A stretch of 64,000 bases of DNA from an uncultured Acidobacteriota bacterium (GTDB lineage Bacteria > Acidobacteriota > Blastocatellia > RBC074), in contig CAWCKY010000003.1 of NCBI GenBank assembly GCA_963796275.1, forward strand, positions 192,001 through 256,000, given 5' to 3'. The notes beneath the pieces were generated by a model that had not been told where the DNA came from, made no database searches, and saw only the letters and a program-made list of their open reading frames with translations. A program made the position numbers and the translations under genes. Numbering within the stretch: position 1 is the first letter of the stretch; each line of letters starts with the position of its first letter. This document shows, piece after piece, positions 1 through 64,000 of this stretch.

Positions 1-2
1 GA

Positions 3-395
3 TTCGGAAGGGGACATCGGGGTCGGGGATTTGAACGCCGGCTCTTCAGCCGTTTGAATTTGACCGATGCTCAGAAAGAGCAGATGAAGCAGATCAATCA
101 GAACTTCCGCGAGAGCACCAAGCCTTTGCGCCAGGAATTGAGGGGGAAGCACGGTGAACTCCGCCAGGCGCAGCAGGGCGAGACGTTCGATGAAGCGCTC
201 GTCGCGCAAAAACTGAACGAAATCTCAACTATTCAGGTGAAGCTCATGGGGGAGAGGTTCAAGCTGAAACAGGAGATATCATCAGTGATGACGCCTGAAC
301 AGAAGGCTCAGCTCGCGCAGATGCGTGAGCAGATGAAGACAAAGCGCGAAGAGTATAAAAAACGGCGGGCAGAGCGCCGCGCCAATAGCCAGTAA
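3..395 (+). CDS. Spy/CpxP (LTXXQ) family periplasmic chaperone-like protein, 5' truncated by window edge
   Basis: Frame open from position 3; LNLTDAQKEQ and VMTPEQKAQ LTXXQ motifs; helical and charged. Confidence 0.8.
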   Translation, partial: FGRGHRGRGFERRLFSRLNLTDAQKEQMKQINQNFRESTKPLRQELRGKHGELRQAQQGETFDEALVAQKLNEISTIQVKLMGERFKLKQEISSVMTPEQKAQLAQMREQMKTKREEYKKRRAERRANSQ

Positions 396-472
396 CCTAT
401 CTCGAGGGGGCTGGCAGATTCAGGCGCTCGACGCTTTTTCTGCCGGCCCAGTTTTATCATCGAGGTAGAGTT

Positions 473-1105
473 CTGGATACTCAGTTAGAACAGGCTTCGG
501 ATTTCGATCTCGTGCGCCTTGCAAGAGATGGTGATGAGGCGGCCTTTGAAGAGATCGTGCGCCGCTACTCATCGCGGGTATTTCATATCGCCAACCGGTT
601 TTTTCGCCAGCGCAGCCAGGTGGAGGAGAGCGCGCAGGAGATTTTTTTAAGGGCATACACGCGCCTGGCCGATTACGAGGGACGCGGATCTTTCGAAGGT
701 TGGTTGACGCGCATCGCTACCTCGACTTGCATCAACCTGATTCGCTATAACAAGCGGCGACCGGAGTTCATCGATCTGACAGCGGATGAGGCCGGATGGC
801 TGGAGGACAAGCTCATAAATACCGCGGTTGAGCGAAAACGTTCGGTTGAAGACAATCTGATCGCGGCAGACCTGGCGAACAAAGTTTTAGAGACACTCTC
901 TTCCGATGACCGTCTAGTTCTAACTCTTATGGATGGTGAGGAATTTTCTGTGAAAGAGGTTGCGGAACTGACCGGCTGGTCGGAAGCGAAGGTGAAAGTC
1001 CGCGCCTTCCGCGCGCGGCGCCGCATGCGAGAAGCGGTTGAAAAATTACTTGACGTTCCGGTCATTCGAGCGGATACGGGTTCAGATAGCGCGGGTGAGA
1101 AATGA
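473..1105 (+). CDS. ECF-family RNA polymerase sigma factor
   Basis: Region 2 (GDEAAFEEIVRRY...SFEGWLTRIA) and region 4 (SVKEVAELTGWSEAKVKVRAFRAR). Start is CTG473 (GAGGT upstream) or GTG512. Confidence 0.9.
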   Translation: MDTQLEQASDFDLVRLARDGDEAAFEEIVRRYSSRVFHIANRFFRQRSQVEESAQEIFLRAYTRLADYEGRGSFEGWLTRIATSTCINLIRYNKRRPEFIDLTADEAGWLEDKLINTAVERKRSVEDNLIAADLANKVLETLSSDDRLVLTLMDGEEFSVKEVAELTGWSEAKVKVRAFRARRRMREAVEKLLDVPVIRADTGSDSAGEK

Positions 1106-1614
1106 GAAACGAACATATTACCGAATTGTTGGACAGCGCACCTCTCAGGTCTCTGAGCCAGAACGAACTTGCGCGCATACGCGAACATTGCGATCGGTGT
1201 GCTCACTGCCACCAGGCGTTCAAGTCGGCGCAGATCTCCGCACTTATGTTAAGCGAGCTGGCAACCGCCTCGTTCGAGCCATCTCCCTTCTTCAAGACAA
1301 AAGTGATGGCGGCGATCAGGGAAAGACAAGCGGCGACGGGCGCTTACTCGTTCTTGCGTTTTTGGAGGGCTGCTCGGGCGCTCGTTTATGCTATGGCTGT
1401 GATTGTCGTCCTGCTGACCGGTCTGACGATTTCGCAACCTGGTCTGTTACTGGAATCGGAATCACCCGATCAGGTTGCCGGGTTTAACGCGATAGATCCG
1501 GAGTGGGCTGTTCTCGCCGGAAGCACTTCCAGCGACGAAATGACGTATGACCAGGTGCTCACTGATATTTATAGTGCGATCGAGAGAGAAGACACAGATG
1601 GAATTCGTAAGTAA
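1102..1614 (+). CDS. Zinc-binding (HxxxCxxC) transmembrane anti-sigma factor
   Basis: HCDRCAHC motif, one TM helix, ATGA overlap with the sigma gene. Confidence 0.85.
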   Translation: MRNEHITELLDSAPLRSLSQNELARIREHCDRCAHCHQAFKSAQISALMLSELATASFEPSPFFKTKVMAAIRERQAATGAYSFLRFWRAARALVYAMAVIVVLLTGLTISQPGLLLESESPDQVAGFNAIDPEWAVLAGSTSSDEMTYDQVLTDIYSAIEREDTDGIRK

Positions 1615-1996
1615 AAACAAGTGGCAATTGAGATTTGCCGTCCTGGTCATCTTCGCGCTCGGATTCGCGGCCGGCGCGCTGAGCTGGAATATATTTCGCT
1701 CGTATCGATTCGGACGGCCGCCGGTCGACATCAGGCGCGATCGATTTGCTCCGATTCTCGACCGCTTGCAACTCACTACAGAACAGAGACCTCAAGTCGA
1801 GAAAATACTCACAGATGCGCGAACGCAACTGATCGAGGTGCGCAGGCAAACGGAGCCGCGGATGCGCGAGGTTCGCGAACAGACCGATCAGCGCCTGCAG
1901 GCAGTGCTGACGACCGAACAGTGGGAGAGATTCAAGCAGATGAGGGATGAGATGGGGCCTCGGCGCCATCGTCGCGGGAGGGGGATGAAGGAGTAA
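1598..1996 (+). CDS. Membrane-anchored Spy/CpxP-like (periplasmic heavy-metal sensor-like) protein
   Basis: N-terminal TM with FALGFAAG; LQLTTEQ and VLTTEQW repeats; ATG1598. Confidence 0.7.
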   Translation: MEFVSKNKWQLRFAVLVIFALGFAAGALSWNIFRSYRFGRPPVDIRRDRFAPILDRLQLTTEQRPQVEKILTDARTQLIEVRRQTEPRMREVREQTDQRLQAVLTTEQWERFKQMRDEMGPRRHRRGRGMKE

Positions 1997-2297
1997 TCTG
2001 CAGTGCGGGCTCGAATAGCGATAGATTTTCGCATTCGACCATCTGGCCGGTGACTTCAAAAATTTCCTTCAGTCGCGAATCGGCCATCAACTTGCGCCAT
2101 TGTTCATCGAACTCACTCAACGAATCGAACTCCCACAGCTCCAGATATTCCTGGGCATCACCTACGATCGTTCGCCATATCCCCCAGAATCGAAGCCCGT
2201 GTTCCTGAATCAACGGCAGTGTACGCTCGGCGAAAGTTCTATCGTATTGCGCCACATGATGGGCGTGCAATTTGTAGGAAATCTTCAGTAGGATCAT
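1932..2297 (-). CDS. NIPSNAP family protein
   Basis: HGLRFWGIWRT...LWEFDSLSEFDEQW..LMAD pattern. Confidence 0.7.
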   Translation of the reverse strand: MILLKISYKLHAHHVAQYDRTFAERTLPLIQEHGLRFWGIWRTIVGDAQEYLELWEFDSLSEFDEQWRKLMADSRLKEIFEVTGQMVECENLSLFEPALQITPSSPSRDDGAEAPSHPSSA

Positions 2298-2444
2298 TTT
2301 CAGAATTTTCAGAATGTCAGAATGATAGATGGCAGTTCAATCAAATAGGCAAAAGCCGGGTACAGCTTATTGTCCGTTCGCTACCTTTTGTCTCGCTTGC
2401 TCTTGCTGACGCAAACCCACGTTCTGCGGTATTGATAGCTAAAT

Positions 2445-3971
2445 CTATTCACCCAACCAGGATTTTCTAATTGCCTTCTGAGCCTCCGTCATCTTTTCGC
2501 CGTCGATTATTTTACCGTCAACGAATCGAAAACCCGCGTGCTCAAATGCTGCGTTGTAATCCAGCTCATCCGTGCCATCGACGTAGCGGTTGAAGAAATC
2601 TTTAAAGCTTCTTCCCGCCACCTCTGAGGCAGCCTTCTCGATGTCTTCATTCGTATAACCACGCCCGCGTTTGTAATAACGCTCGAACAACGTTCGCATA
2701 ACGTCGTCGAGGCTTTTTTTACCGCCTGACGCCCCGCGGATTTCAAGATCGAGCAACATGCCGACCAGCTCGCCCTTGTTGTAATAGTTGGTGGAGAAAT
2801 TTGTGAATTCGGCGCCAATGCCGCCGTAGCTCAGCCACGTGATCGTGCTCGAATCGGAGAGGGATACCCATTTCCGCGCTTCTGTGTTCTGCAGTACCCT
2901 GATTTGCTGCTCAATGCCTCGCAGATAATCGCTCACGGTGCTGATGCCCGCACGGCGGATGTGTAGATCGCCGTAATAACTGGTGAAGCCTTCGGCGATC
3001 CATAACTCACGTATGTATTGTTCTTTGCTGTAGTCGTACGGGATCAGGCCGGCAGGTTTGATCCTTTTCACGTTCCAGACGTGGAAGTGCTCGTGTGACG
3101 TGACTCCGGCTACTGACAATGGATTCGCCGGCATAGAAGACAACATGATATTTGTCGAGTTCTCGTGCTCAAGCGCTCCTCCACCTCGCAGTCTCCCGGT
3201 CACGTATAAAACCCAATATTCATCATAGGGCAGCCCGCCGAACATTTGCCCCTGCGATTCGATGATCCGTCTGACGTATTCTTTGAGCTTATTGCCGGCT
3301 TCAACAGTGATTTGTCCGCGCGGATCAATGACGATATGAATTGTTTTCCCGAGCGCCGTGGTGGTGAGATCATCGAAATCGCCCATGACGGTTGGGCAAT
3401 CGACCAGGTTGTCGAAATCGCGGATCAAATAGAGGTTCTTTTCATTTCCCCGCTTCAAGCCCGTTGCTATGCGCCACTCTTCAGGAATATCGAATTTGAG
3501 GGTGGATGGCGTGTCATTTGTGTGGCCTGGGACATAGAAGAAGAGATTGGTGCCCAGGAAATATGCGCGCTTCTCCGTCAATTCGGCGCCGTTGACGTTG
3601 AGGTTATCGGCGAAGTAGTCGTATTCAATGGTCAATCTACGATTGCCTTCGGTGGTTATACGCCAGGTCTGCTTATCGACCGCGCGCATCGATAACCGCA
3701 TACCGTTCGCATGCGACTGAAGTTTTATGACATTTGCGGCATACGGGCGAATCGTATACCAGCCGGGCGTCCATGAAGGCAATGAGATGTCCAGCGTCGC
3801 ACCGGAGATGTTAGAAGCCTCGATTTTGATGCGAAAAAGATGTCTCGCCGCGTCTCTTATACCGATAGTGTAATCGAGACGCGGTGCGGATTGCGCGATT
3901 GTACTGTGGGAGAATGAGACAAAGCTCAGGAGAAGGGCGATAAATATATAACGGTTACGAGAGGCTTTCAT
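2445..3971 (-). CDS. M61 family metallopeptidase (glycyl aminopeptidase-like), secreted, apparently without PDZ
   Basis: Signal peptide; PSWTPGWY, GGALEH, HEHFHVWNVKRI, LWIAEGFTSYY, YYNKG motifs. Confidence 0.9.
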   Translation of the reverse strand: MKASRNRYIFIALLLSFVSFSHSTIAQSAPRLDYTIGIRDAARHLFRIKIEASNISGATLDISLPSWTPGWYTIRPYAANVIKLQSHANGMRLSMRAVDKQTWRITTEGNRRLTIEYDYFADNLNVNGAELTEKRAYFLGTNLFFYVPGHTNDTPSTLKFDIPEEWRIATGLKRGNEKNLYLIRDFDNLVDCPTVMGDFDDLTTTALGKTIHIVIDPRGQITVEAGNKLKEYVRRIIESQGQMFGGLPYDEYWVLYVTGRLRGGGALEHENSTNIMLSSMPANPLSVAGVTSHEHFHVWNVKRIKPAGLIPYDYSKEQYIRELWIAEGFTSYYGDLHIRRAGISTVSDYLRGIEQQIRVLQNTEARKWVSLSDSSTITWLSYGGIGAEFTNFSTNYYNKGELVGMLLDLEIRGASGGKKSLDDVMRTLFERYYKRGRGYTNEDIEKAASEVAGRSFKDFFNRYVDGTDELDYNAAFEHAGFRFVDGKIIDGEKMTEAQKAIRKSWLGE

Positions 3972-4161
3972 TTATCAGAATCTCCGCGTTTTGTGTAAAT
4001 GGTAGACGCGATACTAATCTATGAGGAGAATACTAAACAAATAGAACGAATAAAATATGAGATGGTTGATACCTGCAATACTTACGCAAGCGAACTGATA
4101 ATTTTAAGTTCCTTGTTCGTTGGATATCAGGTATTTAGGGGCGTCGGTTTAAAATATATCC

Positions 4162-5001
4162 ATGAAGGTAGAGCAGATTCAGGCGAAAACAGTTCTTAAC
4201 CCGACCGGTGGGTTTCTCGCCAGCTATACACATTCGCTGAATGCATATCAGGGGTGTGCATTTGGCAATGGTTCATGTCCATACTGTTATGTGCGTGCGA
4301 TGCCGGTTCAGAGATTTTCGGGTAACGTGTGGGGTCAATGGGTGAAGGCCAAGATCAACGCGCCTGATCTGCTCAAACAGGAACTCGAGGCGACCAAGCG
4401 TAAAGGCTTATTCGGAAAGTTACGAATTTTTATGAGCACCGCTACCGATCCATATCAGGGCCCGGAGGCGAGATTTAAAATAACAAGAAGAGTGCTCGAA
4501 ACATTTGCGATGAGCGGTGAGTTCGGATTCCTGGTAGTACAGACCCGCTCGCCGATGATCGAACGGGACATAGATTTGCTCCAGCGGCTCGGCTCGTCTG
4601 TTGCGGTCAGCTTCACCATCGAGACCAATCGTGACGATGTGCGAAAACAGATCACCCCGACATCACCAAGCATCGAGCGGCGCCTCACGACACTTGAGCG
4701 ATTGACCGGCGCAGGGTTGCGCACGCAAGCCGCGATCAGCCCCATCCTGCCGTGCGATGCGGAACCGTTTGCGGACTTGATTGCGTCGAGAGCGACTCGT
4801 GCGGTTGTCGACACTCTGATCGACGGCGACGGTGCGGGCGGTCGCCGAAGCACAGAGCTGGGGATGCCCGAACTTTTACGATCGCTGGGATACGGTGATT
4901 GGATGCGGCGCGACGCGCACGTTCCACTGCTCGAAGCCCTGAAACAGAAGATGGGGCCAGATTGCGTCGGGTTCAGTCAGGAAGGTTTTAATCTCTTATA
5001 A
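4162..5001 (+). CDS. Radical SAM protein, spore photoproduct lyase-like family
   Basis: SLNAYQGC..CPYCY, STATDPYQ, QTRSPMIERD motifs. Confidence 0.85.
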   Translation: MKVEQIQAKTVLNPTGGFLASYTHSLNAYQGCAFGNGSCPYCYVRAMPVQRFSGNVWGQWVKAKINAPDLLKQELEATKRKGLFGKLRIFMSTATDPYQGPEARFKITRRVLETFAMSGEFGFLVVQTRSPMIERDIDLLQRLGSSVAVSFTIETNRDDVRKQITPTSPSIERRLTTLERLTGAGLRTQAAISPILPCDAEPFADLIASRATRAVVDTLIDGDGAGGRRSTELGMPELLRSLGYGDWMRRDAHVPLLEALKQKMGPDCVGFSQEGFNLL

Positions 5002-5030
5002 TTTGATTTATTGTAAAATTGAGAAAAAGA

Positions 5031-5059
5031 TTGCCAATTCAATCCGACATGTATATGAT
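5031..5059 (+). promoter_or_regulatory. Sigma70-type promoter upstream of the RRM gene leader
   Basis: TTGCCA-17bp-TATGAT. Confidence 0.6.
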
Positions 5060-5383
5060 GCGTACGATGGAAAATGTCAAACTGTAATCGCAGGCGTGTT
5101 CAGGGGAACTGTAGAGGTCTCACGTTCACGTCTTTTGATTTTTAGGGAGACAGTGATTTCCAGTCACGCCTACTCGCTAGCATCAACGGTGATGCGCCGT
5201 CAGGTAGTTTCGGCTTGCGCGATCGGTGATTAGAGAGCAGGAGGATAGTAACAGTAGAAGCAGCTCTGTCAGTTGTCTTGCCAGTTGTTTGCCATTATCT
5301 TGGCTGCTGAATGACGATTGCGTTAGCTGGAAACCGTTTCCGCCGCCAGTATGTCTGCTTCCCCTTGCCAGAGGATATTCAAA

Positions 5384-5776
5384 ATGTCAGTTAGATTGTA
5401 TGTCGGTAACTTGCCATTCAGTGTGACCGAACAAGATCTAGAAGATCTTTTCGGCCAATCCGGTCAGGTTGAGTCAACCAACATAGTAACGGATCGCGAT
5501 ACGGGACGTTCACGCGGATTCGCATTCGTCGAGATGGATTCTCGCGAAGCAGCCGATGCCGCGATTCAAGCCTTGAATGGGTTTGAAATGGATGGCCGAT
5601 CGCTAACCGTTAACGAGGCTCGTCCTAAAGAGAGTCGTGGTGGTGGTGGAGGAGGATCCAGAGGTGGCTTTGGCGGTGGCGGCGGTCGGGGAGGATTCGG
5701 CGGCGGTGGAGGTCGTGGTGGTGGTGGCGGTGGTTATGGGCGTGATCGCGGCGGTCGCGGCGGAAATAGGTACTAA
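5384..5776 (+). CDS. RRM RNA-binding protein with Gly/Arg-rich tail
   Basis: RNP2 LYVGNL, RNP1 RGFAFVEM, VNEARP, RGG tail; GAGGA RBS before ATG5384. Confidence 0.95.
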   Translation: MSVRLYVGNLPFSVTEQDLEDLFGQSGQVESTNIVTDRDTGRSRGFAFVEMDSREAADAAIQALNGFEMDGRSLTVNEARPKESRGGGGGGSRGGFGGGGGRGGFGGGGGRGGGGGGYGRDRGGRGGNRY

Positions 5777-5805
5777 AGGTATTTATCTCATCTTAGGCAC
5801 TCACG

Positions 5806-5849
5806 AAAGAGCAGGTAGCGGCTATACCGTTTCCTGCTCTTTTTATTTT
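5806..5849 (+). terminator. Rho-independent terminator
   Basis: AAAGAGCAGG...CCTGCTCTTT stem followed by T-rich tract. Confidence 0.75.
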
Positions 5850-5879
5850 GCTTAAGAGCCTGCTTTGAAATGATTTACG

Positions 5880-6128
5880 TCAGCTGGTCTCGAGTTTATC
5901 AGCTTTTAATGCCTGCCACAGATCCTGAAGCACGAACAACTGACTGCTATGTGATGAAATAACCTGGCCCAAGCGATAGCAGATATCGAAGGTGGGTAGG
6001 TCGCCGGAGCCTTTCTCCATGGCTTCCAGTTGCGCTTCCGGCAACCCCGAAAGCCGCGCCAGTTCAGTTATTGAAAGTTGAGCTTCTTGTCGCTTCTTTG
6101 ATAACTCTTTGCCGAAATTTTTCAGCAT
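5880..6128 (-). CDS. XRE-family HTH transcriptional regulator
   Basis: FGKELSKKRQEAQLSITELARLSGL...MEKG..PT. Confidence 0.8.
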   Translation of the reverse strand: MLKNFGKELSKKRQEAQLSITELARLSGLPEAQLEAMEKGSGDLPTFDICYRLGQVISSHSSQLFVLQDLWQALKADKLETS

Positions 6129-6476
6129 GGACTTCCCCTAAACTTCAGAGAGTGTTGAGGGGCCCCTCTTAGTAATCCGTTTCCGCTTACACACGATAAT
6201 AGATGGACTGGTTGGCCTTGATCTAGTAGACCAGTAGATAAGGTCGATGACATTTGCCTGGGAGACAGACAATTGTTTTCGGCCAAAGTTCGTATAAAGA
6301 CGTGTGATCAGCGAGCATTTAACTGGGGAACCCACCAACGAAAACCAGTGTACATAAAGGTCATAATACGGTCAACCACTATTTTAACGCAGCCTATACC
6401 TGCCGGGCCGATATCGTATAATGAATCAGGAAGTAAGACTGCCCGGCGATGATACAGGACGGACTGCGGTTCTTTT

Positions 6477-7127
6477 ATGGAAAATATCTCACAAAAAATA
6501 GCCGAGCTGCGGCGCGAATATTATTCGGAACCGCTCGACGAGGATTTAGTAGAAGAGAATCCCATCGCGCAGTTTCAAAACTGGTTTGATGAGATCGTGC
6601 GGGTCGAGCATCCGGATCCCGATGCCATGACACTTTCAACAGTGTCGGAGGAAGGAGAAGTGTCTGCGCGAGTTGTGCTATTGAGAGGACTTGATGAACG
6701 CGGATTCGTTTTTTTCACCAACTATGAAAGCCGTAAGAGTCGCGAGTTGATAGCTAATCCGCGCGCGGCATTGACGTTCTTCTGGGGTTCGCTTAACCGG
6801 CAGGTTCGGATTGAAGGCTTAGTTGAGAAAGCTTCACGAAAGGAATCGGAAGAGTATTTTCAATCGAGACCACCTGGGAGCCAGCTCGGCGCATGGGCTT
6901 CGCCACAGAGCGGGGAGATTGCCGGGCGAGCCTCGCTCGATCAATTGTTCGCCGAAGCGGAGCAGCGGTTCAAAGGACATCCGATTCCATGTCCGCCGTT
7001 TTGGGGGGGATTTCGTTTGAACCCTGTAAGAATCGAGTTCTGGCAAGGCCGTGAGAACAGACTACACGACAGGATTCTCTATACATTGGATCGGGGCCGG
7101 TGGCAGCTATCTCGGCTGGCACCTTAG
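6477..7127 (+). CDS. pdxH: Pyridoxine/pyridoxamine 5'-phosphate oxidase
   Basis: ARVVLL, FFTNYESRK, RQVRIEG, EFWQGRENRLHDR, RLAP. Confidence 0.97.
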   Translation: MENISQKIAELRREYYSEPLDEDLVEENPIAQFQNWFDEIVRVEHPDPDAMTLSTVSEEGEVSARVVLLRGLDERGFVFFTNYESRKSRELIANPRAALTFFWGSLNRQVRIEGLVEKASRKESEEYFQSRPPGSQLGAWASPQSGEIAGRASLDQLFAEAEQRFKGHPIPCPPFWGGFRLNPVRIEFWQGRENRLHDRILYTLDRGRWQLSRLAP

Positions 7128-7192
7128 GAGAAGATGAGGAAGCGAGAGAAATAAAGGTCGATTGCCAATTGACCAATCTCCTTCTCCCTTCC

Positions 7193-8059
7193 TCAGGCTG
7201 GCAGCAAACCCCGTATCTCGCGTACGACGCGTTGCACTTCGTCTTGATCGGCGAGCGCGATCATGAAGAATTTGTATCCCTCGCTTATGCAGATGACGCC
7301 GTTGGCAAAAAACCATATCCCGTTGAGCAGCGGGTTGGCACCGAGAATCAGCCCGATGGGAAACCCGGTCACTGTTGCGCCGGAAAAGGCGGCGCCGATG
7401 AGCGACGCGCCAGCCGCCATGCTGAAAGCGCCGAGCAGAGGAGCGCCCACATATTTCACCATTTTGCGTTGAAACTCTATCCGCGATCGCTCTGCTTCTT
7501 CCAGTTGGCCTTCAGCCAGCAGTTTCTCTTGTTTTTTCAAATAGTCCGTATATTTTTCAGTAAGTTTGCGCATGCCGACGATCGGCAGCGCGCTGTGAAA
7601 GAACCAATTGCCTGCAGCCCCGGCCCCCAGAATCGTCACACCTAAATTGGGCAGCGCAGACCCGGCCCGCACGCCCGCGATCATCGAAAATGTAACTACA
7701 GCGCATTTGCCCGGATTCTCTTTGATCCAAGCTCGTGCTTTCTCGACCCCGTTCATTGCCGCTTCGGTGACCCGGGCGCTGCTCGCGCTGAAATTGTAAG
7801 CTTGTTCGGCACGGTGATAATAGCTTTGTGCGTTTCCGAAAACTTCCCTGGCTGTGTCTTCGGCGGTCTTCGAAAATTTCTCTGCGCCGCTTTGTAATGT
7901 CTCCGCACCCTCGCGCACCTTCTCTTCCGCTCGTTCTGCCGTCTGCCGTACGTTTTCCCTGACTTTGAATTGGTCATCAATCTTGTTGAATTGCTCACGT
8001 GCCGCATTCGCCGCATCGTTGGCAACCTTACGCAGCTGATCGAATATCTTGTCGTTCAT
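7193..8059 (-). CDS. Hypothetical protein: apolipoprotein/LEA-like N-terminus and hydrophobic C-terminal helices
   Basis: 288-aa ORF with GAGGAGG RBS; WIKENPG followed by a hydrophobic segment (ElaB/YqjD-like pattern). Confidence 0.6.
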   Translation of the reverse strand: MNDKIFDQLRKVANDAANAAREQFNKIDDQFKVRENVRQTAERAEEKVREGAETLQSGAEKFSKTAEDTAREVFGNAQSYYHRAEQAYNFSASSARVTEAAMNGVEKARAWIKENPGKCAVVTFSMIAGVRAGSALPNLGVTILGAGAAGNWFFHSALPIVGMRKLTEKYTDYLKKQEKLLAEGQLEEAERSRIEFQRKMVKYVGAPLLGAFSMAAGASLIGAAFSGATVTGFPIGLILGANPLLNGIWFFANGVICISEGYKFFMIALADQDEVQRVVREIRGLLPA

Positions 8060-8199
8060 CGAAATTCCTCCTCGGGTTCCATCGTTTCAGGGAAACGTCA
8101 TTTACCTGCCCAAGATTTGTTTATAACGCATGTCTTAGCTTACGCAGACCGATTCTTTGAAGTTCAACCCTTCTCACAATTAACCGCATTCATCCGCCA

Positions 8200-8255
8200 T
8201 TGACATATCTAACCCCACAATTTAAACTTAGTGTACATTTTACACTAAGTTTAAA
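8200..8255 (+). promoter_or_regulatory. pncB promoter overlapped by an NrtR operator
   Basis: TTGACA(8200)-17bp-TAAACT(8223); perfect 15-bp inverted repeat 8221-8255 whose core TTAGTGTACATTTTACACTAA has the GT-N7-AC NrtR signature. Confidence 0.85.
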
Positions 8256-8275
8256 AGCGCGAGGTGAATGGAATA

Positions 8276-9664
8276 ATGGCAGACGAAACTGGAAAGAAGA
8301 AGGGGAAGCCGAGGATGTCGGGTCTGGCGACAGACCTATACCAGCTAACGATGGGGGCGGGATATTATGGAAGCCGGCGCAACGAACGGGCTAGTTTCGA
8401 ATTATTCATTCGAGATCTTCCGGAGGAGCGTTCATTTCTGGTTGTGGCGGGGCTCGAGCAGGTTCTGGAGTATTTGAAGGATTTGAGTTTCAGCGCGGAA
8501 GAGGTCGAGTTTTTACGGGAGTTGCCTGTCTTTGCAAATGTCGGGCGCGCATATTTCGATTATCTGCGTGAATTTCGCTTCAGCGGAGATGTATACGCGA
8601 TGCCCGAAGGAACGATCGCTTTCGCCGGTGAGCCATTAGTGCGTGTGACCGCGCCGCTCATTGAAGCCCAAATGATTGAGACATTTCTTCTCACGACGAT
8701 CAACTTCCAGACATTGATCGCGACGAAAGCGGCGCGGATGGTCGAGGCCGCGCAGGGACGCGGGGTGATAGAGTTCGGTGCGCGGCGATGCCACAGCTTT
8801 GGCGCAGCGATCTATGCTGCGCGCGCTGCATTCATTGGCGGTTGCATAGGAACATCGAATGTGGAGGCCGGAAAATTGTTCGACATTCCTCTTCATGGGA
8901 CGGCGGCACATTCATTTACGATGGCTTTCGACCGCGAAATAGATGCGTTCCGCGCATACCAGAAAGTATTTCCCGAAAGCACGACTCTCCTGCTCGACAC
9001 CTATGACACGATAACCGCCGCACATTCGGTGACTGAGTTTGGATCCCAACTGAAAGGTGTGCGTCTCGATAGCGGAGATCTGGTTGAATTATCGAAGCGA
9101 GTGCGCGAAATCCTGGATCGAGCTGGGATGTGTGAAACCAGTATAGTTGCGAGTGGCGATCTCGATGAATACAAGATTGCACAAATGTTGGATGCGGGAG
9201 CACAGATCGATCTCTTCGGTGTGGGAACCGAGCTCTCTACCTCACGCGACGCTCCCGCGCTGGGTGGCGTCTACAAACTGGTCGAGGTTGATTATGCTGA
9301 TCGCTCTGAGCTTAAGATGAAGTTAAGCTGCGGCAAGGCAACATATCCCTGCCGCAAACAGATATGGCGAATGGCGGCCCCTGATGGCGCATTCAACGGC
9401 GACGTCATCGGAACTCTAGAAGAAGATCAAACGGGTGATCCTTTGTTGATTCCTGCCATGCGCGATGGCGAAATAATCGAAAAGTTGCCGAGCATCAGAG
9501 AGATTCAGCTCTATGCGCAAGCGCAGATCGCGCGCCTGCCTTACCGGTTTAAAAAAGTGTGCGATCCGGAGCGCTATCCTGTGTGTTACAGTCCTGGGCT
9601 CGAGCGCAAACGATTGGAGCTGATGGCGGCCGAAAGCTGGAGGCTGGGAAATCACCCCAAGTAG
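8276..9664 (+). CDS. pncB: Nicotinate phosphoribosyltransferase
   Basis: TDLYQLTM, EFGARR, GTAAHS, LLDTYD, GVRLDSGD, FGVGT, GGVYKLV; GAGGTG RBS before ATG8276. Confidence 0.96.
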   Translation: MADETGKKKGKPRMSGLATDLYQLTMGAGYYGSRRNERASFELFIRDLPEERSFLVVAGLEQVLEYLKDLSFSAEEVEFLRELPVFANVGRAYFDYLREFRFSGDVYAMPEGTIAFAGEPLVRVTAPLIEAQMIETFLLTTINFQTLIATKAARMVEAAQGRGVIEFGARRCHSFGAAIYAARAAFIGGCIGTSNVEAGKLFDIPLHGTAAHSFTMAFDREIDAFRAYQKVFPESTTLLLDTYDTITAAHSVTEFGSQLKGVRLDSGDLVELSKRVREILDRAGMCETSIVASGDLDEYKIAQMLDAGAQIDLFGVGTELSTSRDAPALGGVYKLVEVDYADRSELKMKLSCGKATYPCRKQIWRMAAPDGAFNGDVIGTLEEDQTGDPLLIPAMRDGEIIEKLPSIREIQLYAQAQIARLPYRFKKVCDPERYPVCYSPGLERKRLELMAAESWRLGNHPK

Positions 9665-9846
9665 TGGTCGAAATAATAAATCCATCCCGGAGGCGAAGCT
9701 GGAAACGGATTGTTTTCTCACGGATCGGGTTCGAGATCGGTCAACGTCTGACAACGGGCTGTGATATCTGCCTCCGCCTCGCTATTCTCATTAGCTCACT
9801 TCGCGAGCGGAATTGACGCTCGCTGAGGTCAAAAGGAAGAAGAGCC

Positions 9847-10449
9847 ATGTATTTTTTTGATATCGATACCCAGCGTGATTTCATGCAAGGTGAAGGAGCT
9901 CTCTACGTACCAAATGCCGAATATATCTGGTCAAATATCGAACGGCTATTGCGCGCCGCGGGCGAGAAGGGAATCATAACTATTTCCTCGCGCTGCGCAC
10001 ACGAACCGGATGATCCTGAGTTCGAGGTCTTCCCTCTGCATTGCATCGACGGCACTCCCGGAGCTGAACGGATATTTCCTCATCTGCCCCAGCTGCCGCG
10101 TCGCGAGATCGACGTCGGCGCGCAAATGGAACCGGAAGCAACGCTTGCGCCAGCGACGCATTACATCGTAAAGAAGAAGGTCTTCGACCTCTTTTCAAAC
10201 GACTGGCTCAACGGTTTGCGGGAGCGAGGTGTCTTTAGTGGGCAGAGCTGTGTGGTCTTCGGTGTGGCGACCGATTATTGCGTGCGCTCTTGCGTTTTGG
10301 GGTTGTTACAGTCTGGCGCCCATGTCTCGCTGGTGAAAGATGCCATCCAGGGTGTAGCGCATGAGACAACAGAGAAGGCGATCGCTGAAAAAAGCGCTGC
10401 AGGTGTTGTCTTTACAACTACGGATGAGGTATTGAAAGAACTGGGTTGA
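9847..10449 (+). CDS. pncA: Nicotinamidase (isochorismatase family)
   Basis: DIDTQRDF, HCIDGTPGA, GVATDYCV; context between pncB and nrtR. Confidence 0.9.
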   Translation: MYFFDIDTQRDFMQGEGALYVPNAEYIWSNIERLLRAAGEKGIITISSRCAHEPDDPEFEVFPLHCIDGTPGAERIFPHLPQLPRREIDVGAQMEPEATLAPATHYIVKKKVFDLFSNDWLNGLRERGVFSGQSCVVFGVATDYCVRSCVLGLLQSGAHVSLVKDAIQGVAHETTEKAIAEKSAAGVVFTTTDEVLKELG

Positions 10450-10494
10450 GCATTAGAATTTATAACGATAGATCTTTCATACCTCGATCCATCA

Positions 10495-10536
10495 GACTAT
10501 CGACCATCGACCATCAACTAATAACTATCAACTATC
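10495..10536. repeat. Heptamer tandem repeat (RACYATC-like x6)
   Basis: gactatc gaccatc gaccatc aactaat aactatc aactatc. Confidence 0.7.
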
Positions 10537-10555
10537 ATTTATCAACGATCCTTAA

Positions 10556-11227
10556 ATGAGCAAACTCAATGATTACCCACGCCCTTCCGTCACCGTTGAT
10601 CTGGTGATCTTTACCATCGCCGAAGATGATCTCAGGGTACTGCTCATCCGGCGTGGTCTGGAACCATTCAAAGGGCGATGGGCGCTGCCCGGCGGCTTCG
10701 TCGAGATCGATGAATCGCTTGAGCAGGCGGCAGCGCGCGAATTACAGGAAGAGGTCGGTGTCACAAATGTTTACCTAGAACAACTCTATACATTCGGCGA
10801 CCCGAAGCGAGATCCGCGTGGCCGCGTCATAAGTATCGCTTATTTTGCACTCGTCGATGCCGAGCGCCAGCGAATTGTGGCCGCGTCGGATGCTGCGGAT
10901 GCGGCATGGTACTCCGTCTTCGATCCGGAGCTCCGGGCCAGGCTTGCTTTCGATCATAAAAAGATTCTCGATTATGCGGTTTGGAGACTCCGGAACAAGA
11001 TCGAATGGACGACGGTCGGTTACGAACTGTTGCCGAAAAAATTTACACTCTCGGAGTTGCAGCGCGTATACGAGATAATTCTCCAACGTCCCGTTGATAA
11101 GAGAAATTTCCGCAAGAAGATCCTGGCGCAGGGACAAGTACAGGAACTCAACGAGACCCGCAGCGATGTTGCGCATCGGCCGGCAAGGCTATATTCGTTC
11201 TGTCAGAAAGATCTGAAGCCGAGGTAG
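10556..11227 (+). CDS. nrtR: NrtR Nudix-related transcriptional regulator
   Basis: WALPGGFV..ESLEQAAARELQEEVG Nudix box, RDPRGRV, LAFDH; C-terminal wHTH FTLSELQ..YE..DKRNFRKK..RPARLY. Confidence 0.93.
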   Translation: MSKLNDYPRPSVTVDLVIFTIAEDDLRVLLIRRGLEPFKGRWALPGGFVEIDESLEQAAARELQEEVGVTNVYLEQLYTFGDPKRDPRGRVISIAYFALVDAERQRIVAASDAADAAWYSVFDPELRARLAFDHKKILDYAVWRLRNKIEWTTVGYELLPKKFTLSELQRVYEIILQRPVDKRNFRKKILAQGQVQELNETRSDVAHRPARLYSFCQKDLKPR

Positions 11228-12048
11228 ATGATGACGAATCCGGCGATGAGGCGATAGATGATAAAGACGAGTGTCGAGTGTGAGCGAAGATAATTGAGTA
11301 AGAAGGCGATGCTGGCATAGCCCGAAATGGCGGCGACTATTGTCGCGACGGCGAGGTTCGCCATGCTAGTCTCGCCTAAAAGGTGTATCGCTTCTCTCAA
11401 TTCGAGCAGGCCGCTTGCGCCGATCGCCGGAATCGAGAGCAGGAATGAAAAGCGGGCGGCAGCCTCCCTGGTCATTCCTGCGAAGAGTGCGCCGGCGATG
11501 GTCGTCCCCGATCGGGAGGAGCCGGGTATCAAAGCGAATACCTGGGCCACACCGACAGCCAATGCCTCGCGTAACCCGACGTGCTCCAGCTCGCGCCGGC
11601 GCTTGCCCAGTAGCTCAGCCATCCAGAGAATCACCCCCCAGACCACCATGCTCGTTCCTATGACATAAAAATTTTTGGTCAACTCTCCCTCGATAATGTT
11701 TTTGGCGAGTAGACCCACTATTGCGATCGGCAGCGTTCCTACGATGATCACCCAGCCCAGCCGGGTAGCTTTTCGCGCCGAACTGTCTCGCCGCGCCTTC
11801 AGCAGCGCCAGGTTACCGTTGATAAAGCCCAGAGTGATGCTGATGATGTCGCGGAAAAAATAGACGATTACCGCACCCAGCGTGCCGAGCTGAATCACGG
11901 CTATAAAAGCCGTAATCTGTTGCGCCGACATCTCCCCTTCGAGGCCCATCAGTTTCTCCGCAATGATCAGATGTCCGGTGCTGCTGATGGGTATGAATTC
12001 GGTGAGACCTTGAATAATACCGAGGATTATTGCCTGTAACAGGTTCAT
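11203..12048 (-). CDS. uppP: Undecaprenyl-diphosphatase
   Basis: GIIQGLTEFIPISSTGH, PGSSRSGTT, AARFSFLLSIP. Confidence 0.97.
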   Translation of the reverse strand: MNLLQAIILGIIQGLTEFIPISSTGHLIIAEKLMGLEGEMSAQQITAFIAVIQLGTLGAVIVYFFRDIISITLGFINGNLALLKARRDSSARKATRLGWVIIVGTLPIAIVGLLAKNIIEGELTKNFYVIGTSMVVWGVILWMAELLGKRRRELEHVGLREALAVGVAQVFALIPGSSRSGTTIAGALFAGMTREAAARFSFLLSIPAIGASGLLELREAIHLLGETSMANLAVATIVAAISGYASIAFLLNYLRSHSTLVFIIYRLIAGFVIIYLGFRSF

Positions 12049-12052
12049 TTAT

Positions 12053-12132
12053 CAGTTTCCAGTTTCAGGTTTCAGGTTTCAGTTTACGGAAATAACAATA
12101 TCTCTGAAAACTACAAACTGAAAATTGAAACT
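12053..12132. repeat. Inverted pair of heptamer arrays between glyQS and uppP
   Basis: cagtttc cagtttc aggtttc aggtttc ... gaaaact acaaact gaaaatt gaaact; could fold back. Confidence 0.6.
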
Positions 12133-12142
12133 ATTATTGCGG

Positions 12143-13846
12143 TTAATTCAGCTTCTCCAACAAGTACGTTGCAAGTTGTGAGATTGCGACCCGATCCTGT
12201 CGCATCGTATCGCGGTCGCGCACGGTTACGGTGTCTTTAAGCTCCGGGTCTTTCTCGCCCAGAGTCTCATAGTCGACGGTGATGCAGAATGGAGTGCCGA
12301 TCTCGTCCTGACGGCGATAGAGTTTACCGATCGCACCGGTATCGTCGTAGATCGAGCGCATCAACGGCTGCAGATCGCGCTTGATCCCCTTGGCGAATTC
12401 GACGATGCGCGGCTCTCTCCTTACGAGCGGGAAGACGGCGACCTTGATCGGCGCCAGCTGCGGGTGAAGTTTCAAAACCACGCGAGTATGATCATCGCAT
12501 AGGCTGGCCGCTGCCTGACGGACTTTTTTGAGCAGTTCGACGCGATCGCCGCCCGGCAGATCGCAGACATCTTCTACGCTGAGCAGCGAAGCGGGCAATG
12601 AGGCATCGGCTTTCGCCAGGCCTTCGTTGATGGCGCGCAATTGCTCCGCAGTCGGGGCGCCGGCCTTCGGTTCGCCTTTTTGCTTCTCTGCTTCGGCGAT
12701 CTTCTTGTCGATGCTCTTGCGCGCGGCTGCGATGGCGGCGCGCAGGGCATTCAAGTCCTCTTCCTTCGGCTCACTGACGAGCTCTTCGTTGTATGCTTCG
12801 CAGAGAAAGGCGAGCGTCGCCCGGGTCGCGCCGGCCGAGGGCTCGATCACATAGGGGATGAAACGAGCGCCTTTCTTGCCGCTGGCCGGATCTACGTATT
12901 GGTCATCGAAATACTCAAGCTTCGCGGTGCTGTCCGTGTTCTTTTGTAGTTTCAGCCGGGCCAGGTTTTCTTCAGTCACATCTTTGCTGTGTGCTGAAAG
13001 GTCGTAATCCTGGCGATTTGCGATGCCTTCCAGCTCACTGAAACCGAGCGATCCGGGGAACAGATATTCGATGTCGACCGTCGCCTTGGCATAATGCGCC
13101 AACTCTTCCGGGGTCTGCTCGCGTTTGCTCAAACGTTCCGGCGCGATGCCCATGTTGATATACCAATCGAACCGCTGGTTGACCCATTCCCCGTGCAACT
13201 CAACATCGTTCTTTTCACCGGGCTGCAGAAATTGCGGCGGCTTACAGAAGTATTCGATTTCCATCTGTTCGAATTCGCGCGTGCGGAATGTGAAATTGCC
13301 GGGCGTGATTTCGTTACGGAAAGCCTTACCAACCTGCGCGATTCCGAATGGCAGCTTGCGGCGCGTCGTCTGGAGCACATTGAGGAAGTTGACGAAAATT
13401 CCCTGCGCTGTTTCAGGTCTTAGATAAGCGAGGTTCTCATCGCTTTCAACCGGGCCGATAGTCGTTCTGAACATCAGGTTGAAATTGCGTGGTTCGGTCA
13501 GATTGGTTGAACCGCAGTTTGGACACTTTTTTGCTTTCAGATGATCGGCCCGATGACGCGTTTTGCAATCGCGACAATCCAGGAGCGGGTCGGAGAATGT
13601 CGCTTCGTGACCGGAGTATTTCCATACCAGGCGATTCATGAGGATCGCGGCATCAAGACCTTCCATATCGTCGCGCTCATAGACGACCGAGCGCCACCAC
13701 GCCCGGATAACATTATTCTTTAATTCGACGCCCAGCGGGCCGTAGTCCCAGGTTGAAGCTATGCCGCCGTATATGTCGGAATTAGCAAAGATGAAGCCCC
13801 GCCTCTTGCAAAGGCTGACGATCTTTTCCATGCTCGGTGCTGCCAT
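12143..13846 (-). CDS. glyQS: Glycine--tRNA ligase, alpha2 homodimeric type, with ~96-aa insertion
   Basis: [60 protein letters not shown]. Confidence 0.96.
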
Positions 13847-13991
13847 TCTAGTTACTGGACCTCTCGATCAACTGAGATGCTTTTTGTGCGGGAAGAAATA
13901 TTGCAGGCACAAAAAAGAAGCCTGGATATTAGCAGAGCCTCTTTCGTTGCGCAATTTGGCAAATAAAGCGGCGGATGGCAAAATATTCGGT

Positions 13992-15152
13992 ATGTCACGA
14001 ACGACCATCTCAAAAACTCTACTCCTAGTCGTGGTGGTATTACTCGCAGTTTGGCGGGCGGTCGGACACCCGGCGTATTTAAACCTCTATGCCATTGATC
14101 CGCGATCGAAACAGGAATTGCGGACTGATTGTACGATATGTCACGATCCGAACGGGCGAGCGAGCGATCCGAACTTCCTGAGCGATTTCGGGCGCGAATT
14201 CAAGGCGAACCAATACCGCATCAACGAGGATATGCGAACCCGATTCGCAAATTTGTTCAACCCAGCAGACCAGCCTGTGACCGGAATAACAGCCGACACG
14301 ATCAACGTGGCGACATCGCAGGTCGTGGTCAATGTGACGGTAACCGATGAGCGCGGAGAATTTGTGACCGAACTCGATCAGCAATCTTTCACGCTGCTCG
14401 AAGACGATCAGGAGCAGAAGGTAATCGAGTTTCTGGATGAGAAAGCGCCGGTGGCTGTCGCGGTCGTCCTCGATGTTTCCGGCAGCGTGATCGAGAAAGA
14501 TCTGGAACGGTATCGCAATGCTGCGTTCGATCTGGCTTATCGTCTGCGGCCCAAAGATACCCTGGCGATCTATACTTTCGACAAGACTGGAGTGCATAAA
14601 GCTCGCGACTACTCGTCCACCGTTCAAGGCCTCAAGTCGGTGCTCAAAGAATTGAAAGGGGAAGGCAAGTCGCCGCTCTACGACGCCATTCTGACCGCCA
14701 GCTCGGAGCTGCGAGAAAGACCGGAACGGAGGCGGGCACTCGTTTTGATCTCGGACGGCTTAGACAACGGAAGCAGCGCCACACTACGCGAGGTCGAGAA
14801 GAGCACGATGCTGGCGGGCACTTCCATTTATGCCGTCGATCTGGTCAATACCGAGAAGAGCTCCAAGCGTTCGGCTCAGAGACAGGCCGCCGCGCAAACC
14901 CTCAAGCAGATCGCGCAGGAGAGCGGGGGCCGCTACATCACGACTGAAGAAGGGTTCTTCCTTTTGCCATCACGCACTAAGCTTAAACGAATTTTCACCG
15001 ATCTGATCGATGAGCTGCACAGCCAGTATACAATCATATACGAACCCGCCAATGCGCGGCGGATGGGGCGTTGGCGCACGATCCGCGTCAACATGGAGCA
15101 ATCGGATTTGAGCGCGCGAACGAGGTTGGGTTATCGCGAAAGTCTTGAATGA
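13992..15152 (+). CDS. Secreted VWA-domain protein with N-terminal CXXCH module
   Basis: Signal peptide; CTICH; VNVTVTD..G, MIDAS DVSGS, SPLYDA, ISDGLD, SQYTIIY acidobacterial VWA pattern. Confidence 0.85.
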   Translation: MSRTTISKTLLLVVVVLLAVWRAVGHPAYLNLYAIDPRSKQELRTDCTICHDPNGRASDPNFLSDFGREFKANQYRINEDMRTRFANLFNPADQPVTGITADTINVATSQVVVNVTVTDERGEFVTELDQQSFTLLEDDQEQKVIEFLDEKAPVAVAVVLDVSGSVIEKDLERYRNAAFDLAYRLRPKDTLAIYTFDKTGVHKARDYSSTVQGLKSVLKELKGEGKSPLYDAILTASSELRERPERRRALVLISDGLDNGSSATLREVEKSTMLAGTSIYAVDLVNTEKSSKRSAQRQAAAQTLKQIAQESGGRYITTEEGFFLLPSRTKLKRIFTDLIDELHSQYTIIYEPANARRMGRWRTIRVNMEQSDLSARTRLGYRESLE

Positions 15153-15655
15153 TATTAAACATCAATTTTTATCTGGATTGGGAGGAGTATTTCGAAGCGC
15201 AGGAATATTTTCGCCGATATCGTTATAACATCGCTCCCGAAAAAGTGATCGGGGGCGTTCTGATGACGCTCAGCGCGCTCTGGTTCTTTCTTGACGATCT
15301 GAGTCTGTTCGCCATCTTTGGGTTAGTGGCCGGCCTGATAATCATCCTCTCGGCCCCCCATCTTCGCCGCTGGGCTTCGAAGCGGAAATGGAAAAGCGAA
15401 CCGCTTTATCAAACACACCATACGGTCTCGTTCAACGAAGAGGGCATATATTTTTTGATGGGGAGTATCGAATCCAATCTGGATTGGAGGTATTACCAAT
15501 GGATGCTTGAAAGCTCCGACGGGTTTTTGCTGATTTATGGCGACAACTCATTCAATTTTTTTCCGAAGCGGGCATTCCCAGGCGAAGGTATGATCACCGA
15601 ATTCAGATCCCTGGCAACAACAAAGCTAATGAAGAAAACTTTCTCCAATTTATGA
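15149..15655 (+). CDS. YcxB-like membrane protein
   Basis: Two TMs, then F.EEGI...LDW...E....FLLIY......FPKRAF. Confidence 0.75.
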   Translation: MILNINFYLDWEEYFEAQEYFRRYRYNIAPEKVIGGVLMTLSALWFFLDDLSLFAIFGLVAGLIIILSAPHLRRWASKRKWKSEPLYQTHHTVSFNEEGIYFLMGSIESNLDWRYYQWMLESSDGFLLIYGDNSFNFFPKRAFPGEGMITEFRSLATTKLMKKTFSNL

Positions 15656-16869
15656 CTTTAGATCAACAAATCAACTATTTAACGAAAGGCACCGTCGATG
15701 TAATACCTCTCGATGAGTTCAAATCTAAGATGAACCGAGCTGCGGCGGAGGGGCGCAAGCTTCGGGTGAAAGCCGGATTCGATCCGACGGCCCCCGATCT
15801 ACACATCGGCCACACGGTTCTGATTCGCAAGATGAGGCATTTCCAGCAGCTCGGCCACGACGTTATATTTCTTATCGGCGGTTTCACCGGCCTGATCGGC
15901 GACCCGACTGGGCGCAATGCGACGCGTCCGCCGTTGACGCGGGAGCAGATAAACGCGAATGCCGAGACATACAAGACACAGATATTTAAATTGTTGGACC
16001 CCCAAAAAACCATCATCGAGTTCAATGACAGGTGGATGAACGCGTTCACTCCGGAAGATTTCATCCGTTTGACGTCCAAGGTGACGCTCGCTCAGATGCT
16101 TGAGCGCGATGATTTCTCCAAGCGATTAAATACTGGTATTCCCATTAGTTTGCACGAGCTGCTCTACCCCCTGGTGCAGGGCTACGATTCCGTCGCGCTC
16201 AGGTCGGACGTAGAGCTCGGCGGCACCGACCAGAAGTTCAACCTGTTGATGGCTCGCGAAATACAACGCGCATATGATATAGAGCCGCAGGTGATCATGA
16301 CCACGCCTCTGCTGGAAGGTCTCGATGGCGTAGAAAAGATGTCCAAGAGCAAGAATAATTATATCGGCATCACTGAATCTCCCGATGATATCTATGGTAA
16401 AACGATGTCGATCTCGGATGATCTGATGTTGCGCTACTACGAATTGCTGACGGATCTGACTCCGGCCGAGGTCGGTCAATTGAAAACCGATGTTGAATCT
16501 GGGAAACGTCACCCACGCGATGTGAAATCCGATCTGGCAATGAAACTGGTCGCCGATTTTCATTCGCAGACAGAGGCAGAGCGCGCAGCTGCGGAATTCA
16601 CCCGCCGCTTCGTCGAGGGCCAGGCGCCGGCGAATGTCGAATCCGTATCGATCAAGCCAGTTGCTCAAAAGCTCAAATTGGTCGATCTTCTGGTCGAGGT
16701 AAATCTCGCTCCGTCAAAGGCGGAAGCGCGACGCTTGATTTCGCAAGGTGGTGTGAAACTTAACGGCGAGCGGATAAGCGATGTGAGCTTTGAAATCGAT
16801 ACGAAACAGTCAAATGCGGTACAACTGCGAGTTGGGAAATTGAAATTTTTAGGAGTAGAATTTTTGTAA
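15652..16869 (+). CDS. tyrS: Tyrosine--tRNA ligase
   Basis: GFDPTAPDLHIGH, GGTDQKFN, KMSKS, C-terminal S4 domain. Confidence 0.98.
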   Translation: MTLDQQINYLTKGTVDVIPLDEFKSKMNRAAAEGRKLRVKAGFDPTAPDLHIGHTVLIRKMRHFQQLGHDVIFLIGGFTGLIGDPTGRNATRPPLTREQINANAETYKTQIFKLLDPQKTIIEFNDRWMNAFTPEDFIRLTSKVTLAQMLERDDFSKRLNTGIPISLHELLYPLVQGYDSVALRSDVELGGTDQKFNLLMAREIQRAYDIEPQVIMTTPLLEGLDGVEKMSKSKNNYIGITESPDDIYGKTMSISDDLMLRYYELLTDLTPAEVGQLKTDVESGKRHPRDVKSDLAMKLVADFHSQTEAERAAAEFTRRFVEGQAPANVESVSIKPVAQKLKLVDLLVEVNLAPSKAEARRLISQGGVKLNGERISDVSFEIDTKQSNAVQLRVGKLKFLGVEFL

Positions 16870-16920
16870 ATTTATACAGCTCGAACAGCTCGAATGATGA
16901 GGAGAATGCTGAAAAGTTTG

Positions 16921-17095
16921 TAGTATCGCTGAGGGTCTTTGAAAATTAGATATTAGTAGTCCCCTGGTAATCTTGAATATAGAAGATTCTAGTCTTGCTG
17001 ATAATCGTTGAAAAATAGAAGTTTATAGTCCTGCTGATAGTCTTTGAATATAGAAGTAAGTGGTACCGCTGTATATTCTTTGAAAATAGATGCAA
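16921..17095 (+). repeat. Five degenerate tandem ~35-bp repeats
   Basis: Units start 16921, 16957, 16990, 17026, 17061; consensus about TAGTNNYGCTGATANTCTTTGAAWATAGAAG. Confidence 0.8.
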
Positions 17096-17101
17096 CTTCT
17101 T

Positions 17102-17201
17102 AAATCCCACCGACAGTTCCGTCGGTGGGATTTGGTGAAAAGAAGGTCTTTTGGTCTAGGTGGAAGACTTAACGATCCACCGACATCAGTCGGTGGGATT
17201 T
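17102..17201. repeat. REP-like palindrome doublet
   Basis: AAATCCCACCGAC-AGTTCC-GTCGGTGGGATTT (17102-17133) and CCACCGAC-ATCA-GTCGGTGGGATTT (17177-17201). Confidence 0.8.
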
Positions 17202-17235
17202 GAGCGGGAATTGGGTATATACATAGGAGATAGTT

Positions 17236-17838
17236 ATGCCCGCAAAGAAGAAGACAAAAAAAACCACGAGCAAGAAGAAACTAGCCGGCGCGCAAAAATC
17301 TGCCAAGAAGACAGTGAGTAAGAAAAAGTCTGCGGGCTCGAAGAAACTCGCGAGTAAATTGAAGAGGAATGTGAAGAAATCCTCGAGCAGGAAGAATCAA
17401 ACTGCAAAGTCCGGAAAGCAACCGGAAATTCCGATAAAAGAATCAGGTTTTATCGATGCCGGCCGTTTAGAAACTGAAATTTTTGAGCCTGACCCTGAGG
17501 TGAAAGGCGAATTCGCCGAAGCCGCGGTCCTGGGAGATCCCAGCCGCCGTTTCTTGCTCAATGAGCTTCGTGAGAACTCCCCCGCGGAATCTCCGGTTAT
17601 CTCGGGAGGCGATATCGATGCGGCCTGGGATCAGTCCGATGTATCCGGCGAAGAGACCGTAGGAGGCTCAAACCCAACTCCGGATCAAGATATAGTAGAG
17701 GATCTGGGTAAAGCGGCGGGATTGACATATCAGGACAACGAACCGCTCGACACGACAGAAAAAGTGACGGAGCGGGATCGCCACCGTTGGGAACTCGAAC
17801 CGGAATCATCCGAAGATTTCGATGAGAGAAATAATTGA
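17236..17838 (+). CDS. DUF6335-like protein with histone H1-like Lys-rich N-terminus
   Basis: MPAKKKTKK... basic arm; GGDIDAAW..GEETVGGSNPTPDQDIVEDLGKAAG motif. Confidence 0.7.
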   Translation: MPAKKKTKKTTSKKKLAGAQKSAKKTVSKKKSAGSKKLASKLKRNVKKSSSRKNQTAKSGKQPEIPIKESGFIDAGRLETEIFEPDPEVKGEFAEAAVLGDPSRRFLLNELRENSPAESPVISGGDIDAAWDQSDVSGEETVGGSNPTPDQDIVEDLGKAAGLTYQDNEPLDTTEKVTERDRHRWELEPESSEDFDERNN

Positions 17839-17930
17839 AATCGATATTTGATAGCTAATCTGGGATTCGAGATCATCATCAAATTGCCAATTATCAATTA
17901 TCAATTATCAATTCTCTGTTCCCAATTATC

Positions 17931-17959
17931 TTGACCGGCTTTTTCGGGATACATATAAT
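17931..17959 (+). promoter_or_regulatory. tRNA promoter
   Basis: TTGACC-17bp-TATAAT. Confidence 0.75.
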
Positions 17960-17989
17960 CGCCTGGCTTGATTAGCGTTTGAAATTTAA

Positions 17990-18073
17990 GGGGACGTGGC
18001 GGAATTGGTAGACGCGCAGGTCTCAAAAACCTGTGTCCGAAAGGACGTGTGGGTTCGATTCCCACCATCCCCA
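17990..18073 (+). tRNA. tRNA-Leu(CAA), CCA not encoded
   Basis: GGGGACG acceptor, D arm GGCGGAATTGGTAGACGC, anticodon arm CAGGT-CTCAAAA-ACCTG, long variable arm GTCCGAAAGGAC, T arm GTGGGTTCGATTCCCAC. Confidence 0.96.
18018..18073 (+). repeat. attL (3' 56 nt of tRNA-Leu)
   Basis: AGGTCTCAAAAACCTG...CCCACCATCCCCA identical to 37278-37333. Confidence 0.95.
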
Positions 18074-18144
18074 CTAGCGTCTTGATCGATATCCATAATC
18101 AAATCACTACTTTGGAAACTCAGCCTAATCATATAGTAATGTCC

Positions 18145-18164
18145 GGTACACATTTGGGTACACA
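18145..18164 (+). promoter_or_regulatory. Putative integrase arm-type sites, left
   Basis: GGTACACA-TTTG-GGTACACA; same pair near attR. Confidence 0.7.
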
Positions 18165-18178
18165 CCGAACACATCCTT

Positions 18179-18469
18179 TCAAGATTTTCGAGACTTATTA
18201 GAGAGATTCTCTCCCTTCTTCGAAGACTTCTTGGAGGTCTTAGATTCTGACTCCTTAGCTTTGCCTCTCTTGCCCTGACTCTTCTTCGGGTCCCAATCCT
18301 CGAAATCTTCAACTCTCTCTTTAGGAACGAACCATACAGTGATGTTGCCGAAGGGTTGAGATATTGCACCTTTCACCTTGCCCTGCCTCAGCCAACGAAT
18401 GACGGTGTTGTATGGTCTGTCTATCTTCTCAGCAAATTCCGTTGAAGTCATAAATCTGTCTGTCTCCAT
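18179..18469 (-). CDS. MerR-like/HTH_17 DNA-binding protein (excisionase or regulator)
   Basis: FMTSTEFAEKIDRPYNTVIRWLRQGKVKG..WFVP; next to attL. Confidence 0.75.
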   Translation of the reverse strand: METDRFMTSTEFAEKIDRPYNTVIRWLRQGKVKGAISQPFGNITVWFVPKERVEDFEDWDPKKSQGKRGKAKESESKTSKKSSKKGENLSNKSRKS

Positions 18470-18482
18470 TCTTGGAATTTAT

Positions 18483-18599
18483 AAGTGATCGATCACTTTT
18501 TCAATACTACAGGAGAGCAGATATCCCAGTCAATAAAAAGTGATCTATGATCTAGCAGTTTTTTGTTGACTCAATAAACTGATATGGATACTATCACTT
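18483..18599. promoter_or_regulatory. Divergent promoter pair with palindromic operator
   Basis: Palindrome AAGTGATCGATCACTT (18483-18498), half-sites at 18538 and 18593; TTGACT-17-TACTAT rightward and TTGACT-18-TAGTAT leftward. Confidence 0.65.
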
Positions 18600-18629
18600 A
18601 GATGTCAATCACAGAGGAGACCAAGACCT

Positions 18630-18953
18630 ATGACACTAAACACAATCAAACTCACAGAAGTAGTCACCAAAGCTAAAAGAACAATTCAGAACAACATATC
18701 TCTGTCTAGGATTGAAAAGGCAGTCTGGAACCGGTCTATCACAAAAGCTGAGGAAGTTCTTCTCTCAAATCCCTTCATATATCTCCAGGATGATGGGGAC
18801 GTTCTGATGCTCTCCACCTCTTCCAACCAGCTCTATGTCATCAATGGGAAGTGCATCGATGAGAAGGGCCATTCCTGTAAGGGATATTCAATGACAGGTG
18901 TCTGCTATCACCGGACAGTCAAACGGCTCCTGGAACGGTATCAACAAGCTTAG
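18630..18953 (+). CDS. SWIM-like zinc-finger protein
   Basis: C...C.....CYH pattern (KCIDEKGHSCKGYSMTGVCYHR); GAGGAG RBS; GC hairpin downstream at ~18976-19000. Confidence 0.6.
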   Translation: MTLNTIKLTEVVTKAKRTIQNNISLSRIEKAVWNRSITKAEEVLLSNPFIYLQDDGDVLMLSTSSNQLYVINGKCIDEKGHSCKGYSMTGVCYHRTVKRLLERYQQA

Positions 18954-19021
18954 ACAGATGGAGATGTCCCGGCCTCGAATCTGGGGCCGGGATTTGTCGT
19001 CTGTAGGAAGGAGATCGAGAG

Positions 19022-19230
19022 ATGAACACCCCCCTATCTATACCTCAACTACTATCCACCTGAAGCAGCTCCCTGATGACAGTTGGAAGTGGGGTTACAA
19101 CTCCTCCCTTCAGAGAGGTGTGGTCCTCTGGGGTCGGGACAGCTTCGAGACAGAGGCAGAGGCTCTGGAGGATGCTCAAAGGGCCTTCCCTCATTCAAGG
19201 TTGAAGATCGAAAGAGAGGAGACCATATGA
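19022..19230 (+). CDS. Small hypothetical protein, probably split by an indel in a C run near 19030
   Basis: AGGAG RBS and ATG19022 are out of frame with the downstream WKWGY...FETEAEALEDA frame. Confidence 0.4.
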
Positions 19231-19532
19231 ATTCTCCTGATCAATTCATCACCATCGGAGGGAAACGTTACAGGAAGCCTAGACCTATGATCAGGCCCAG
19301 GGAAGAGCAAGATAGGCTCGATGATATCGGCCTCCAACTTCATGAAGTCCTTCACAAAACAGCCTCTCTCCTGTCTCAGCTCGAAGGATGGGGAAGGGAT
19401 CAGAGATATTCATACAGCATCCCACAGGCCCTTTTTGAACTATTGGGCCGGACAGATGAAGGGGCCTCTGTAGTGGCTTCGAAGGCATTCCTAGAGACCC
19501 TAGGCTATAGAGTGGAGGAGATCAAAAAATGA
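19227..19532 (+). CDS. Hypothetical protein
   Basis: GAGGAG RBS; ATGA coupling on both sides. Confidence 0.65.
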   Translation: MNSPDQFITIGGKRYRKPRPMIRPREEQDRLDDIGLQLHEVLHKTASLLSQLEGWGRDQRYSYSIPQALFELLGRTDEGASVVASKAFLETLGYRVEEIKK

Positions 19533-20332
19533 AGAGACGATTTCTAAGTGAAAGATGGCAGATGGCCTTAGTAGGTCTCGGACTCTGGTTACTCCTGGCC
19601 TTCTGGTCTGTCAGAGCCTTTGTCAGACATATACAGAGTCTGGGTGAATCTGACTCCTTTGATTGGATAGGAGCCACAGCGGGAGAGTTTGCATTATTGG
19701 CCTTCATCCTCTGGCATTGCTTCTCCGTTCATATCAATGTCAGGAGATGGTCTCTCATCTTCGCATTTGTCCTCGGGGCTGTGATTCTCGTTCATTCCGG
19801 GGCATTGAGAGGAATCAGAGAGGCCACCGTGAGACAGGATCAGACGGTGACACAGTTGAAGGATTCATTGACTCAGATGAGCAAAGAACAGATGGAAGCT
19901 GTCAAAGGTGCTAGTGATGAGGAGTTGAACCCTATCTCTCGCAGATCAGCAGACAGAGCAGCAGCTCAGGCAAAGAAAGACATCGCTACTACAGCTCAGG
20001 GGAAAGTTGCAGAGGAGATCAAAGCAGGAACGGAGAAAGTCAAATCATCATCGATCCTTCCAAAGTGGTATCTCGATGGATGGAGTTATTCTGTCATCTT
20101 CGCTCTGGCATCAGCGATGGTGACTGTGATTTTCTTTATGATGATGAACATCGAGGATATAGACAGGAACTTTGACAATATCCCTGACAGACTTCAGACC
20201 ACTACACCTGGCCAATCTACCAGAAGCTTTACCCCTATCTATCATTCACCTATTGAACAAAAGGCTTCCAGACCTGGAGTAGTCAGAGGGAATGGGATTG
20301 ATAAACCTGGAGGCAATCAATCTCACTCCTGA
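19529..20332 (+). CDS. 4-TM membrane protein with central coiled coil
   Basis: Three N-terminal hydrophobic helices, coiled coil, fourth TM, DIDRNFDNIPD acidic loop. Confidence 0.75.
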   Translation: MKRRFLSERWQMALVGLGLWLLLAFWSVRAFVRHIQSLGESDSFDWIGATAGEFALLAFILWHCFSVHINVRRWSLIFAFVLGAVILVHSGALRGIREATVRQDQTVTQLKDSLTQMSKEQMEAVKGASDEELNPISRRSADRAAAQAKKDIATTAQGKVAEEIKAGTEKVKSSSILPKWYLDGWSYSVIFALASAMVTVIFFMMMNIEDIDRNFDNIPDRLQTTTPGQSTRSFTPIYHSPIEQKASRPGVVRGNGIDKPGGNQSHS

Positions 20333-20819
20333 ACCTGTCCTCACAGCGAATCGGGAGAGACAGGATGGGGGTATGGATTCGCAACGGGAGGCAACTACCG
20401 GAAATGAGGTTGCTTTTCCTCCTGTTACTTCCGTAGTAAAACCACCATCTACTTCCGAAGTAAAACCACAGGCAAAGGGGGGATTCACTTCTGAATTTAC
20501 TTCCGAAGTAAAAGAGCCACAAAGGGAGGAATTTACTTCCGAAGTACAACGATCACAACATGTTGACCTATTTGAGCTTAGCTCACTTAAGGAGAATCTA
20601 TTTTGGAGGCCGGTAAAATTCGTCAGAAAGAAGCATTACCCCAAGGTAGTTCCAGACGGATGTGCCTGGAAACAGGATGGAGGGGGATTCACCCTGAGCA
20701 GACAGAGACCAACTAAGTATCTAGGATATTTTCGCAGAGATGTGATCTCAACTTTGGAGAAGAAATATGGCAGGAAAACGAAACGTACAAGAAAAGATAG
20801 ATCTCGAAGGACTACCTAA
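20292..20819 (+). CDS. Hypothetical protein with TSEV repeats
   Basis: 175-aa ORF overlapping both neighbours; repeats encoded by a TACTTCCGAAGTA motif. Confidence 0.55.
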   Translation: MGLINLEAINLTPEPVLTANRERQDGGMDSQREATTGNEVAFPPVTSVVKPPSTSEVKPQAKGGFTSEFTSEVKEPQREEFTSEVQRSQHVDLFELSSLKENLFWRPVKFVRKKHYPKVVPDGCAWKQDGGGFTLSRQRPTKYLGYFRRDVISTLEKKYGRKTKRTRKDRSRRTT

Positions 20820-21060
20820 AGAGACTGTAGCAGCTGTGGTGATAGCTCAGATGTATCAGATACAAGCTATTGCCAACAATCTACCTAACGAAGGTGATAA
20901 GCATCTGCTCTATGTGGAAAGTAACATAGTGCTCGATCTACTCCAGGGATATACAACCCCTGATGCTGTGAAGGCCATCCCTGAGATACAGGCTATTTTA
21001 GAGAAAGGAGAAGAAGGTGTCTCCCTCACCCATAGACGAAAAGAGCCAGATCGAAAATGA
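20767..21060 (+). CDS. Hypothetical protein
   Basis: GGAGA RBS; 97 aa. Confidence 0.6.
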   Translation: MAGKRNVQEKIDLEGLPKETVAAVVIAQMYQIQAIANNLPNEGDKHLLYVESNIVLDLLQGYTTPDAVKAIPEIQAILEKGEEGVSLTHRRKEPDRK

Positions 21061-21333
21061 CCTGGCTCTCTTGTGTTAGATTTCAGGGGTAACCCCAATG
21101 CCTACCCCTCAACGTTGGTCATATGTTTCTATGGGATGTCTCCTTCCCCTGTCATTGCCATGTACGATCTCCTGGCTACTTTGTTCTGACTTTTTTCCAA
21201 CTTTTTTCGTTATGGTGACCATATCCGAAATGTTGAACATGGATCATAGGGAGTATAGAATGACGCCCACAATCAACCGATATCATCGGATGCCACTGGT
21301 CGTAGTCAGACCACTACTCATCCAAGGAGAGGT

Positions 21334-21603
21334 ATGGCCTTAACAAAAGAACAACAAGATGCCTTGCTTTTAGCTTTTCGACAGAGCTGGTCAGGAAGAC
21401 AGTGCCCCATATGCCAGGCAGACAGTTGGGAAGTCTCAGACAGCATATTCGGCCTACCAGAATTTAGTCATGGACTTCTCTCAGGAAGAGGAGGGGCCTT
21501 TTATCCAGTTGTGCCGGTAAACTGCAACAACTGTGGTTATGTTATCTTTTTCAGTGCCATTAAATTAGGACTCTTTGGCGAGCCTCCACAAATAAGAGGA
21601 TAA
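21334..21603 (+). CDS. Zinc-ribbon protein
   Basis: CPIC...CNNCGY; AGGAGAGG RBS. Confidence 0.75.
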   Translation: MALTKEQQDALLLAFRQSWSGRQCPICQADSWEVSDSIFGLPEFSHGLLSGRGGAFYPVVPVNCNNCGYVIFFSAIKLGLFGEPPQIRG

Positions 21604-21606
21604 AGC

Positions 21607-22056
21607 ATGCCACAGACGCCAATTAAATTCACAAACCAAAATTACCTCTTGCCTCCTAAAGAACAACCTGTCTATCCGATTGAAGTAAGAAACCTGGAGC
21701 GTCTGGAGAAGATGATCAAAAGAATTGATCAGCAAGGTGGTTTCTATCAAAACTTGGGGTTTGGCTCAGCAGGTGTAGCGACAGGTGCTTTGACTTCTTT
21801 GATTTCGTTAAATTACGCTCAAGGAGTCTCAGTAACGATCTTGGTAATTAGCTGGGGACTCCTTTTTGCCTCATTCGCTGTAGCAGTCTTCGGATTCATA
21901 GCCAGTACCCGGGAGCGTCAACAACTTCGAGTCTCCAAGGAGGATTTATTGGCTGAGGTGCAATGGATCAAAGAGAGTGTTTACGCCCCTGAAACTGAGA
22001 CGACTGTTGCCTCTACCTCCTCTGACATAGGGCATCGAAAAGGCTCTCAGGATTGA
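21607..22056 (+). CDS. 2-TM membrane protein
   Basis: Two hydrophobic helices; 3 bp after the Zn-ribbon gene; GAGGA RBS. Confidence 0.7.
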   Translation: MPQTPIKFTNQNYLLPPKEQPVYPIEVRNLERLEKMIKRIDQQGGFYQNLGFGSAGVATGALTSLISLNYAQGVSVTILVISWGLLFASFAVAVFGFIASTRERQQLRVSKEDLLAEVQWIKESVYAPETETTVASTSSDIGHRKGSQD

Positions 22057-22476
22057 GTCTCACTGATGCTTGCCCTTCACATCCTTCGTTTTTATTTAAA
22101 CTGGCTATCCTTCCTGCGATATCTTCTGTCTCAACGATTCGAAAAGGGCAGATGGACTGAGCTTCTCATCAGCCTCTCCCTCATGTTCTTCATCGATGAT
22201 CTCAACTAGCCATCGCCACTTGATCAGTTCATCTTCTGTTACTTCTCTATTTTCAGGTTTCATAACTCAATTCTAGCATCTTTGTCATGTCCCCTTCGAG
22301 TTGTCTCAGGGGTAGGGGTGGGGGTATGTGGGAGGGATTTTGTCTCCAGGGGAATTTTTTTGTTTTTCTTCCTTTCGTTGCAGCAAACGTTGAAGGCTGA
22401 TCATGGTGTGGGTAGAATGCACCTGCTTCAGCAGTACTCAGACAGAAGTCAGCCCTTATCGGAGGTGAATTGAAAG

Positions 22477-23190
22477 ATGCTTGAACCGGGGAGTTGGACG
22501 CAATTGATAGCAGCTATCGCAACTCTACTAGCCGTAATAGTCGCTTTGATTAAAGAGCGAATCATATCTTGGTGGTTTCCTCCTAAGCTGACCATGAAGG
22601 CTCGACAGCATCCACCTGATATCGATCATATCCCGTTCAGGTATCCAATGCGTGGCACTCCTCCAGGCTTTCCACCTGTCTATCTGGAGGCAGACTGCTA
22701 CTTCCTACGTCTATGGGTTCAGAATGATGGGAAGTCGAGAGCTGAGAAGGTGCAAGTCTTCGTTTCGGAGATTCTTCGGGAAAGGGCTGGTGAGTTTATC
22801 CCTATGAGTTCATTTATTCCCATGAATCTACGTTGGGGGTTTGGGAGTGAAACTCCAACCCATGCTGAAGTGTTTGCAGATGGGATTTCCCCTGGCATGG
22901 GTGTGCACTGCAATCTCGCACAAATCATCGACTTCAGTAAAAGAAAGGAAGTGGGAGATGACCATCCTGACGCTAAACCAGAAGAGACAGTTATACGTTT
23001 AACAACTGAGATGCACCCAACGAACCGTTGCAATGTTCTCATACCGGGAACTTATAGACTGAAACTCAAGATTGCAGGGTCCAACTGTAGACCCAAAGAC
23101 TATACGGTCCAAATCACACTCTTTGGCAAATGGTTTCAGGAAAGGGAAAAGATGCTTCAAGACGGAGTACTGATGAAAATCATGGACTGA
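22477..23190 (+). CDS. N-terminally anchored hypothetical protein with beta-rich domain
   Basis: GGAGGTG RBS; TM, then RLWVQNDG..RAEKVQV, PGTYRLKLKI. Confidence 0.7.
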   Translation: MLEPGSWTQLIAAIATLLAVIVALIKERIISWWFPPKLTMKARQHPPDIDHIPFRYPMRGTPPGFPPVYLEADCYFLRLWVQNDGKSRAEKVQVFVSEILRERAGEFIPMSSFIPMNLRWGFGSETPTHAEVFADGISPGMGVHCNLAQIIDFSKRKEVGDDHPDAKPEETVIRLTTEMHPTNRCNVLIPGTYRLKLKIAGSNCRPKDYTVQITLFGKWFQEREKMLQDGVLMKIMD

Positions 23191-23235
23191 CCTCAGTTGA
23201 GGGAGAGAGTTTTAGGGAAGAGATAAGCTGAGATA

Positions 23236-23913
23236 ATGAATTATCTTCGAGACATGGATTTTTGGCTAAAAGCTGGCCCCACACTGGCAGCAGTGATTGT
23301 TCCATTCTTAACGTATCTCTGGCTTGCACGAAGTATGTCGAAGGCTATCGAGCGTTACAAGATAGACCTTAGCAAAGAGCTAGAACATTACAAGGCAGAT
23401 ATCAGTAAAGAGCTGGAGATTCATAAGGCTCAGTTACAGGCCAGCTTTCAGACCAGATTCTATGAGTATCAGACTAGATATGGGTGGCTTCATCAGAGGA
23501 CGGCAGAGGCCATTGAGAAGCTATATATGCTGGCAGCAAGGGTTCAGAGTGATTTGCAGACAGGGGTAACTGATAGTCATGAGGTACGTAACCAGACGGA
23601 GGATGAGCATTACAAAGAGGCTGAGGCTCACCTTCAGGATATGATTAACTACTTTGATGAAAAAAGAATCTACTTTGATAAGGAGACCTCTAGTGCAGTT
23701 TTAAGTATAGTGGAGATGACGAATGCTGTTTATGATCGGCATAGGGGTGGTCTTCAGCATTTTAAGGCACCCCCTGAGTTGGAAGAAGCACTAAAACAGA
23801 ATGCTGCCTCATTGATAGATGCTGTGGGTGTTTTGATGGGTTTTCTCGATTACAGATTCAGGAAGCTTCTCGAAGCTGAGATGCCAAACCACCAAGGTAA
23901 AGAGAGGTTTTGA
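23236..23913 (+). CDS. Membrane-anchored helical/coiled-coil hypothetical protein
   Basis: TM, repeated IERYKIDLSKELEHYKADISKEL, RIYF motif. Confidence 0.7.
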   Translation: MNYLRDMDFWLKAGPTLAAVIVPFLTYLWLARSMSKAIERYKIDLSKELEHYKADISKELEIHKAQLQASFQTRFYEYQTRYGWLHQRTAEAIEKLYMLAARVQSDLQTGVTDSHEVRNQTEDEHYKEAEAHLQDMINYFDEKRIYFDKETSSAVLSIVEMTNAVYDRHRGGLQHFKAPPELEEALKQNAASLIDAVGVLMGFLDYRFRKLLEAEMPNHQGKERF

Positions 23914-24346
23914 CATATTCCTTCTTGAGTCGTATACCACTGATTCCAAGGATATCGGGCCTGGAATACGTACGACACTGGTTGAATTTGATTGCAAGCG
24001 ATACCTATATAGCTTGGCATGGTTGCTTCTCTCACTAGAGGTCATAGGAATATGGCTGATGATATATGTTGGAGCGGGCCGATATGGGGCAGCCTTGATC
24101 TTCGCATTGGTTTGGACCTTGCCTAATGCGTTTTACCTCTCTAGGGAGGAAAGAAATTGGTTGAGGAGGTCAACGTAGAGGGAGAGGGCTCACCCAGTGA
24201 TACTGTTCGGTAAAAATCAGAATCCGAATCTGATAGAGAACAAGATAAGGAAATGGCTTAATTACCTACCAGAGACGTAGAAACAAAACTGCTATGTCCC
24301 AGAATACTAATTATGTATCTTCACTTATGAATGAAAGATTGAGTCT

Positions 24347-25256
24347 ATGAAAGAATTTGCAGATTTACTCCAAGCAGTTGCTTCAGTCTTTTGGCCCATC
24401 CTTGTGTTCATCATAGTCATATGGTTCAAAAAAGAGATTAAAGAAATTCTGAAGCGTATTAAGCGGGGAAAGATATTAGGTCAAGAACTTGAGCTTGAAG
24501 AAGACTTGAACAAGTTGAATAGGACTGCTGTTGCCTCGGCATCTGAAGTTGCTTCATTACCTCCGTTAACTGACCCAGACAAAGTGCAAGATAGTAATCT
24601 TAATCGTAATATCAGGAGAGCTGCTTCGTTAAGCGAAGTTCTTAACGTTTTAGATTTAGCAGAATCATCCCCTAAAGCCGCTTTAGTGACTTTGGCAATT
24701 GAGATTGAGAAGGAGTTGCGGGAGATAATATTTAGTCAAGGGCAAGTAGGTAACCCATACAATTTTACAATGAGGAATGCAATTGACATTCTTAGAAAAA
24801 GAGGTCCATTACCTGACTCTACTATTCTGGCACTGGATAGCTTCATTAGAATACGTAATAAAATTGTTCATGCCGGGTGAGGTACCCTGTGATGAGATTT
24901 TAAGAACGATTGATTCAGGAGCTTTAATTCTTTTGACTTTGAAGTCTATACCTCGCCTAAAAGTATATGTTTATCACCCTAACGTGACAGTTTATTCAGA
25001 TAAAGAATGCACAAAGCCTATAGATGATGCTCGTGGTATTATTCTTGAGATGACCGATTCTAAGGGTGAAGACAAGCATATTGGTATATATCCGAGCACC
25101 AAAAAACATTTTGTAAAAGGCAAACAGGTAGCTTGGGAATGGGATAATAAAAACAGATGGGGATTGTCATGGTATCGTGATCCCGATACTAACGAAATAA
25201 AATTAGCGTGGGGTGAATCATTCGAATTTGTAGGTCGAAATGTTGAGGATACGTAG
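24347..25256 (+). CDS. TM-HEPN (RxxxxH) protein with Trp-rich C-terminal domain, one frameshift near 24875
   Basis: TM, E..LRE, RNKIVH; removing one G of GCCGGGTGA joins ORFs 24347-24880 and 24777-25256. Confidence 0.65.
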
Positions 25257-25276
25257 TCTATCAATTGGACATCGGT

Positions 25277-25768
25277 TCATCTGAAAACCTTGCTCCAGTT
25301 TATAGCTCTCCAAGGCAGGTCTTCCTCTATTTTATTTAAAAGTTCGTATAAGACCTCCTTCTGTTTCATACCAAATTGGCTATCAATGTAATCTGCTATC
25401 CCAAAGAATAGATTCTTATTTCTCACACCACAGAGATCAGCTATGTGCCGGAGGCTGTACTCGACATCAAGGCCGGTGACTGGCCCTTGAAGTGATTGCT
25501 CCCTGAGTTTTAGAAAATTTAGACGCCACCTGACTTGTTCGGCAGCACCATGCTTCATTCTGTTGAAAGTCTTTTCATTCAGCATATCCATTACACCTCT
25601 CGGGAACCCTTTAAGAGTTCCCGGATCGTGAATATCCCATTGATCAATCTGCTTCAGCTTTTGGACAAGCTGATAACAACGAATGCAGAGTCCTTTTGCC
25701 CTGTGACGGTATCGTTCCGTCCCACACTCCTGGCATTTTTCATATTTGCTTGACCATCTTTTTTCCAT
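25277..25768 (-). CDS. Hypothetical protein with N-terminal Cys/His zinc finger
   Basis: CQECG...H.AKGLCIRCY; ATG25768 with GAGGAG RBS. Confidence 0.7.
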   Translation of the reverse strand: MEKRWSSKYEKCQECGTERYRHRAKGLCIRCYQLVQKLKQIDQWDIHDPGTLKGFPRGVMDMLNEKTFNRMKHGAAEQVRWRLNFLKLREQSLQGPVTGLDVEYSLRHIADLCGVRNKNLFFGIADYIDSQFGMKQKEVLYELLNKIEEDLPWRAINWSKVFR

Positions 25769-25779
25769 GGTGGCTCCTC

Positions 25780-26252
25780 TGTAGACGATCACTGAGAAGT
25801 GAAGGAATTTGAACAGAAGGATTCTCGACGAACGTCTCACTCGTAGATCAGCCGGAACGCTCCAAGAACGATCATGACCACTCCACCGATGATCATAATC
25901 AATCGGGATCGGAGTGTCAGTGGATATCTCAGTGTCGATCCAGGCATCGCTCCAGTGCCATGGGTCGCAAATATTCCCATTACTATGAAGAATACGCCGA
26001 AACCAATCAACGCCCAGTGTTCTTTCATGGCAACCCCTCCAACTGAAGGTTAAGTACAGTCCTCCACCAAAGGCTAAATTACAAGATAACGCTAACCCTT
26101 GTTGGGTATTATCGCAGCTTCCCTCCTGTAGGGTCATTGAAAGAGGCGTGACCGGCTTGATGATCGAAATTGGGAAAAAGGGAACGCCGGGTTCTGTTCA
26201 AATTTATTCACTTCGCTGTTCAAATTCTTTCACTTTCTGACGATCGCCGACA
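25780..26252. mobile_element. 473-bp non-autonomous mini-transposon carrying one gene
   Basis: TGT...ACA ends, 37-bp imperfect TIR, 20-bp AAGTGAANRAATTTGAACAG repeats (1 left, 2 right), TCCTC duplicated at 25775-25779 and 26253-26257. Confidence 0.85.
25837..26028 (-). CDS. 63-aa 2-TM membrane protein (mini-transposon cargo)
   Basis: GGAGGGG RBS; two hydrophobic helices. Confidence 0.65.
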   Translation of the reverse strand: MKEHWALIGFGVFFIVMGIFATHGTGAMPGSTLRYPLTLRSRLIMIIGGVVMIVLGAFRLIYE

Positions 26253-26365
26253 TCCTCCGACCTACATCAGTTGTGTTCTTATATTAAGTAGTCGAGTTGA
26301 ATATTGATCATTGATTATGTCGAGAGTAGAATCCCCACGTAACACCATAGGGAGGTTTAATTCAG

Positions 26366-26743
26366 ATGAATATCTCATCAAGTAGATCGTCAACTGAAAT
26401 TTATCATTCGGACAGTTATGCAAGTACACTTTATGACAGAATCCAAACAAATTTTGAGACCATTAGGGCAGATCTAAAGGAAGATGAAGAACTATTCGCA
26501 TATTGCACCACAACAGTTGGTGAGGTGATCAAGATCACAGGTTTCGGCTTTCAAAATCCATACTTAATGATCATCTATGGGGAAGACCAAGAAATGAACC
26601 CTTGTCAGATTCTTACCCATGCCTACTCGTTTCAGATCACTATGAAGGTGCTAAAGATACGAGATGAAACCCAAAATCAGAGAAGGGTCATTGGATTTCT
26701 TGGAGATATAGGCAAAAAATCGGACCCGGAATCCGATCAATAA
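26366..26743 (+). CDS. DUF6173-like protein
   Basis: L.EDEEL...GF.NP.L...G.D.....Q...H...RRVIGF pattern; GGAGGT RBS. Confidence 0.65.
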   Translation: MNISSSRSSTEIYHSDSYASTLYDRIQTNFETIRADLKEDEELFAYCTTTVGEVIKITGFGFQNPYLMIIYGEDQEMNPCQILTHAYSFQITMKVLKIRDETQNQRRVIGFLGDIGKKSDPESDQ

Positions 26744-27056
26744 CAATAGAATGAAGAGGCTTAAACGAAAAGGCTGATCTATAGCTATGCAAGATAGATA
26801 TCTCAAGTGGGAGATCATTTTCGCTCACACTCCTGTTACTGTTAACGACCCTAACTAAAAAATCTCTCCTTCCCTATTCCCGGATCCATTGTAGGATGGC
26901 TCTATTTGGATCTAGGAGGATCCAGGATGGATTTTTCCCTTCGATGGATCCCCCCTCCTGTGGGTGAGAGTGAAAAAGCCTCTCCAGGGATACCCAGAAG
27001 TGCTAAAAGTGAGGAATTAAGGACTCTGGTCAATCAGAAAACAATAGGAGGTGCTC

Positions 27057-27461
27057 TTATAAGTCCCCATAACTCTCAAGGATGGTTTGTTTGATCCTGT
27101 ATCTCTCATTGTGAAATCTATGCCTGGTTCTACACCTATCGCACAACTTGAAGACCTCTCCCCTCTCCCGGCCACATTCTGCACATAACCCTGCTCGTAG
27201 ACGGGATTGTCTGAGAGCTTTCTCCCTTTTAGACTCCCTCCTACGTCTCCTCTCTACGATCTCCTGGGATAGGATTTTCCTTCTCATCCTCTTCGACTTC
27301 GGGGGGCTGCCTCTCCTTTGGTCTCGGAAGATTCGTTGATGAAAGCGTTCGATCATATCGGATGTCGAGATAGGCTTCTCGATGATGACGTTATCTCCTA
27401 CTTGCCTGACCTTCACTCGCTCGATCTTCGTTTGCCTGGCCTCTGGTTGCCTGCCCTTCAC
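27057..27461 (-). CDS. Basic protein with C-terminal zinc finger
   Basis: GLCAECG...LCDRC; Arg-rich. Confidence 0.55.
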   Translation of the reverse strand: MKGRQPEARQTKIERVKVRQVGDNVIIEKPISTSDMIERFHQRIFRDQRRGSPPKSKRMRRKILSQEIVERRRRRESKREKALRQSRLRAGLCAECGRERGEVFKLCDRCRTRHRFHNERYRIKQTILESYGDL

Positions 27462-27583
27462 GATTCATCTCCCTTTTCGAGCTTATTTGGTACGGGGAAT
27501 GTATCCATTCAATTCTACCCTTCAACTGGAGGGTCTATATGCCTTCCCTCCTCATCTCTTGTGTGTGCGTGGAGACCTCTCCA

Positions 27584-28300
27584 TCAACAATTCCTAGCAG
27601 CCCTGTAACCTGCCTTCTCAGCCTCAGCTCTAGTTCGGAAGTATATCTTGTTACGCTCTGCTATTCGATGGTAAGAAGGACATCCCGGCCAATGATAGAT
27701 CATGCTGTTCTTGTTGCCGATGATTTTTTCGTCAACCTCCTGTGTTGGTTTGGGCTTTTGTGTAGCCTTGCTACCACCCTTTCTATAATCCCAAGGTGCA
27801 ATTGGCGACTTGTCGGCCCACAGTCCTGTTTTAGAAAGTCTGGCGTAGTTTTCGAGAACTTCATATTCTTTGGCTAAATCAAAGGCTAGTTCACTTGCAT
27901 ACTCTTTGTAAAACCAAGCCATACCACTAGTTAGTTGTTGAGAGGATGCACCTTGAATAGTACCCGTTTGATCAAAGTATAGTACCTCTCCCACAAGTCG
28001 CCCACCTCTGTCAGTTTTCTTTGAATGGACTGTTACATTTCTAGTGAAAACTTTGTCTGAAAGAGATTGCTTTGCTGCTTGGCCGAATGGTTGCCCAAGT
28101 TCAGGAGCATCTATTCCATCAAGGCGAATCTTGTGCTGCTGGTTATCTTTGTCGAGGATAGTGATAGTATCACCATCTGTAACGCCCACTACCTTGCCAG
28201 TGATCTTGCTTTCCCGTGCTATGGATATCAGACTGAAACTAAAGATCAATGAGAGTGCTATTCCCAGAATCTGTAACATTCTTTTATTCTTTTGATTCAT
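27584..28300 (-). CDS. Thermonuclease (SNase) with C-terminal Ada-like metal-binding domain, exported
   Basis: V.DGDTI, IRLDGIDAPE, GMAW, GLW..PWDYR; GNKNSMIYH.PGC...AEKAGYRAARNC. Confidence 0.9.
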   Translation of the reverse strand: MNQKNKRMLQILGIALSLIFSFSLISIARESKITGKVVGVTDGDTITILDKDNQQHKIRLDGIDAPELGQPFGQAAKQSLSDKVFTRNVTVHSKKTDRGGRLVGEVLYFDQTGTIQGASSQQLTSGMAWFYKEYASELAFDLAKEYEVLENYARLSKTGLWADKSPIAPWDYRKGGSKATQKPKPTQEVDEKIIGNKNSMIYHWPGCPSYHRIAERNKIYFRTRAEAEKAGYRAARNC

Positions 28301-28303
28301 ACC

Positions 28304-28564
28304 TTACTCCTTTGCAATTTCAACCGGCCCATCTATCGAGACTGATCCATTTACATCTACTTGACCATCCTGCACAAATACGACAGGTATAGATGAGACA
28401 ACAGCCTTTCTTGCTTCGTTATTTTTTGCATCTTTGATATCTCCAACTGTCGGCACCCTCTGTGATCTGATATCACGCAATATAGTCACTGCAGTCAGTA
28501 GCAATAAAATAACTGCTGCTTTATACACAATGTCTACTATTTTTAATGCATTCTCTCGATTCAT
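28304..28564 (-). CDS. Small membrane-anchored hypothetical protein
   Basis: One TM; coupled to the nuclease gene. Confidence 0.6.
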   Translation of the reverse strand: MNRENALKIVDIVYKAAVILLLLTAVTILRDIRSQRVPTVGDIKDAKNNEARKAVVSSIPVVFVQDGQVDVNGSVSIDGPVEIAKE

Positions 28565-28745
28565 ACCCCTACCCCTTGTGTAACGTAAAATTTAAAGTGA
28601 GGGATATATCCATCTCCCCACTTCTGGAAGAGCTATGCGACTAAACCATTTCTAATTCAGTTCATCTCCTCATCTGATCGCCCGAGCTTCTCCGTTAATG
28701 ATCGTGAGTCCCCATAGAGACAAATTTGCCTTCAATATCTCCAGC

Positions 28746-30364
28746 TCAATCGGGGAGATTCTCGCCTGTCCTCTCATAGGTCCTTTTGGCAGTCAGTAGG
28801 GAAGGAGAATTTATCCCCATCCTTTGTGTCATCTCGATGATGCTTAAGGCTGTGTGTGTGGCCTGATCGAGATCATTTTGAGATTCCTCTTCCTCCTCCA
28901 GCTCCTGGGTAGATTCCAGGTTTGCCCTTTCTATTTCAGCTATGCCCTCAATGTATGAAGAGGGCATAGCTGACTTTTTTTCCTTATAAATATATTTATT
29001 ATCTATAGTTTCTGAGCTTTGCCCATTGTCCATAGAAGGGCAAAGCGGATGGCAAAGCTGAACCACAGAATTATTAGAATCTCCCCCCTCCAGGTTTGAC
29101 CTTTCCAGTTTCAGGTTTGACCTTTTGTCTATTAAGGGCAAAGCTGGGAAGGTATGAGAAATAATAAGGTTAGGCTCTATTTTGTCTGAGCTTTGACCTT
29201 TGCCCCAAGGAAAGGCAAAGCTGGATTCATCAGGGCAAAGCTGAGATTCCCTCCCTGAATTATTAGAATCAGAGGAGACAATTTCTGTCTCCTCCATCTT
29301 CTCAGCCTTATCTCCCCGGCCCTTCTCAGGCAGGCTCCAATAGGTCCTAATGTCTTTGCCCTGGCCTTCCCATCTGATTAGCACACCTAGCTTGCCTCTT
29401 GCAGTCGTTAGTTGCTTCTCACTGATGCCCTCCCTTTTTGCAACTTCCTTGATATCAGATGAAGGCACTTCCCTCTTCTCCAACATTACTAGCAAAAGGG
29501 TAGTTGCATCAGCCTTCTCCGATCCCTCATCCTCATTCGGAATCTGATAAGCAAGGGCTTTCTCAAGACTGAACTGAGGGGGGACATCAGTCCATTTCAA
29601 TACCCCAACTCCATCATCGGTATCTTGAATCACATACCCAATGGGCCTAAGCTCATTACATATATTGCCCCCATTGTAGTGTAGGGCTCTCTCCTCCTGG
29701 TTATCGGGGTTAGTAACTGCAATGAATGCAGAACGTACTGCTGCTATGAAGTCGATAGATCCCTGGCCTCTGTACATAGCCTTCGAGCTATTACCCTTGT
29801 TGAGATGTCGAACAACTACAACAGCACAGTTGTATTTTGCTGCCAGTATTTGGAGTCTTTGCATCGGCTGTCTGACCTTGTTTGCCTGATTCATATCGAG
29901 ACTTCCCCCGACATACAAAGAAATTGGATCAAAGATGACCAGATCAGGTTTGACTTCAGAGATAGCTTTTTCGATGGAGAGGATGTTGACCTCATCCAGG
30001 GTTACATAGGTATCGATGATTCCTATGTTGTCCATATTGCCTTTAGATGCCTGAGCCGAGGTTTGATAACCTTTGAGCTATTGTTCTCCAATGAGAAGAT
30101 CAAAACCTTCCCCGGCCCTCTTTCAGTCCATCCAGGCAAAAGGTCATACCTGCCATTCGATACTGCCGAAGCCCAAGAGAAGGTGATCCAACTTTTTCCT
30201 GCCTTTGGGTCTCCGTCAATAATTGTTACTTCCCCAATAGGTACTCCGGGCATAAGCCAATCAAATTTTTCCTCCTCGATATCCTTCATCCATTTGATTG
30301 AGAGAGGTTTTGCATCGGTCTTTGTCTGAAATTTTGGGGTAGGTTTGGGAATTTTATTTGGCAT
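28746..30364 (-). CDS. AAA_25/RepA-like RecA-fold helicase, frameshifted near 30030
   Basis: Walker A GDPKAGKS (ORF 30023-30364); Walker B LVIFDP and HLNK..YRGQGS....AAVRS (ORF 28746-30035). Confidence 0.85.
28921..29270. repeat. Iteron-like cluster (GGGCAAAGCTG-type) around an AT-rich tract; putative origin
   Basis: About a dozen full or partial copies in both orientations; 14-bp inverted repeat 28936-28973; AT-rich 28975-29011. Confidence 0.7.
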
Positions 30365-30705
30365 AACTCACCCCCTCCTTGATTTCAAACTCCCCCAGAT
30401 TTGGATGGCTCTGATCATCAATATCCATAGGGGTGGAGAGATCATCACTGGCTGTGCTATAATCCCCCCAGTTTAGATTTTCATTTATTGTTGGCAGCTT
30501 CGGAATCATCATCTCGGGGCTGCCTTTTCGTTTGTCCATACAATTTCTCCTTCTCGAAATTATTTTTAAATGGATGGCCCCATCAGCCAACCTTTTTAAG
30601 CTACTGCAAAATTCGATCAAAAGTCTCGATTGCTCTCTTCCCTTGTGCCAGAGCCTTCTCGATTTCATTCCTCAATTGTCTGTCGCTCATATGATCCCTC
30701 CTTTT

Positions 30706-30885
30706 TCAGGCTGCCCTCTTCTCACACCTCGACAGGAAGTCTTGAAGGTGCCTCTCGCTATACTTGACCTTGCCACAGACCTTGAAAAATCCTATGGCTC
30801 CTTTCTTTCTCAAACGATAGAGGGTGATTCGGTTTTTGAATCCCAAAATCACAGTTGCCTCTCGCTCTGTAAAAGTTTTCTCCAC
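30706..30885 (-). CDS. 59-aa AlpA/excisionase-like HTH protein (not in ORF track)
   Basis: GAGGAGG RBS and GTG; MEKTFTEREATVILGFKNRITLYRLRKKGAIGFFKVCGKVKYSERHLQDFLSRCEKRAA. Confidence 0.8.
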   Translation of the reverse strand: MEKTFTEREATVILGFKNRITLYRLRKKGAIGFFKVCGKVKYSERHLQDFLSRCEKRAA

Positions 30886-31287
30886 TTCTTCCTCCTCTCT
30901 AAAAGTATCTCTTGACTAAAAGTAACATCTAAGCTACTGTCCCTGCTACACTTTATACACCTTAAAGATACTGTGTGTTTCTGTCAAGTTACCCAATGTT
31001 ACATCTTTAATCTGATTTAATGACCTCCAGAAGCCCTATAAACAAAGCCTCTCACGATGGTAGGCTACTCCCAAAAATAAAAAGAGGGAGCCAGACAAAT
31101 CCAGCTCTCTCAAAAATGACAGATGGCTAAATAACAGAGAGACAGGGGGATGAGAGATGCATCAAGAGGAAAGCTGAGCAGGAAAAGAGAGAAGTCAAGG
31201 GAGGAGTTGGAGGACCTTTGGAGACAAAATATACTTAAGGCATTAGGGGCGAGCCTTCTCGATCCTCTGTAGGCACACACATAGATA

Positions 31288-32049
31288 TTATCTAGACTCT
31301 TTTCTTCGACTCATGAATTGAATGAGGTCCCGGACAGCTTGGTCTGCTAATGCGTCTGTCGCAACCTCAGCAGCTCGAATGCGTTTGACTTCAACACCCT
31401 CCACTGTGAGAGGAACGAGTCGCTTGTCAGCTTCGGCAGGCAGTTCTTTGTGAAAAGTATCGCCATCAACTTCGACAACGAAGGTCAAGCCCTTATATAC
31501 AATAATGAAGTCTGGCTCTAAGCGATTGTATCTATTGCCGATCCGTACAAACACAGGAAGTGGTGCGACAGCAAGTTGAGCACGGGTCATAGCCTCAAAC
31601 AATGTTATCTCTGCCTTCGACCGAAAGAGTAGCCCACGGTGCTGCTGAGAAGCAATGTTGTCGCTTCTAACTCTTCCCTGGTTGGTGACACCTTCACCTT
31701 TGACAAAGCGTATCGCTTCTTCTCTCCAAGTTTCAGTTGCTGAACTCACCTTTGGGGAAATCACAACTAACTTGAGGTCATCGTTAGAGGTAGACACGAA
31801 GAAGGGCCTTGCTACATCCTTTATTGAATCCTCAGTCGAACTACGTTCCTCTTCGGAGAGAGCGTAGAAGATGTGGACGGGCAATGAGATGTATAGAGTC
31901 CAATAGGCAACATCAAAATCATTTTCGTAGAATGAGAACCAGCAATCTCCTTCAACAACTGCCGTAATCGCCCTAGCATCTCCCCTCATCTTCAGCCCTT
32001 CAGTGAGGGATGCAAGAAAATCTTCGATTGGGAATGGCCCCTCATTCAT
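31288..32049 (-). CDS. Vsr/DUF559-like PD-(D/E)XK nuclease with uncharacterised N-terminal domain
   Basis: FRSKAE...EPDF......VVEVDG..FH. Confidence 0.7.
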   Translation of the reverse strand: MNEGPFPIEDFLASLTEGLKMRGDARAITAVVEGDCWFSFYENDFDVAYWTLYISLPVHIFYALSEEERSSTEDSIKDVARPFFVSTSNDDLKLVVISPKVSSATETWREEAIRFVKGEGVTNQGRVRSDNIASQQHRGLLFRSKAEITLFEAMTRAQLAVAPLPVFVRIGNRYNRLEPDFIIVYKGLTFVVEVDGDTFHKELPAEADKRLVPLTVEGVEVKRIRAAEVATDALADQAVRDLIQFMSRRKESR

Positions 32050-32203
32050 AATCATATCCTCTCGATTAACATGCTGAATCCGGCTCTTAGGGAGGCTCAA
32101 CTACGTGAATAATCCCTCTTCGATCTGAAACCCTCGAACCTGGATTCCAGATTTAGAAGACCTATATCTTATCCAGTTAGGCTATAGGGCCTTCGTTATA
32201 ATA

Positions 32204-32986
32204 TTAAAAACACTTGTTGATCTTACAGAAGTCTTTTGTATCGTTGATCACTTGTTTAGAGAATTTAGTTATTACCTTTCTGTTATTCTCATATATAGTG
32301 AATCTAGGATAACAAACTCTATAAATCATCCCACCTTCTTTAGTTGCTACTTTTTCAAAATTATAGTTTTCCCCACCTGATGAAGAGCCTGAATATATAG
32401 TCGGTCTTATACAATATGGAAAGTAAGTGCACTTCTGTTTATCTCCCTCTCCTTCACACCTTTGATCTACTATAGGGATATTCACCCAGTTATCTCCATC
32501 AGTAAGGGACATTGTAAATATCAATTTAATGGGCTTATCTAGTGATGGGTCCGTAGTTGGAGTAACAGATGGAGTTGATGTCGGAATGGGAGATGATGAT
32601 GTTGTTGTTGGGGGTTCAGAGGATTTAGGAGATATTGCTACTATGAAGACTACAAAGCCAAAAATAAGCAAAGAAACAATAAGCAAACCTCTAAATCCAT
32701 AATCTTTAGTACTCTCACTCTTAGATGAAGCTTTAGGAGAAGGCTGTGGTGACGATTGAGGTGGCTGTGGAGGTGGAGGTGGAGGTGGAGGTGGAGTTCT
32801 ATTTCCCCTCTCTGCCTGATCTCCCATTGCCACCTCATATGCCTCATTCAGGAGTTTCATCATCAGCTCTGATCCACCTGAATCTGGATGACACCTCTTT
32901 GCTAAATCTTTATATCGACCTTTGATTTGTTCCTTGCTGGCTGAAACGGGAAGTCCCAAATATTCAAACGCTTCAGATATCTTCAT
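32204..32986 (-). CDS. J-domain (DnaJ-like) membrane protein
   Basis: YLGL...IKGRYKDLAKRCHPD..G...LLNEAYE; poly-Pro linker, TM, Cys-containing C-terminal domain. Confidence 0.85.
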   Translation of the reverse strand: MKISEAFEYLGLPVSASKEQIKGRYKDLAKRCHPDSGGSELMMKLLNEAYEVAMGDQAERGNRTPPPPPPPPPQPPQSSPQPSPKASSKSESTKDYGFRGLLIVSLLIFGFVVFIVAISPKSSEPPTTTSSSPIPTSTPSVTPTTDPSLDKPIKLIFTMSLTDGDNWVNIPIVDQRCEGEGDKQKCTYFPYCIRPTIYSGSSSGGENYNFEKVATKEGGMIYRVCYPRFTIYENNRKVITKFSKQVINDTKDFCKINKCF

Positions 32987-33513
32987 AAGTCCACCTATCT
33001 CTTCCTATCCACCCATCCATGACTTCTAGACAGCCAAAAGTGTCTCTTTCAGTTTCGTATAGAAAGTGTATCTAAGGCTCATGGGGGAGAATGTCCTTCT
33101 TGATCAGATTTAACCATTTGAGGGACCCGTTCTGAGGAGGTCCTGGGCCAGATTCTACGAGATCCCTGACTAATGGCCAAGAGTTTTTGGATCAGTAGGA
33201 GGGACCCAATCCCCATCTTCAATCTCCCCAACAGGCGAGGACTGACGACAAGCATCAGAGAGAGGAAATCTCTCACAAATCATTGCATCACCCCTGGACT
33301 CGCTCTATACTCTGCCACGTTCGGCTATTCGCAGTCATAAATCATCCTTTATCACACAGGAGAGAGCACAAAATGTAGGCTCGGTAGAAATTTGCCATAG
33401 ACCTAAAAGGAACAACCAATCGCTCGTACAGAACCACACAAGTTTGATCTATATGTCTCAGCGAAGTAGAACTTCATCAAAGCTGTCTAAGTCGCTATGC
33501 AGTTCTAGGGAGG

Positions 33514-33813
33514 GTGCAAGGTCGTATGCCGAAAAACGAGGATGCAGACGTAGAGCTGGCAAAGAAAATTGCACAGGTTGCACAAATTAGACGCAAAGCG
33601 AAGTTGGATTCTATCAAGGATTACATAGGCTTCGTTGTTAGCCAATTGTTCGGCTTGATTTCCCTGATAGCTGGGATAATTGGGGCATTTGTTCCATCTA
33701 TACTACCTTTTAAGATCAGTAATCCGACAACATATATTGGGATAGGATTAGGGGTATTAGTAGGAAAAAGTATAGTCACAACCATTGCTAAAGTGGCAAA
33801 CGTCTTAAAATAA
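33514..33813 (+). CDS. Small 2-TM membrane protein
   Basis: Two hydrophobic helices; TAATG coupling to the next gene. Confidence 0.65.
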   Translation: MQGRMPKNEDADVELAKKIAQVAQIRRKAKLDSIKDYIGFVVSQLFGLISLIAGIIGAFVPSILPFKISNPTTYIGIGLGVLVGKSIVTTIAKVANVLK

Positions 33814-34868
33814 TGATCAACATTACTTTTTCGTTATTAGCCTTGAGCATAGTGGGAGTAGTCATCCTCCTTATCTGCAAGGGATTAGGCCGTCCGATAA
33901 ACAGTGGTTATCTGCTTGCCCGTGGATTCTTTCTTATTTTTGGGATGGGTATTTTACTGTTAGGTATATGCTTTCATTTGAAGTCATGGCCGTATGCCAC
34001 ATTTTTCAGTGCCCTTTTCGGTGTGCTTGGTGCTCAAATCGGTCTCTGGTCTATAGGTATAAGTGGAGAAATACTTGGCAATCGGCCTCAAACAGACGAG
34101 TTCGGAGAATTCAGCCTCGGTCTGAATACGATTGGTCTGTCTAACTCTGCTCTGCAGTTTGCCAATATTGTTCTTGTTACCATTATGTCTGTGAGCCTCT
34201 TGTATTTTTACTCTCCTTGGTTAGCAGAGTTTGTATTTAACAAGAAACTCGACTCAATCGGCTTTATACAACAAGTCCATGCTGAGACTAAGCTCCCAGA
34301 AAAACCTACATGGGTGACAGAAACAGTAAAATCCACCGACAGGTTCGGCAAGGAGATAGAGGTTGAGATAGGGATCCTTTGGGACCCTTATAGATGGGTT
34401 AAAGGAAGTACAGAGGATGTATCAATCGATGATGCTGAAAAAGTTAAATTCTCCATTGGAGATGTCATCAGAAATTTTCAGAACAGTGAGAACAGACCTA
34501 TCATTGCTGTGGGGACTGCATCTCACGAAAATGCTGTGGAGAATCCTGAACAAGAGACTAATCGTGCCCAAGCGAGGGCAGATAGGTTAGTCACATTATG
34601 TGGAGAACATTTTATAAATCTCCCTCACATTTATAGTTTAAATCTTGGGGCATTCAAGACAGACCGAAGTTATTCGGTCTTTTCAGCCTCAGAACGTAGA
34701 GTTATTTTACTGGTCATAAAGAAAGGTGAAGATAGCTTAGATTTAACATCTGGGGTAAAAAACGCTCTGATTAAAGCTAAAGTGGAGCAGGGTTTTATTT
34801 TCGATGCAAGAGACTATTCCTTGTTTGATACTACCAGGTTTCAAGTGGTGCAAAGGCTTAATTTTTAG
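33813..34868 (+). CDS. Multi-TM protein with divergent OmpA/MotB-like C-terminal domain
   Basis: About 4 TMs, then AVGTASHE...NRAQARADRL...ERRVIL. Confidence 0.6.
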   Translation: MINITFSLLALSIVGVVILLICKGLGRPINSGYLLARGFFLIFGMGILLLGICFHLKSWPYATFFSALFGVLGAQIGLWSIGISGEILGNRPQTDEFGEFSLGLNTIGLSNSALQFANIVLVTIMSVSLLYFYSPWLAEFVFNKKLDSIGFIQQVHAETKLPEKPTWVTETVKSTDRFGKEIEVEIGILWDPYRWVKGSTEDVSIDDAEKVKFSIGDVIRNFQNSENRPIIAVGTASHENAVENPEQETNRAQARADRLVTLCGEHFINLPHIYSLNLGAFKTDRSYSVFSASERRVILLVIKKGEDSLDLTSGVKNALIKAKVEQGFIFDARDYSLFDTTRFQVVQRLNF

Positions 34869-34935
34869 AAGATGTAGCCTCACATCTCAAAGACCTCATA
34901 TAGAATACACCGATGTGGCAGAGGACTAACCGTTT

Positions 34936-35694
34936 ATGAGTGAAGGAGAATTCATTGCAAGAATAGATAGATCCCCTCGTGGCTGGTATGGGAATGTAAT
35001 TTTCGAAATACGCTTATTGTATGGGTACGTTGAAAGTGTTGAACATCAGATTGATGAATCGATAAACAGGCTCCATCGAGCGAAACAGACCGAGATAATT
35101 GAGTATGAGGACGGTTCGGCATCTATAATCACTTCATATCACGGGATTGATGATTTTACCTATCATCTTGATACGATATTCAAGGAATACTTCCCCAATC
35201 TTCAACGTAGGAGTGCCTTGATAACACTCTTCTCCTTCTTTGAACATCAGCTTGATGATCTATGTATAAGGTTCTCCAATATAGGCAAGGTTGCCGTCAA
35301 ATTTGATGTTTTCCAATGTAAAGATACAGGAATTGACCGTTCGACTAAGTATATAAAGGAGGTGGTAGGTCTCACCTTAGATCATGGCAGAGGCCCCTGG
35401 AATGAGATCAAAAATATTCAAAGCATTCGAAATATCCTTGTACACAACGATGGCAAGCTAAAAGATGAGGATAAGGATAAGGATAAAGTCACGAAGAAAG
35501 ATAAAGTCAATGAAGCCACGAAGAAATATGCCTGCAAACATGGCCTTCTATCACTTCTACCGGGAGAATGTGAGGGTACATATGAAATCGGAGAGGAGAT
35601 AAAAATCAATGAAGCCTATTTGCCTCATGTTATCAGTACGTTTGCTCACTATTTCAAAGAGATCGACCAGCTCATTTCCCATCCCAATAAATAA
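34936..35694 (+). CDS. HEPN-superfamily protein (putative RNase)
   Basis: RRSALITLFSFFEHQL...IRNILVHNDG. Confidence 0.75.
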   Translation: MSEGEFIARIDRSPRGWYGNVIFEIRLLYGYVESVEHQIDESINRLHRAKQTEIIEYEDGSASIITSYHGIDDFTYHLDTIFKEYFPNLQRRSALITLFSFFEHQLDDLCIRFSNIGKVAVKFDVFQCKDTGIDRSTKYIKEVVGLTLDHGRGPWNEIKNIQSIRNILVHNDGKLKDEDKDKDKVTKKDKVNEATKKYACKHGLLSLLPGECEGTYEIGEEIKINEAYLPHVISTFAHYFKEIDQLISHPNK

Positions 35695-36008
35695 AAAGAG
35701 GGAGTGATATCCAATCTCTACTCCCCCCTAAAGTGACCGATGATGAGATTGATTTATCTTCTCCCTCTCTTCCTCTTTGCTCTCCTACTCTTATGTGAGA
35801 CTTTTACGATCTGCTCCTTTGTGGTCTCTCCGTCCTCCTTCTGAATCTCCTGGCCCAGAAAATATCCCTCTCGATCCCCTCTCTGAGAGATCATGAAAAG
35901 TTGATGATGATGATTTTCGAACATTCATGTGATGATCAAAGATTTTCCTGTTCATCCTTTCCTCCTTATTCGTTAGTTGATAAAATTTGATTCTGGGTCT
36001 GACTCTTG

Positions 36009-37136
36009 TTAGATCGATTCTCCCCTCTGGCCTCTCCCCTCTTCCTGTCTATTCAAAAGGCTCCTGGCCTTGTCTATCGTCAGATGAGTAGTGTTGATAT
36101 AGATTCTGAAAAGTGTGTTGATATCTGCATGACCACTGATCTTGGCTATCTCCTCCAGTGGCATCCCCTGAGCGAGCAGACGGGTACAGAAGGAATGTCT
36201 AAGGTCATGAAACTGGAGATCCCCCAATCCTGCCTCATCAACTGTAGATCCCCAACTTTTTTGAATGGTAGTGATATTGAAGACGGACTCTCTATCTGGA
36301 TATTTTTGTCTCAGCCCTTCCAGCTCTATCATCAACCTCTCACTGATGGGAATCGTCCTTGCCTCATTGGTCTTTGTCATTATGGCCCTGAGATTGATTT
36401 GACGGCCATCCATATCCACATCCCTCCACTGAAGCGAGAGCAACTCACCCAATCTCATCCCCGTGTCGATAGCAGCTATGATAATTGGTCTGATGTGTAC
36501 TCGCTTCCCATTAAGAGAGGCAGTTAAAAGTTTTGTCTCCTCCTCATCAGTGATGACTCTCTTCCGTCTGGTCTCTGCTGACTTGAGAATTATGGGGCTG
36601 GTAGCATTCTCAAAAGGACTCTTCTCTATCCACCCTCTACTGACGGCAAATCTCATCATCGCCTGAAGGACTTCAAGCTCACGGTTCACAGCACTGATGC
36701 TCCTCTCCCTATCGTATTGGGTCTTTGTCCTGAGCCTGATCGATTTGAAAGTCTCGATATCACCTATGGTGACCTCCTTCAGCCTCATCGAGCCGAAGTA
36801 ATCCACTAGGGCATCTATCCTGATCTTGACTGTCCTTGCCGATCTGAGACCAGATATCTTCTTATCGTTACGATATTCAGGCCCCTTGACTTTATCCTCG
36901 ATATATTTTTCAGAGAGTTTCTTGAAGGTGACTTTATCTGTATCGATTTTCTCTATCTGCTTGGGGTTCTCAAACTTCTTTCCCATAGCCTTCAATAGCT
37001 CTCTGGCTTCGGGCTTAGTCGGGGCAGACTCCTTGTGACTTCTCCTTTTGCCTGTCCGATCAGTGAAGGTGATTCTCGCTATCCACTTTCCATTTCTCTT
37101 GTCTCTGTACAAATATCCCTTGCCTCTGTTTGCCAT
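36009..37136 (-). CDS. int: Tyrosine recombinase/integrase with N-terminal arm-binding-like region
   Basis: TGMRLGE, TKT, FHDLRH, SGH, RIY catalytic residues; GGAGG RBS before ATG37136. Confidence 0.96.
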   Translation of the reverse strand: MANRGKGYLYRDKRNGKWIARITFTDRTGKRRSHKESAPTKPEARELLKAMGKKFENPKQIEKIDTDKVTFKKLSEKYIEDKVKGPEYRNDKKISGLRSARTVKIRIDALVDYFGSMRLKEVTIGDIETFKSIRLRTKTQYDRERSISAVNRELEVLQAMMRFAVSRGWIEKSPFENATSPIILKSAETRRKRVITDEEETKLLTASLNGKRVHIRPIIIAAIDTGMRLGELLSLQWRDVDMDGRQINLRAIMTKTNEARTIPISERLMIELEGLRQKYPDRESVFNITTIQKSWGSTVDEAGLGDLQFHDLRHSFCTRLLAQGMPLEEIAKISGHADINTLFRIYINTTHLTIDKARSLLNRQEEGRGQRGESI

Positions 37137-37154
37137 ATTCAAGTCCTCCATCTG

Positions 37155-37174
37155 GGTACACACTTGGGTACACC
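37155..37174 (+). promoter_or_regulatory. Putative integrase arm-type sites, right
   Basis: GGTACACA-CTTG-GGTACACC, 12-bp period as at the left end. Confidence 0.7.
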
Positions 37175-37277
37175 CAAATTGAATTGATTGATTGAAATGA
37201 CAGACTGAGATTTAAATTAGAGATTTGATTGAATGGCTGAGAGAGCCTTCTAGAGGGGCTTTTTAGAGAGATGTTTA

Positions 37278-37333
37278 AGGTCTCAAAAACCTGTGTCCGA
37301 AAGGACGTGTGGGTTCGATTCCCACCATCCCCA
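37278..37333 (+). repeat. attR (duplicated 3' part of tRNA-Leu)
   Basis: Identical to 18018-18073. Confidence 0.95.
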
Positions 37334-37341
37334 TCAAAAGA

Positions 37342-38358
37342 TTACCGGGATCTCAGGGCGGCGATTTTCCTGCTTTCCAGGAGCCGAATTTCCTCATCAT
37401 CCGCCAGAATAAAGAGAAAATAGACGCCTATCCAAACCGATATGGGTTTGTCGTTGTTCAAGCCGGGCGTGTATTCGATCGACTTTGCTGCGATAACTGC
37501 CTGTTCATCAAGCCCAAAACCCAGCCCCTGTACCACGATCACCTGACGTATTTCCCCATCGCCTCCCAGCAGGGCTTCTACCTTAACTTTTCCTTCTATA
37601 CGGTTGCTGCGAGCTTGTTCGGTAAATATCGCTCTGGGCACTCTATGAATTCGCGGCGGAATAAAGGTATCCTCTACGGCTTTTTCCGGTCTGGCTTGTG
37701 AGAGTGAATCTATCGCTTTCAACCTTTTGCGGAGGTTTGAAACCTCTTTGCGGTTGCGCACGGTGCGCAGATAAAGAGCGAGCTCGTGTGCGGCCTGTGC
37801 CGTCTCTTTATTATTGAGATATGCGTCACTGAGGAGCTTGTGAGCCGGCGAATAGCGCGGGGAAAGCTCCAGCGCACGCTTCGCCGCACGAATCGCCTTC
37901 GAGGTGTTTCCCCGCCTGAGCTCGACCAGGCCCAGGTAGTAATGTAATTCGGGATCGGGTCGGGGTGATTCTGCAATCGCGTAATTGAGCGATTGGCTGG
38001 CTTCCCGCAGCCTGTTGGAGAAATAGTATGCTTGGCCGAGCATCTTTTGATAGTGGACCTTACCTCGCTCGATAGCGTCAACTCCGCGGAGCATGCCAAC
38101 CGCCTCTCTCGGTCGTTTGGCATCGAGCAGCGAACGCGCCAGCAGCATCTGTGCTTTGAAATGCGTCTCCTGAACGCTGAGCGCAGTGTAGAGTTCATCT
38201 ATCGCCCGTTCTGTTTTACCGGTACGGTAGAATTTACATCCGAGCTTGTAGTGATGCTCCGCCCGCGCTACGTCTTCTTGCCCACGGACGCTGGCTGATA
38301 TCATAACCAGCATGATGACCGGTACCAGTATCGGCAATATTTTACTGCGTATGCTCAT
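37342..38358 (-). CDS. TPR-repeat protein with C-terminal TonB domain
   Basis: Signal peptide, TPRs, FTEQAR..IEGKV...GLGFGLDEQA. Confidence 0.85.
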   Translation of the reverse strand: MSIRSKILPILVPVIMLVMISASVRGQEDVARAEHHYKLGCKFYRTGKTERAIDELYTALSVQETHFKAQMLLARSLLDAKRPREAVGMLRGVDAIERGKVHYQKMLGQAYYFSNRLREASQSLNYAIAESPRPDPELHYYLGLVELRRGNTSKAIRAAKRALELSPRYSPAHKLLSDAYLNNKETAQAAHELALYLRTVRNRKEVSNLRKRLKAIDSLSQARPEKAVEDTFIPPRIHRVPRAIFTEQARSNRIEGKVKVEALLGGDGEIRQVIVVQGLGFGLDEQAVIAAKSIEYTPGLNNDKPISVWIGVYFLFILADDEEIRLLESRKIAALRSR

Positions 38359-38452
38359 CTTCTATACCTGATTGAAGGAACGAAGAAAGTTTACATTAAT
38401 TGCATGAATCTATCCAAATTACTGCGGTTAATCCGTAACGATCGATGCAGGC

Positions 38453-38977
38453 TTAGCCCAACCCCCATCTCTTCTGCCAAAACATATCTAGCCCTGCAAT
38501 CTCACCCGTCCTGAAAACGAGCAGGACAAGCACCGCCGAGAGCTCGATCAAATTCTTATTCACAAATAAATATGCGCCTTCGTTGCCGGGCGTGGCTGTT
38601 CCGCCCAGGGGAACCGACGATATATAAAAAAGCGATAGAAGCAATATTGCTCCCCAGCACCCCAACCTCGTCAGGCACCCCAGGATCAATGACAGGCCGA
38701 CCAGCACCAGGCCAAGTATCACGAGCCGATCAATCCATGGTACCAACCCGGCTTCTGCAATTCGGCGAAAGAGGCCTGCGAGCGGACCCGATGCAGCATT
38801 GAGATATCCGATTGAACTCCAGGAGGCGAGCGGCTGGCCATCCGAGCTCCAGGCTGGCAGCACCAGCTTGTAATATCCTTCATAAAGAAAATGCCAGCCA
38901 ATCAATATGCGTAAGAGCACAAGCATTAATTGCTGCGCAGAAGTGTAAATACGTGCCTGCGTATCGTTCATTCGCAA
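38453..38977 (-). CDS. DoxX family membrane protein
   Basis: [24 protein letters not shown]. Confidence 0.85.
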
Positions 38978-39969
38978 ATCTCCATTCTACATCGACTGTT
39001 TGAACCGATAATCAAAGGGCTGCCCGGCGCGCTTTCCTCTATCATAATGACGAGTATCTCAGGATGAATTGAACAATAATGCTCCGCGAGTTTTCGCCCA
39101 TCGATGAAGAATGCCGTCGCCAACGCATCAGCCAGCGCCGCTGATGGAGCGATTACCGTGACGCTCAATAATCCGATGGCCGGAACGCCCGACCTCGGGT
39201 CGATGATATGGCCATAACGTTTACCGTCCTTTTCAAAAAATTGCTCGCCGCTGCCGCTGGTCGCCATAGCTCGATCGCTCAGCGCCAACTTAGCGATCCT
39301 GTTATTTTTTAACACCGGATGGCGGATGCCGACCGCCCATTCTTCGCCGCTCCCGCTGTTCCCGATCGCGATCAAACTACTGCTGCCACCGGTAACCAGA
39401 GCAGAACGGACTCCGCGCTCGCGCATAAAGGTATCGACCCGATCGAGCGCATATCCCTTTCCGATACTCCCGAGGTTGATTTCGATTTTTGGATGCGAAA
39501 ATCGCACGGTCATTTTATTCCGGTCGAGGACAATGTTATGCATACCGACCCTTGATCTGGCGGCTTCCAATTCATCCGCCTCCGGAATACGCCCGTCACG
39601 CCTCAAGAATCCCCAGCATCGTGTAAGCGGCCCGCTTGTGATATCGAAAGCGCCGTCCGTCGCGTGGTACAACTCCTCGCACAGGAGCAAAAGATCGAAG
39701 AGCCCGGCCTCCACTTCGACGTCGACGAACCCGGCCGTTCGGTTGATATAGCTGATTTCGCTCGTCTCCCGAAAAACACTCATCTGATCTTCCAAACGGT
39801 CGATAAGATTCAATGCTTCATTGGCAGCCGAGAGGTCTGATTGATCTTCCGATGGTAGAGTAATCTCAAACCGGCAAGCCATAGCTTTCCGATTGACATG
39901 CAGCCAATATTCCGAACCTCTAACGCCGGTGCTCTGTCTAAGAGAGAAGAATTGTCGACGATTTATCAT
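38968..39969 (-). CDS. apbE: FAD:protein FMN transferase
   Basis: [37 protein letters not shown]. Confidence 0.93.
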
Positions 39970-40049
39970 ATCGTAACTGGCCGTTTATTAGGCCGTTATT
40001 GGGTTCGCTGATTATGTGTTCAGGGGGTGCTGACTCCTAATCCACAGTC

Positions 40050-40859
40050 TCAGAACGCCTCAGGACTCGGGACTTCGGATAATCTACTCTTTCGTCCATA
40101 ACCCAGCTCAGCTCCACCTGAAATTACGTGGTCAACCCCGGTCGTGAAACTCGCCTCCGCGGCAATGAACAGACAGAGCTTGCCGGCCTCTTCGATCGTT
40201 CCCATACGGCTGAGTAACTGTGCCGCTTCGCCATCCGCACGGCATCGATCGGGATCGGGAGCCGCATCGATGGCTTCTTGCCACAGCGGCGTGTAGATGT
40301 TTCCCGGAGATACTGAATTTACACGTACTCCATAAATCGCCTCATCAATGGCGAGCGCTTTTGTGAATGAGGTGATTGCACCTTTAGTCGCAACATAGGT
40401 GGTCGCATGCAGCTGTCCCATAATGCCGACCAGACTCGACATATTGATGATGTTGCCCCGAGTTTTCCGCAGATGTGGCAGGGCGAATTTGCATGCGGTG
40501 AAAATACTCACCAGATTTAAATCCAGCAGATCCCGGAAATCCTGAACCGAAAACTCGTCAATCGGTTTGTGTGGAGGATGCCACCCGGCATTGTTGATCA
40601 AACAATCGAGCCTTCCATACCTATCGATCGTTGCGCCGATCAGATGTTCTACCTCAGCGGGATTTGCAACATCGCATCTGATGTAATGCGATTCTCCCGG
40701 CCCGCGTTCGTTCAAGGCAAGTGCGAAGCTGGCCGCGCTCTCCGCGTTTCGCGAGCAAAAAATAACTTTAGAACCCCCTCCCACGAAAGCTCGCACGCAA
40801 CCCTCTCCGATTCCTTTGCTTCCGCCCGTGATTATCACAACTTTATTTGAATAAAACAT
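40050..40859 (-). CDS. Short-chain dehydrogenase/reductase
   Basis: TGGSKGIG, NNAG, YVATK, VNSVSPG. Confidence 0.93.
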   Translation of the reverse strand: MFYSNKVVIITGGSKGIGEGCVRAFVGGGSKVIFCSRNAESAASFALALNERGPGESHYIRCDVANPAEVEHLIGATIDRYGRLDCLINNAGWHPPHKPIDEFSVQDFRDLLDLNLVSIFTACKFALPHLRKTRGNIINMSSLVGIMGQLHATTYVATKGAITSFTKALAIDEAIYGVRVNSVSPGNIYTPLWQEAIDAAPDPDRCRADGEAAQLLSRMGTIEEAGKLCLFIAAEASFTTGVDHVISGGAELGYGRKSRLSEVPSPEAF

Positions 40860-41205
40860 AGCGAAATCTCCAAATAATATCAGGCATTTTAGCGTATTAA
40901 GAAGATTACCAAAATCTGATTGATATGAATCCCTTGTCCTTCCATCATTTCATCTGCTAAAATTTGTGAGAACCAATAAAAAGAATTGAAATAAACCAAT
41001 TGAAACCGAGTCGGTCAACTCCTCAGACCAAGTAGAAAAGAATATGGCTGGCTCTCTGAAAGCATACAGGCAGTACCCCAACTGGCACAGATTATATTAA
41101 CAATAGAATTCCGGTCTATCAGCGATAGGCTGGAGGACGACGCTCGAACATAATCTTTCGGTTGCCCCGCAGATAAAGGTAGTTTGAGCCTCACCATTCG
41201 AAACG

Positions 41206-42489
41206 TTGTCTCTCGAACGTGAGGTGGTCGTGTCTATCTGTGAACAATTGAAAGAAAATACGCGGGAAGATGTAGAAGAACTTCGACGACAAGTGGCCGA
41301 CTTACAGAGGGAGTTGGCGAAACAAGCGGTAGATGACAGTCGCGTCTCGGATGAAGGCGAGCAGCGACAGCTAGTCGAAGAGGCGTTGCGGCGCAATGAA
41401 GAGCGGCTCAAGCTGGCGATGAGCGCGGCTCAGATGGGCACCTGGGAATGGAATATTCTCACCGGCGTATACAGCTGGTCTGATGAATTACTGAGAATCT
41501 TCGGCCTGATCCGAGTCGAACGCGAAGTCAGCGTCGAGCAGATAATAGGTTTGATTCATCCGGACGACCGCACATACGTGACCCAGGTGATCAGGCATGC
41601 GGCCGATGAAGGAAAGTTTTATGAGGTGGAATTCCGCATCGTTCATCCGAACAGCGAGGTGCGCTGGATATTGAGTAAAGGCAATGCGGTCTTCGATCCG
41701 GCGGGAAAACCATTCCTGATGCTCGGGGTTAGCCTCGATATTACCCATCGTAAACTGGCGGAGGAAGCACTGCATAGAAACGAGGATGCGCTTCGTGAAA
41801 GCTATAAGCGTATTCAGGATCTGGCGGGAAGGCTCATCGTTTCGCAGGAAGATGAGCGTAAACATATAGCCCGCGAACTTCACGACGATCTGAATCAGAG
41901 AGTTGTATCGCTGGCTATCACGATCGGCAAACTTAGCCGCCAGCTTACGCACGCGAATGAGCCTATTCGCAATCAGATCGCGAAGCTCGAGCAGAGGACG
42001 ACCGGACTTTATGAGCATATCCGCCAGATCTCGCATGAATTGCACTCACCAGCGCTTGAACACGGAGGTTTGTCGCCGGCCCTGGAGCAGTACTGTTCGG
42101 AATTTGCTGAGCTTGAGGGAGTCAAGGTCACACTCGACATTTTAGATGTGAGCGATGCACTCTCCCCCGAAGTTTCATTATGTCTCTATCGCGTAATCCA
42201 GGAGTCGTTGCGCAATGTCGCTCGGCATTCGGGCACGAAAAACGCGAAGGTCAAACTTATCGGTAGTAGAGAGGCCATTGAGCTGATTGTCGCCGATGAT
42301 GGGGTCGGTTTCGAACTTCAACAGGCGCGCGTCCGGGGGGGCCTCGGGTTGGCGAGTATGGAGGAGCGAATCCACCTTCTGTCCGGTAACTTACAGATCG
42401 AATCCCAACCCGGTTCAGGCACTAAGCTCAAGGTTCATATTCCATTGAGGCGCGACCAGGATATTTCATATGGAAGCGAGAAAAGCTGA
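41206..42489 (+). CDS. Cytoplasmic PAS histidine kinase (HisKA_3)
   Basis: PAS/PAC, ERKHIARELHD, QESLRNVARH, DDGVGF, GLGL; start may be GTG41230. Confidence 0.92.
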   Translation: MSLEREVVVSICEQLKENTREDVEELRRQVADLQRELAKQAVDDSRVSDEGEQRQLVEEALRRNEERLKLAMSAAQMGTWEWNILTGVYSWSDELLRIFGLIRVEREVSVEQIIGLIHPDDRTYVTQVIRHAADEGKFYEVEFRIVHPNSEVRWILSKGNAVFDPAGKPFLMLGVSLDITHRKLAEEALHRNEDALRESYKRIQDLAGRLIVSQEDERKHIARELHDDLNQRVVSLAITIGKLSRQLTHANEPIRNQIAKLEQRTTGLYEHIRQISHELHSPALEHGGLSPALEQYCSEFAELEGVKVTLDILDVSDALSPEVSLCLYRVIQESLRNVARHSGTKNAKVKLIGSREAIELIVADDGVGFELQQARVRGGLGLASMEERIHLLSGNLQIESQPGSGTKLKVHIPLRRDQDISYGSEKS

Positions 42490-44056
42490 TCGAACGGGAA
42501 GTATCGGCGAATGTGATGAAATACAAGAAGCGCTCTGGGAAAGTGAGGAAAGATATCGAGCTTTTTTTGAACTCACTGCGGTCGGAGCCGCACAGGCCGA
42601 TCCCTGGACCGCCCGGCTCTTACGTTTGAATGACGCGTTTTGCAAGATCACCGGATATTCGCGAGAAGAACTTCTCAATATGGACGCCAGCGAAATCACA
42701 CATCCCGATGACCGGGAGTCCGACCGGGCAAGTTTCCAGGCTCTGGCACAGGGTGAAATTACGGTTTACGAGAAAGAAAAACGATATATCCGCAAAGATG
42801 GAGCGTACGTCTGGGTTATATCAAATGTAACACTAGTGCGAGATGAGGACGGAAGACCGCTGCATACGATCGGCCTGATACTGGACATCTCTGAACGTAA
42901 ACGGGTCGAAGAGGAGATTAGGACGAGCGAGGAGCGCTACCGCTCGTTCGTCGCGAACAGCACGGAAGGCATCTGGCGGATAGAGAGCGCAAAGCCCATC
43001 GATACAAACCTTCCGATCAATGAACAGATTGAGCTGATCTATCGGCATGCGTTTATGGCCGAGTGTAATGACGCAATGGCCAGGATGTACGGTCATGCCG
43101 TCGCCATTGACATCATCGGTACACGAATAAGCAACCTCATGCTAACGGACGATCCCGTGAATATCGCATCCGTCAAAGCCTTTATCAGAAATAAATACCG
43201 ATTACGGAACGTTGAGTCTATCGAGGTGGATAAGGATGGCCATAAGAAATACTTCATGAACAACCTGATAGGAATTATCGAAAACGGCTTTCTGCTCGGT
43301 GCTTGGGGAATTCAGCAGGATATCAGTGAGATAAAGATTGCCGACCACCAACTCAGGCACTCGCGCCAGCAGATGCGGGCCCTGGCCGCACGGCTGCAGT
43401 CGCTGCGTGAGACGGAGCGAACGGATATAGCGAGGGAGATTCACGACGTGATCGGGCAGGAGTTGACCGGGTTGAAGATTGACATCGCATGGATCAGGAA
43501 GAGATTGCCGGAAGCAGGTGATGAACGGATTCAGGCGAAGCTCGAGGAAAGATTGGAGGCGACGATCGAACTGCTCGACGAGACGCTCTCCAGCGTAAAA
43601 AACCTATCTACTTCTTTAAGGCCGAAGGTGTTGGATACGTTCGGCCTGGGTGCTGCGATCGAGTGGCAGTGTCTCGAATTCAACAGGCGAACCGGTATCG
43701 TTTGTGAGTATGATCTGCCGGACTATGATGTAGACCTCGGTTCAGAAAGATCGACGGCGTTATTTCGGGTTTTTCAGGAGATACTGACCAACGTGGCGCG
43801 CCACTCGCGAGCCACCATGGTCGATGTTAACCTGGAGGTCGACGAAATAAAGGTCAAACTCAGCGTGCTGGATAATGGCATTGGTATTACTGATGGCGAG
43901 ATAGCCGCTCCGACATCGCTCGGCTTGCTGGGCATGCATGAAAGGGTCGCTGGCTTTGGGGGGGATATCATCGTCTCCTGTAAACCTGGCAATGGTACAA
44001 GCGTTATAGTATGCATTCCGCTCGAGGGCTCTTCGAGGAATGGAGGTTCAGATTGA
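42470..44056 (+). CDS. Cytoplasmic dual-PAS histidine kinase (HisKA_3)
   Basis: Two PAS domains, ERTDIAREIHD, QEILTNVARH, DNGIG. Confidence 0.92.
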   Translation: MEARKADRTGSIGECDEIQEALWESEERYRAFFELTAVGAAQADPWTARLLRLNDAFCKITGYSREELLNMDASEITHPDDRESDRASFQALAQGEITVYEKEKRYIRKDGAYVWVISNVTLVRDEDGRPLHTIGLILDISERKRVEEEIRTSEERYRSFVANSTEGIWRIESAKPIDTNLPINEQIELIYRHAFMAECNDAMARMYGHAVAIDIIGTRISNLMLTDDPVNIASVKAFIRNKYRLRNVESIEVDKDGHKKYFMNNLIGIIENGFLLGAWGIQQDISEIKIADHQLRHSRQQMRALAARLQSLRETERTDIAREIHDVIGQELTGLKIDIAWIRKRLPEAGDERIQAKLEERLEATIELLDETLSSVKNLSTSLRPKVLDTFGLGAAIEWQCLEFNRRTGIVCEYDLPDYDVDLGSERSTALFRVFQEILTNVARHSRATMVDVNLEVDEIKVKLSVLDNGIGITDGEIAAPTSLGLLGMHERVAGFGGDIIVSCKPGNGTSVIVCIPLEGSSRNGGSD

Positions 44057-44691
44057 TTCAAATCCTGATTGTAGATGACCACGCCATAGTCCGGAGAGGT
44101 TTGATGCAGATCTTGACGGATGAACCCGATATCGGCGTGTCCGAGTCGTCGGACGCGCACCAGGCCCTTAAGCTTCTCAAGGAAAAGACGATTGACATGG
44201 TGGTGTTAGACCTGGACCTGAAGAGCAAAAGCGGCCTCGAACTGCTGAAGGATATCAAACGGGAAATGCCAGAAATGCCCGTGCTCTTCCTGAGCGTCTA
44301 TCCAGAGGAGCAATTTGCCGTTCGCACCCTGAAAGCTGGCGCTTCGGGTTTCATGTCGAAAGACGCCGCACCTGAAGAGCTGGTAATTGCGATCAGAAAA
44401 ATTTTGAAAGGGGGGAAATATATCAACGAGTCTGTGGCTGAAAGACTGCTGTCCGATCTCAACTCATCCTCGCACAGGACCAAAGGGATGCTTCATGAAG
44501 CACTTTCGGATCGCGAATTTCAGATCCTACGCCTCTTCGGCGAGGGCAAAACCGTAGGGGAGATAGCCGCAGATCTTTCGATCAGCGTACCCACCGTAAG
44601 TACCCACCGCACACGCATACTCGACAAGATGGGAATGAAAACAACCGCAGAGTTGATGCGTTACGTGATAGAGAACCATCTGGTCCCCTGA
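44053..44691 (+). CDS. NarL/LuxR family response regulator
   Basis: ILIVDDHAIVRRG, LSDREFQ..TVSTHR; GGAGG RBS and TTG44053. Confidence 0.93.
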   Translation: MIQILIVDDHAIVRRGLMQILTDEPDIGVSESSDAHQALKLLKEKTIDMVVLDLDLKSKSGLELLKDIKREMPEMPVLFLSVYPEEQFAVRTLKAGASGFMSKDAAPEELVIAIRKILKGGKYINESVAERLLSDLNSSSHRTKGMLHEALSDREFQILRLFGEGKTVGEIAADLSISVPTVSTHRTRILDKMGMKTTAELMRYVIENHLVP

Positions 44692-44798
44692 TCCCCGGGT
44701 CATACAAACCACGACATAAGAATCAATAAAAATGTGAACGTAAAATCATTTTCCTGATGATTGTTACGCTCCCCCTTATCAGGCACTCTGTATGTGTG

Positions 44799-45194
44799 AT
44801 GAGAGAGCGAGAAAAAAACGGGAAAAAGTCTTTACAGGTAGTGATTGCCGACGATGCTGATGATATCAGGGCCTTGTTGGATATGTTTCTCTCTGAGATC
44901 GAGGGGATTGCTATCAGCGGAATGGCAAAGAATGGGGCGGAGGCGCTGAGCATGTTCAAGGAACTCCAACCCGACATTATGATGTTGGATATCTCCATGC
45001 CGGAGAAGAACGGAATCGAGGTGTTGCAGGAGATCAGGAAAGATGATCTATCCACCATCATCATCATATTTACAATCGATCCGCATCTGCGCGAATACAG
45101 TCTCAAGGCTGGGGCGAATTACTTTTTCTCAAAGAACGAGATAGGTGACCTTGTAGAAATTTTTCAAGAGCTGTTGGAGCGAAGAAGAACCTAA
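44799..45194 (+). CDS. Single-domain response regulator
   Basis: IADD, LDISMP..NG, AGA..FFSK. Confidence 0.85.
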   Translation: MREREKNGKKSLQVVIADDADDIRALLDMFLSEIEGIAISGMAKNGAEALSMFKELQPDIMMLDISMPEKNGIEVLQEIRKDDLSTIIIIFTIDPHLREYSLKAGANYFFSKNEIGDLVEIFQELLERRRT

Positions 45195-45503
45195 AACGCC
45201 GTTATAGGTTGGGGCAAGCGGGCTATGGATCAGTTAGAGCAGATATAAGGGAAATGCGGATGGACTCCGCTGGAGGTCTGTTATGTCTGTAAACCCCTGG
45301 TCTGCTCGTCCCAGCCAATAACACCAATCAGTTCAAATAATCAACGATGCGGTATACACGATATTCAATTCTCAATTGAGTGGAACGGTGATGAATGCAA
45401 TAAACGCAATATTTTGAACAGTTTTCAGGAGCCCGTTCTCTTGGTACGGAAGTTGCCCTCCTGTTATGCATCCCTGGAAGAATCAACCAGGAGAAGGAGG
45501 GAT

Positions 45504-45803
45504 ATGAGATACGACAAATTGAAAAAAGCGACGGTAACATTGGCATTGGCAGTGACATTCATGGTCGGATTAGGGCTTGGTGATAGCGCGCAAGCCCAGG
45601 GGCGGCGATGGGGGAACAGACATGATCGGATAGAGCGGATTCGTGAACGGGAGAGGTTAGAGAGAATCCGGCGCCTGGATCATCAGCGCGTTCTGCGATA
45701 CCGATATCTGCGTGGTAATCGTATGGTGGGATATCATGATCGTTGGGGTCATTTCCATCGCTACGGCTATTGGGATCGATTCGGCAGTTTCTATCGATAC
45801 TGA
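45504..45803 (+). CDS. Small secreted Arg/aromatic-rich protein
   Basis: AAGGAGG RBS; signal peptide ending AQA; GYxDRxG repeats. Confidence 0.75.
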   Translation: MRYDKLKKATVTLALAVTFMVGLGLGDSAQAQGRRWGNRHDRIERIRERERLERIRRLDHQRVLRYRYLRGNRMVGYHDRWGHFHRYGYWDRFGSFYRY

Positions 45804-45891
45804 GATGGAAAGGGTGGAAGAGGTAGAATCTTAAGCTGTGTCTTGACTCAATCAGCCAGAGGGCGAGTTCTTTCTTGAGATGGAGATCACT

Positions 45892-45930
45892 AAAAGGATG
45901 GGGTGGCCATTTGACCACCCCATTATTTTT
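45892..45930. terminator. Probable bidirectional terminator
   Basis: ATGGGGTGG/CCACCCCAT stem flanked by A and T tracts between convergent genes. Confidence 0.6.
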
Positions 45931-45950
45931 AAGTCCTGCTGTTTCAGTTT

Positions 45951-48900
45951 CTAGAAGTTATTTTTTGCTCCCTCAGAGTCAGCGAGCGATTTTCCACCAT
46001 CGTTCTGGTTACTCCCGAAATTAACGTTGCCCATGTTGTTAATGGGGTTGCCGAAATACCTCTGATTGAAGAATATTGAAGGCATCAACACAAGTTGCCT
46101 AGAAGTGAAACCTCCTTGGTCTGCCAACGAACTTGATGTGTTTGATCAGGCCATCTCCAGTTGGTGAAGCCCTTATCGCGAGAGTATTTCGTCCTACATT
46201 GCCGTTGTAACGCTATTGGCTATCGGAAGGCCGGACGCATTGACACTGGAATGAGTAACGACCGGTGAGTAGCGGATTGGTGCAAGATCACTGATCGCCA
46301 GTTGCAACCGAGACCTACCGTAAACGTTCCATTCGGATTAAAGAATGGGCGGTCTCCTCCTCCACCATTGCCGTTTGTGTCGACACCAGTGAGGATTGTG
46401 AACGGTTAGATCTGGACAATCTGAGCAGCGAAAGTACCGTTCAACTGCCATCCAGAGAAGACACCCTTCATCAAGACTCTTGTTTGCCAGGCCTCCTCTG
46501 AACGACGGGATTTCATAAATCCCGCTCACGACTAAACGATGTGGACGATCAAATACCGAGAGTCCTTTTTCAGGTTGTATATTGAAGAAGTCCTGAGGAA
46601 CCTGCGGCGTGCCGTTGGTGATCGCACCCACTCCCAGGGACTCATCGTTGTTACTGATGTTCTTGCTGAAAGTGTAAGCAGAGGGTGAACTGCAGACCTT
46701 TGACCAGTCGTTTGGTGAGCGAGACAAACCCTGAGTGATAAGTCGACTGGGCCGTGGTGGCAATCAGGGTGCTAAAACGAACTGCGGAAGAGACGGCGAG
46801 CCTGCGCTCCTCCCTGTTGTTGTGGATGGCCAATCGGTTCGCGTCTTTAGCGCCTTGAACTGTGGCTATTTGACCGGGGGTCAGGGTTAAAGGGTTAGCC
46901 TGAAGTTGATTAATCCCATACGTCCCGCGACTGCCTGCATAGCCGAACTCAAGCACGTAATCGCTGCGAAGTTGCCGCTGTATGGTCAGACTGAAATTCT
47001 GGCCCATTGGATTCTGCGCATCAGAAGGCGTGTTGACGAAATTGGCGAGCGGATCAACGTCGCCTGACCGCTGACAGGCAAACGGTTTAGGAAAGACATC
47101 GAATTGGTTGAGAGCCTGAGGTGTAACAACGCGCGGGAAGTTCGAGCCATTTACCGACAGGATGTTATAGAAGAGTACATCATAGGTGATGCGGTAACCG
47201 CCGCGGATAGCCGTCTTGCCATCTCCAAACAGAGTGCCGAGCAGCCCATTGTTAAAACGCGGACTGAAGTGCAGAGCCCATTCCCGGGCCGAAATAATCT
47301 TATCCTGCCTCACTGGACCTGGAACCGGTCACCAAGGCTTTGACGTCTGTAGCCCCAAAGAATCCGAACGGTACTCCTACTCGTTCAGTAACGAAGCCCA
47401 GAGTTTAAAGTTAGGCTGGGAGTGACGCGATAATCATCCTGAGCAAGACACAAAGACCTTAATTTTGGCGCGCATCGTAACTTGCCGTCTGTAGCGCCTG
47501 TTGATAAACCATTGGGGCATTGTTTAGATAGTCTTGCAGGTTATTCAAATTTGGGTTACCCCTTCGAAGGTCGATGCGGCGTTGTTGAAGAGTTGGGATC
47601 TGACCAAAAATCCACCCGAATTTAAATGATTGGCGACCCATCTGCCAGCTCATCGTGTCAGATAATTGATAGCTGTTCTGTACGCGTCCTTGCGGGAAAT
47701 TGGCAGCTCCGCCAAACGTGAAGAGGCCGGTGATGGTTGTTGACACACTATTTGGGTCGTTCTCCGGGAACTGGAGATTGCGGCGAATATATGAGAATCG
47801 GACCTCATTGACCAAAGTGGGTGAGAACATGTGAGTCTCACTGACCGCGGCGTTTTGATCGAAAACATCCTGGTTGCCTGAATAGAGCGATCCGAATTGC
47901 GTGTTGCTGGACACGTTGACGCTGAAGGGTTTGTCGAATAGATAACGGCCCGTGAGATTATCACGCTCACCGATCTTATAGTCGACCTTACCGATCGTGT
48001 TCCAGAAGTTCTGTGGTTGAATGATGGAGACATTAGTCGTGCCGACCTGGACGAATTGGCCTCCAGTACAGACCGTTGAGTTATCTGTGGCATTGGGGTT
48101 AGCCGGGTTGATACACAAGTTTCTAACGTTGATGAAGCTGGGATTTTGCTGATAAATGCCGTTAAGAAAGCTTATCCATCGAGTGCCGCCTGGCGACTGG
48201 CTTGAGCTTGCGTTGCAACGGTAGCGTTGGCCTGACGTAGCGGAACGTTGTTCAATGCGGCAAAACCAGCCGGAGTCGGAATAGTCACATTTGGGCCTGG
48301 CTGTGAACCGGTTCTGGTGCGATCAACCTGAAGCCCGCCCGAAGAAGAAGAGTTTCTCCTTGAATATCGGTCCGCCGAATGTCCCGCCAAACTGATTTCG
48401 ATTTATCCGCGCTGGCCGGTCGAGGGTCCGTTTTTCAATTGTGCTGAGCGCATTGAGCGCGCTGCCGCGATAATATTCGAAGACGTCGCCATGAAACTCG
48501 TTGGTTCCCCCTTTGGTGATGATATTTAATTGTGCACCTGAATTACGTCCGAACTCGACGTTGAAAGCGTTCGTCTGGACCTGGAATTCCTGAACCGCTT
48601 CTGGGATCACGAAAGATGTGCGTAATGTCACGCTGATGTCATTGTTGTCCGACCCATCGATCGTGAAATTATTATTACGTGCGCGCTGGCCATTGGAAGA
48701 AATTCCAGTAGACCCCGGAGCGGTGAAAGTATTCGGGCTTAACAAATGCCAGAGCATTTACATCGCGGCCAGCATTCAATGGCAACTAACTGCCTGCCGC
48801 GCGCTCGAAGTCAAACCTACGGTTGGAGCCGTTTTGTTGAGATCAAAGACCTGCTCCCTGCGCCACGACTGATACAACTTCACTCACCTGCCCAACCTTG

Positions 48901-49248
48901 AGCGATGGATTGTATATTGTCTCCTGGGCCGTTCGGACCGTGACATCTTTAAATTTCTATGGTATCAAAACCATCTTTTTCAATCTTGACTACGTATACA
49001 CCAGGCTCGAGCGCGGGTAAGCGATAAAGACCAGCTTCATTGCTCGTGCCAACTCGCGCGATATTCGTGCCTAGATTGGTAATTGTTACTTGCGCGCCAG
49101 CAATAGCCGCGCCGGTGTTATCCGTCACAGTTCCCGCTATAGATCCGCGTGTCAATTGAGCTTTAGCAGGGATTGCGAGGAGTGTGATCGTCAGCATCAA
49201 TGCCAACACTGACAATGCAAAACGGTAAGCCATGTGTTTTTTTTGCAT
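45951..49248 (-). pseudogene. Oar-like TonB-dependent receptor with carboxypeptidase-regulatory-like N-terminus, multiply frameshifted (probably sequencing error)
   Basis: Fragments GSIAGTVTD, NGQRARNNNFTIDG, EFGRNSG, KGGTNEFHG, NRNQFGGTFGGPI; 3' end approximate. Confidence 0.8.
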
Positions 49249-49567
49249 ATTTTATCCAGTGAATGCGGATTATTAGCAATTTCATCTAGATGAATGATCA
49301 TCTGGTTCTTGAGTGCACACAAGCTGCTTTCAATCCCAATCTATTATATGGCGAGGCTTAGGGGTTGGTTAAGAACTATTGTATTTGGACAGGTTGGCGT
49401 GGAAGCAAATATCATTCCTGAAAATTATAACCTACTAAAACCCATATTTTGTTGGAGTTAATTGATTCTAGGACGTATATTAAAAGATTATATTACATTT
49501 TTTTGAATGATTGTCGGGTTTTTCGGATAGAAGGTATGGGAGAAACCAATTTTTCAGGTGAATGGAG

Positions 49568-49596
49568 AAAAAAGGGCCCCCTGAATCAGGGAGCCC
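49568..49596 (-). terminator. Rho-independent terminator of receptor 2
   Basis: Minus strand GGGCTCCCTG/CAGGGGGCCC stem and T6. Confidence 0.7.
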
Positions 49597-49623
49597 TAAG
49601 CGCATTTTGCTCTAATAATTTAA

Positions 49624-52600
49624 CTAAAACTCGAAGCGCAATGCGAATTGCATATCACGCGGAGTAGACGCAGAGCTAGTGATCTGTCCGAACGTCGGCG
49701 AACCGATATTGGTAGCCGGCAAGGCGAATGCATTAGTGTTGAATAAATTGTAGGATTCCCAGCGAAATTGCATCCTCATTGACTCTGACCACGGCAACTT
49801 GAAGTTCTTCAGGACTGAAGTATCCACGTTCCAGAAACCAGGCCCGCGGAAAACGTTCGCGGATTGGGCCAGTCCCCCATCCGTGGGAAGCTCACGGCAC
49901 TGAGCGCCGTAGCTTGATCACCGAAGAACTGGATGGTGTCATCGTCAGCATCGTTAATCTGCTGCTGCAGTGCACTGAGGTCGCTACTGTTTAAAACTGC
50001 CACACCCTCGCTGGAGAAGCTTACTGGGAATGATCCAGTGGTAAGGCTGAAGGGTAATCCACTCCGATACGAGTAAATACCACCCACCTGCCAGCCACCG
50101 ATCAGGGCGTTTACAATGCCGCGCGAACTCCGCCGAAAGCTTTCCCGCGGCAAGGAAGCTCATAGATTCCATTGACGTTGACGAGGTGGCGGATATCTAA
50201 AATTGGAGTTTCCGCGGCAAGCGCTTAGATTGCGGAAATCGCAGATCAAACCTCCGAATACTGTATTCGCGATGCTCGACTGGTTGTCGATCGATCGGGA
50301 GTAGGTATAGTTGAAGTCGAACTGAAGGCCTTGCGAGAAGCGTTTCCGCAGAGTCATCAGCAGACCGTTGTAACTCGACGTCCCTTGGTTCGAGACGACG
50401 GCATTGGTTGAGAACTGCCCGCTCAGCCCAATGTTTGGATTGATGCGGCCAAGCCCGTACAGAGCCTGAATGGTACCGCTTACATCGCCAATCCTAATCA
50501 ACCTACTAAAACTATTAGCGACAAAAGCTGTACCACCCGCTACCTGATTCTCGAACCACGGTTGTGGAGTAACCGATCCTCCTGCTGCAGTTCGCTTTGC
50601 AGTCCATTGAAAGCATCCAACATGAATTGGCCTGAAAGCGGACTTTGAAATCCACGATCTGCCCAGCATCTACTTGGGTGAAGAGCTTGCGCGCTTGCCG
50701 TCCCAAAATACAGCCCACATCTCAAGTATGAAATTCTGAGGTGTTCGCGCTGGAAGCCGAAGCTATATTGGATTGAGTATGGTGTTCTGAACCGTTGATC
50801 AATGGTGTAGGTGCTTTGCTGAATCGCATTTCCAAACGGACACCGTAGCAGGATCCACGAAAGGAGTTAACGGACGAGTAATCACGGGCGCAGTGTTCTG
50901 TTCCGGTAAAGAACCGATATCGGTGAATCGCGGATCGGTCGCCAAGGACCCATACTGGATACTTGCTGAGTTGTCGAAAATAAATGTTGCCTGATCCTGA
51001 ACGAATGTCAGCCCGCCGGATGTACGATCGTAAACCAACGATCCACCACCGCGGATCACAGTCTTACGATCACCAAATATTTTGCTTAAGAATCCATTTC
51101 TTGACGAAGGATTCCAGGAAAAGCTCAGTCTAGGAGCGAAATTGTTTCGATCCGTGCATAGAATCTGCGGCATTGTTCGCCTTGCCAATCAGATCGTAAG
51201 CGAGAAGAGGCTCGGATGTATTGCTCGCAAATCCGTTGACCCCATTCTGAACCCTCGTGGCAAACAGGCTTTGATAATCTAGAGCATTGCCGGACTGAAA
51301 TCCGTTAGCCTCATACGGTGCGGGGTAATACTGCCAACGCAAGCCGAAGGTAGCGTTCTAAGTCGGATCGAACCCTCCAGGTGTCTTGCGCATACACTTC
51401 AAATTCGTTGTAGCGATAGTCGCGAATCTTTCCGGTACCGGGTGCGAAGGCATTGCCGGCCGTGTCATAATTGTAGTTGGTTCTTACGATTGATGCATAT
51501 CGCCCCAAGAGGAAAGGAAGCGCGGCGTCATAGGCTCCTATGGCCACGTTGTTGTCATCTAGGCCGATATTCGTAGGCCTCAGATCAGTGCTCAGAGCAT
51601 TTAAGTTGCCGCCAAGGCCGATATCCGTAAAATTGAAGTCGTTGATTAGACCGGTTCTCGAGCGGATCGGTTTGATAGAGACGCCGAACTCCATGTTATG
51701 TCTTCCCTTGGCCCAGCTGATATCATCACAAATCGTAGGCACAGGGACCTGGCGAGTCTGAGCGCTTATGTCCGCGAAAGGCGCTGATAGACCAAAGTCA
51801 CCTCCAAAACTTCCTCCCGCAGCAGCTGGATTACCAAAAATATTGGGAAATGTAGGAGCGAATGGAGCTGGAAAATTCAGCCCTGAGCGCGACATCCCAA
51901 CTGTCACCTGGTTTACTAGCGATGAGCTGATGGTCCACGTATGACCGCCGACAAAAGCATAGTCTCTAACAACGATCTGCCCGCTCTCCGGGTCGCCGGG
52001 GAACTGCTGGGCTACGGTATTTACCGTGTCCGTTTGTAAACGGCGGGCAATGTTGAAACGTCCAAAAACTTTTTGCTTATCGGTCAGATTCGAGTCAATG
52101 CGCGCCGTGTATGTATTGTCTGATCTGCGCGATGGCGAATTGAAACGGAAGCCGCCGGTGTTGATCCCATCGCCAGCGGTCAGATCGTTGGCTTGCGGAT
52201 AACGATTGTTAAAAAATTCATGAAGGCTTGATTCGGACCGAGTCCCTGCGGATCGGATCCTGCGATATCGGTCGGAGACAACAAGGAGATGCACTCCGGT
52301 CTCGTGTCGAGACGAGCATTCGGCGTACACCCTGGAGTGTTGTTCAGGTAGGCCAGGCTTCCATTCCGGAAATGATTCAGCGGAACGATCCTCAGATTGG
52401 CGACCCCTTGGGCATCACGCCGTCCTTCATAATCAAAGAAAAAGAAGAGCTTGTCTTTGCCATTGAATCCGGGAAGATAGACCGGGCCACCGATGTTCCC
52501 GCCAAACTGATTACGGGTCAATTGGGGCCGAGCAATACCGGCTTTATTGTTAAAGAATGTGTTAGCTGCAGTCGCTGCAGTGCGATTGTACTCACGCAGC

Positions 52601-53362
52601 GATCCGTGAAATTCGTTGGTGCCGCCTTTGGTCACCAACATGATTGGCGAGCCACCGCTGCTACGCCCTTCATCGGCACCTGGATTTGTCGAAACGGTCC
52701 GAAATTCCTGGATAGCATCGATGGAGCATTACCGACCGTCGCAAATGCCTGTCCGGTAGCCTGGTCATTAGCATCAATACCATCGATCGTGATGTTTCCC
52801 TGGTCGGCGCGCGAACCTGTGACGGAGCCGACGCGATTTGCTGTTACGGTCCCCACATTGTTTCCGACGACGCCAGGTTGCAATCCCAGTAGTGCGGCCG
52901 GTGAATTGCGAAGTTGAATCGGAAGCTCCGTCAGGCGGCGCTGTTCGACGACGTTACCGATAGTGGCATCAGTCGTGTTCAGGGTGGTCCCCTCGGATGA
53001 TGTTATCGTTACCGTGTTGGAAACTTGTCCGACGGACAATTGGGCATTATGAGTCTCAGTGACACCCACTCCGAGCGACACACTTTGGAGCTCAACAGTT
53101 TCAAAGCCCTGGGCTGTAAAGGTTAGCTTATAACCAGACCCGGCGACACCTTGAAGAACGTATACACCCCCAGATCATTGGTCTTGGTTGACAGTTCCTT
53201 AGCCGTTTTGGTGTCGGTGAGTTTTACATCCGCCCCGCTTATCACTGCGCCAGTGGCATCGCTCACAGTCCCAGTCACGGAAGATGTCTGCTGACCCAGA
53301 ACTATTGCGGGAAATAACATGAGGAGAAGCGACAAAATCAATAAATTATTTGTTTTTATCAT
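49624..53362 (-). pseudogene. Oar-like TonB-dependent receptor 2, multiply frameshifted (probably sequencing error)
   Basis: Fragments VTGTVSDATGA, GSRADQGNITIDG, TRNQFGGNIGGP, DRNNFAPR, C-terminal QFALRFEF. Confidence 0.85.
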
Positions 53363-53910
53363 GTTCCTTATTCTGACCTCCTTTTAGAGTGAAGATTGAG
53401 GGGACTTAACTTCTGCAGGATGAAGCAATCGTACGATAGGTTCATCAGTGATTTTATTATTGCTTTTCGCAGGCATTTTTATTTAGGCTCATTGTTTGCA
53501 TAAATATCGCGTTTAAATATGAGGTGGCCGCGGGGGCTGAGATTGAAGTAGCAACATTTATGCCGTCGATATTTTGAATTTGTCGTGATTGATAGAATTT
53601 CACTTATCGCGTCAATACAAATAGTTGGAAAAGTATCATTCCATAATTCTGAATATAATTGGGATTTCTGGAGAAAAATCTATAGTTTTCCATAGGATAA
53701 AAAATCTGAGCTCGCCGTTTTAAAGTCGCCCGGGTTTATCCTGATTAAAGTATTTCAGTTAAAACTGGTATCGCCGCTTGAACTGCATTCCACTTTGACC
53801 TCGTCACATCCCCGAATATTGTACGCCGATAAAAATGCAACGGCGCGGAGTATACCGGATGCAAGGTGTGCCCATCATCACTAGACCAATTTCCCCTCGA
53901 TGGCGCATTA

Positions 53911-55176
53911 TCACTCAACTTTGATGGGTTGGGAATTGATCTGCGTTTGTCGCCTAGCCTGCAGCTTTTTGATTGCGCTGGCGGCTCGATCAACGTCGCG
54001 CATTCCAGTTTGAATCGCCACATCAAGAGCAAAGCTGCGCGATTCGCCAGGCCCTAGTTTTGGTACACGGCCCGCTTTTCGCTCAATGCTCCGATTGGCT
54101 GGAAAGCCGGAGCCAGGTTCGAGTCCCGTCACGCAGCCTTCTTCGGCTGCAGTCGTATTCTTCCAGAGCGTGAAGTACGGCAACTGCGTCACGTCCCACG
54201 TCATTGTGACTGCCTTGTCCCTCGTGGCATTGCGCAGCATGACCGTCGTGCGCCGCTGCTGGTCCGCAAACAGGGTGAGGCCATAGACCTGTTCGATGAA
54301 CCCCTTCGTCGGTGCGGCATATTCGCTGTACTCGCTAAGCCCCCGGGCGGCGTGCGCATTGAAGGGGCGAGCTTCCTTCACGGCGGCCACCAGGCTCGCA
54401 CCTGCCTCAAGCAGCGGCGGGCCGAAGTTGGCGTGATAGATGATCTGAAACTCCTGATCGTATGCCCCATAGTTGGTCAGCTTGTCTTCGATACGAAATG
54501 AGTTCGAACCGGGTTCGGTCGACACTTCCGTCCACAGTTCCAGCTTCGGCCCGTAAAACATTCGCTCATCCACGCGCCCGCGGAGGCGGATGCGATGCGG
54601 CGGTTGACGGTCAATGACGATTTCGACTTCAGAAGCGGGTATGTTGCCGATGCGGCCATGAAGCGTCAGTTCCATCTCGGCCCGGTCACCAGTGTTATTG
54701 ATGAATTCGTCCCGTCCTGGGTGGCCGGCCCATTCCATACCGCAGCGAACCATAAATTCATTGAATCCCTCGAGCCAGCCGAGTCCGCCGCGCGATTGCA
54801 GATTGATAAATTGTGGATGCACGACTTCCTTAACCGGTGAATTCCAGCCAAGCGTGACATCGCCTGATGTGACCTTCAGCAAGCTCATCCCCCGCGTCGG
54901 TATCACAGTGAGAGCCAGTCTGCCGTTATCCACGACTACCACGTCAACGCCTTCTTGTTTGCCGCCGCGCAGGATGTATTTCCGAACCGACCAGTTGGCC
55001 TCGGCGCTCAGCTTCATATCACGATTTGTGATTTGCCAGTTATCCAGGTGAACGTTGCGTTCGACGCTGGTGAGCGTCTGGCGATATGGCTCCGTCGGTT
55101 GCGACCCCCCTGAGGGTACCAGCCAGAGCAAGGCGAGTGTTGAGGCAAGTGTTGTCAGCCAAAACGTCTTCAGCAT
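53911..55176 (-). CDS. DUF4432/aldose 1-epimerase-like secreted protein
   Basis: [30 protein letters not shown]; AGGAG RBS before ATG55176. Confidence 0.85.
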
Positions 55177-55439
55177 GCGGATAGCTCCTGAGTGTTTCGT
55201 GTGGTCAAGCATCAAGCATTTAACAAGGACACTACTGGAATGCTTTTCGATCGCCGCAGCTGCGAGCGGGGCCTTCACCTTTTACCCTTCGGCATTAGGG
55301 CGCAGAACTGCGGATGCCCGAATCACTATAATCCGCTCTCCACTTCGTAATCAAAACAAAATTTGTGCCCAGCTGCCGATTTCCGGCCATTCACGAATCT
55401 TCCTATCCGCGATGAAATGTTCCGTCTCCGAGCCCTTAG

Positions 55440-55630
55440 CTATAGGCGCTGTAGGCGCGTTGGGAGCGACCCGGTTGCTTGAACAGATGCTGTTTGAAGT
55501 CAAGCCCTGGGACCCTCTTACTTTTTCGGCGGTGGGACTCTTCGTTTTACTGGTAGCCATATCTGCCTGTGCCTTGCCGGCCCTGAAGGCAACGAGGGTG
55601 GATCCGCTGGCCGCGTTACGCCGAGAATGA
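55440..55630 (+). pseudogene. C-terminal remnant of an ADOP/FtsX-like ABC permease
   Basis: LFEVKPWDPLTF...ACALPALKATRVDPLAALRRE with no upstream body. Confidence 0.75.
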
Positions 55631-55818
55631 CGCTGCCTTCCCCATAAATCATCGATGAAAATCGCTCGCCCTGATTTCACGGATTTTCTGCAATCTTGCT
55701 GGCTGAAGAACGTATATACTGCTTTACCGTTGCGATGCACGAGCTACTTCGAAAATGGGATTGACTTTGATCCAGGTCACTCATCGCAATATTACTCACA
55801 CTTAGCAAAACATACGAG

Positions 55819-57314
<1,496 letters not shown>

Positions 57315-57615
57315 TTCAAGGCCGTCGGCAGGAGAGAAGAAATCTTTGGTGATTCCGGCAATGCGGATCGGATTATAGGCAATGCTCTCGACCTGGTATG
57401 GCACTTCGCCTTTCGCTTACCAGTCCTACCATTGAGTAGCAACTGCTAACTAATAATCTCGATTTGCTAAGATAAGTCACACAGAATTACAAAAGTGGCA
57501 GAAAAAATTTATTCTTAGTGGAACTGTGAGCCCTATCTCCCGTTATATGTATACTGGCCCGAGTGAAATATATTTTGCGAGAAAAGAATTTCATGACCCA
57601 TCTTCATGAAACTAG

Positions 57616-59682
57616 ATGAACGGGTTTATTTCGTTAAACTTATGTATTCTATTTTCATACCAATCAATAATTTTTACCTGCCTAATTATGAGCGTAGCTA
57701 TGAATCTCACTAAAATGTTGGCCGTGCTGATGGCTGTGGCATTACAAATTAACGGTCAATCTCTCGCCACAGTCATGCAAGATAATCAAGAGAAAGATAA
57801 AGCCGAAGATCAATTATTACCTGGGAAATCTCTCATCGTTGACGGTGTGCCAAAAGTACCAAAAGAATTAGGTAGCATTTATGATGGTGTGCAAGGTACA
57901 GCGTATGAGTTAATGGGATGGGAGGGAGACAGGTCAGAGATGCGAATCTTAGAAAGATGGCCATATCCAACGATTTATGCGATCTCTACACCTGGAAAAG
58001 ATGGAACGGCATTGCCCAACATTCGACCGAAAGAAGGATTTGTTTATGATTATTATTTCGATCGAAAAGGCAAGAATCTGGTTTACAACGTAGACGTAAA
58101 CGGAAACGAGTTATTCCAATTCTATTTTTATGATGCTCTTGCTCAAAAGAGTATTAGACTTACTGATGGCAAGTCGCGGAATGTCGAACCTATCTGGTCA
58201 CATGATGGAGATTATGTCGTATGGGGGGCAACTCCTGAGGGTGAAACTGGAATGGAACTTCACATATGCAATCCATTTCATCCGGAGAGCCTTAAACGTT
58301 TGATCTCATCGTCGGGGAACCCTTTGGAAGCCTTCGACTGGTCACCGGATGACCGTTACATCGTATATGTAGAATACCTTTCTCTGAGAAACGACAGCCG
58401 CCTATGGTTGGTCGATGTGTCTACTGGTAGGAAAGAATTACTTGCGCCATTAAATACTGATGATAACGCATATTACGGAAGCCCTGTATATTCAGCGGAT
58501 GGTAAGCACATATTGCTCATAACCGATCAGGAGTCCGAATTCAGAAGACTGGCCCTACTTGATCTGTCAAGTAAAAAGATCAAGTACTTAACAATGAACA
58601 TTAATTGGGATGTTGATAAGTTTGCGCTCTCGCCTGATGGGAAACTGCTTGCATTTGAGACTAACGAAGATGGGGTATCTAAACTTCATCTGTATGATGT
58701 TAAGACCAATACTATTGTTGCAATGTTGGACACCCCCCCCGGCATCATTTTGAAATTAGCCTGGCACAACAATTCCAGGGATCTGGCTCTCAGCTTGGAG
58801 TCTCCGCGTACGATGGGGGATATTTACGTGTTCAATGTTGAAAGCAAGAAGATGGTGTGCTGGTCTAAGGCAAAATTGAGCGGGCTCAATTCTGAAGAGA
58901 TTCAATTCCCGCAACTGCTTCACTATAAGAGTTTCGATGAAAGAGTGATTTCCGGGTTCATTTATCGCCCAACAGTCAGAGCCGGAAAGCTTCCAGTTTT
59001 AATTGAAATTCACGGTGGTCCAGAAGACCAGTTCCGCCCTAAATTCGATTTCGTTGATCATACAATCATAAATAAACTGGGAATAGCAAAAATATACCCG
59101 AATGTTCGCGGATCGTCCGGTTATGGAAAGACGTTTTTGAAACTTGATAATGGAGTGCGTCGCAATGACGCGTTAAAAGACATCGAATATCTGTTGAGTT
59201 GGATAAAAAAACAACCAGACCTGGATGGAGACAAGGTTGTAATTACGGGACAGAGTTATGGCGGATATATGTCTCTTCTAGCCGCGGCAAATTACAGTGG
59301 TAAGATTCGCGGAGCCATTTCGACCTCCGGACCAACAAATTTGGTTTCTTTTTTAGAAAATACAACTGGATGGCGAAGAGACTTACGTCGAGCAGAATAT
59401 GGTGATGAACGGGACCAAAAAATCAGATTTGAGCTTAATAAAGTAGCCCCTAGAAATAACATCGAAAATATAACTGCCCCAATCCTTATATTTCAGGGGA
59501 TGAATGACCCGCGGGTTCCATTCGGCGAGTCATCGGATATGGTTCAGCAACTCAAATCTAAGAAACGAAATATCTGGTATGTTCTGGCCAAAGATGAGGG
59601 ACATGGTTTCGCATATGGTGAAAACGGCTTGTTTCGAGATTGCGTAACGATCCTTTTTCTCAAGCATTTTCTTGTGAAATAG
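57616..59682 (+). CDS. S9 (prolyl oligopeptidase-family) peptidase, secreted
   Basis: Beta-propeller (WSPD/SPDG), HGGPE, GQSYGG, NDPRVP, DEGHG; true start probably a later Met. Confidence 0.93.
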   Translation: MNGFISLNLCILFSYQSIIFTCLIMSVAMNLTKMLAVLMAVALQINGQSLATVMQDNQEKDKAEDQLLPGKSLIVDGVPKVPKELGSIYDGVQGTAYELMGWEGDRSEMRILERWPYPTIYAISTPGKDGTALPNIRPKEGFVYDYYFDRKGKNLVYNVDVNGNELFQFYFYDALAQKSIRLTDGKSRNVEPIWSHDGDYVVWGATPEGETGMELHICNPFHPESLKRLISSSGNPLEAFDWSPDDRYIVYVEYLSLRNDSRLWLVDVSTGRKELLAPLNTDDNAYYGSPVYSADGKHILLITDQESEFRRLALLDLSSKKIKYLTMNINWDVDKFALSPDGKLLAFETNEDGVSKLHLYDVKTNTIVAMLDTPPGIILKLAWHNNSRDLALSLESPRTMGDIYVFNVESKKMVCWSKAKLSGLNSEEIQFPQLLHYKSFDERVISGFIYRPTVRAGKLPVLIEIHGGPEDQFRPKFDFVDHTIINKLGIAKIYPNVRGSSGYGKTFLKLDNGVRRNDALKDIEYLLSWIKKQPDLDGDKVVITGQSYGGYMSLLAAANYSGKIRGAISTSGPTNLVSFLENTTGWRRDLRRAEYGDERDQKIRFELNKVAPRNNIENITAPILIFQGMNDPRVPFGESSDMVQQLKSKKRNIWYVLAKDEGHGFAYGENGLFRDCVTILFLKHFLVK

Positions 59683-59878
59683 TTGGAGAAATCGTTTATT
59701 AGCCATAACCACACAAGAAGATATACATGAAAAAGTTAGTGCGAATCGCCATCGCACTATCGATGATTATGTGTCTAAGTACACCTACTACAACCAGAGC
59801 TCAATATTAAACGACTAATGATATGCGAGGTGGTGGAGAAAACACTCCTCCAATATGCTTACCACCCAAGATATGTCC

Positions 59879-59910
59879 AAAAAAATGGGCTCCCTTGAAA
59901 CAGGGAGCCC
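59879..59910 (-). terminator. Rho-independent terminator of receptor 3
   Basis: GGGCTCCCT/AGGGAGCCC stem and T tract; similar to the receptor 2 terminator. Confidence 0.7.
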
Positions 59911-59936
59911 AAGTATCTTCCAGGTGAAGATTTCGG

Positions 59937-62900
59937 TTAGAACTGGTATCGCAGCGCGAACTGCATTTCACGCGACATGCTTGCCGATGATGTCACCTGC
60001 CCAAACGTTGGCAGGCTGATATTGCTGATCGGCAATGCGAATCCATTAGTATTTAAGGCATTGTAGGATTCCCAGCGGAACTGCAGCGACTGTGACTCCG
60101 ACCACGGCAATCTGAAGTTCTTCAGGACAGACGTATCCAGGTTCCAGAAACCCGGGCCGCGTAAAACGTTACGGTTACCGCTCCCTCCATTGAGCGGGAA
60201 CCGCACTGCATTAAGCGCCGCTGTCTGATTGGCGAAGAACTGGATGCTGCCGCTGCCGTCAGTCGCATCGTTGATTTGTTGCTGAAGAGCGCTGGTGTCG
60301 CCACTGTTGAGTGCAGCCGCACTCGGGTTAACGAAGCTTACCGGGAATGCACTGGTAGTCAGGTTGAAAGGCAATCCGCTGCGATAGGTGAATATGCCGC
60401 CCACCTGCCAGCCTCCGATCAACGCATCCCGCAGACCGCGCGCATTCCCGCCCATCGCCTTTCCGCGGCCGAATGGTAGTTCGTATATGCCGTTCACGTT
60501 GATCAGATGGCGGAGGTCGAAGTCCGAATTTCCGCGACAAGCGCGTAGATTGCGGACGTCGCAGATCAAACCGCCGGTCGTAGTATTCGCAACGCTCGAT
60601 ACATTGTCGATCGAGTGTGAGAAAGAGTAGTTGAAGTCGAACTGGAGACCCTGCGCGAACCGTTTGCGCAGGCTGACCAGCATGCCATTGTAACTCGACG
60701 ATCCGAGATTGGTGACAAAGGCGTTCGCTGCGTACTGTGCACTCAGTCCTGTGTTGGGAGCGATCAACCCACCAGCAGTGAGTGCCTGGATAACACTGCT
60801 GGTATCACCGCTCTGAATCAGAACCGGTACGGCCGATGCGAGAAGAGATGTGCCGCCTGGACCAATCTGATTCTCGAACCAGGGTTGTGGAGTCACCGCT
60901 CCTGCCGCCACTCCCGCCTGAAGCTGCGCCTGCAGCCCATTGAAGGCGGCCAGCATGAACTGACCCGATGTCGGATCTCTGAAATCGAGAATCTGCGCCG
61001 CGTCCACCTGCGAGAAGAGCTTGCGCGCCTGCCTTCCCACGTACGCCATCTCGAGGATGAAATTGCCCGGCATTTCGCGCTGGAATCCGAAGCTGTATTC
61101 GACCGAGTAGGGGGTCCTGAACCTTTGATCCAGGGCATAGTTGGCCTGTCCTAACGCAGTCCCAATCGGAACCCCATTCATCACGTTAGGAGTGGCCGGA
61201 TTGGTGATCGCAGGCGCAACGTTCTGGATAGGTAGTGAGCCGGTTCCGGTGAATCGCGGATCCATCAACAGGGAAGCGGTGGGATCGCCCACACCGAAAG
61301 GCGTTGGTACTGTGTTATTGAACAGATAATTGAACTGGTCCTGAACGAAAGTGAGCCCTCCGGAAACTCGATCATAAACGACCGATCCGCCCGCCCGGAT
61401 GACAGTCTTGCGATCACCGAATATCTTACCCAACAACCCATTCTGGAATGTAGGATTCCATGCGAGATTCAGTCGCGGCGCGAAGTTGTTACGATCCGGA
61501 GCATATGGTCCGGGTGCATTATTTCCTTGCCCGATCGGAAAATAACTTATGAAAGGTTCCGCCGTATTACCGTTGATCCCGGCGGCGGCATTCTGAAACC
61601 GGATGGCAAGCAGGTTCTGCAAATCCGCGTTATTGCCGGACTGAAACCCGTTAGCCTCATATGGCGACGAGTAATAGTGGTAGCGCAATCCATAGGTTAT
61701 CGTAAGGTCGTTTCTCACGCGCCAGCTATCCTGCGCATAAGCTTCATACTCGTTATATCGATAATCGCGCGTCTGCCCGGTCCCGAGAGGAAAGGGGTTG
61801 CCGGCTGTGTCGTAGTTGAAGTTTGTGGTGATAAGCGAGTAGCGCCCCAGCAGGAAAGGGAACGCAAAATCGTAATTGTTGATCGCCACGTTGTTGATAT
61901 CGGTGCCGATATCTGCCGGACGGAGAGCAGCGTTGAGAGCAAGAAGGTTGCCGCCGAGGCCGAGATCCTGCAGAATTGAAATCATTCCTAAGCCCCGACC
62001 TTAGACGGATCGGTTTGAAAGAGACGCCGAATGACATGTCATGTGATCCTTTGCTCCAGTTCAGGTCATCGCGAAAAGTGGGTAAAGGGACACGCCGCGT
62101 TTGCGTACTTATTGTCGGAAAGGGCACGGATAGCCCAAAGTTGCTTCCGAACATCCCTCCGGTGGGTGCCGGTACCCCGAATATATTCGGAGAAGTGGGC
62201 GTGAATGGTGCATTTATATTGGACGAGGCGCGCGTCACTCCGACAGTCACCTGGTTCGCTAGCGACGGACTGATGGTCCAGGTATGGCCGCCAGCAAACG
62301 AAAAGTCGCGCAAGACGATCCGGCCGCTCTCCGGGTCAGCGGGGAACTGCTGGGCTACCGTATTGCCCGTGTCTGTAAAGGATGTGCGCACGATATTCAC
62401 ACGTCCGAATAATTTCTGGTTATCGGTTGCGTTCAGATCGATGCGATTCGTATAGATATTTCCCGATCGGTTGGACGGTGCGTTGAACCTGAAACCGCCG
62501 GTATTGATACCATCGCCTACCGTAAGATCATTGGCTCGCGGATAACGGCCATTGACCAGGCTCAAAAGGGCCTGATTGGCTCCGACTCCCTGTGGGTCCA
62601 TAGCCGCAATCTGGGCCGGCGACAGAATGGAGATGCCTCCCGCGTTATTGATGTAGGCTAAATTACCACTCCTGAAACTATCGAGAGGGACGATGCGTAA
62701 TTGCGGCACGCCCTGGGCATCGCGCCGGCCTTCATAATCGAAGAAAAAGAATAGCTTGTCTTTGCCGTTAAATCCCGGCAGATAGACCGGCCCTCCGATG
62801 TTTCCTCCGAACTGATTGCGAGTCAATTGAGGCTTGGGAAGGCTGCGGCCCGTGTTTGGGTCGATCGTCCGATTGTTAAAGAAGGTATTGGCCGCTGTCG

Positions 62901-63699
62901 CTGATGTACGGTTGTACTCGCGCAGCGAACCATGAAATTGGTTGCTACCGCTCTTGGTGACCAACAATATTTGGCTCCCGCTGCTTCGACCTTCGGCGGC
63001 GCCAGGATTGGTTGTAACAGTGCGGAATTCCTGAATCGAATCGATCGGAGCAAAAGCGATTGTAAAAAATGCCTGACCGGTTGCGGCGTCATTGGCATCA
63101 ATTCCATCGACTGTGATATTTCCCTGATCGGCACGCGAACCGGTGGATGAACCTAAAATATTGATCCCCGCCAGTCCCATACCCGTTCCCAGGTTGTTTC
63201 CGATCACTCCTGGTTGCAGGCCGAGGAGAGCGGCCGGCGTTTCGCGTATCTGGATCGGAAGTGCCTGCAGCCTGCGCGTTTCGATATTGTTGCCGATGCT
63301 CGCATCGGTCGTATTCAATGTCGCTCCGCCCAGAGCCGTCACCGTCACCGAGTTGGTCACCTGTCCGATCTGCAGCTGTCCGTTCTGCGTCTCCGTGACT
63401 CCAACTCCGAGCGTGACATTTTTGAGTATCAGCGTTTCAAAACCCGACGCCGTGAATTCAAGCATATAACCGCTACCCGGCGATAACTTGTGGAAAGAAT
63501 AAACTCCCTGTTCATTCGTAATGGTTGACTGCTCCTTTGATGTCTTGGTATCCGTGAGTTTCACCTCGGCACCGCCGATCGCTGCGCCTGTCATATCTGT
63601 CAGAACGCCTGTCAGGGATGAAGTCTGCTGAGCCGGAACTATTGTGGGAAAGAACATCATGAGAAGCGACAATATCAATATATGTTTTGCTTCTTTCAT
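59937..63699 (-). CDS. Oar-like TonB-dependent receptor 3 (paralog of receptor 2), one frameshift near 61975
   Basis: ORFs 61753-63699 and 59937-61985 join at NDFN; ends QFALRYQF; AAGGAGG RBS. Confidence 0.9.
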
Positions 63700-64000
63700 T
63701 ATTTTGGTGTGCCTCCTTGTTTGCCTGAAGATACGGGGTTTCTGATTTTCATCGGAATTAGGCAGGGAGAAACTACTTGGACTGTCGCGTGAGCTTAAAT
63801 CTGGTAGGCGAGTCTGTAACTATCGATCAATTGGCCTACCGGGGAGTTATTCACATACACAAACGCCGCAATCTGCTCCTCTTCTTCCTTCTCTTGCTCC
63901 AATTGCCAAATAATATATTGCGACGAGACCTCTCTCAGTCTTCGATCGACTTCTTGCGAGAGTCGCACATTGATCGTTCCATCGTTTCCTACTCGCAGCC

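Follow-up and report, generated by a model that had tools for sequence, protein, structure and literature searches.

How an island that encodes neither a relaxase nor a terminase persists and moves is an open question, as framed in a recent source (10.64898/2026.01.13.699239), and it is raised by a 19.3-kb island in the 64,000-nucleotide stretch of DNA analysed here (the window). An earlier note had described the island as a satellite-like element with defence-like cargo and a left operon replacing the packaging-hijack genes of known satellites. Our own reading, to which we assign a probability of about one half, is that it belongs to a family of integrative elements, probably Blastocatellia-associated and undescribed, that resembles PICIs and cargo-carrying tycheposons and has a membrane tether linked by frameshift, fusion or overlap.

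The island and its integration site

The 19.3-kb tRNA-Leu island is a genuine mobile DNA island. Its target is an intact copy of tRNA-Leu(CAA) (17990-18074, + strand; ARAGORN, Rfam), whose 3' part, from the 5' arm of the anticodon stem onward, forms the left att core (18018-18073, +); the right core (37278-37333, +) is 100% identical, giving perfect direct repeats of 56 bp. At the tRNA-distal end lies a tyrosine integrase (36009-37163, -), an intact single ORF (PF00589, E 1.8e-29; phrog_1, E 2.3e-66) with the motifs TGMR, HDLRH and GH. The att repeats and the integrase are thus as the earlier note had reported them. Putative arm-type integrase sites form a pair at each end: on the left, TGGGTACACA with a partial copy (18145-18164, +), and on the right, a second pair (37153-37174, +) that either overlaps the start of int or lies immediately before it. 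Exact matches to TGGGTACACA number two in the window, one at each island end; with one mismatch allowed, the count alone is within chance (22/100 shuffles). The GC content of the island is 0.440, against 0.518 and 0.510 in the flanks.

The 30 main ORFs gave no match to capsid, portal, terminase, relaxase or T4SS genes in Pfam, PHROGs or NCBIfam, and 91 further ORFs or sub-ORFs gave none in PHROGs and Pfam, which upholds the claimed absence of recognisable virion and conjugation genes. The capsid, portal and large terminase genes of cf-PICIs and prophages are accordingly without a match in both ORF sets, as are, by profile search of the island, the relaxase, T4SS and FtsK/TraB translocase of ICEs and IMEs. 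Profile searches of the window also found no match to the psu-delta-sid operon or alpha primase-helicase of P4-like satellites.

Regulators, helicase and repeats

Next to the tRNA, an HTH_17/excisionase-like regulator (18179-18469, -; HTH_17, E 0.0011; PHROG excisionase/regulator, 7.3e-7) has a homologue adjoining int in L001, one of three related loci introduced below (E 1.2e-7); in the excised circle it would read across attP towards int. It is separated from the left operon by a divergent promoter region (18470-18629) that contains additional AAGTGAT half sites besides a 16-bp palindrome at 18483, in agreement with the second HTH gene and divergent switch proposed for this end; the promoter matches themselves are to consensus only (39 found, 31 expected). 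An alpA-like HTH_17 regulator (30706-30885, -; E 2.4e-5) is the first gene of the replication operon and occupies the same position in L001 and L003. The HTH_17 matches of both regulators fall below the Pfam cut-off, and AlpA proper (PF05930) is matched in L003 only (E 0.0011).

Beyond one or more small ORFs of no family (30354-30668, -) follows an AAA_25 (RepA-type) helicase/Rep gene with a C-terminal wHTH-like region (28685-30364, -), in which no primase domain was found. The alpA-to-AAA_25 operon of the earlier note stands in its gene content, but the helicase is not one ORF: relative to it, intact homologues of 533-546 aa change frame at about 30038 and 28755. These breaks are probably assembly indels. 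Beyond the island's borders, a host receptor gene (49627-53314) has at least six frame changes relative to an intact paralogue, which points to an indel-rich long-read assembly. The supposed ori is likewise recognisable, as 13 CAGCTTTGCCC-like, iteron-like repeats, but it is located within the helicase gene (28917-29243). Six repeats lie on one strand and seven on the other, all three frames are used, and the 8-mer cluster of six compares with at most three in the null (30 resamples). In L001 the helicase gene ends in a separate cluster of iterons (seven copies, null at most four), and in intact helicase homologues an xxLP word occurs four times in the same linker.

Related loci

Three related loci (L001, L002 and L003) were found in GTDB, all of them att-bounded elements of 10-12.5 kb that encode an integrase, a divergent HTH protein, a helicase, and a protein with four transmembrane segments (4-TM) followed by an overlapping neighbour. 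Since these three loci were located with the 4-TM protein as query, its presence in all of them is by construction. The att site of L002 is in tRNA-Phe (65 bp at 97%), those of L001 and L003 have 11-bp cores, and arm-like repeats occur at both ends of the related loci; Blastocatellia or Blastocatellales is the label on two of the three records. No alpA was recognised in L002. That all three are att-bounded with integrase, divergent HTH and helicase supports an undescribed integrative element family whose int/regulator/helicase/ori backbone is PICI-like and whose cargo varies, in line with the family suggested in the earlier note. No description of this family was found in the literature on Acidobacteria satellites, islands and prophages, nor one of a frameshift-linked membrane/DNA-binding pair, few subscription papers being covered in either case.

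The left operon

The first gene of the left operon encodes a small Cys/His protein (18630-18953, +) that is SWIM-like by eye only; the SWIM assignment did not survive, there being no Pfam match at E ≤ 0.1 and no PHROG match. The gene at the same position in L001 has a weak SWIM match (E 0.0039), and BLAST gives no significant match between the two (E 0.14). After two small ORFs of no meaningful family (18898-19230 and 19083/19227-19532, +) comes the 4-TM protein (19529-20332, +), the marker of the family, with four hydropathy peaks, a helical hairpin of about 90 aa that separates TM3 from TM4, and, beyond TM4, a DxDxDG-like motif. Its homologues amount to 69 matches and, grouped at 50% identity, to 94 clusters. 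It matched no known family or fold, including with its AF2 model (pLDDT 83.8). The nearest Atlas cluster (score 0.95) has 145 members, of which the phylum is known for only 26.

The next gene (20292-20819, +) overlaps the 4-TM gene by 41 nt in the +1 frame and encodes a linker and a basic three-strand beta/helix domain (model pLDDT 71.8), with 12 homologues besides itself; its last 85 aa contain 24 K/R and only 8 D/E. Since neither fold nor family searches gave the domain a match (best Z 4.3), its probable role as DNA-binding partner of the 4-TM protein is argued from charge, topology and palindromes. Similarity to the domains fused to 4-TM homologues is weak by HHalign (probability 13%, E 0.002; 39%, E 3e-4), and phmmer finds none.

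The palindromes lie inside this gene (20425-20546): four copies of TACTTC-C-GAAGTA, three of them perfect, are candidate binding sites, and the "repeat protein" of the earlier note is to be replaced by these DNA repeats. Palindromes repeated at least three times within the whole element occur only in the beta-domain gene (three times in the window, four in L003). Their excess was reached by 3/300 synonymous-codon shuffles in the window, 2/300 in L001 and 13/300 in L003; L002 has none (300/300 shuffles reach the observed count). The 4-TM gene of L001 is also palindrome-rich (5 against 1.2, all of different sequence). In P0136 and P0143 one 12-bp palindrome, read in two frames, fits two different peptide words; only 7 of 17 tested protein linkers have at least two palindrome-compatible sites, in a check where same-frame repeats would exceed shuffles regardless.

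A small helical ORF (20767-21060, +) ends the operon, and its homologue sits directly after the beta-domain in P0233. The conserved core of the left operon is a membrane protein and a probable DNA-binding domain. In view of this core and of L003, where the operon occurs together with a TerS-like gene (phrog_7344, E 1.9e-9), its replacing packaging-hijack genes is not supported.

Frameshift and fusion signals

Signals for -1 frameshifting are present at the DNA level in two of the three related loci. Just 5' of the 4-TM stop, L001 has an in-frame G GGA AAA and L003 an in-frame G GGA AAC; the -1 frame is then open for 135 and 183 aa, respectively, with the first Met in L003 not reached until residue 157. 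Hairpins follow 5-8 nt downstream (L001, -45.4, z -6.7; L003, -36.1, z -3.7; 0/200 shuffles each). X_XXY_YYZ, G_GGA_AAC/AAG and C_CCA_AAG are shifty sites documented in the cited part of PMC5009743. The partner in L001 matches the tails of the 4-TM homologues P0216 (1.2e-23) and P0209 (9.8e-20), and that in L003 matches the homologue P0200 (2.4e-6). Across non-fused 4-TM homologues, [GP][KN] occurs within the last four residues of 74 of 124, against a background of 4.7%, a count of protein ends, without DNA, among related and hence non-independent sequences. The controls gave 2/65 for unrelated AAA_25 proteins and 9/124 for the reversed order, and among low-redundancy representatives 33 of 65 have the ending, which also appears on either side of the deepest split. 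Heptamer and hairpin in two relatives, with the 74 matching ends, point to a programmed -1 frameshift that, judged from sequence, appears often to join the 4-TM protein to a basic beta-sheet domain.

In the window copy a slippery heptamer is missing where the 4-TM gene ends, and the hairpin 3' of it does not stand out (z -1.2). Its partner ORF has its own ATG in the +1 frame, and L002 likewise has a +1 overlap with a separate start. An RNA hairpin over the overlap (20288-20331, +) sequesters the ATG at 20292 (region 20286-20365: -29.7 kcal/mol, z -3.09, 1/200 shuffles) and may serve translational coupling.

The design shared by lambda gpG/gpGT and dnaX, as given in the cited part of PMC5009743, is similar: an X_XXY_YYZ site near the end of ORF1, a 3' stem-loop, and a short product made with a longer fusion at a set ratio. 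Here, however, ORF1 encodes an integral membrane protein and ORF2 what is probably a DNA-binding domain; the pair is neither a tail chaperone nor a polymerase subunit.

Comparison with known elements

The likeness to PICIs, as these are characterised in the cited portion of PMC10085698, extends to the integrase, the alpA-like HTH gene, a replicative-type helicase accompanied by ori-like repeats, accessory genes lying between the integrase and regulator genes, the lack of tail or holin genes (in the window, the sole hit is a spanin match on the 4-TM protein) and, in L003, the TerS-like gene; the relatives measure 10-12.5 kb against a PICI median of 9.5 kb. The window contains the integrase with att sites and a regulation module (two HTH_17 genes with PHROG excisionase/regulator matches), and its replication module, AAA_25 helicase and iterons, is frame-broken and without a primase domain. 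No small terminase was matched in PHROG, Pfam or NCBIfam, and no capsid-morphogenesis gene by the same profiles. Lacking TerS, capsid-morphogenesis and primase matches, the window copy has at most three of the five core components ("Type C"), and elements with so few may, according to the same portion, be defective PICIs or other elements. It also differs from PICIs in the iterons inside the helicase gene and in a second, convergent arm with the 4-TM/frameshift module, outside the five core components given there.

Cargo-carrying tycheposons, defined in marine picocyanobacteria, are comparable by gene layout, so far as the cited part of bioRxiv 10.1101/2020.12.28.424599 describes them. A tRNA-targeted tyrosine integrase, an excisionase-like HTH protein, replication genes and cargo are all found in the window; helicase/primase modules are interchangeable (here AAA_25, DnaB-N+AAA_25, DUF3987 and D5 across four elements), and TerS occurs in some members only. 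The 4-TM tether module is absent from that part of their description.

A proposed mechanism and its rivals

In the mechanism we propose, the integrase would recombine at the anticodon arm of tRNA-Leu through the arm sites at both ends, with the HTH/divergent-promoter switch and the alpA-like gene governing excision and the early genes. The AAA_25 Rep-helicase would bind the iterons in its own gene, and the circle would replicate with a host or helper primase. The 4-TM protein would be made mostly in its short form, a minority carrying or pairing with the basic beta-sheet domain, by programmed -1 frameshift in much of the family, by in-frame fusion in some members, and by +1 overlap with a separate start in the window and L002. 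This domain could bind the palindromes in its own coding sequence and so hold the excised circle at the inner membrane for replication or segregation. Transfer would most likely be by phage particles, through TerS in some relatives, and the island may depend on a helper phage; the TerS-less window copy may move passively, by pac mimicry, transduction or vesicles. In its general form, in which the minority subunits of a 4-TM oligomer, frameshifted, fused or coupled, gain one of at least two exchangeable kinds of DNA-binding domain, each recognising element-specific palindromes in its own linker, and tether or possibly export their own circle without ParA, relaxase or FtsK motor, the idea is tentative, with the odds somewhat against it. 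A membrane organiser of DNA replication is known in phi29 p16.7 (cited parts of PMC11476376 and PMC4446434), also an early membrane protein; p16.7 belongs to a lytic phage, and the present protein matches no PDB chain in fold or sequence. In-gene binding sites have a precedent in Streptomyces SpdA2, which recognises palindromes inside the gene that encodes it and influences plasmid stability (cited part of PMC4170104).

The pair might instead derive from a phage and serve, as membrane effector and regulator, in an early module of superinfection exclusion, abortive infection or interference with a helper, with the palindromes as autoregulatory operators. Its place in an early-type operon behind a divergent HTH switch, with SWIM, GIY-YIG and IrrE-like genes in L001, would suit this, as would the nearest Atlas cluster (69% of taxon-labelled members marked viruses) and the weak Rz-like spanin match (E 0.092). 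We consider it unlikely, given that PADLOC matched neither the window 4-TM protein nor those of two relatives and three fusions, and that 50,697 phage records and 72,556 plasmids gave no match. Operators usually lie upstream of genes, so a mid-gene linker would be an unusual place for them.

Rather less probable is that the pair transfers or spreads DNA as a minimal device of the Streptomyces SpdB2/SpdA kind, an oligomeric pore that takes up the element's DNA by way of the palindromes and passes it on to neighbours or vesicles without phage. The cited part of PMC4447253 describes SpdB2 as a spread protein with four TMs that forms pores and binds DNA; the likeness to SpdB2 and SpdA2 lies in a mobile element that encodes a 4-TM protein (here with a long helical hairpin) together with a small protein, probably DNA-binding in the present case, whose gene contains 12-bp palindromes (seen in the window, L001 and L003, but not in L002). 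A minority long form would suit a ring with few DNA-gripping subunits, as in lambda G/GT (PMC5009743, cited part), and packaging genes are lacking from the window copy. Against this, no homology to pIJ101 SpdB (HHalign probability 0.3%) or SpdA2 (E 0.31-0.59) was found, profile searches gave no FtsK/TraB translocase, relaxase or ATPase beyond the helicase, L003 has TerS, and the present element is integrative, in a diderm, and linked by frameshift, fusion or overlap. About equally improbable is decay: the window copy would be what remains of a satellite or prophage, its helicase a true pseudogene and its packaging genes lost, and would now do no more than accumulate cargo. With TerS absent, whereas L003 has one, and the helicase broken, the copy may be degenerate; a third frame break, in a HEPN-like gene, and a length of 19.3 kb against 10-12.5 kb in the relatives agree with decay. 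The perfect att repeats, intact integrase and retained arm sites argue the other way, as does the frame-shifted host receptor gene.

While the int/HTH/helicase backbone is of an already known kind, the two-gene module, a new membrane family with a recoding signal and in-gene sites, is a testable candidate for motor-free partition or transfer, and it would extend bacterial -1 frameshifting, which gene callers overlook, to a new context.

Cargo

Cargo block 1 (21334-28564), which has no match in the three related loci, comprises a Zn-ribbon ORF, TM ORFs, the HEPN-like gene split by a frame break (24347-24880 and 24777-25256), a weak HNH-like ORF and an SNase + Ada-Zn nuclease (27584-28300). Evidence for the defence-like character proposed for the cargo is weak, with matches to RTasHEPN (1.5e-4) and HepT (2.4e-4) and no complete system: PADLOC gave single weak matches in the 30 window ORFs and nothing in 15 proteins of the related loci. 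Block 2 (31288-35694) comprises a PD-(D/E)XK-like ORF (motif by eye), a DnaJ-TM ORF, two TM ORFs and a HEPN-like ORF (34936-35694), and its plasmid-borne relatives are annotated solely as hypothetical.

Boundaries and regulation of the island

The 19.3-kb island lies in tRNA-Leu(CAA) (17990-18074), its integration target, and the view of the earlier note that it is a genuine insertion is upheld by a perfect 56-bp repeat (18018-18073 = 37278-37333) that begins in the anticodon stem, by a GC content of 0.440 against 0.518 and 0.510 in the flanks, and by an integrase (36009-37163, minus strand) that forms a single ORF with the expected catalytic motifs. The 10-mer TGGGTACACA has exact matches only at 18155 and 37153, each adjoined by a partial copy; such pairs at the island ends are as expected of arm-type integrase sites, judging from their sequence and placement, with the count of the 10-mer by itself lying within chance (reached in 22 of 100 shuffles). 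The right pair (37153-37174) overlaps sequence immediately upstream of the integrase start, an arrangement that suggests integrase autorepression. Both anticipated HTH genes are borne out by HTH_17 matches, at 18179-18469 and 30706-30885, and a 16-bp palindrome lies within the divergent gap beside the former. Promoter and terminator counts are close to chance level, and an Rfam scan yielded no RNA family other than tRNA. In a circular form of the element, the HTH gene of the window would read across attP into int, the relatives having the order HTH-int-attP. To the left of the island, a host intergenic region (16914-17051) contains three imperfect 33-nt repeats, and the host genes at 46338-53362 and 55819-57314, TonB-receptor-like and PQQ-repeat-like by eye, are broken into many frames.

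A family of related elements

The left operon, that is, the tRNA-side plus-strand genes from 18630 to 21060, encodes a protein predicted to have four transmembrane helices (4-TM; 19529-20332, plus strand), which has 69 matches besides itself at 41-59% identity; at 50% identity, the homologues fall into 94 clusters. GTDB genomes scanned with this protein yielded 36 candidate stretches, of which three were confirmed as related loci (n = 3); the 4-TM gene is present in all three by construction, the remaining shared genes are not. The backbone is found again in L001 (Blastocatellales, 10.9 kb) and L003 (Blastocatellia, 10.0 kb), each with an 11-bp att core, and in L002 (12.5 kb), inserted in tRNA-Phe with a 65-bp repeat, so that the predicted family of elements exists. 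Each of the three has arm-like repeats at its two ends, an integrase and a divergent HTH gene, as well as a 4-TM gene that a neighbour overlaps; each also has a helicase, of a type that differs among the relatives (DnaB-N+AAA_25, DUF3987, or D5 plus AAA_25); an alpA-like HTH_17 gene heads the replication arm in two of the three. None of the window cargo genes has a match in L001, L002 or L003.

L001 carries a second integrase (8744-9904), 33% identical to that of the window, inside the left operon between the IrrE-like and 4-TM genes and, 3' of the helicase (11535-13037), genes for an Hjc-like resolvase, a 247-aa helical protein and a 99-aa protein with a GAGRK motif, TerS-like by eye and without a named match. 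L002, which has a D5 primase-helicase and AAA_25 on opposite strands, is labelled Heliobacteriaceae in an otherwise Blastocatellia-linked family, possibly through mis-binning or because the host range is broader. In L003, two 31-nt repeats (9362-9638; 94% identical) lie 3' of the stop codons of small left-operon genes.

The AAA_25 helicase reported in the earlier note is present, split rather than one ORF, with frame switches at ~30038 and ~28755 as judged against intact homologues of 533-546 aa; neither the window helicase nor these homologues contain a primase domain. The proposed ori persists as an iteron-like array located inside the helicase gene (28917-29243). Within the array an 11-mer is present 13 times, its copies spread over both strands and the three frames, and the cluster of six 8-mer copies exceeds that of every one of 30 null resamples. 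L001 has an iteron cluster of its own.

Capsid, portal, terminase, relaxase and T4SS families are, as had been stated, absent from the 30 main ORFs (Pfam, PHROGs, NCBIfam), and the same holds for 91 further ORFs and sub-ORFs compared with PHROGs and Pfam. The island would work like a PICI or cargo tycheposon, as these are outlined in PMC10085698 and 10.1101/2020.12.28.424599; we do not file the window copy as a PICI because it gave no TerS or capsid-morphogenesis match and has at most three of the five PICI components. P4-like, cf-PICI, prophage, ICE and IME identities were rejected by the profiles tested. The suggestion that the left operon replaces packaging genes has to be abandoned, since L003 carries a TerS-like gene (E 1.9e-9) alongside its left operon.

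The membrane protein and its partner

The interest of the island rests mainly on a putative frameshift-linked membrane/DNA-binding module, of which, as of the element family, no description was found in the literature searched; the supplementary tables of satellite surveys could contain relatives. A structure model of the 4-TM protein (pLDDT 83.8) and its hydropathy agree on four transmembrane helices with a positive N-terminus and TM2-3 loop; in the model, TM3 and TM4 are separated by a long helical hairpin, which we infer to be periplasmic, with the C-terminus cytoplasmic. A DxDxDG-like, possibly Ca-binding motif follows TM4 (window 20150-20190) in 135 of 159 family sequences, and one homologue, P0163, has a Peptidase_M50B-like N-terminal fusion. 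Foldseek searches of PDB and BFVD gave nothing at E <= 0.001, the best VIA match (Z 9.6) and others being generic helical ones; the 4-TM protein has no Pfam match, 74 distant homologues have no Pfam family in common, and no match to the 4-TM protein was found in phage or plasmid collections.

The partner gene (20292-20819, plus strand) overlaps the 4-TM end. In its product, a linker of low complexity leads into a basic domain (24 K/R, 8 D/E), for which the structure model shows three strands in a sheet, and a helix (pLDDT 71.8). For this domain there was no fold match (best Z 4.3) and no PDB sequence, Pfam or Atlas match, and for neither protein do empty fold searches amount to proof of a new fold; the L001 partner has no match in the phage collection. 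The L001 and L003 partners match the C-terminal tails of the 4-TM homologues P0216, P0209 and P0200 (E 1e-23, 1e-19 and 2e-6), and therefore natural fusions of the two proteins exist. The link of the window domain to the fused domains is weak (HHalign probability 13% and 39%), the score of the 13% link being above all 100 column shuffles. Seven other homologues have a different type of fused tail, which was rejected as kin of the window domain, being unrelated by HHalign, with the HMM test circular. Homology of the pair to pIJ101 SpdB and SpdA2 was likewise sought, not found and rejected.

Frameshift signals and palindromes

The 4-TM gene closes with an in-frame G GGA AAA in L001 and G GGA AAC in L003; the hairpins that follow (-45.4 kcal/mol, z -6.7, and -36.1 kcal/mol, z -3.7, respectively) are each matched by none of 200 shuffles. 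Lying in the -1 frame, the partner ORF stays open for 135 aa in L001 and for 183 aa in L003, where the first Met comes only at residue 157 and, 7 nt upstream of the heptamer, there is a GGAGG. The pattern X_XXA_AAZ encodes G/P-K/N. Heptamers of this type are described as -1 sites in PMC5009743. Of 158 distinct homologues, 124 have a DxDxDG-like anchor and a tail of 12 aa or more, without a known fusion; among these, G/P-K/N falls within the last four residues in 74, versus 4.7% of other tail windows, and within the last nine in 104. In the controls it was seen in 2 of 65 proteins unrelated to the family and, with the order reversed, in 9 of 124. Among 65 low-redundancy representatives, 33 have this ending, and in a quick tree it is found on either side of the deepest split. 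Counter to this, no heptamer signal is present in the window or L002. In both, the partner has an ATG of its own and lies in the +1 frame; the window ATG is enclosed in a hairpin (z -3.1). This arrangement suggests translational coupling of the window pair; alternatively, a +1 shift may occur at the stop. We put aside the idea of an assembly indel masking a -1 site in the window, given that P0002, the nearest homologue, and L002 have the same 'SH' ending and that the overlap in L002 is +1.

The partner gene also contains repeated palindromes, TACTTC-C-GAAGTA in the window and CCCTTAAGGG in L003, and in L001 a AGAAGGTT inverted pair. The window (three copies) and L003 (four copies) sets are the only palindromes repeated at least three times in their elements. 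With the protein fixed, synonymous shuffles reached the observed palindrome count in 3 (window), 2 (L001) and 13 (L003) of 300 cases; the L002 partner gene has no excess by this measure, and a control, the L001 4-TM gene, also has an excess, of unrelated palindromes. In seven of 17 linkers available as protein only, two or more sites would fit a single palindrome, and in P0136 and P0143 two different words correspond to one palindrome in two frames.

A possible membrane tether

Alongside the observed att, arm and iteron anatomy, family synteny, fusions, frameshift signals and palindromes, we propose a mechanism to which, as a whole, we give a probability of about 0.5. On excision, the element would form a circle with HTH, attP, int, alpA and helicase in one orientation, and this circle would replicate from the in-gene iterons with a borrowed primase. 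A minority of the subunits of a membrane oligomer would grip the palindromes of the element itself, keeping the circle at the membrane; for transfer, phage particles or vesicles would serve. There are precedents in SpdA2, a protein that affects plasmid stability and binds palindromes within its own gene (PMC4170104), and in phi29 p16.7 (PMC11476376, PMC4446434).

The 4-TM/partner pair could instead be a phage exclusion or interference module, an unlikely reading that gains from the mostly virus-labelled nearest Atlas cluster of the 4-TM protein and loses from the lack of matches in PADLOC and the phage collection. That the pair forms an Spd-like transfer pore, of the kind described in PMC4447253, we regard as distinctly unlikely. 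It is similarly improbable that the window island is a decayed remnant; an indel-rich assembly is the likelier cause of the frame breaks, because a host receptor gene outside the island (49627-53314) also shifts frame repeatedly, with at least six changes relative to its intact paralogue (59937-63699).

Cargo genes

As for the defence-like cargo of the earlier note, weak HEPN-type matches stand and nothing beyond them; one HEPN-like gene is split at 24870 by eye. The SWIM identity of the gene at 18630 could not be confirmed by Pfam or by comparison with the L001 gene. Of five cargo proteins searched against plasmids, three have no relative and two have 'hypothetical' relatives only, and PDB sequence searches with two cargo proteins gave nothing useful. 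The ORF at 31288-32100, a candidate defence nuclease, shows a PD-(D/E)XK-like motif by eye, and plasmids of Burkholderia and Kineococcus carry full-length relatives labelled hypothetical. At 33514-34868, a 99-aa TM ORF precedes a multi-TM ORF with an OmpA/MotB-like C-terminus (by eye), an order that we take to be Zorya-like; these ORFs have no Pfam, PADLOC, PDB or plasmid match. Finally, the gene at 27584-28300 encodes a signal-peptide-like SNase nuclease fused to an Ada-Zn/'sunset' domain, and holds at 27631 a one-mismatch copy of the left-operon palindrome.

Follow-up and report, generated by a model that had tools for sequence, protein, structure and literature searches.

One passenger gene between two insertion-sequence ends: a probable transposase-less IS21-family derivative in an acidobacterial genomic island

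An uncultured Acidobacteriota bacterium carries a unit of 473 bases that has the ends of a transposon and the coding capacity of a single small gene, and that lies directly in front of another gene of the same orientation. The locus raises the question of what kind of mobile DNA this unit comes from, how it reached its present form and place, and whether it can still move. We address this within a window, by which we mean the whole stretch of 64,000 nucleotides that was analysed (C3:192001-256000), taken from a genome of 9.46 Mb in 7 contigs whose assembly is 94.7% complete. The preliminary description of this DNA had nested the unit in a satellite-like island, and an island of ~19.3 kb with its own integrase does surround it, inserted at a tRNA-Leu gene and containing a split AAA_25 gene; its G+C content is 44%, compared with 53-55% for the genome. 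A domain scan of 34 ORFs from 12143 to 38358 detected no transposase domain. The features to which we refer are these, in window coordinates:

17990-18074: tRNA-Leu(CAA), the island integration site
18018-18073 and 37278-37333: exact 56-bp repeat of the 3′ part of the tRNA, marking the island boundaries
18074-37333: host integrative island at tRNA-Leu(CAA)
36009-37163, minus strand: island tyrosine integrase
25277-25768, minus strand: downstream gene, 163 aa, CxxC-x13-CxxC, just outside the left arm
25775-25779: left copy of the target-site duplication, TCCTC, read directly and identical to 26253-26257
25780-26252: the element, with tips TG...CA (TG at 25780-25781, CA at 26251-26252), read directly
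25780-25818, plus strand: left arm (IRL), 39 bp, tip 5′-TG, with a single 20-nt IstA-site-like repeat at 25797-25816
25819-26135, minus strand: cargo, 317 bp, single copy in the genome and outside the IS21-family homology
25837-26028, minus strand: passenger gene, 63 aa, two predicted membrane helices (ORF list, hydropathy)
26034-26040, minus strand: passenger Shine-Dalgarno sequence GGAGGGG, with the ATG 5 nt further on, read directly
26093-26140, minus strand: conserved motif of 45-48 nt with a sigma-70-like candidate promoter (consensus scan)
26136-26252, plus strand: right arm (IRR block), 117 bp, tip CA-3′, with 20-nt repeats R2 (26194-26213) and R1 (26216-26235)
26253-26257: right copy of the target-site duplication, TCCTC, read directly

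The outline of the element given in the preliminary description, namely 473 bp bounded by a 37-bp imperfect terminal inverted repeat, with a second 20-mer at the right end and TCCTC on both flanks, is all present in the sequence. The inverted repeat pairs 25780-25816 with 26216-26252 over 37 nt at 76% complementarity, and the exact 5-bp duplication abuts both tips. Within the ends the arrangement is asymmetric, the 20-nt repeat being present once on the left and twice on the right, where R2 and R1 are 22 nt apart from start to start. These repeats are not a product of chance, since at up to 3 mismatches the 20-mer occurs three times in the 64-kb window, always within the element, when 0.01 occurrences are expected, and three occurrences were reached in none of 100 shuffles. 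There is no transposase between the ends: the only ORF longer than 60 aa is the 63-aa membrane gene, which has no Pfam transposase domain, and a tblastn search of the element's locus (L004) found none of the genes IstA, IstB, ORF4 and the zinc-finger ORF that accompany similar ends elsewhere. A search of window positions 20000-32000 against Rfam, with E values up to 1, gave 0 matches. The earlier statement that this ORF is the element's only content is right as far as sizeable ORFs are concerned and too narrow otherwise, as the rightmost 117 bp are insertion-sequence (IS) right-end DNA and a promoter-like motif is also present.

The origin of the ends becomes apparent from their relatives, which were sampled by a 20-mer search of genome contigs and by a tip-plus-repeat pattern search of soil metagenomes. 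The pattern search yielded 92 stretches, 80 of which were examined. The 20-mer search yielded 52 loci, of which 45 are without the terminal TGT-N14 and were judged, from their flanks only, to be chance or coding matches; the full tip context is found at the other seven, all in metagenome-assembled genomes (MAGs) of Acidobacteriota, and the tip of locus L032 is incomplete. The end architecture of the element recurs at 7 public genome loci and 80 metagenome loci. The left 39 bp are 38/39 (97%) identical to those of loci L082 and L139 and 37/39 identical to those of L119; the three lie at three different flanks, and a zinc-finger ORF follows the left end in each, succeeded in L082 and L139 by IstA, with HTH_32 and rve domains in L082. 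Likewise, the right arm is 95.8% identical over 118 bp to L151, 88% identical to L120 and to L100/L114, and 85% identical to L029. These right-arm relatives adjoin ORF4 and IstB, except for L151, in which only the tail of ORF4 is present, and L114, in whose locus the genes were not seen.

Complete elements with such ends are also available for comparison. In a DNA search of 41 genomes including the element's own, contig C72 of a genome of the same genus (G001) has a right end that is 82% identical to window positions 26137-26214, and on its minus strand the C-terminus of IstA, IstB and ORF4 are followed by a right end of the same architecture; its left end is 28/37 identical to the element's. 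This is apparently a full IS, with an open IstA frame of 493 aa and 81% identity to the IstA of L082. Locus L022 holds a complete IS of 3467 bp with a 7-bp duplication, in which the zinc-finger ORF stands upstream of IstA (PF22483, E 6e-23), IstB (PF01695, E 4e-55) and ORF4. Altogether, 10 unique bounded elements of 3.3-4.4 kb encode both IstA and IstB. The parent clade is thus one of four ORFs (zinc-finger ORF, IstA, IstB and ORF4), drawn from soil metagenomes, Acidobacteriota MAGs and the one same-genus genome, and its full-length members, too, show the 20-mer just once on the left. The distribution near the host is sparse. The 20-mer has 7 matches at 3 mismatches in four relatives, an IS end being found only at the C72 locus; the remaining matches comprise four loci without IS-end context, and L012 and L013 were left out. 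The left-end motif occurs in 1 of 87 genomes of the order, namely the element's own.

Judged by these alignments, both arms are homologous to the ends of istA/istB elements, that is, they are IS21-family ends. This homology extends inward as far as element positions 39 and 357, and BLAST of the intervening 317-bp cargo against all examined loci and the element's own genome found no homology to IS21-family genes or arms. We consider it very probable that the 473-bp element is a transposase-less IS21-family derivative consisting of a left tip, a non-coding right end and one passenger gene.

It is informative to examine the passenger gene in light of what the closest relatives carry. This clade has a passenger slot that follows the ORF4 stop codon and precedes the right-end block, the passengers being antisense to the IS genes. 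The closest full-length or near-full-length relatives of the element have it occupied as follows:

L100: 247-aa TPR protein, antisense, in the slot between ORF4 stop and right block
L131 and L029: Peptidase_M48 protein of ~325 aa, antisense, in the same slot
L120: 136-aa protein with a weak DUF5412 match, antisense, in the same slot

The 63-aa gene matches these passengers in both slot and orientation. Furthermore, in both L151 and the C72 element the right-arm homology begins no more than a few bases from the ORF4 stop codon, and the right arm extends into the ORF4 tail. Because the 63-aa gene sits where the relatives keep their passengers, the simplest origin of the element would be a transporter IS that underwent one internal deletion, leaving a product that resembles a mobile insertion cassette. 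No parent transporter IS containing the 63-aa gene was found.

The size range of the clade places this proposal in context. An ungapped search for partner ends bounded 35 unique insertions, the window's element included; the partner ends of L151 (22/37) and L138 (22/37) are doubtful and were not relied upon. Apart from the window's element, the insertions (34) are distributed as follows:

3.3-4.4 kb, n=12: ten with IstA and IstB; L091/L101; L151, with its doubtful partner end
1967 bp, n=1: deletion form without IstB
1126 and 1168 bp, n=2: BrnT toxin (E 4e-23) and CopG-type antitoxin (E 2e-32)
1008 bp, n=1: deletion form with the zinc-finger ORF only
251-442 bp, n=18: miniature inverted-repeat elements (MITEs), unique, at different flanks

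The L091/L101 element (3354 bp) encodes a 906-aa M16 peptidase and neither IstA nor IstB, and the two BrnT/CopG cassettes are 96% identical and occupy two different sites. The sequences therefore indicate that transposase-less, gene-bearing relatives do exist in the clade, and non-autonomous relatives have clearly moved, since the 18 small elements have different flanks and the toxin-antitoxin cassette occupies two sites. The earlier proposal to look for the same ends around different cargo was thus productive, with examples in L100, L131/L029, L120, the BrnT/CopG cassettes and the M16 element; other elements, and transposases, do share the element's ends, so that the reading escapes refutation by the standard which the preliminary description had set for itself.

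The passenger itself was described at the outset as a two-helix membrane ORF with its own ribosome-binding site, and this reading is confirmed by the ORF at 25837-26028, its GGAGGGG and two hydrophobic segments in the hydropathy profile. Homologues among metagenome proteins are 87, 75 and 68% identical, and within the order homologues are found in 3 of 86 other genomes (E up to 1.7e-10), with a fourth at an E value of only 0.009; an alignment of seven sequences of the family has 22 invariant columns. In one of these genomes (G019) the homologue makes up the C-terminal portion of a chromosomal 125-aa ORF that lies beside lgt. Pfam returned nothing above threshold for the 63-aa protein (DUF3185 at E 0.15), and in the Protein Atlas the best score was 0.89, with no named family. 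On this comparative evidence, the passenger is a real gene of a conserved family, and it is unrelated to transposition, the family being chromosomal as well.

Expression signals accompany the gene. A consensus scan picks out a candidate promoter at 26137..26108, in which ATGACC and GATAAT are separated by 18 nt and a TG precedes the -10 element (score 9/12). This promoter-like motif is placed at the junction of cargo and right arm, upstream of the passenger ORF, and is directed into the passenger and then into the downstream gene. The 45-48-nt motif that contains it recurs in unrelated contexts, both in one soil contig and in two genomes of the same genus, and it may act as a promoter.

What this arrangement means for the neighbouring gene is a separate matter. 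The 163-aa gene has the same orientation as the passenger, its ATG is at 25768, and its protein is unrelated to the zinc-finger ORF that the IS family itself encodes. The preliminary description had noticed that the duplicated pentamer reads GAGGA on the minus strand, where it is the ribosome-binding site of this gene, and that the cargo is upstream and co-oriented; the sequence bears out each of these points. GAGGA lies 6 nt ahead of the ATG, so that the left copy of the duplication is the Shine-Dalgarno sequence now serving the gene. The insertion displaced the gene by 478 bp from its former upstream region, which makes read-through from the cargo promoter a reasonable proposal, and no terminator-like site was found between the passenger stop codon and the downstream ATG. 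Under this proposal, transcription starting at the passenger promoter would cross the left arm and enter the downstream gene, and the duplication would have regenerated the Shine-Dalgarno sequence of that gene.

We propose a history in two steps. A transporter IS that already contained the 63-aa gene would have inserted 6 nt upstream of the island's zinc-finger gene by IstA/IstB-type chemistry, with cutting at the terminal CA-3′ and a 5-bp staggered cut of the target that gave rise to the TCCTC duplication. An internal deletion would then have taken out the whole stretch between a point 39 bp inside the left end and one 18 nt past the passenger stop codon. This order of events, insertion and then deletion, is a reconstruction, and we give slightly better than even weight to the deletion having occurred in place after a full-length insertion.

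Two other accounts of the element must be weighed against an in-place deletion within an IS21-family insertion. The preliminary description had named IS21 side by side with systems of the Tn7, Tn5053 and Mu type, and only the first of these has found support in the relatives. A mini-transposon of Tn7, Tn5053/Tn402 or Mu type, moved by TnsB-, TniA- or MuA-like proteins, would also have the TG..CA tips, the 5-bp duplication and the asymmetric subterminal repeats, features common to such systems, and passages of PMC10122671 describe IstA as structurally akin to TnsB and MuA. However, every autonomous relative found encodes IstA (PF22483/rve) and IstB (PF01695) and not TnsABC, TniABQ or MuAB, and the right arm runs into the tail of ORF4 in L151 and the same-genus IS. 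Because the autonomous elements with homologous ends are exclusively istA/istB elements, we have rejected such an origin, which is extremely improbable. A closer competitor is that the 473-bp unit itself transposed to this site, moved in trans by a cognate IstA and IstB, and is still able to do so, which was the earlier view of the element as a non-autonomous cassette. Its tips are intact and its 5-bp duplication exact, its arms differ by only 3-4% from those of the nearest full-length elements, other non-autonomous members of the family have moved, as noted above, and the genus has in G001 an apparently full IS of the clade. In addition, the lineage once hosted a cognate IS, as indicated by a relic at C6:866735 that retains a left end, a leader and the first codons of the zinc-finger ORF, clearly homologous to L082. 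The TCCTC duplication, however, is explained equally well by in-place deletion of a full-length insertion, and transposition of the short unit needs one more event than in-place decay.

Several observations speak against present mobility. Neither the 473-bp unit nor its cargo has a second copy in the genome or at any of the examined loci, and the 94.7%-complete assembly contains no intact cognate IS. Its IstB matches belong to a related IS at C4:87271-~90700 with a frameshifted IstA and dissimilar ends, to an intact IS at C3:2400-5050 whose ends are unrelated to the element's, and otherwise to fragments. Two further candidate relatives were set aside, a 19/20 match at C6:1787013 that falls within NIPSNAP coding sequence and C3:350556, which is a 22-nt fragment only. 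The autonomous istAB partner with shared ends that the preliminary description had anticipated does exist in soil metagenomes, in MAGs and in the same-genus genome, and is missing from the element's own assembly, in which the element is an orphan without an intact cognate transposase. Furthermore, the left arm lacks the subterminal motif ATCATCGCCGCAGG. Each of the six small derivatives inspected has this motif ~62-65 nt from its left tip, and by eye related copies can be recognised inside L070 as well as in four left arms, those of L082, G001, L022 and the relic at C6. The missing motif speaks against present mobility and favours in-place decay without proving it, and the 39-bp left arm makes mobility doubtful. 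Of the cassette proposed at the outset, the transposase-less form with its passenger stands; mobilisation of this copy in trans is made doubtful by the single copy, the lack of an intact cognate IS and the missing motif. We regard transposition of the unit itself as possible and the less likely course, at roughly one chance in three, and histories other than these two as having only a small share of the probability.

The insertion site invites a further question, namely whether Shine-Dalgarno sequences are the target of insertion, with the effect that cargo is placed directly upstream of a host gene whose ribosome-binding site is kept. Here the duplication is the Shine-Dalgarno sequence of the downstream gene. 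CCTC duplications occur in L070 and L150 too, where the latter would correspond to GAGG 9 nt before an ATG in a flank of only 56 nt, and the 7-bp duplication of L126 covers the ATG of a 435-aa ORF with AGGAGG ahead of it. However, that insertion parts the Shine-Dalgarno sequence from the ATG, which is the opposite outcome. Tabulation of the duplications, as the preliminary description had advised, gave no support to targeting: clean duplications of 4-9 bp are present at 15 of the 35 unique insertions and share no common sequence, the other 20 having none at the called boundaries, and an SD-like tetramer is found inside, or no more than 3 nt from, 5/15 duplications (4/14 when the case that prompted the idea is left out), the corresponding share of random windows drawn from these loci being 15%. 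Surviving elements are expected to be intergenic in any event, and passages of PMC10122671 report no clear preference for particular targets among IS21-family insertions in vitro, which did cluster to some extent close to promoters. In view of this intergenic survivorship and the published lack of clear specificity, the proximity of insertions to Shine-Dalgarno sequences may be taken as a weak lead and not as a finding, and targeting of such sequences is very unlikely.

An empty site with a single TCCTC, which had been expected in related islands, was found neither in 40 relatives and 400 other genomes of the phylum nor in one soil run. A DNA search with window positions 25000-27500 against 41 genomes gave five with any match, the element's own included, and in no relative did the match cover the flanking genes. 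With the downstream protein as query against 401 genomes of the phylum there were two, again including its own, and the other protein is 39% identical and in a different context; this homologue sits in an apparent attC-type cassette array. In one soil run a contig covers the right junction (26221-26371) at 146/151 identical positions with 5 differences, so that this run contains the same insertion; with its sparse cover, it yielded no joint skipping the element.

The element is a real and ordinary leftover of mobile DNA and, taken alone, a small fossil of the genome. It is of use as a way into an IS21-family clade with two extra ORFs and a fixed passenger slot, and as a concrete case in which the remnant of an IS may have replaced the promoter of an island gene while regenerating its ribosome-binding site. 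The combination of MITEs and gene-bearing cassettes in one such clade is behaviour usually discussed for other IS families, and a parent clade with two extra ORFs, a fixed slot and both kinds of derivative appears to be mildly new; in the passages of open-access literature that were searched, with ISfinder outside their scope, no description of an IS21-derived cassette was found. One can imagine the clade as a gene-cassette vehicle of soil bacteria, with its fixed antisense slot, repeated decay, landing at or next to ribosome-binding sites and formation of new two-gene operons in which a passenger with its own promoter stands ahead of a host gene. This is a long shot; were it true, the genes in the cassettes would include a toxin-antitoxin pair as well as peptidases and small membrane proteins, and the window's element would represent one operon rewiring event inside a mobile island.

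It remains to place the element among known systems. Mobile insertion cassettes (MICs) were first described for the IS231-derived MIC231 of Bacillus cereus. Together with MITEs, solo ends and transporter ISs they are recognised IS derivatives according to portions of PMC3129680, PMC3281130 and PMC9330008, and the class is defined in passages of the first two. The element is like a MIC in having IS ends around a passenger gene, no transposase and a target-site duplication, MICs relying on a cognate IS in trans. It differs in coming from a two-protein IS21-family IS (IstA and IstB) and not from a one-gene IS of the IS4 type, and also in being single-copy, with its mobility doubtful given the 39-bp left arm. 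Transporter ISs, which passages of PMC3129680 and PMC9330008 describe as having passenger genes in addition to a transposase, are what its nearest full-length relatives are (L100, L131/L029 and L120), whereas the element has lost the zinc-finger ORF, IstA, IstB and ORF4. It shares with MITEs its shortness, its non-autonomous state and its IS-derived ends, and clade MITEs of 251-442 bp are common in the examined soil contigs; unlike a MITE, however, which is non-coding, its interior is coding, with an intact conserved gene and expression signals.

The IS21 family itself combines IstA, a DDE transposase, with IstB, an AAA+ helper, and its target-site duplications measure 4-8 bp. In the account of IS5376 given in passages of PMC10122671, this member has a terminal CA, 5-bp repeats and ends with two repeats 23 bp apart, and the studied IS21-family IstA needs two repeats per end in vitro. 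The single recognisable repeat of the element's left arm counts against the IS21 reading in this respect, although full-length clade members likewise show one there. The element resembles IS5376 in its CA-3′, in direct repeats spaced by ~22-23 bp at its right end, in its 5-bp repeats and in its istA-istB relatives. The parent clade is set apart by its two extra ORFs (the N-terminal zinc-finger ORF and ORF4), by a left end with one 20-mer and a different, conserved subterminal motif, and by duplications that vary from 4 to 9 bp.

The 473-bp element lies in an island of about 19.3 kb, with clean boundaries and a G+C content of 44% as against 53–55% genome-wide. The features that delimit the island are as follows (window coordinates):

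17990-18074, tRNA-Leu(CAA)
18018-18073 and 37278-37333, island boundary repeat, an exact 56-bp copy of the 3′ part of tRNA-Leu(CAA)
36009-37163, island integrase, at the far end of the island

Within the island, the AAA_25 (RepA/primase-like) gene at 28746-30364 (-) consists of two overlapping ORFs (30023-30364 and 28746-30035). Their profile matches fall at positions 7-93 and 133-194, which points to a probable frameshift or to damage inside the gene.

Elsewhere in the same genome, the cognate IS is represented by a relic at C6:866735-~867010 (L001 10735-~11010) that keeps the left end, the leader, in which the conserved ATCATCGCCGCAGG motif and a hairpin lie, and the opening codons of the Zn-finger ORF, with unrelated DNA beyond. 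On the same locus, a CarboxypepD_reg/outer-membrane beta-barrel gene (L001 12896-14407) is apparently in pieces, and the match of these pieces to positions 32-84 and 655-838 of an 838-position profile points to the loss of a large internal segment. A related four-ORF IS21-family copy lies at C4:87271-~90700 (L073 2271-~5700); its IstA is broken over two frames (L073 3004-3678 and 3347-4486), and no right inverted repeat is recognisable for this copy. There is also a 19/20 match to the end repeat at C6:1787013-1787032 (L002 15013-15032), within a NIPSNAP coding sequence, which we take as coincidence despite an expectation of about 0.001 matches as good as this in the genome.

Among the passenger-carrying full-length relatives, the TPR passenger of L100 is bracketed by an exact 18-bp direct repeat (3557-3574 and 4412-4429, 855 bp apart); a flanking direct repeat of this type is absent around the passengers of L120 and L131 and around the cargo in the window. 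The right end at locus L151 is 96% identical to that in the window, and two genes adjoin it:

L151 3509-6649 (+), caspase-domain and DEAD/Helicase_C protein, 1046 aa
L151 6796-7464 (-), NYN-domain protein

Together these form a defence-like pair, which may be cargo of a larger element. A further cargo variant may be present at L032 (1538-3185). There, a HipA-like gene (HipA_C, E 1e-51) comes after a tip-truncated end of the kind seen on the toxin-antitoxin cassette, which shares 89.6% identity with the cassette locus L034 across about 268 bp; no partner end was found on its contig.

The window also contains a 45–48-nt motif (26093-26140) that scores as a predicted extended -10 promoter and is found in same-genus genomes at unrelated places:

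L011 (G001:C1), about 1208-1253, upstream of a short ORF (about 27 codons) that has a terminator hairpin
L007 (G002:C218), 856-889, ~140 nt from a transposase gene that resembles IS6 (assigned by eye)

This motif may represent a regulatory or small-RNA element common to these genomes.

For the Zn-finger gene just outside the left arm of the element, the sole homologue found (39%) is at L174 (G468:C4:1474646-1478119), in another genome of the phylum. It lies amid short ORFs with copies of a repeat of about 90 nt between them and, given the CCTAAC-like core at the start of each repeat and the GTTAGGG-like core at its end, the arrangement looks, from its sequence, like an integron attC cassette array.
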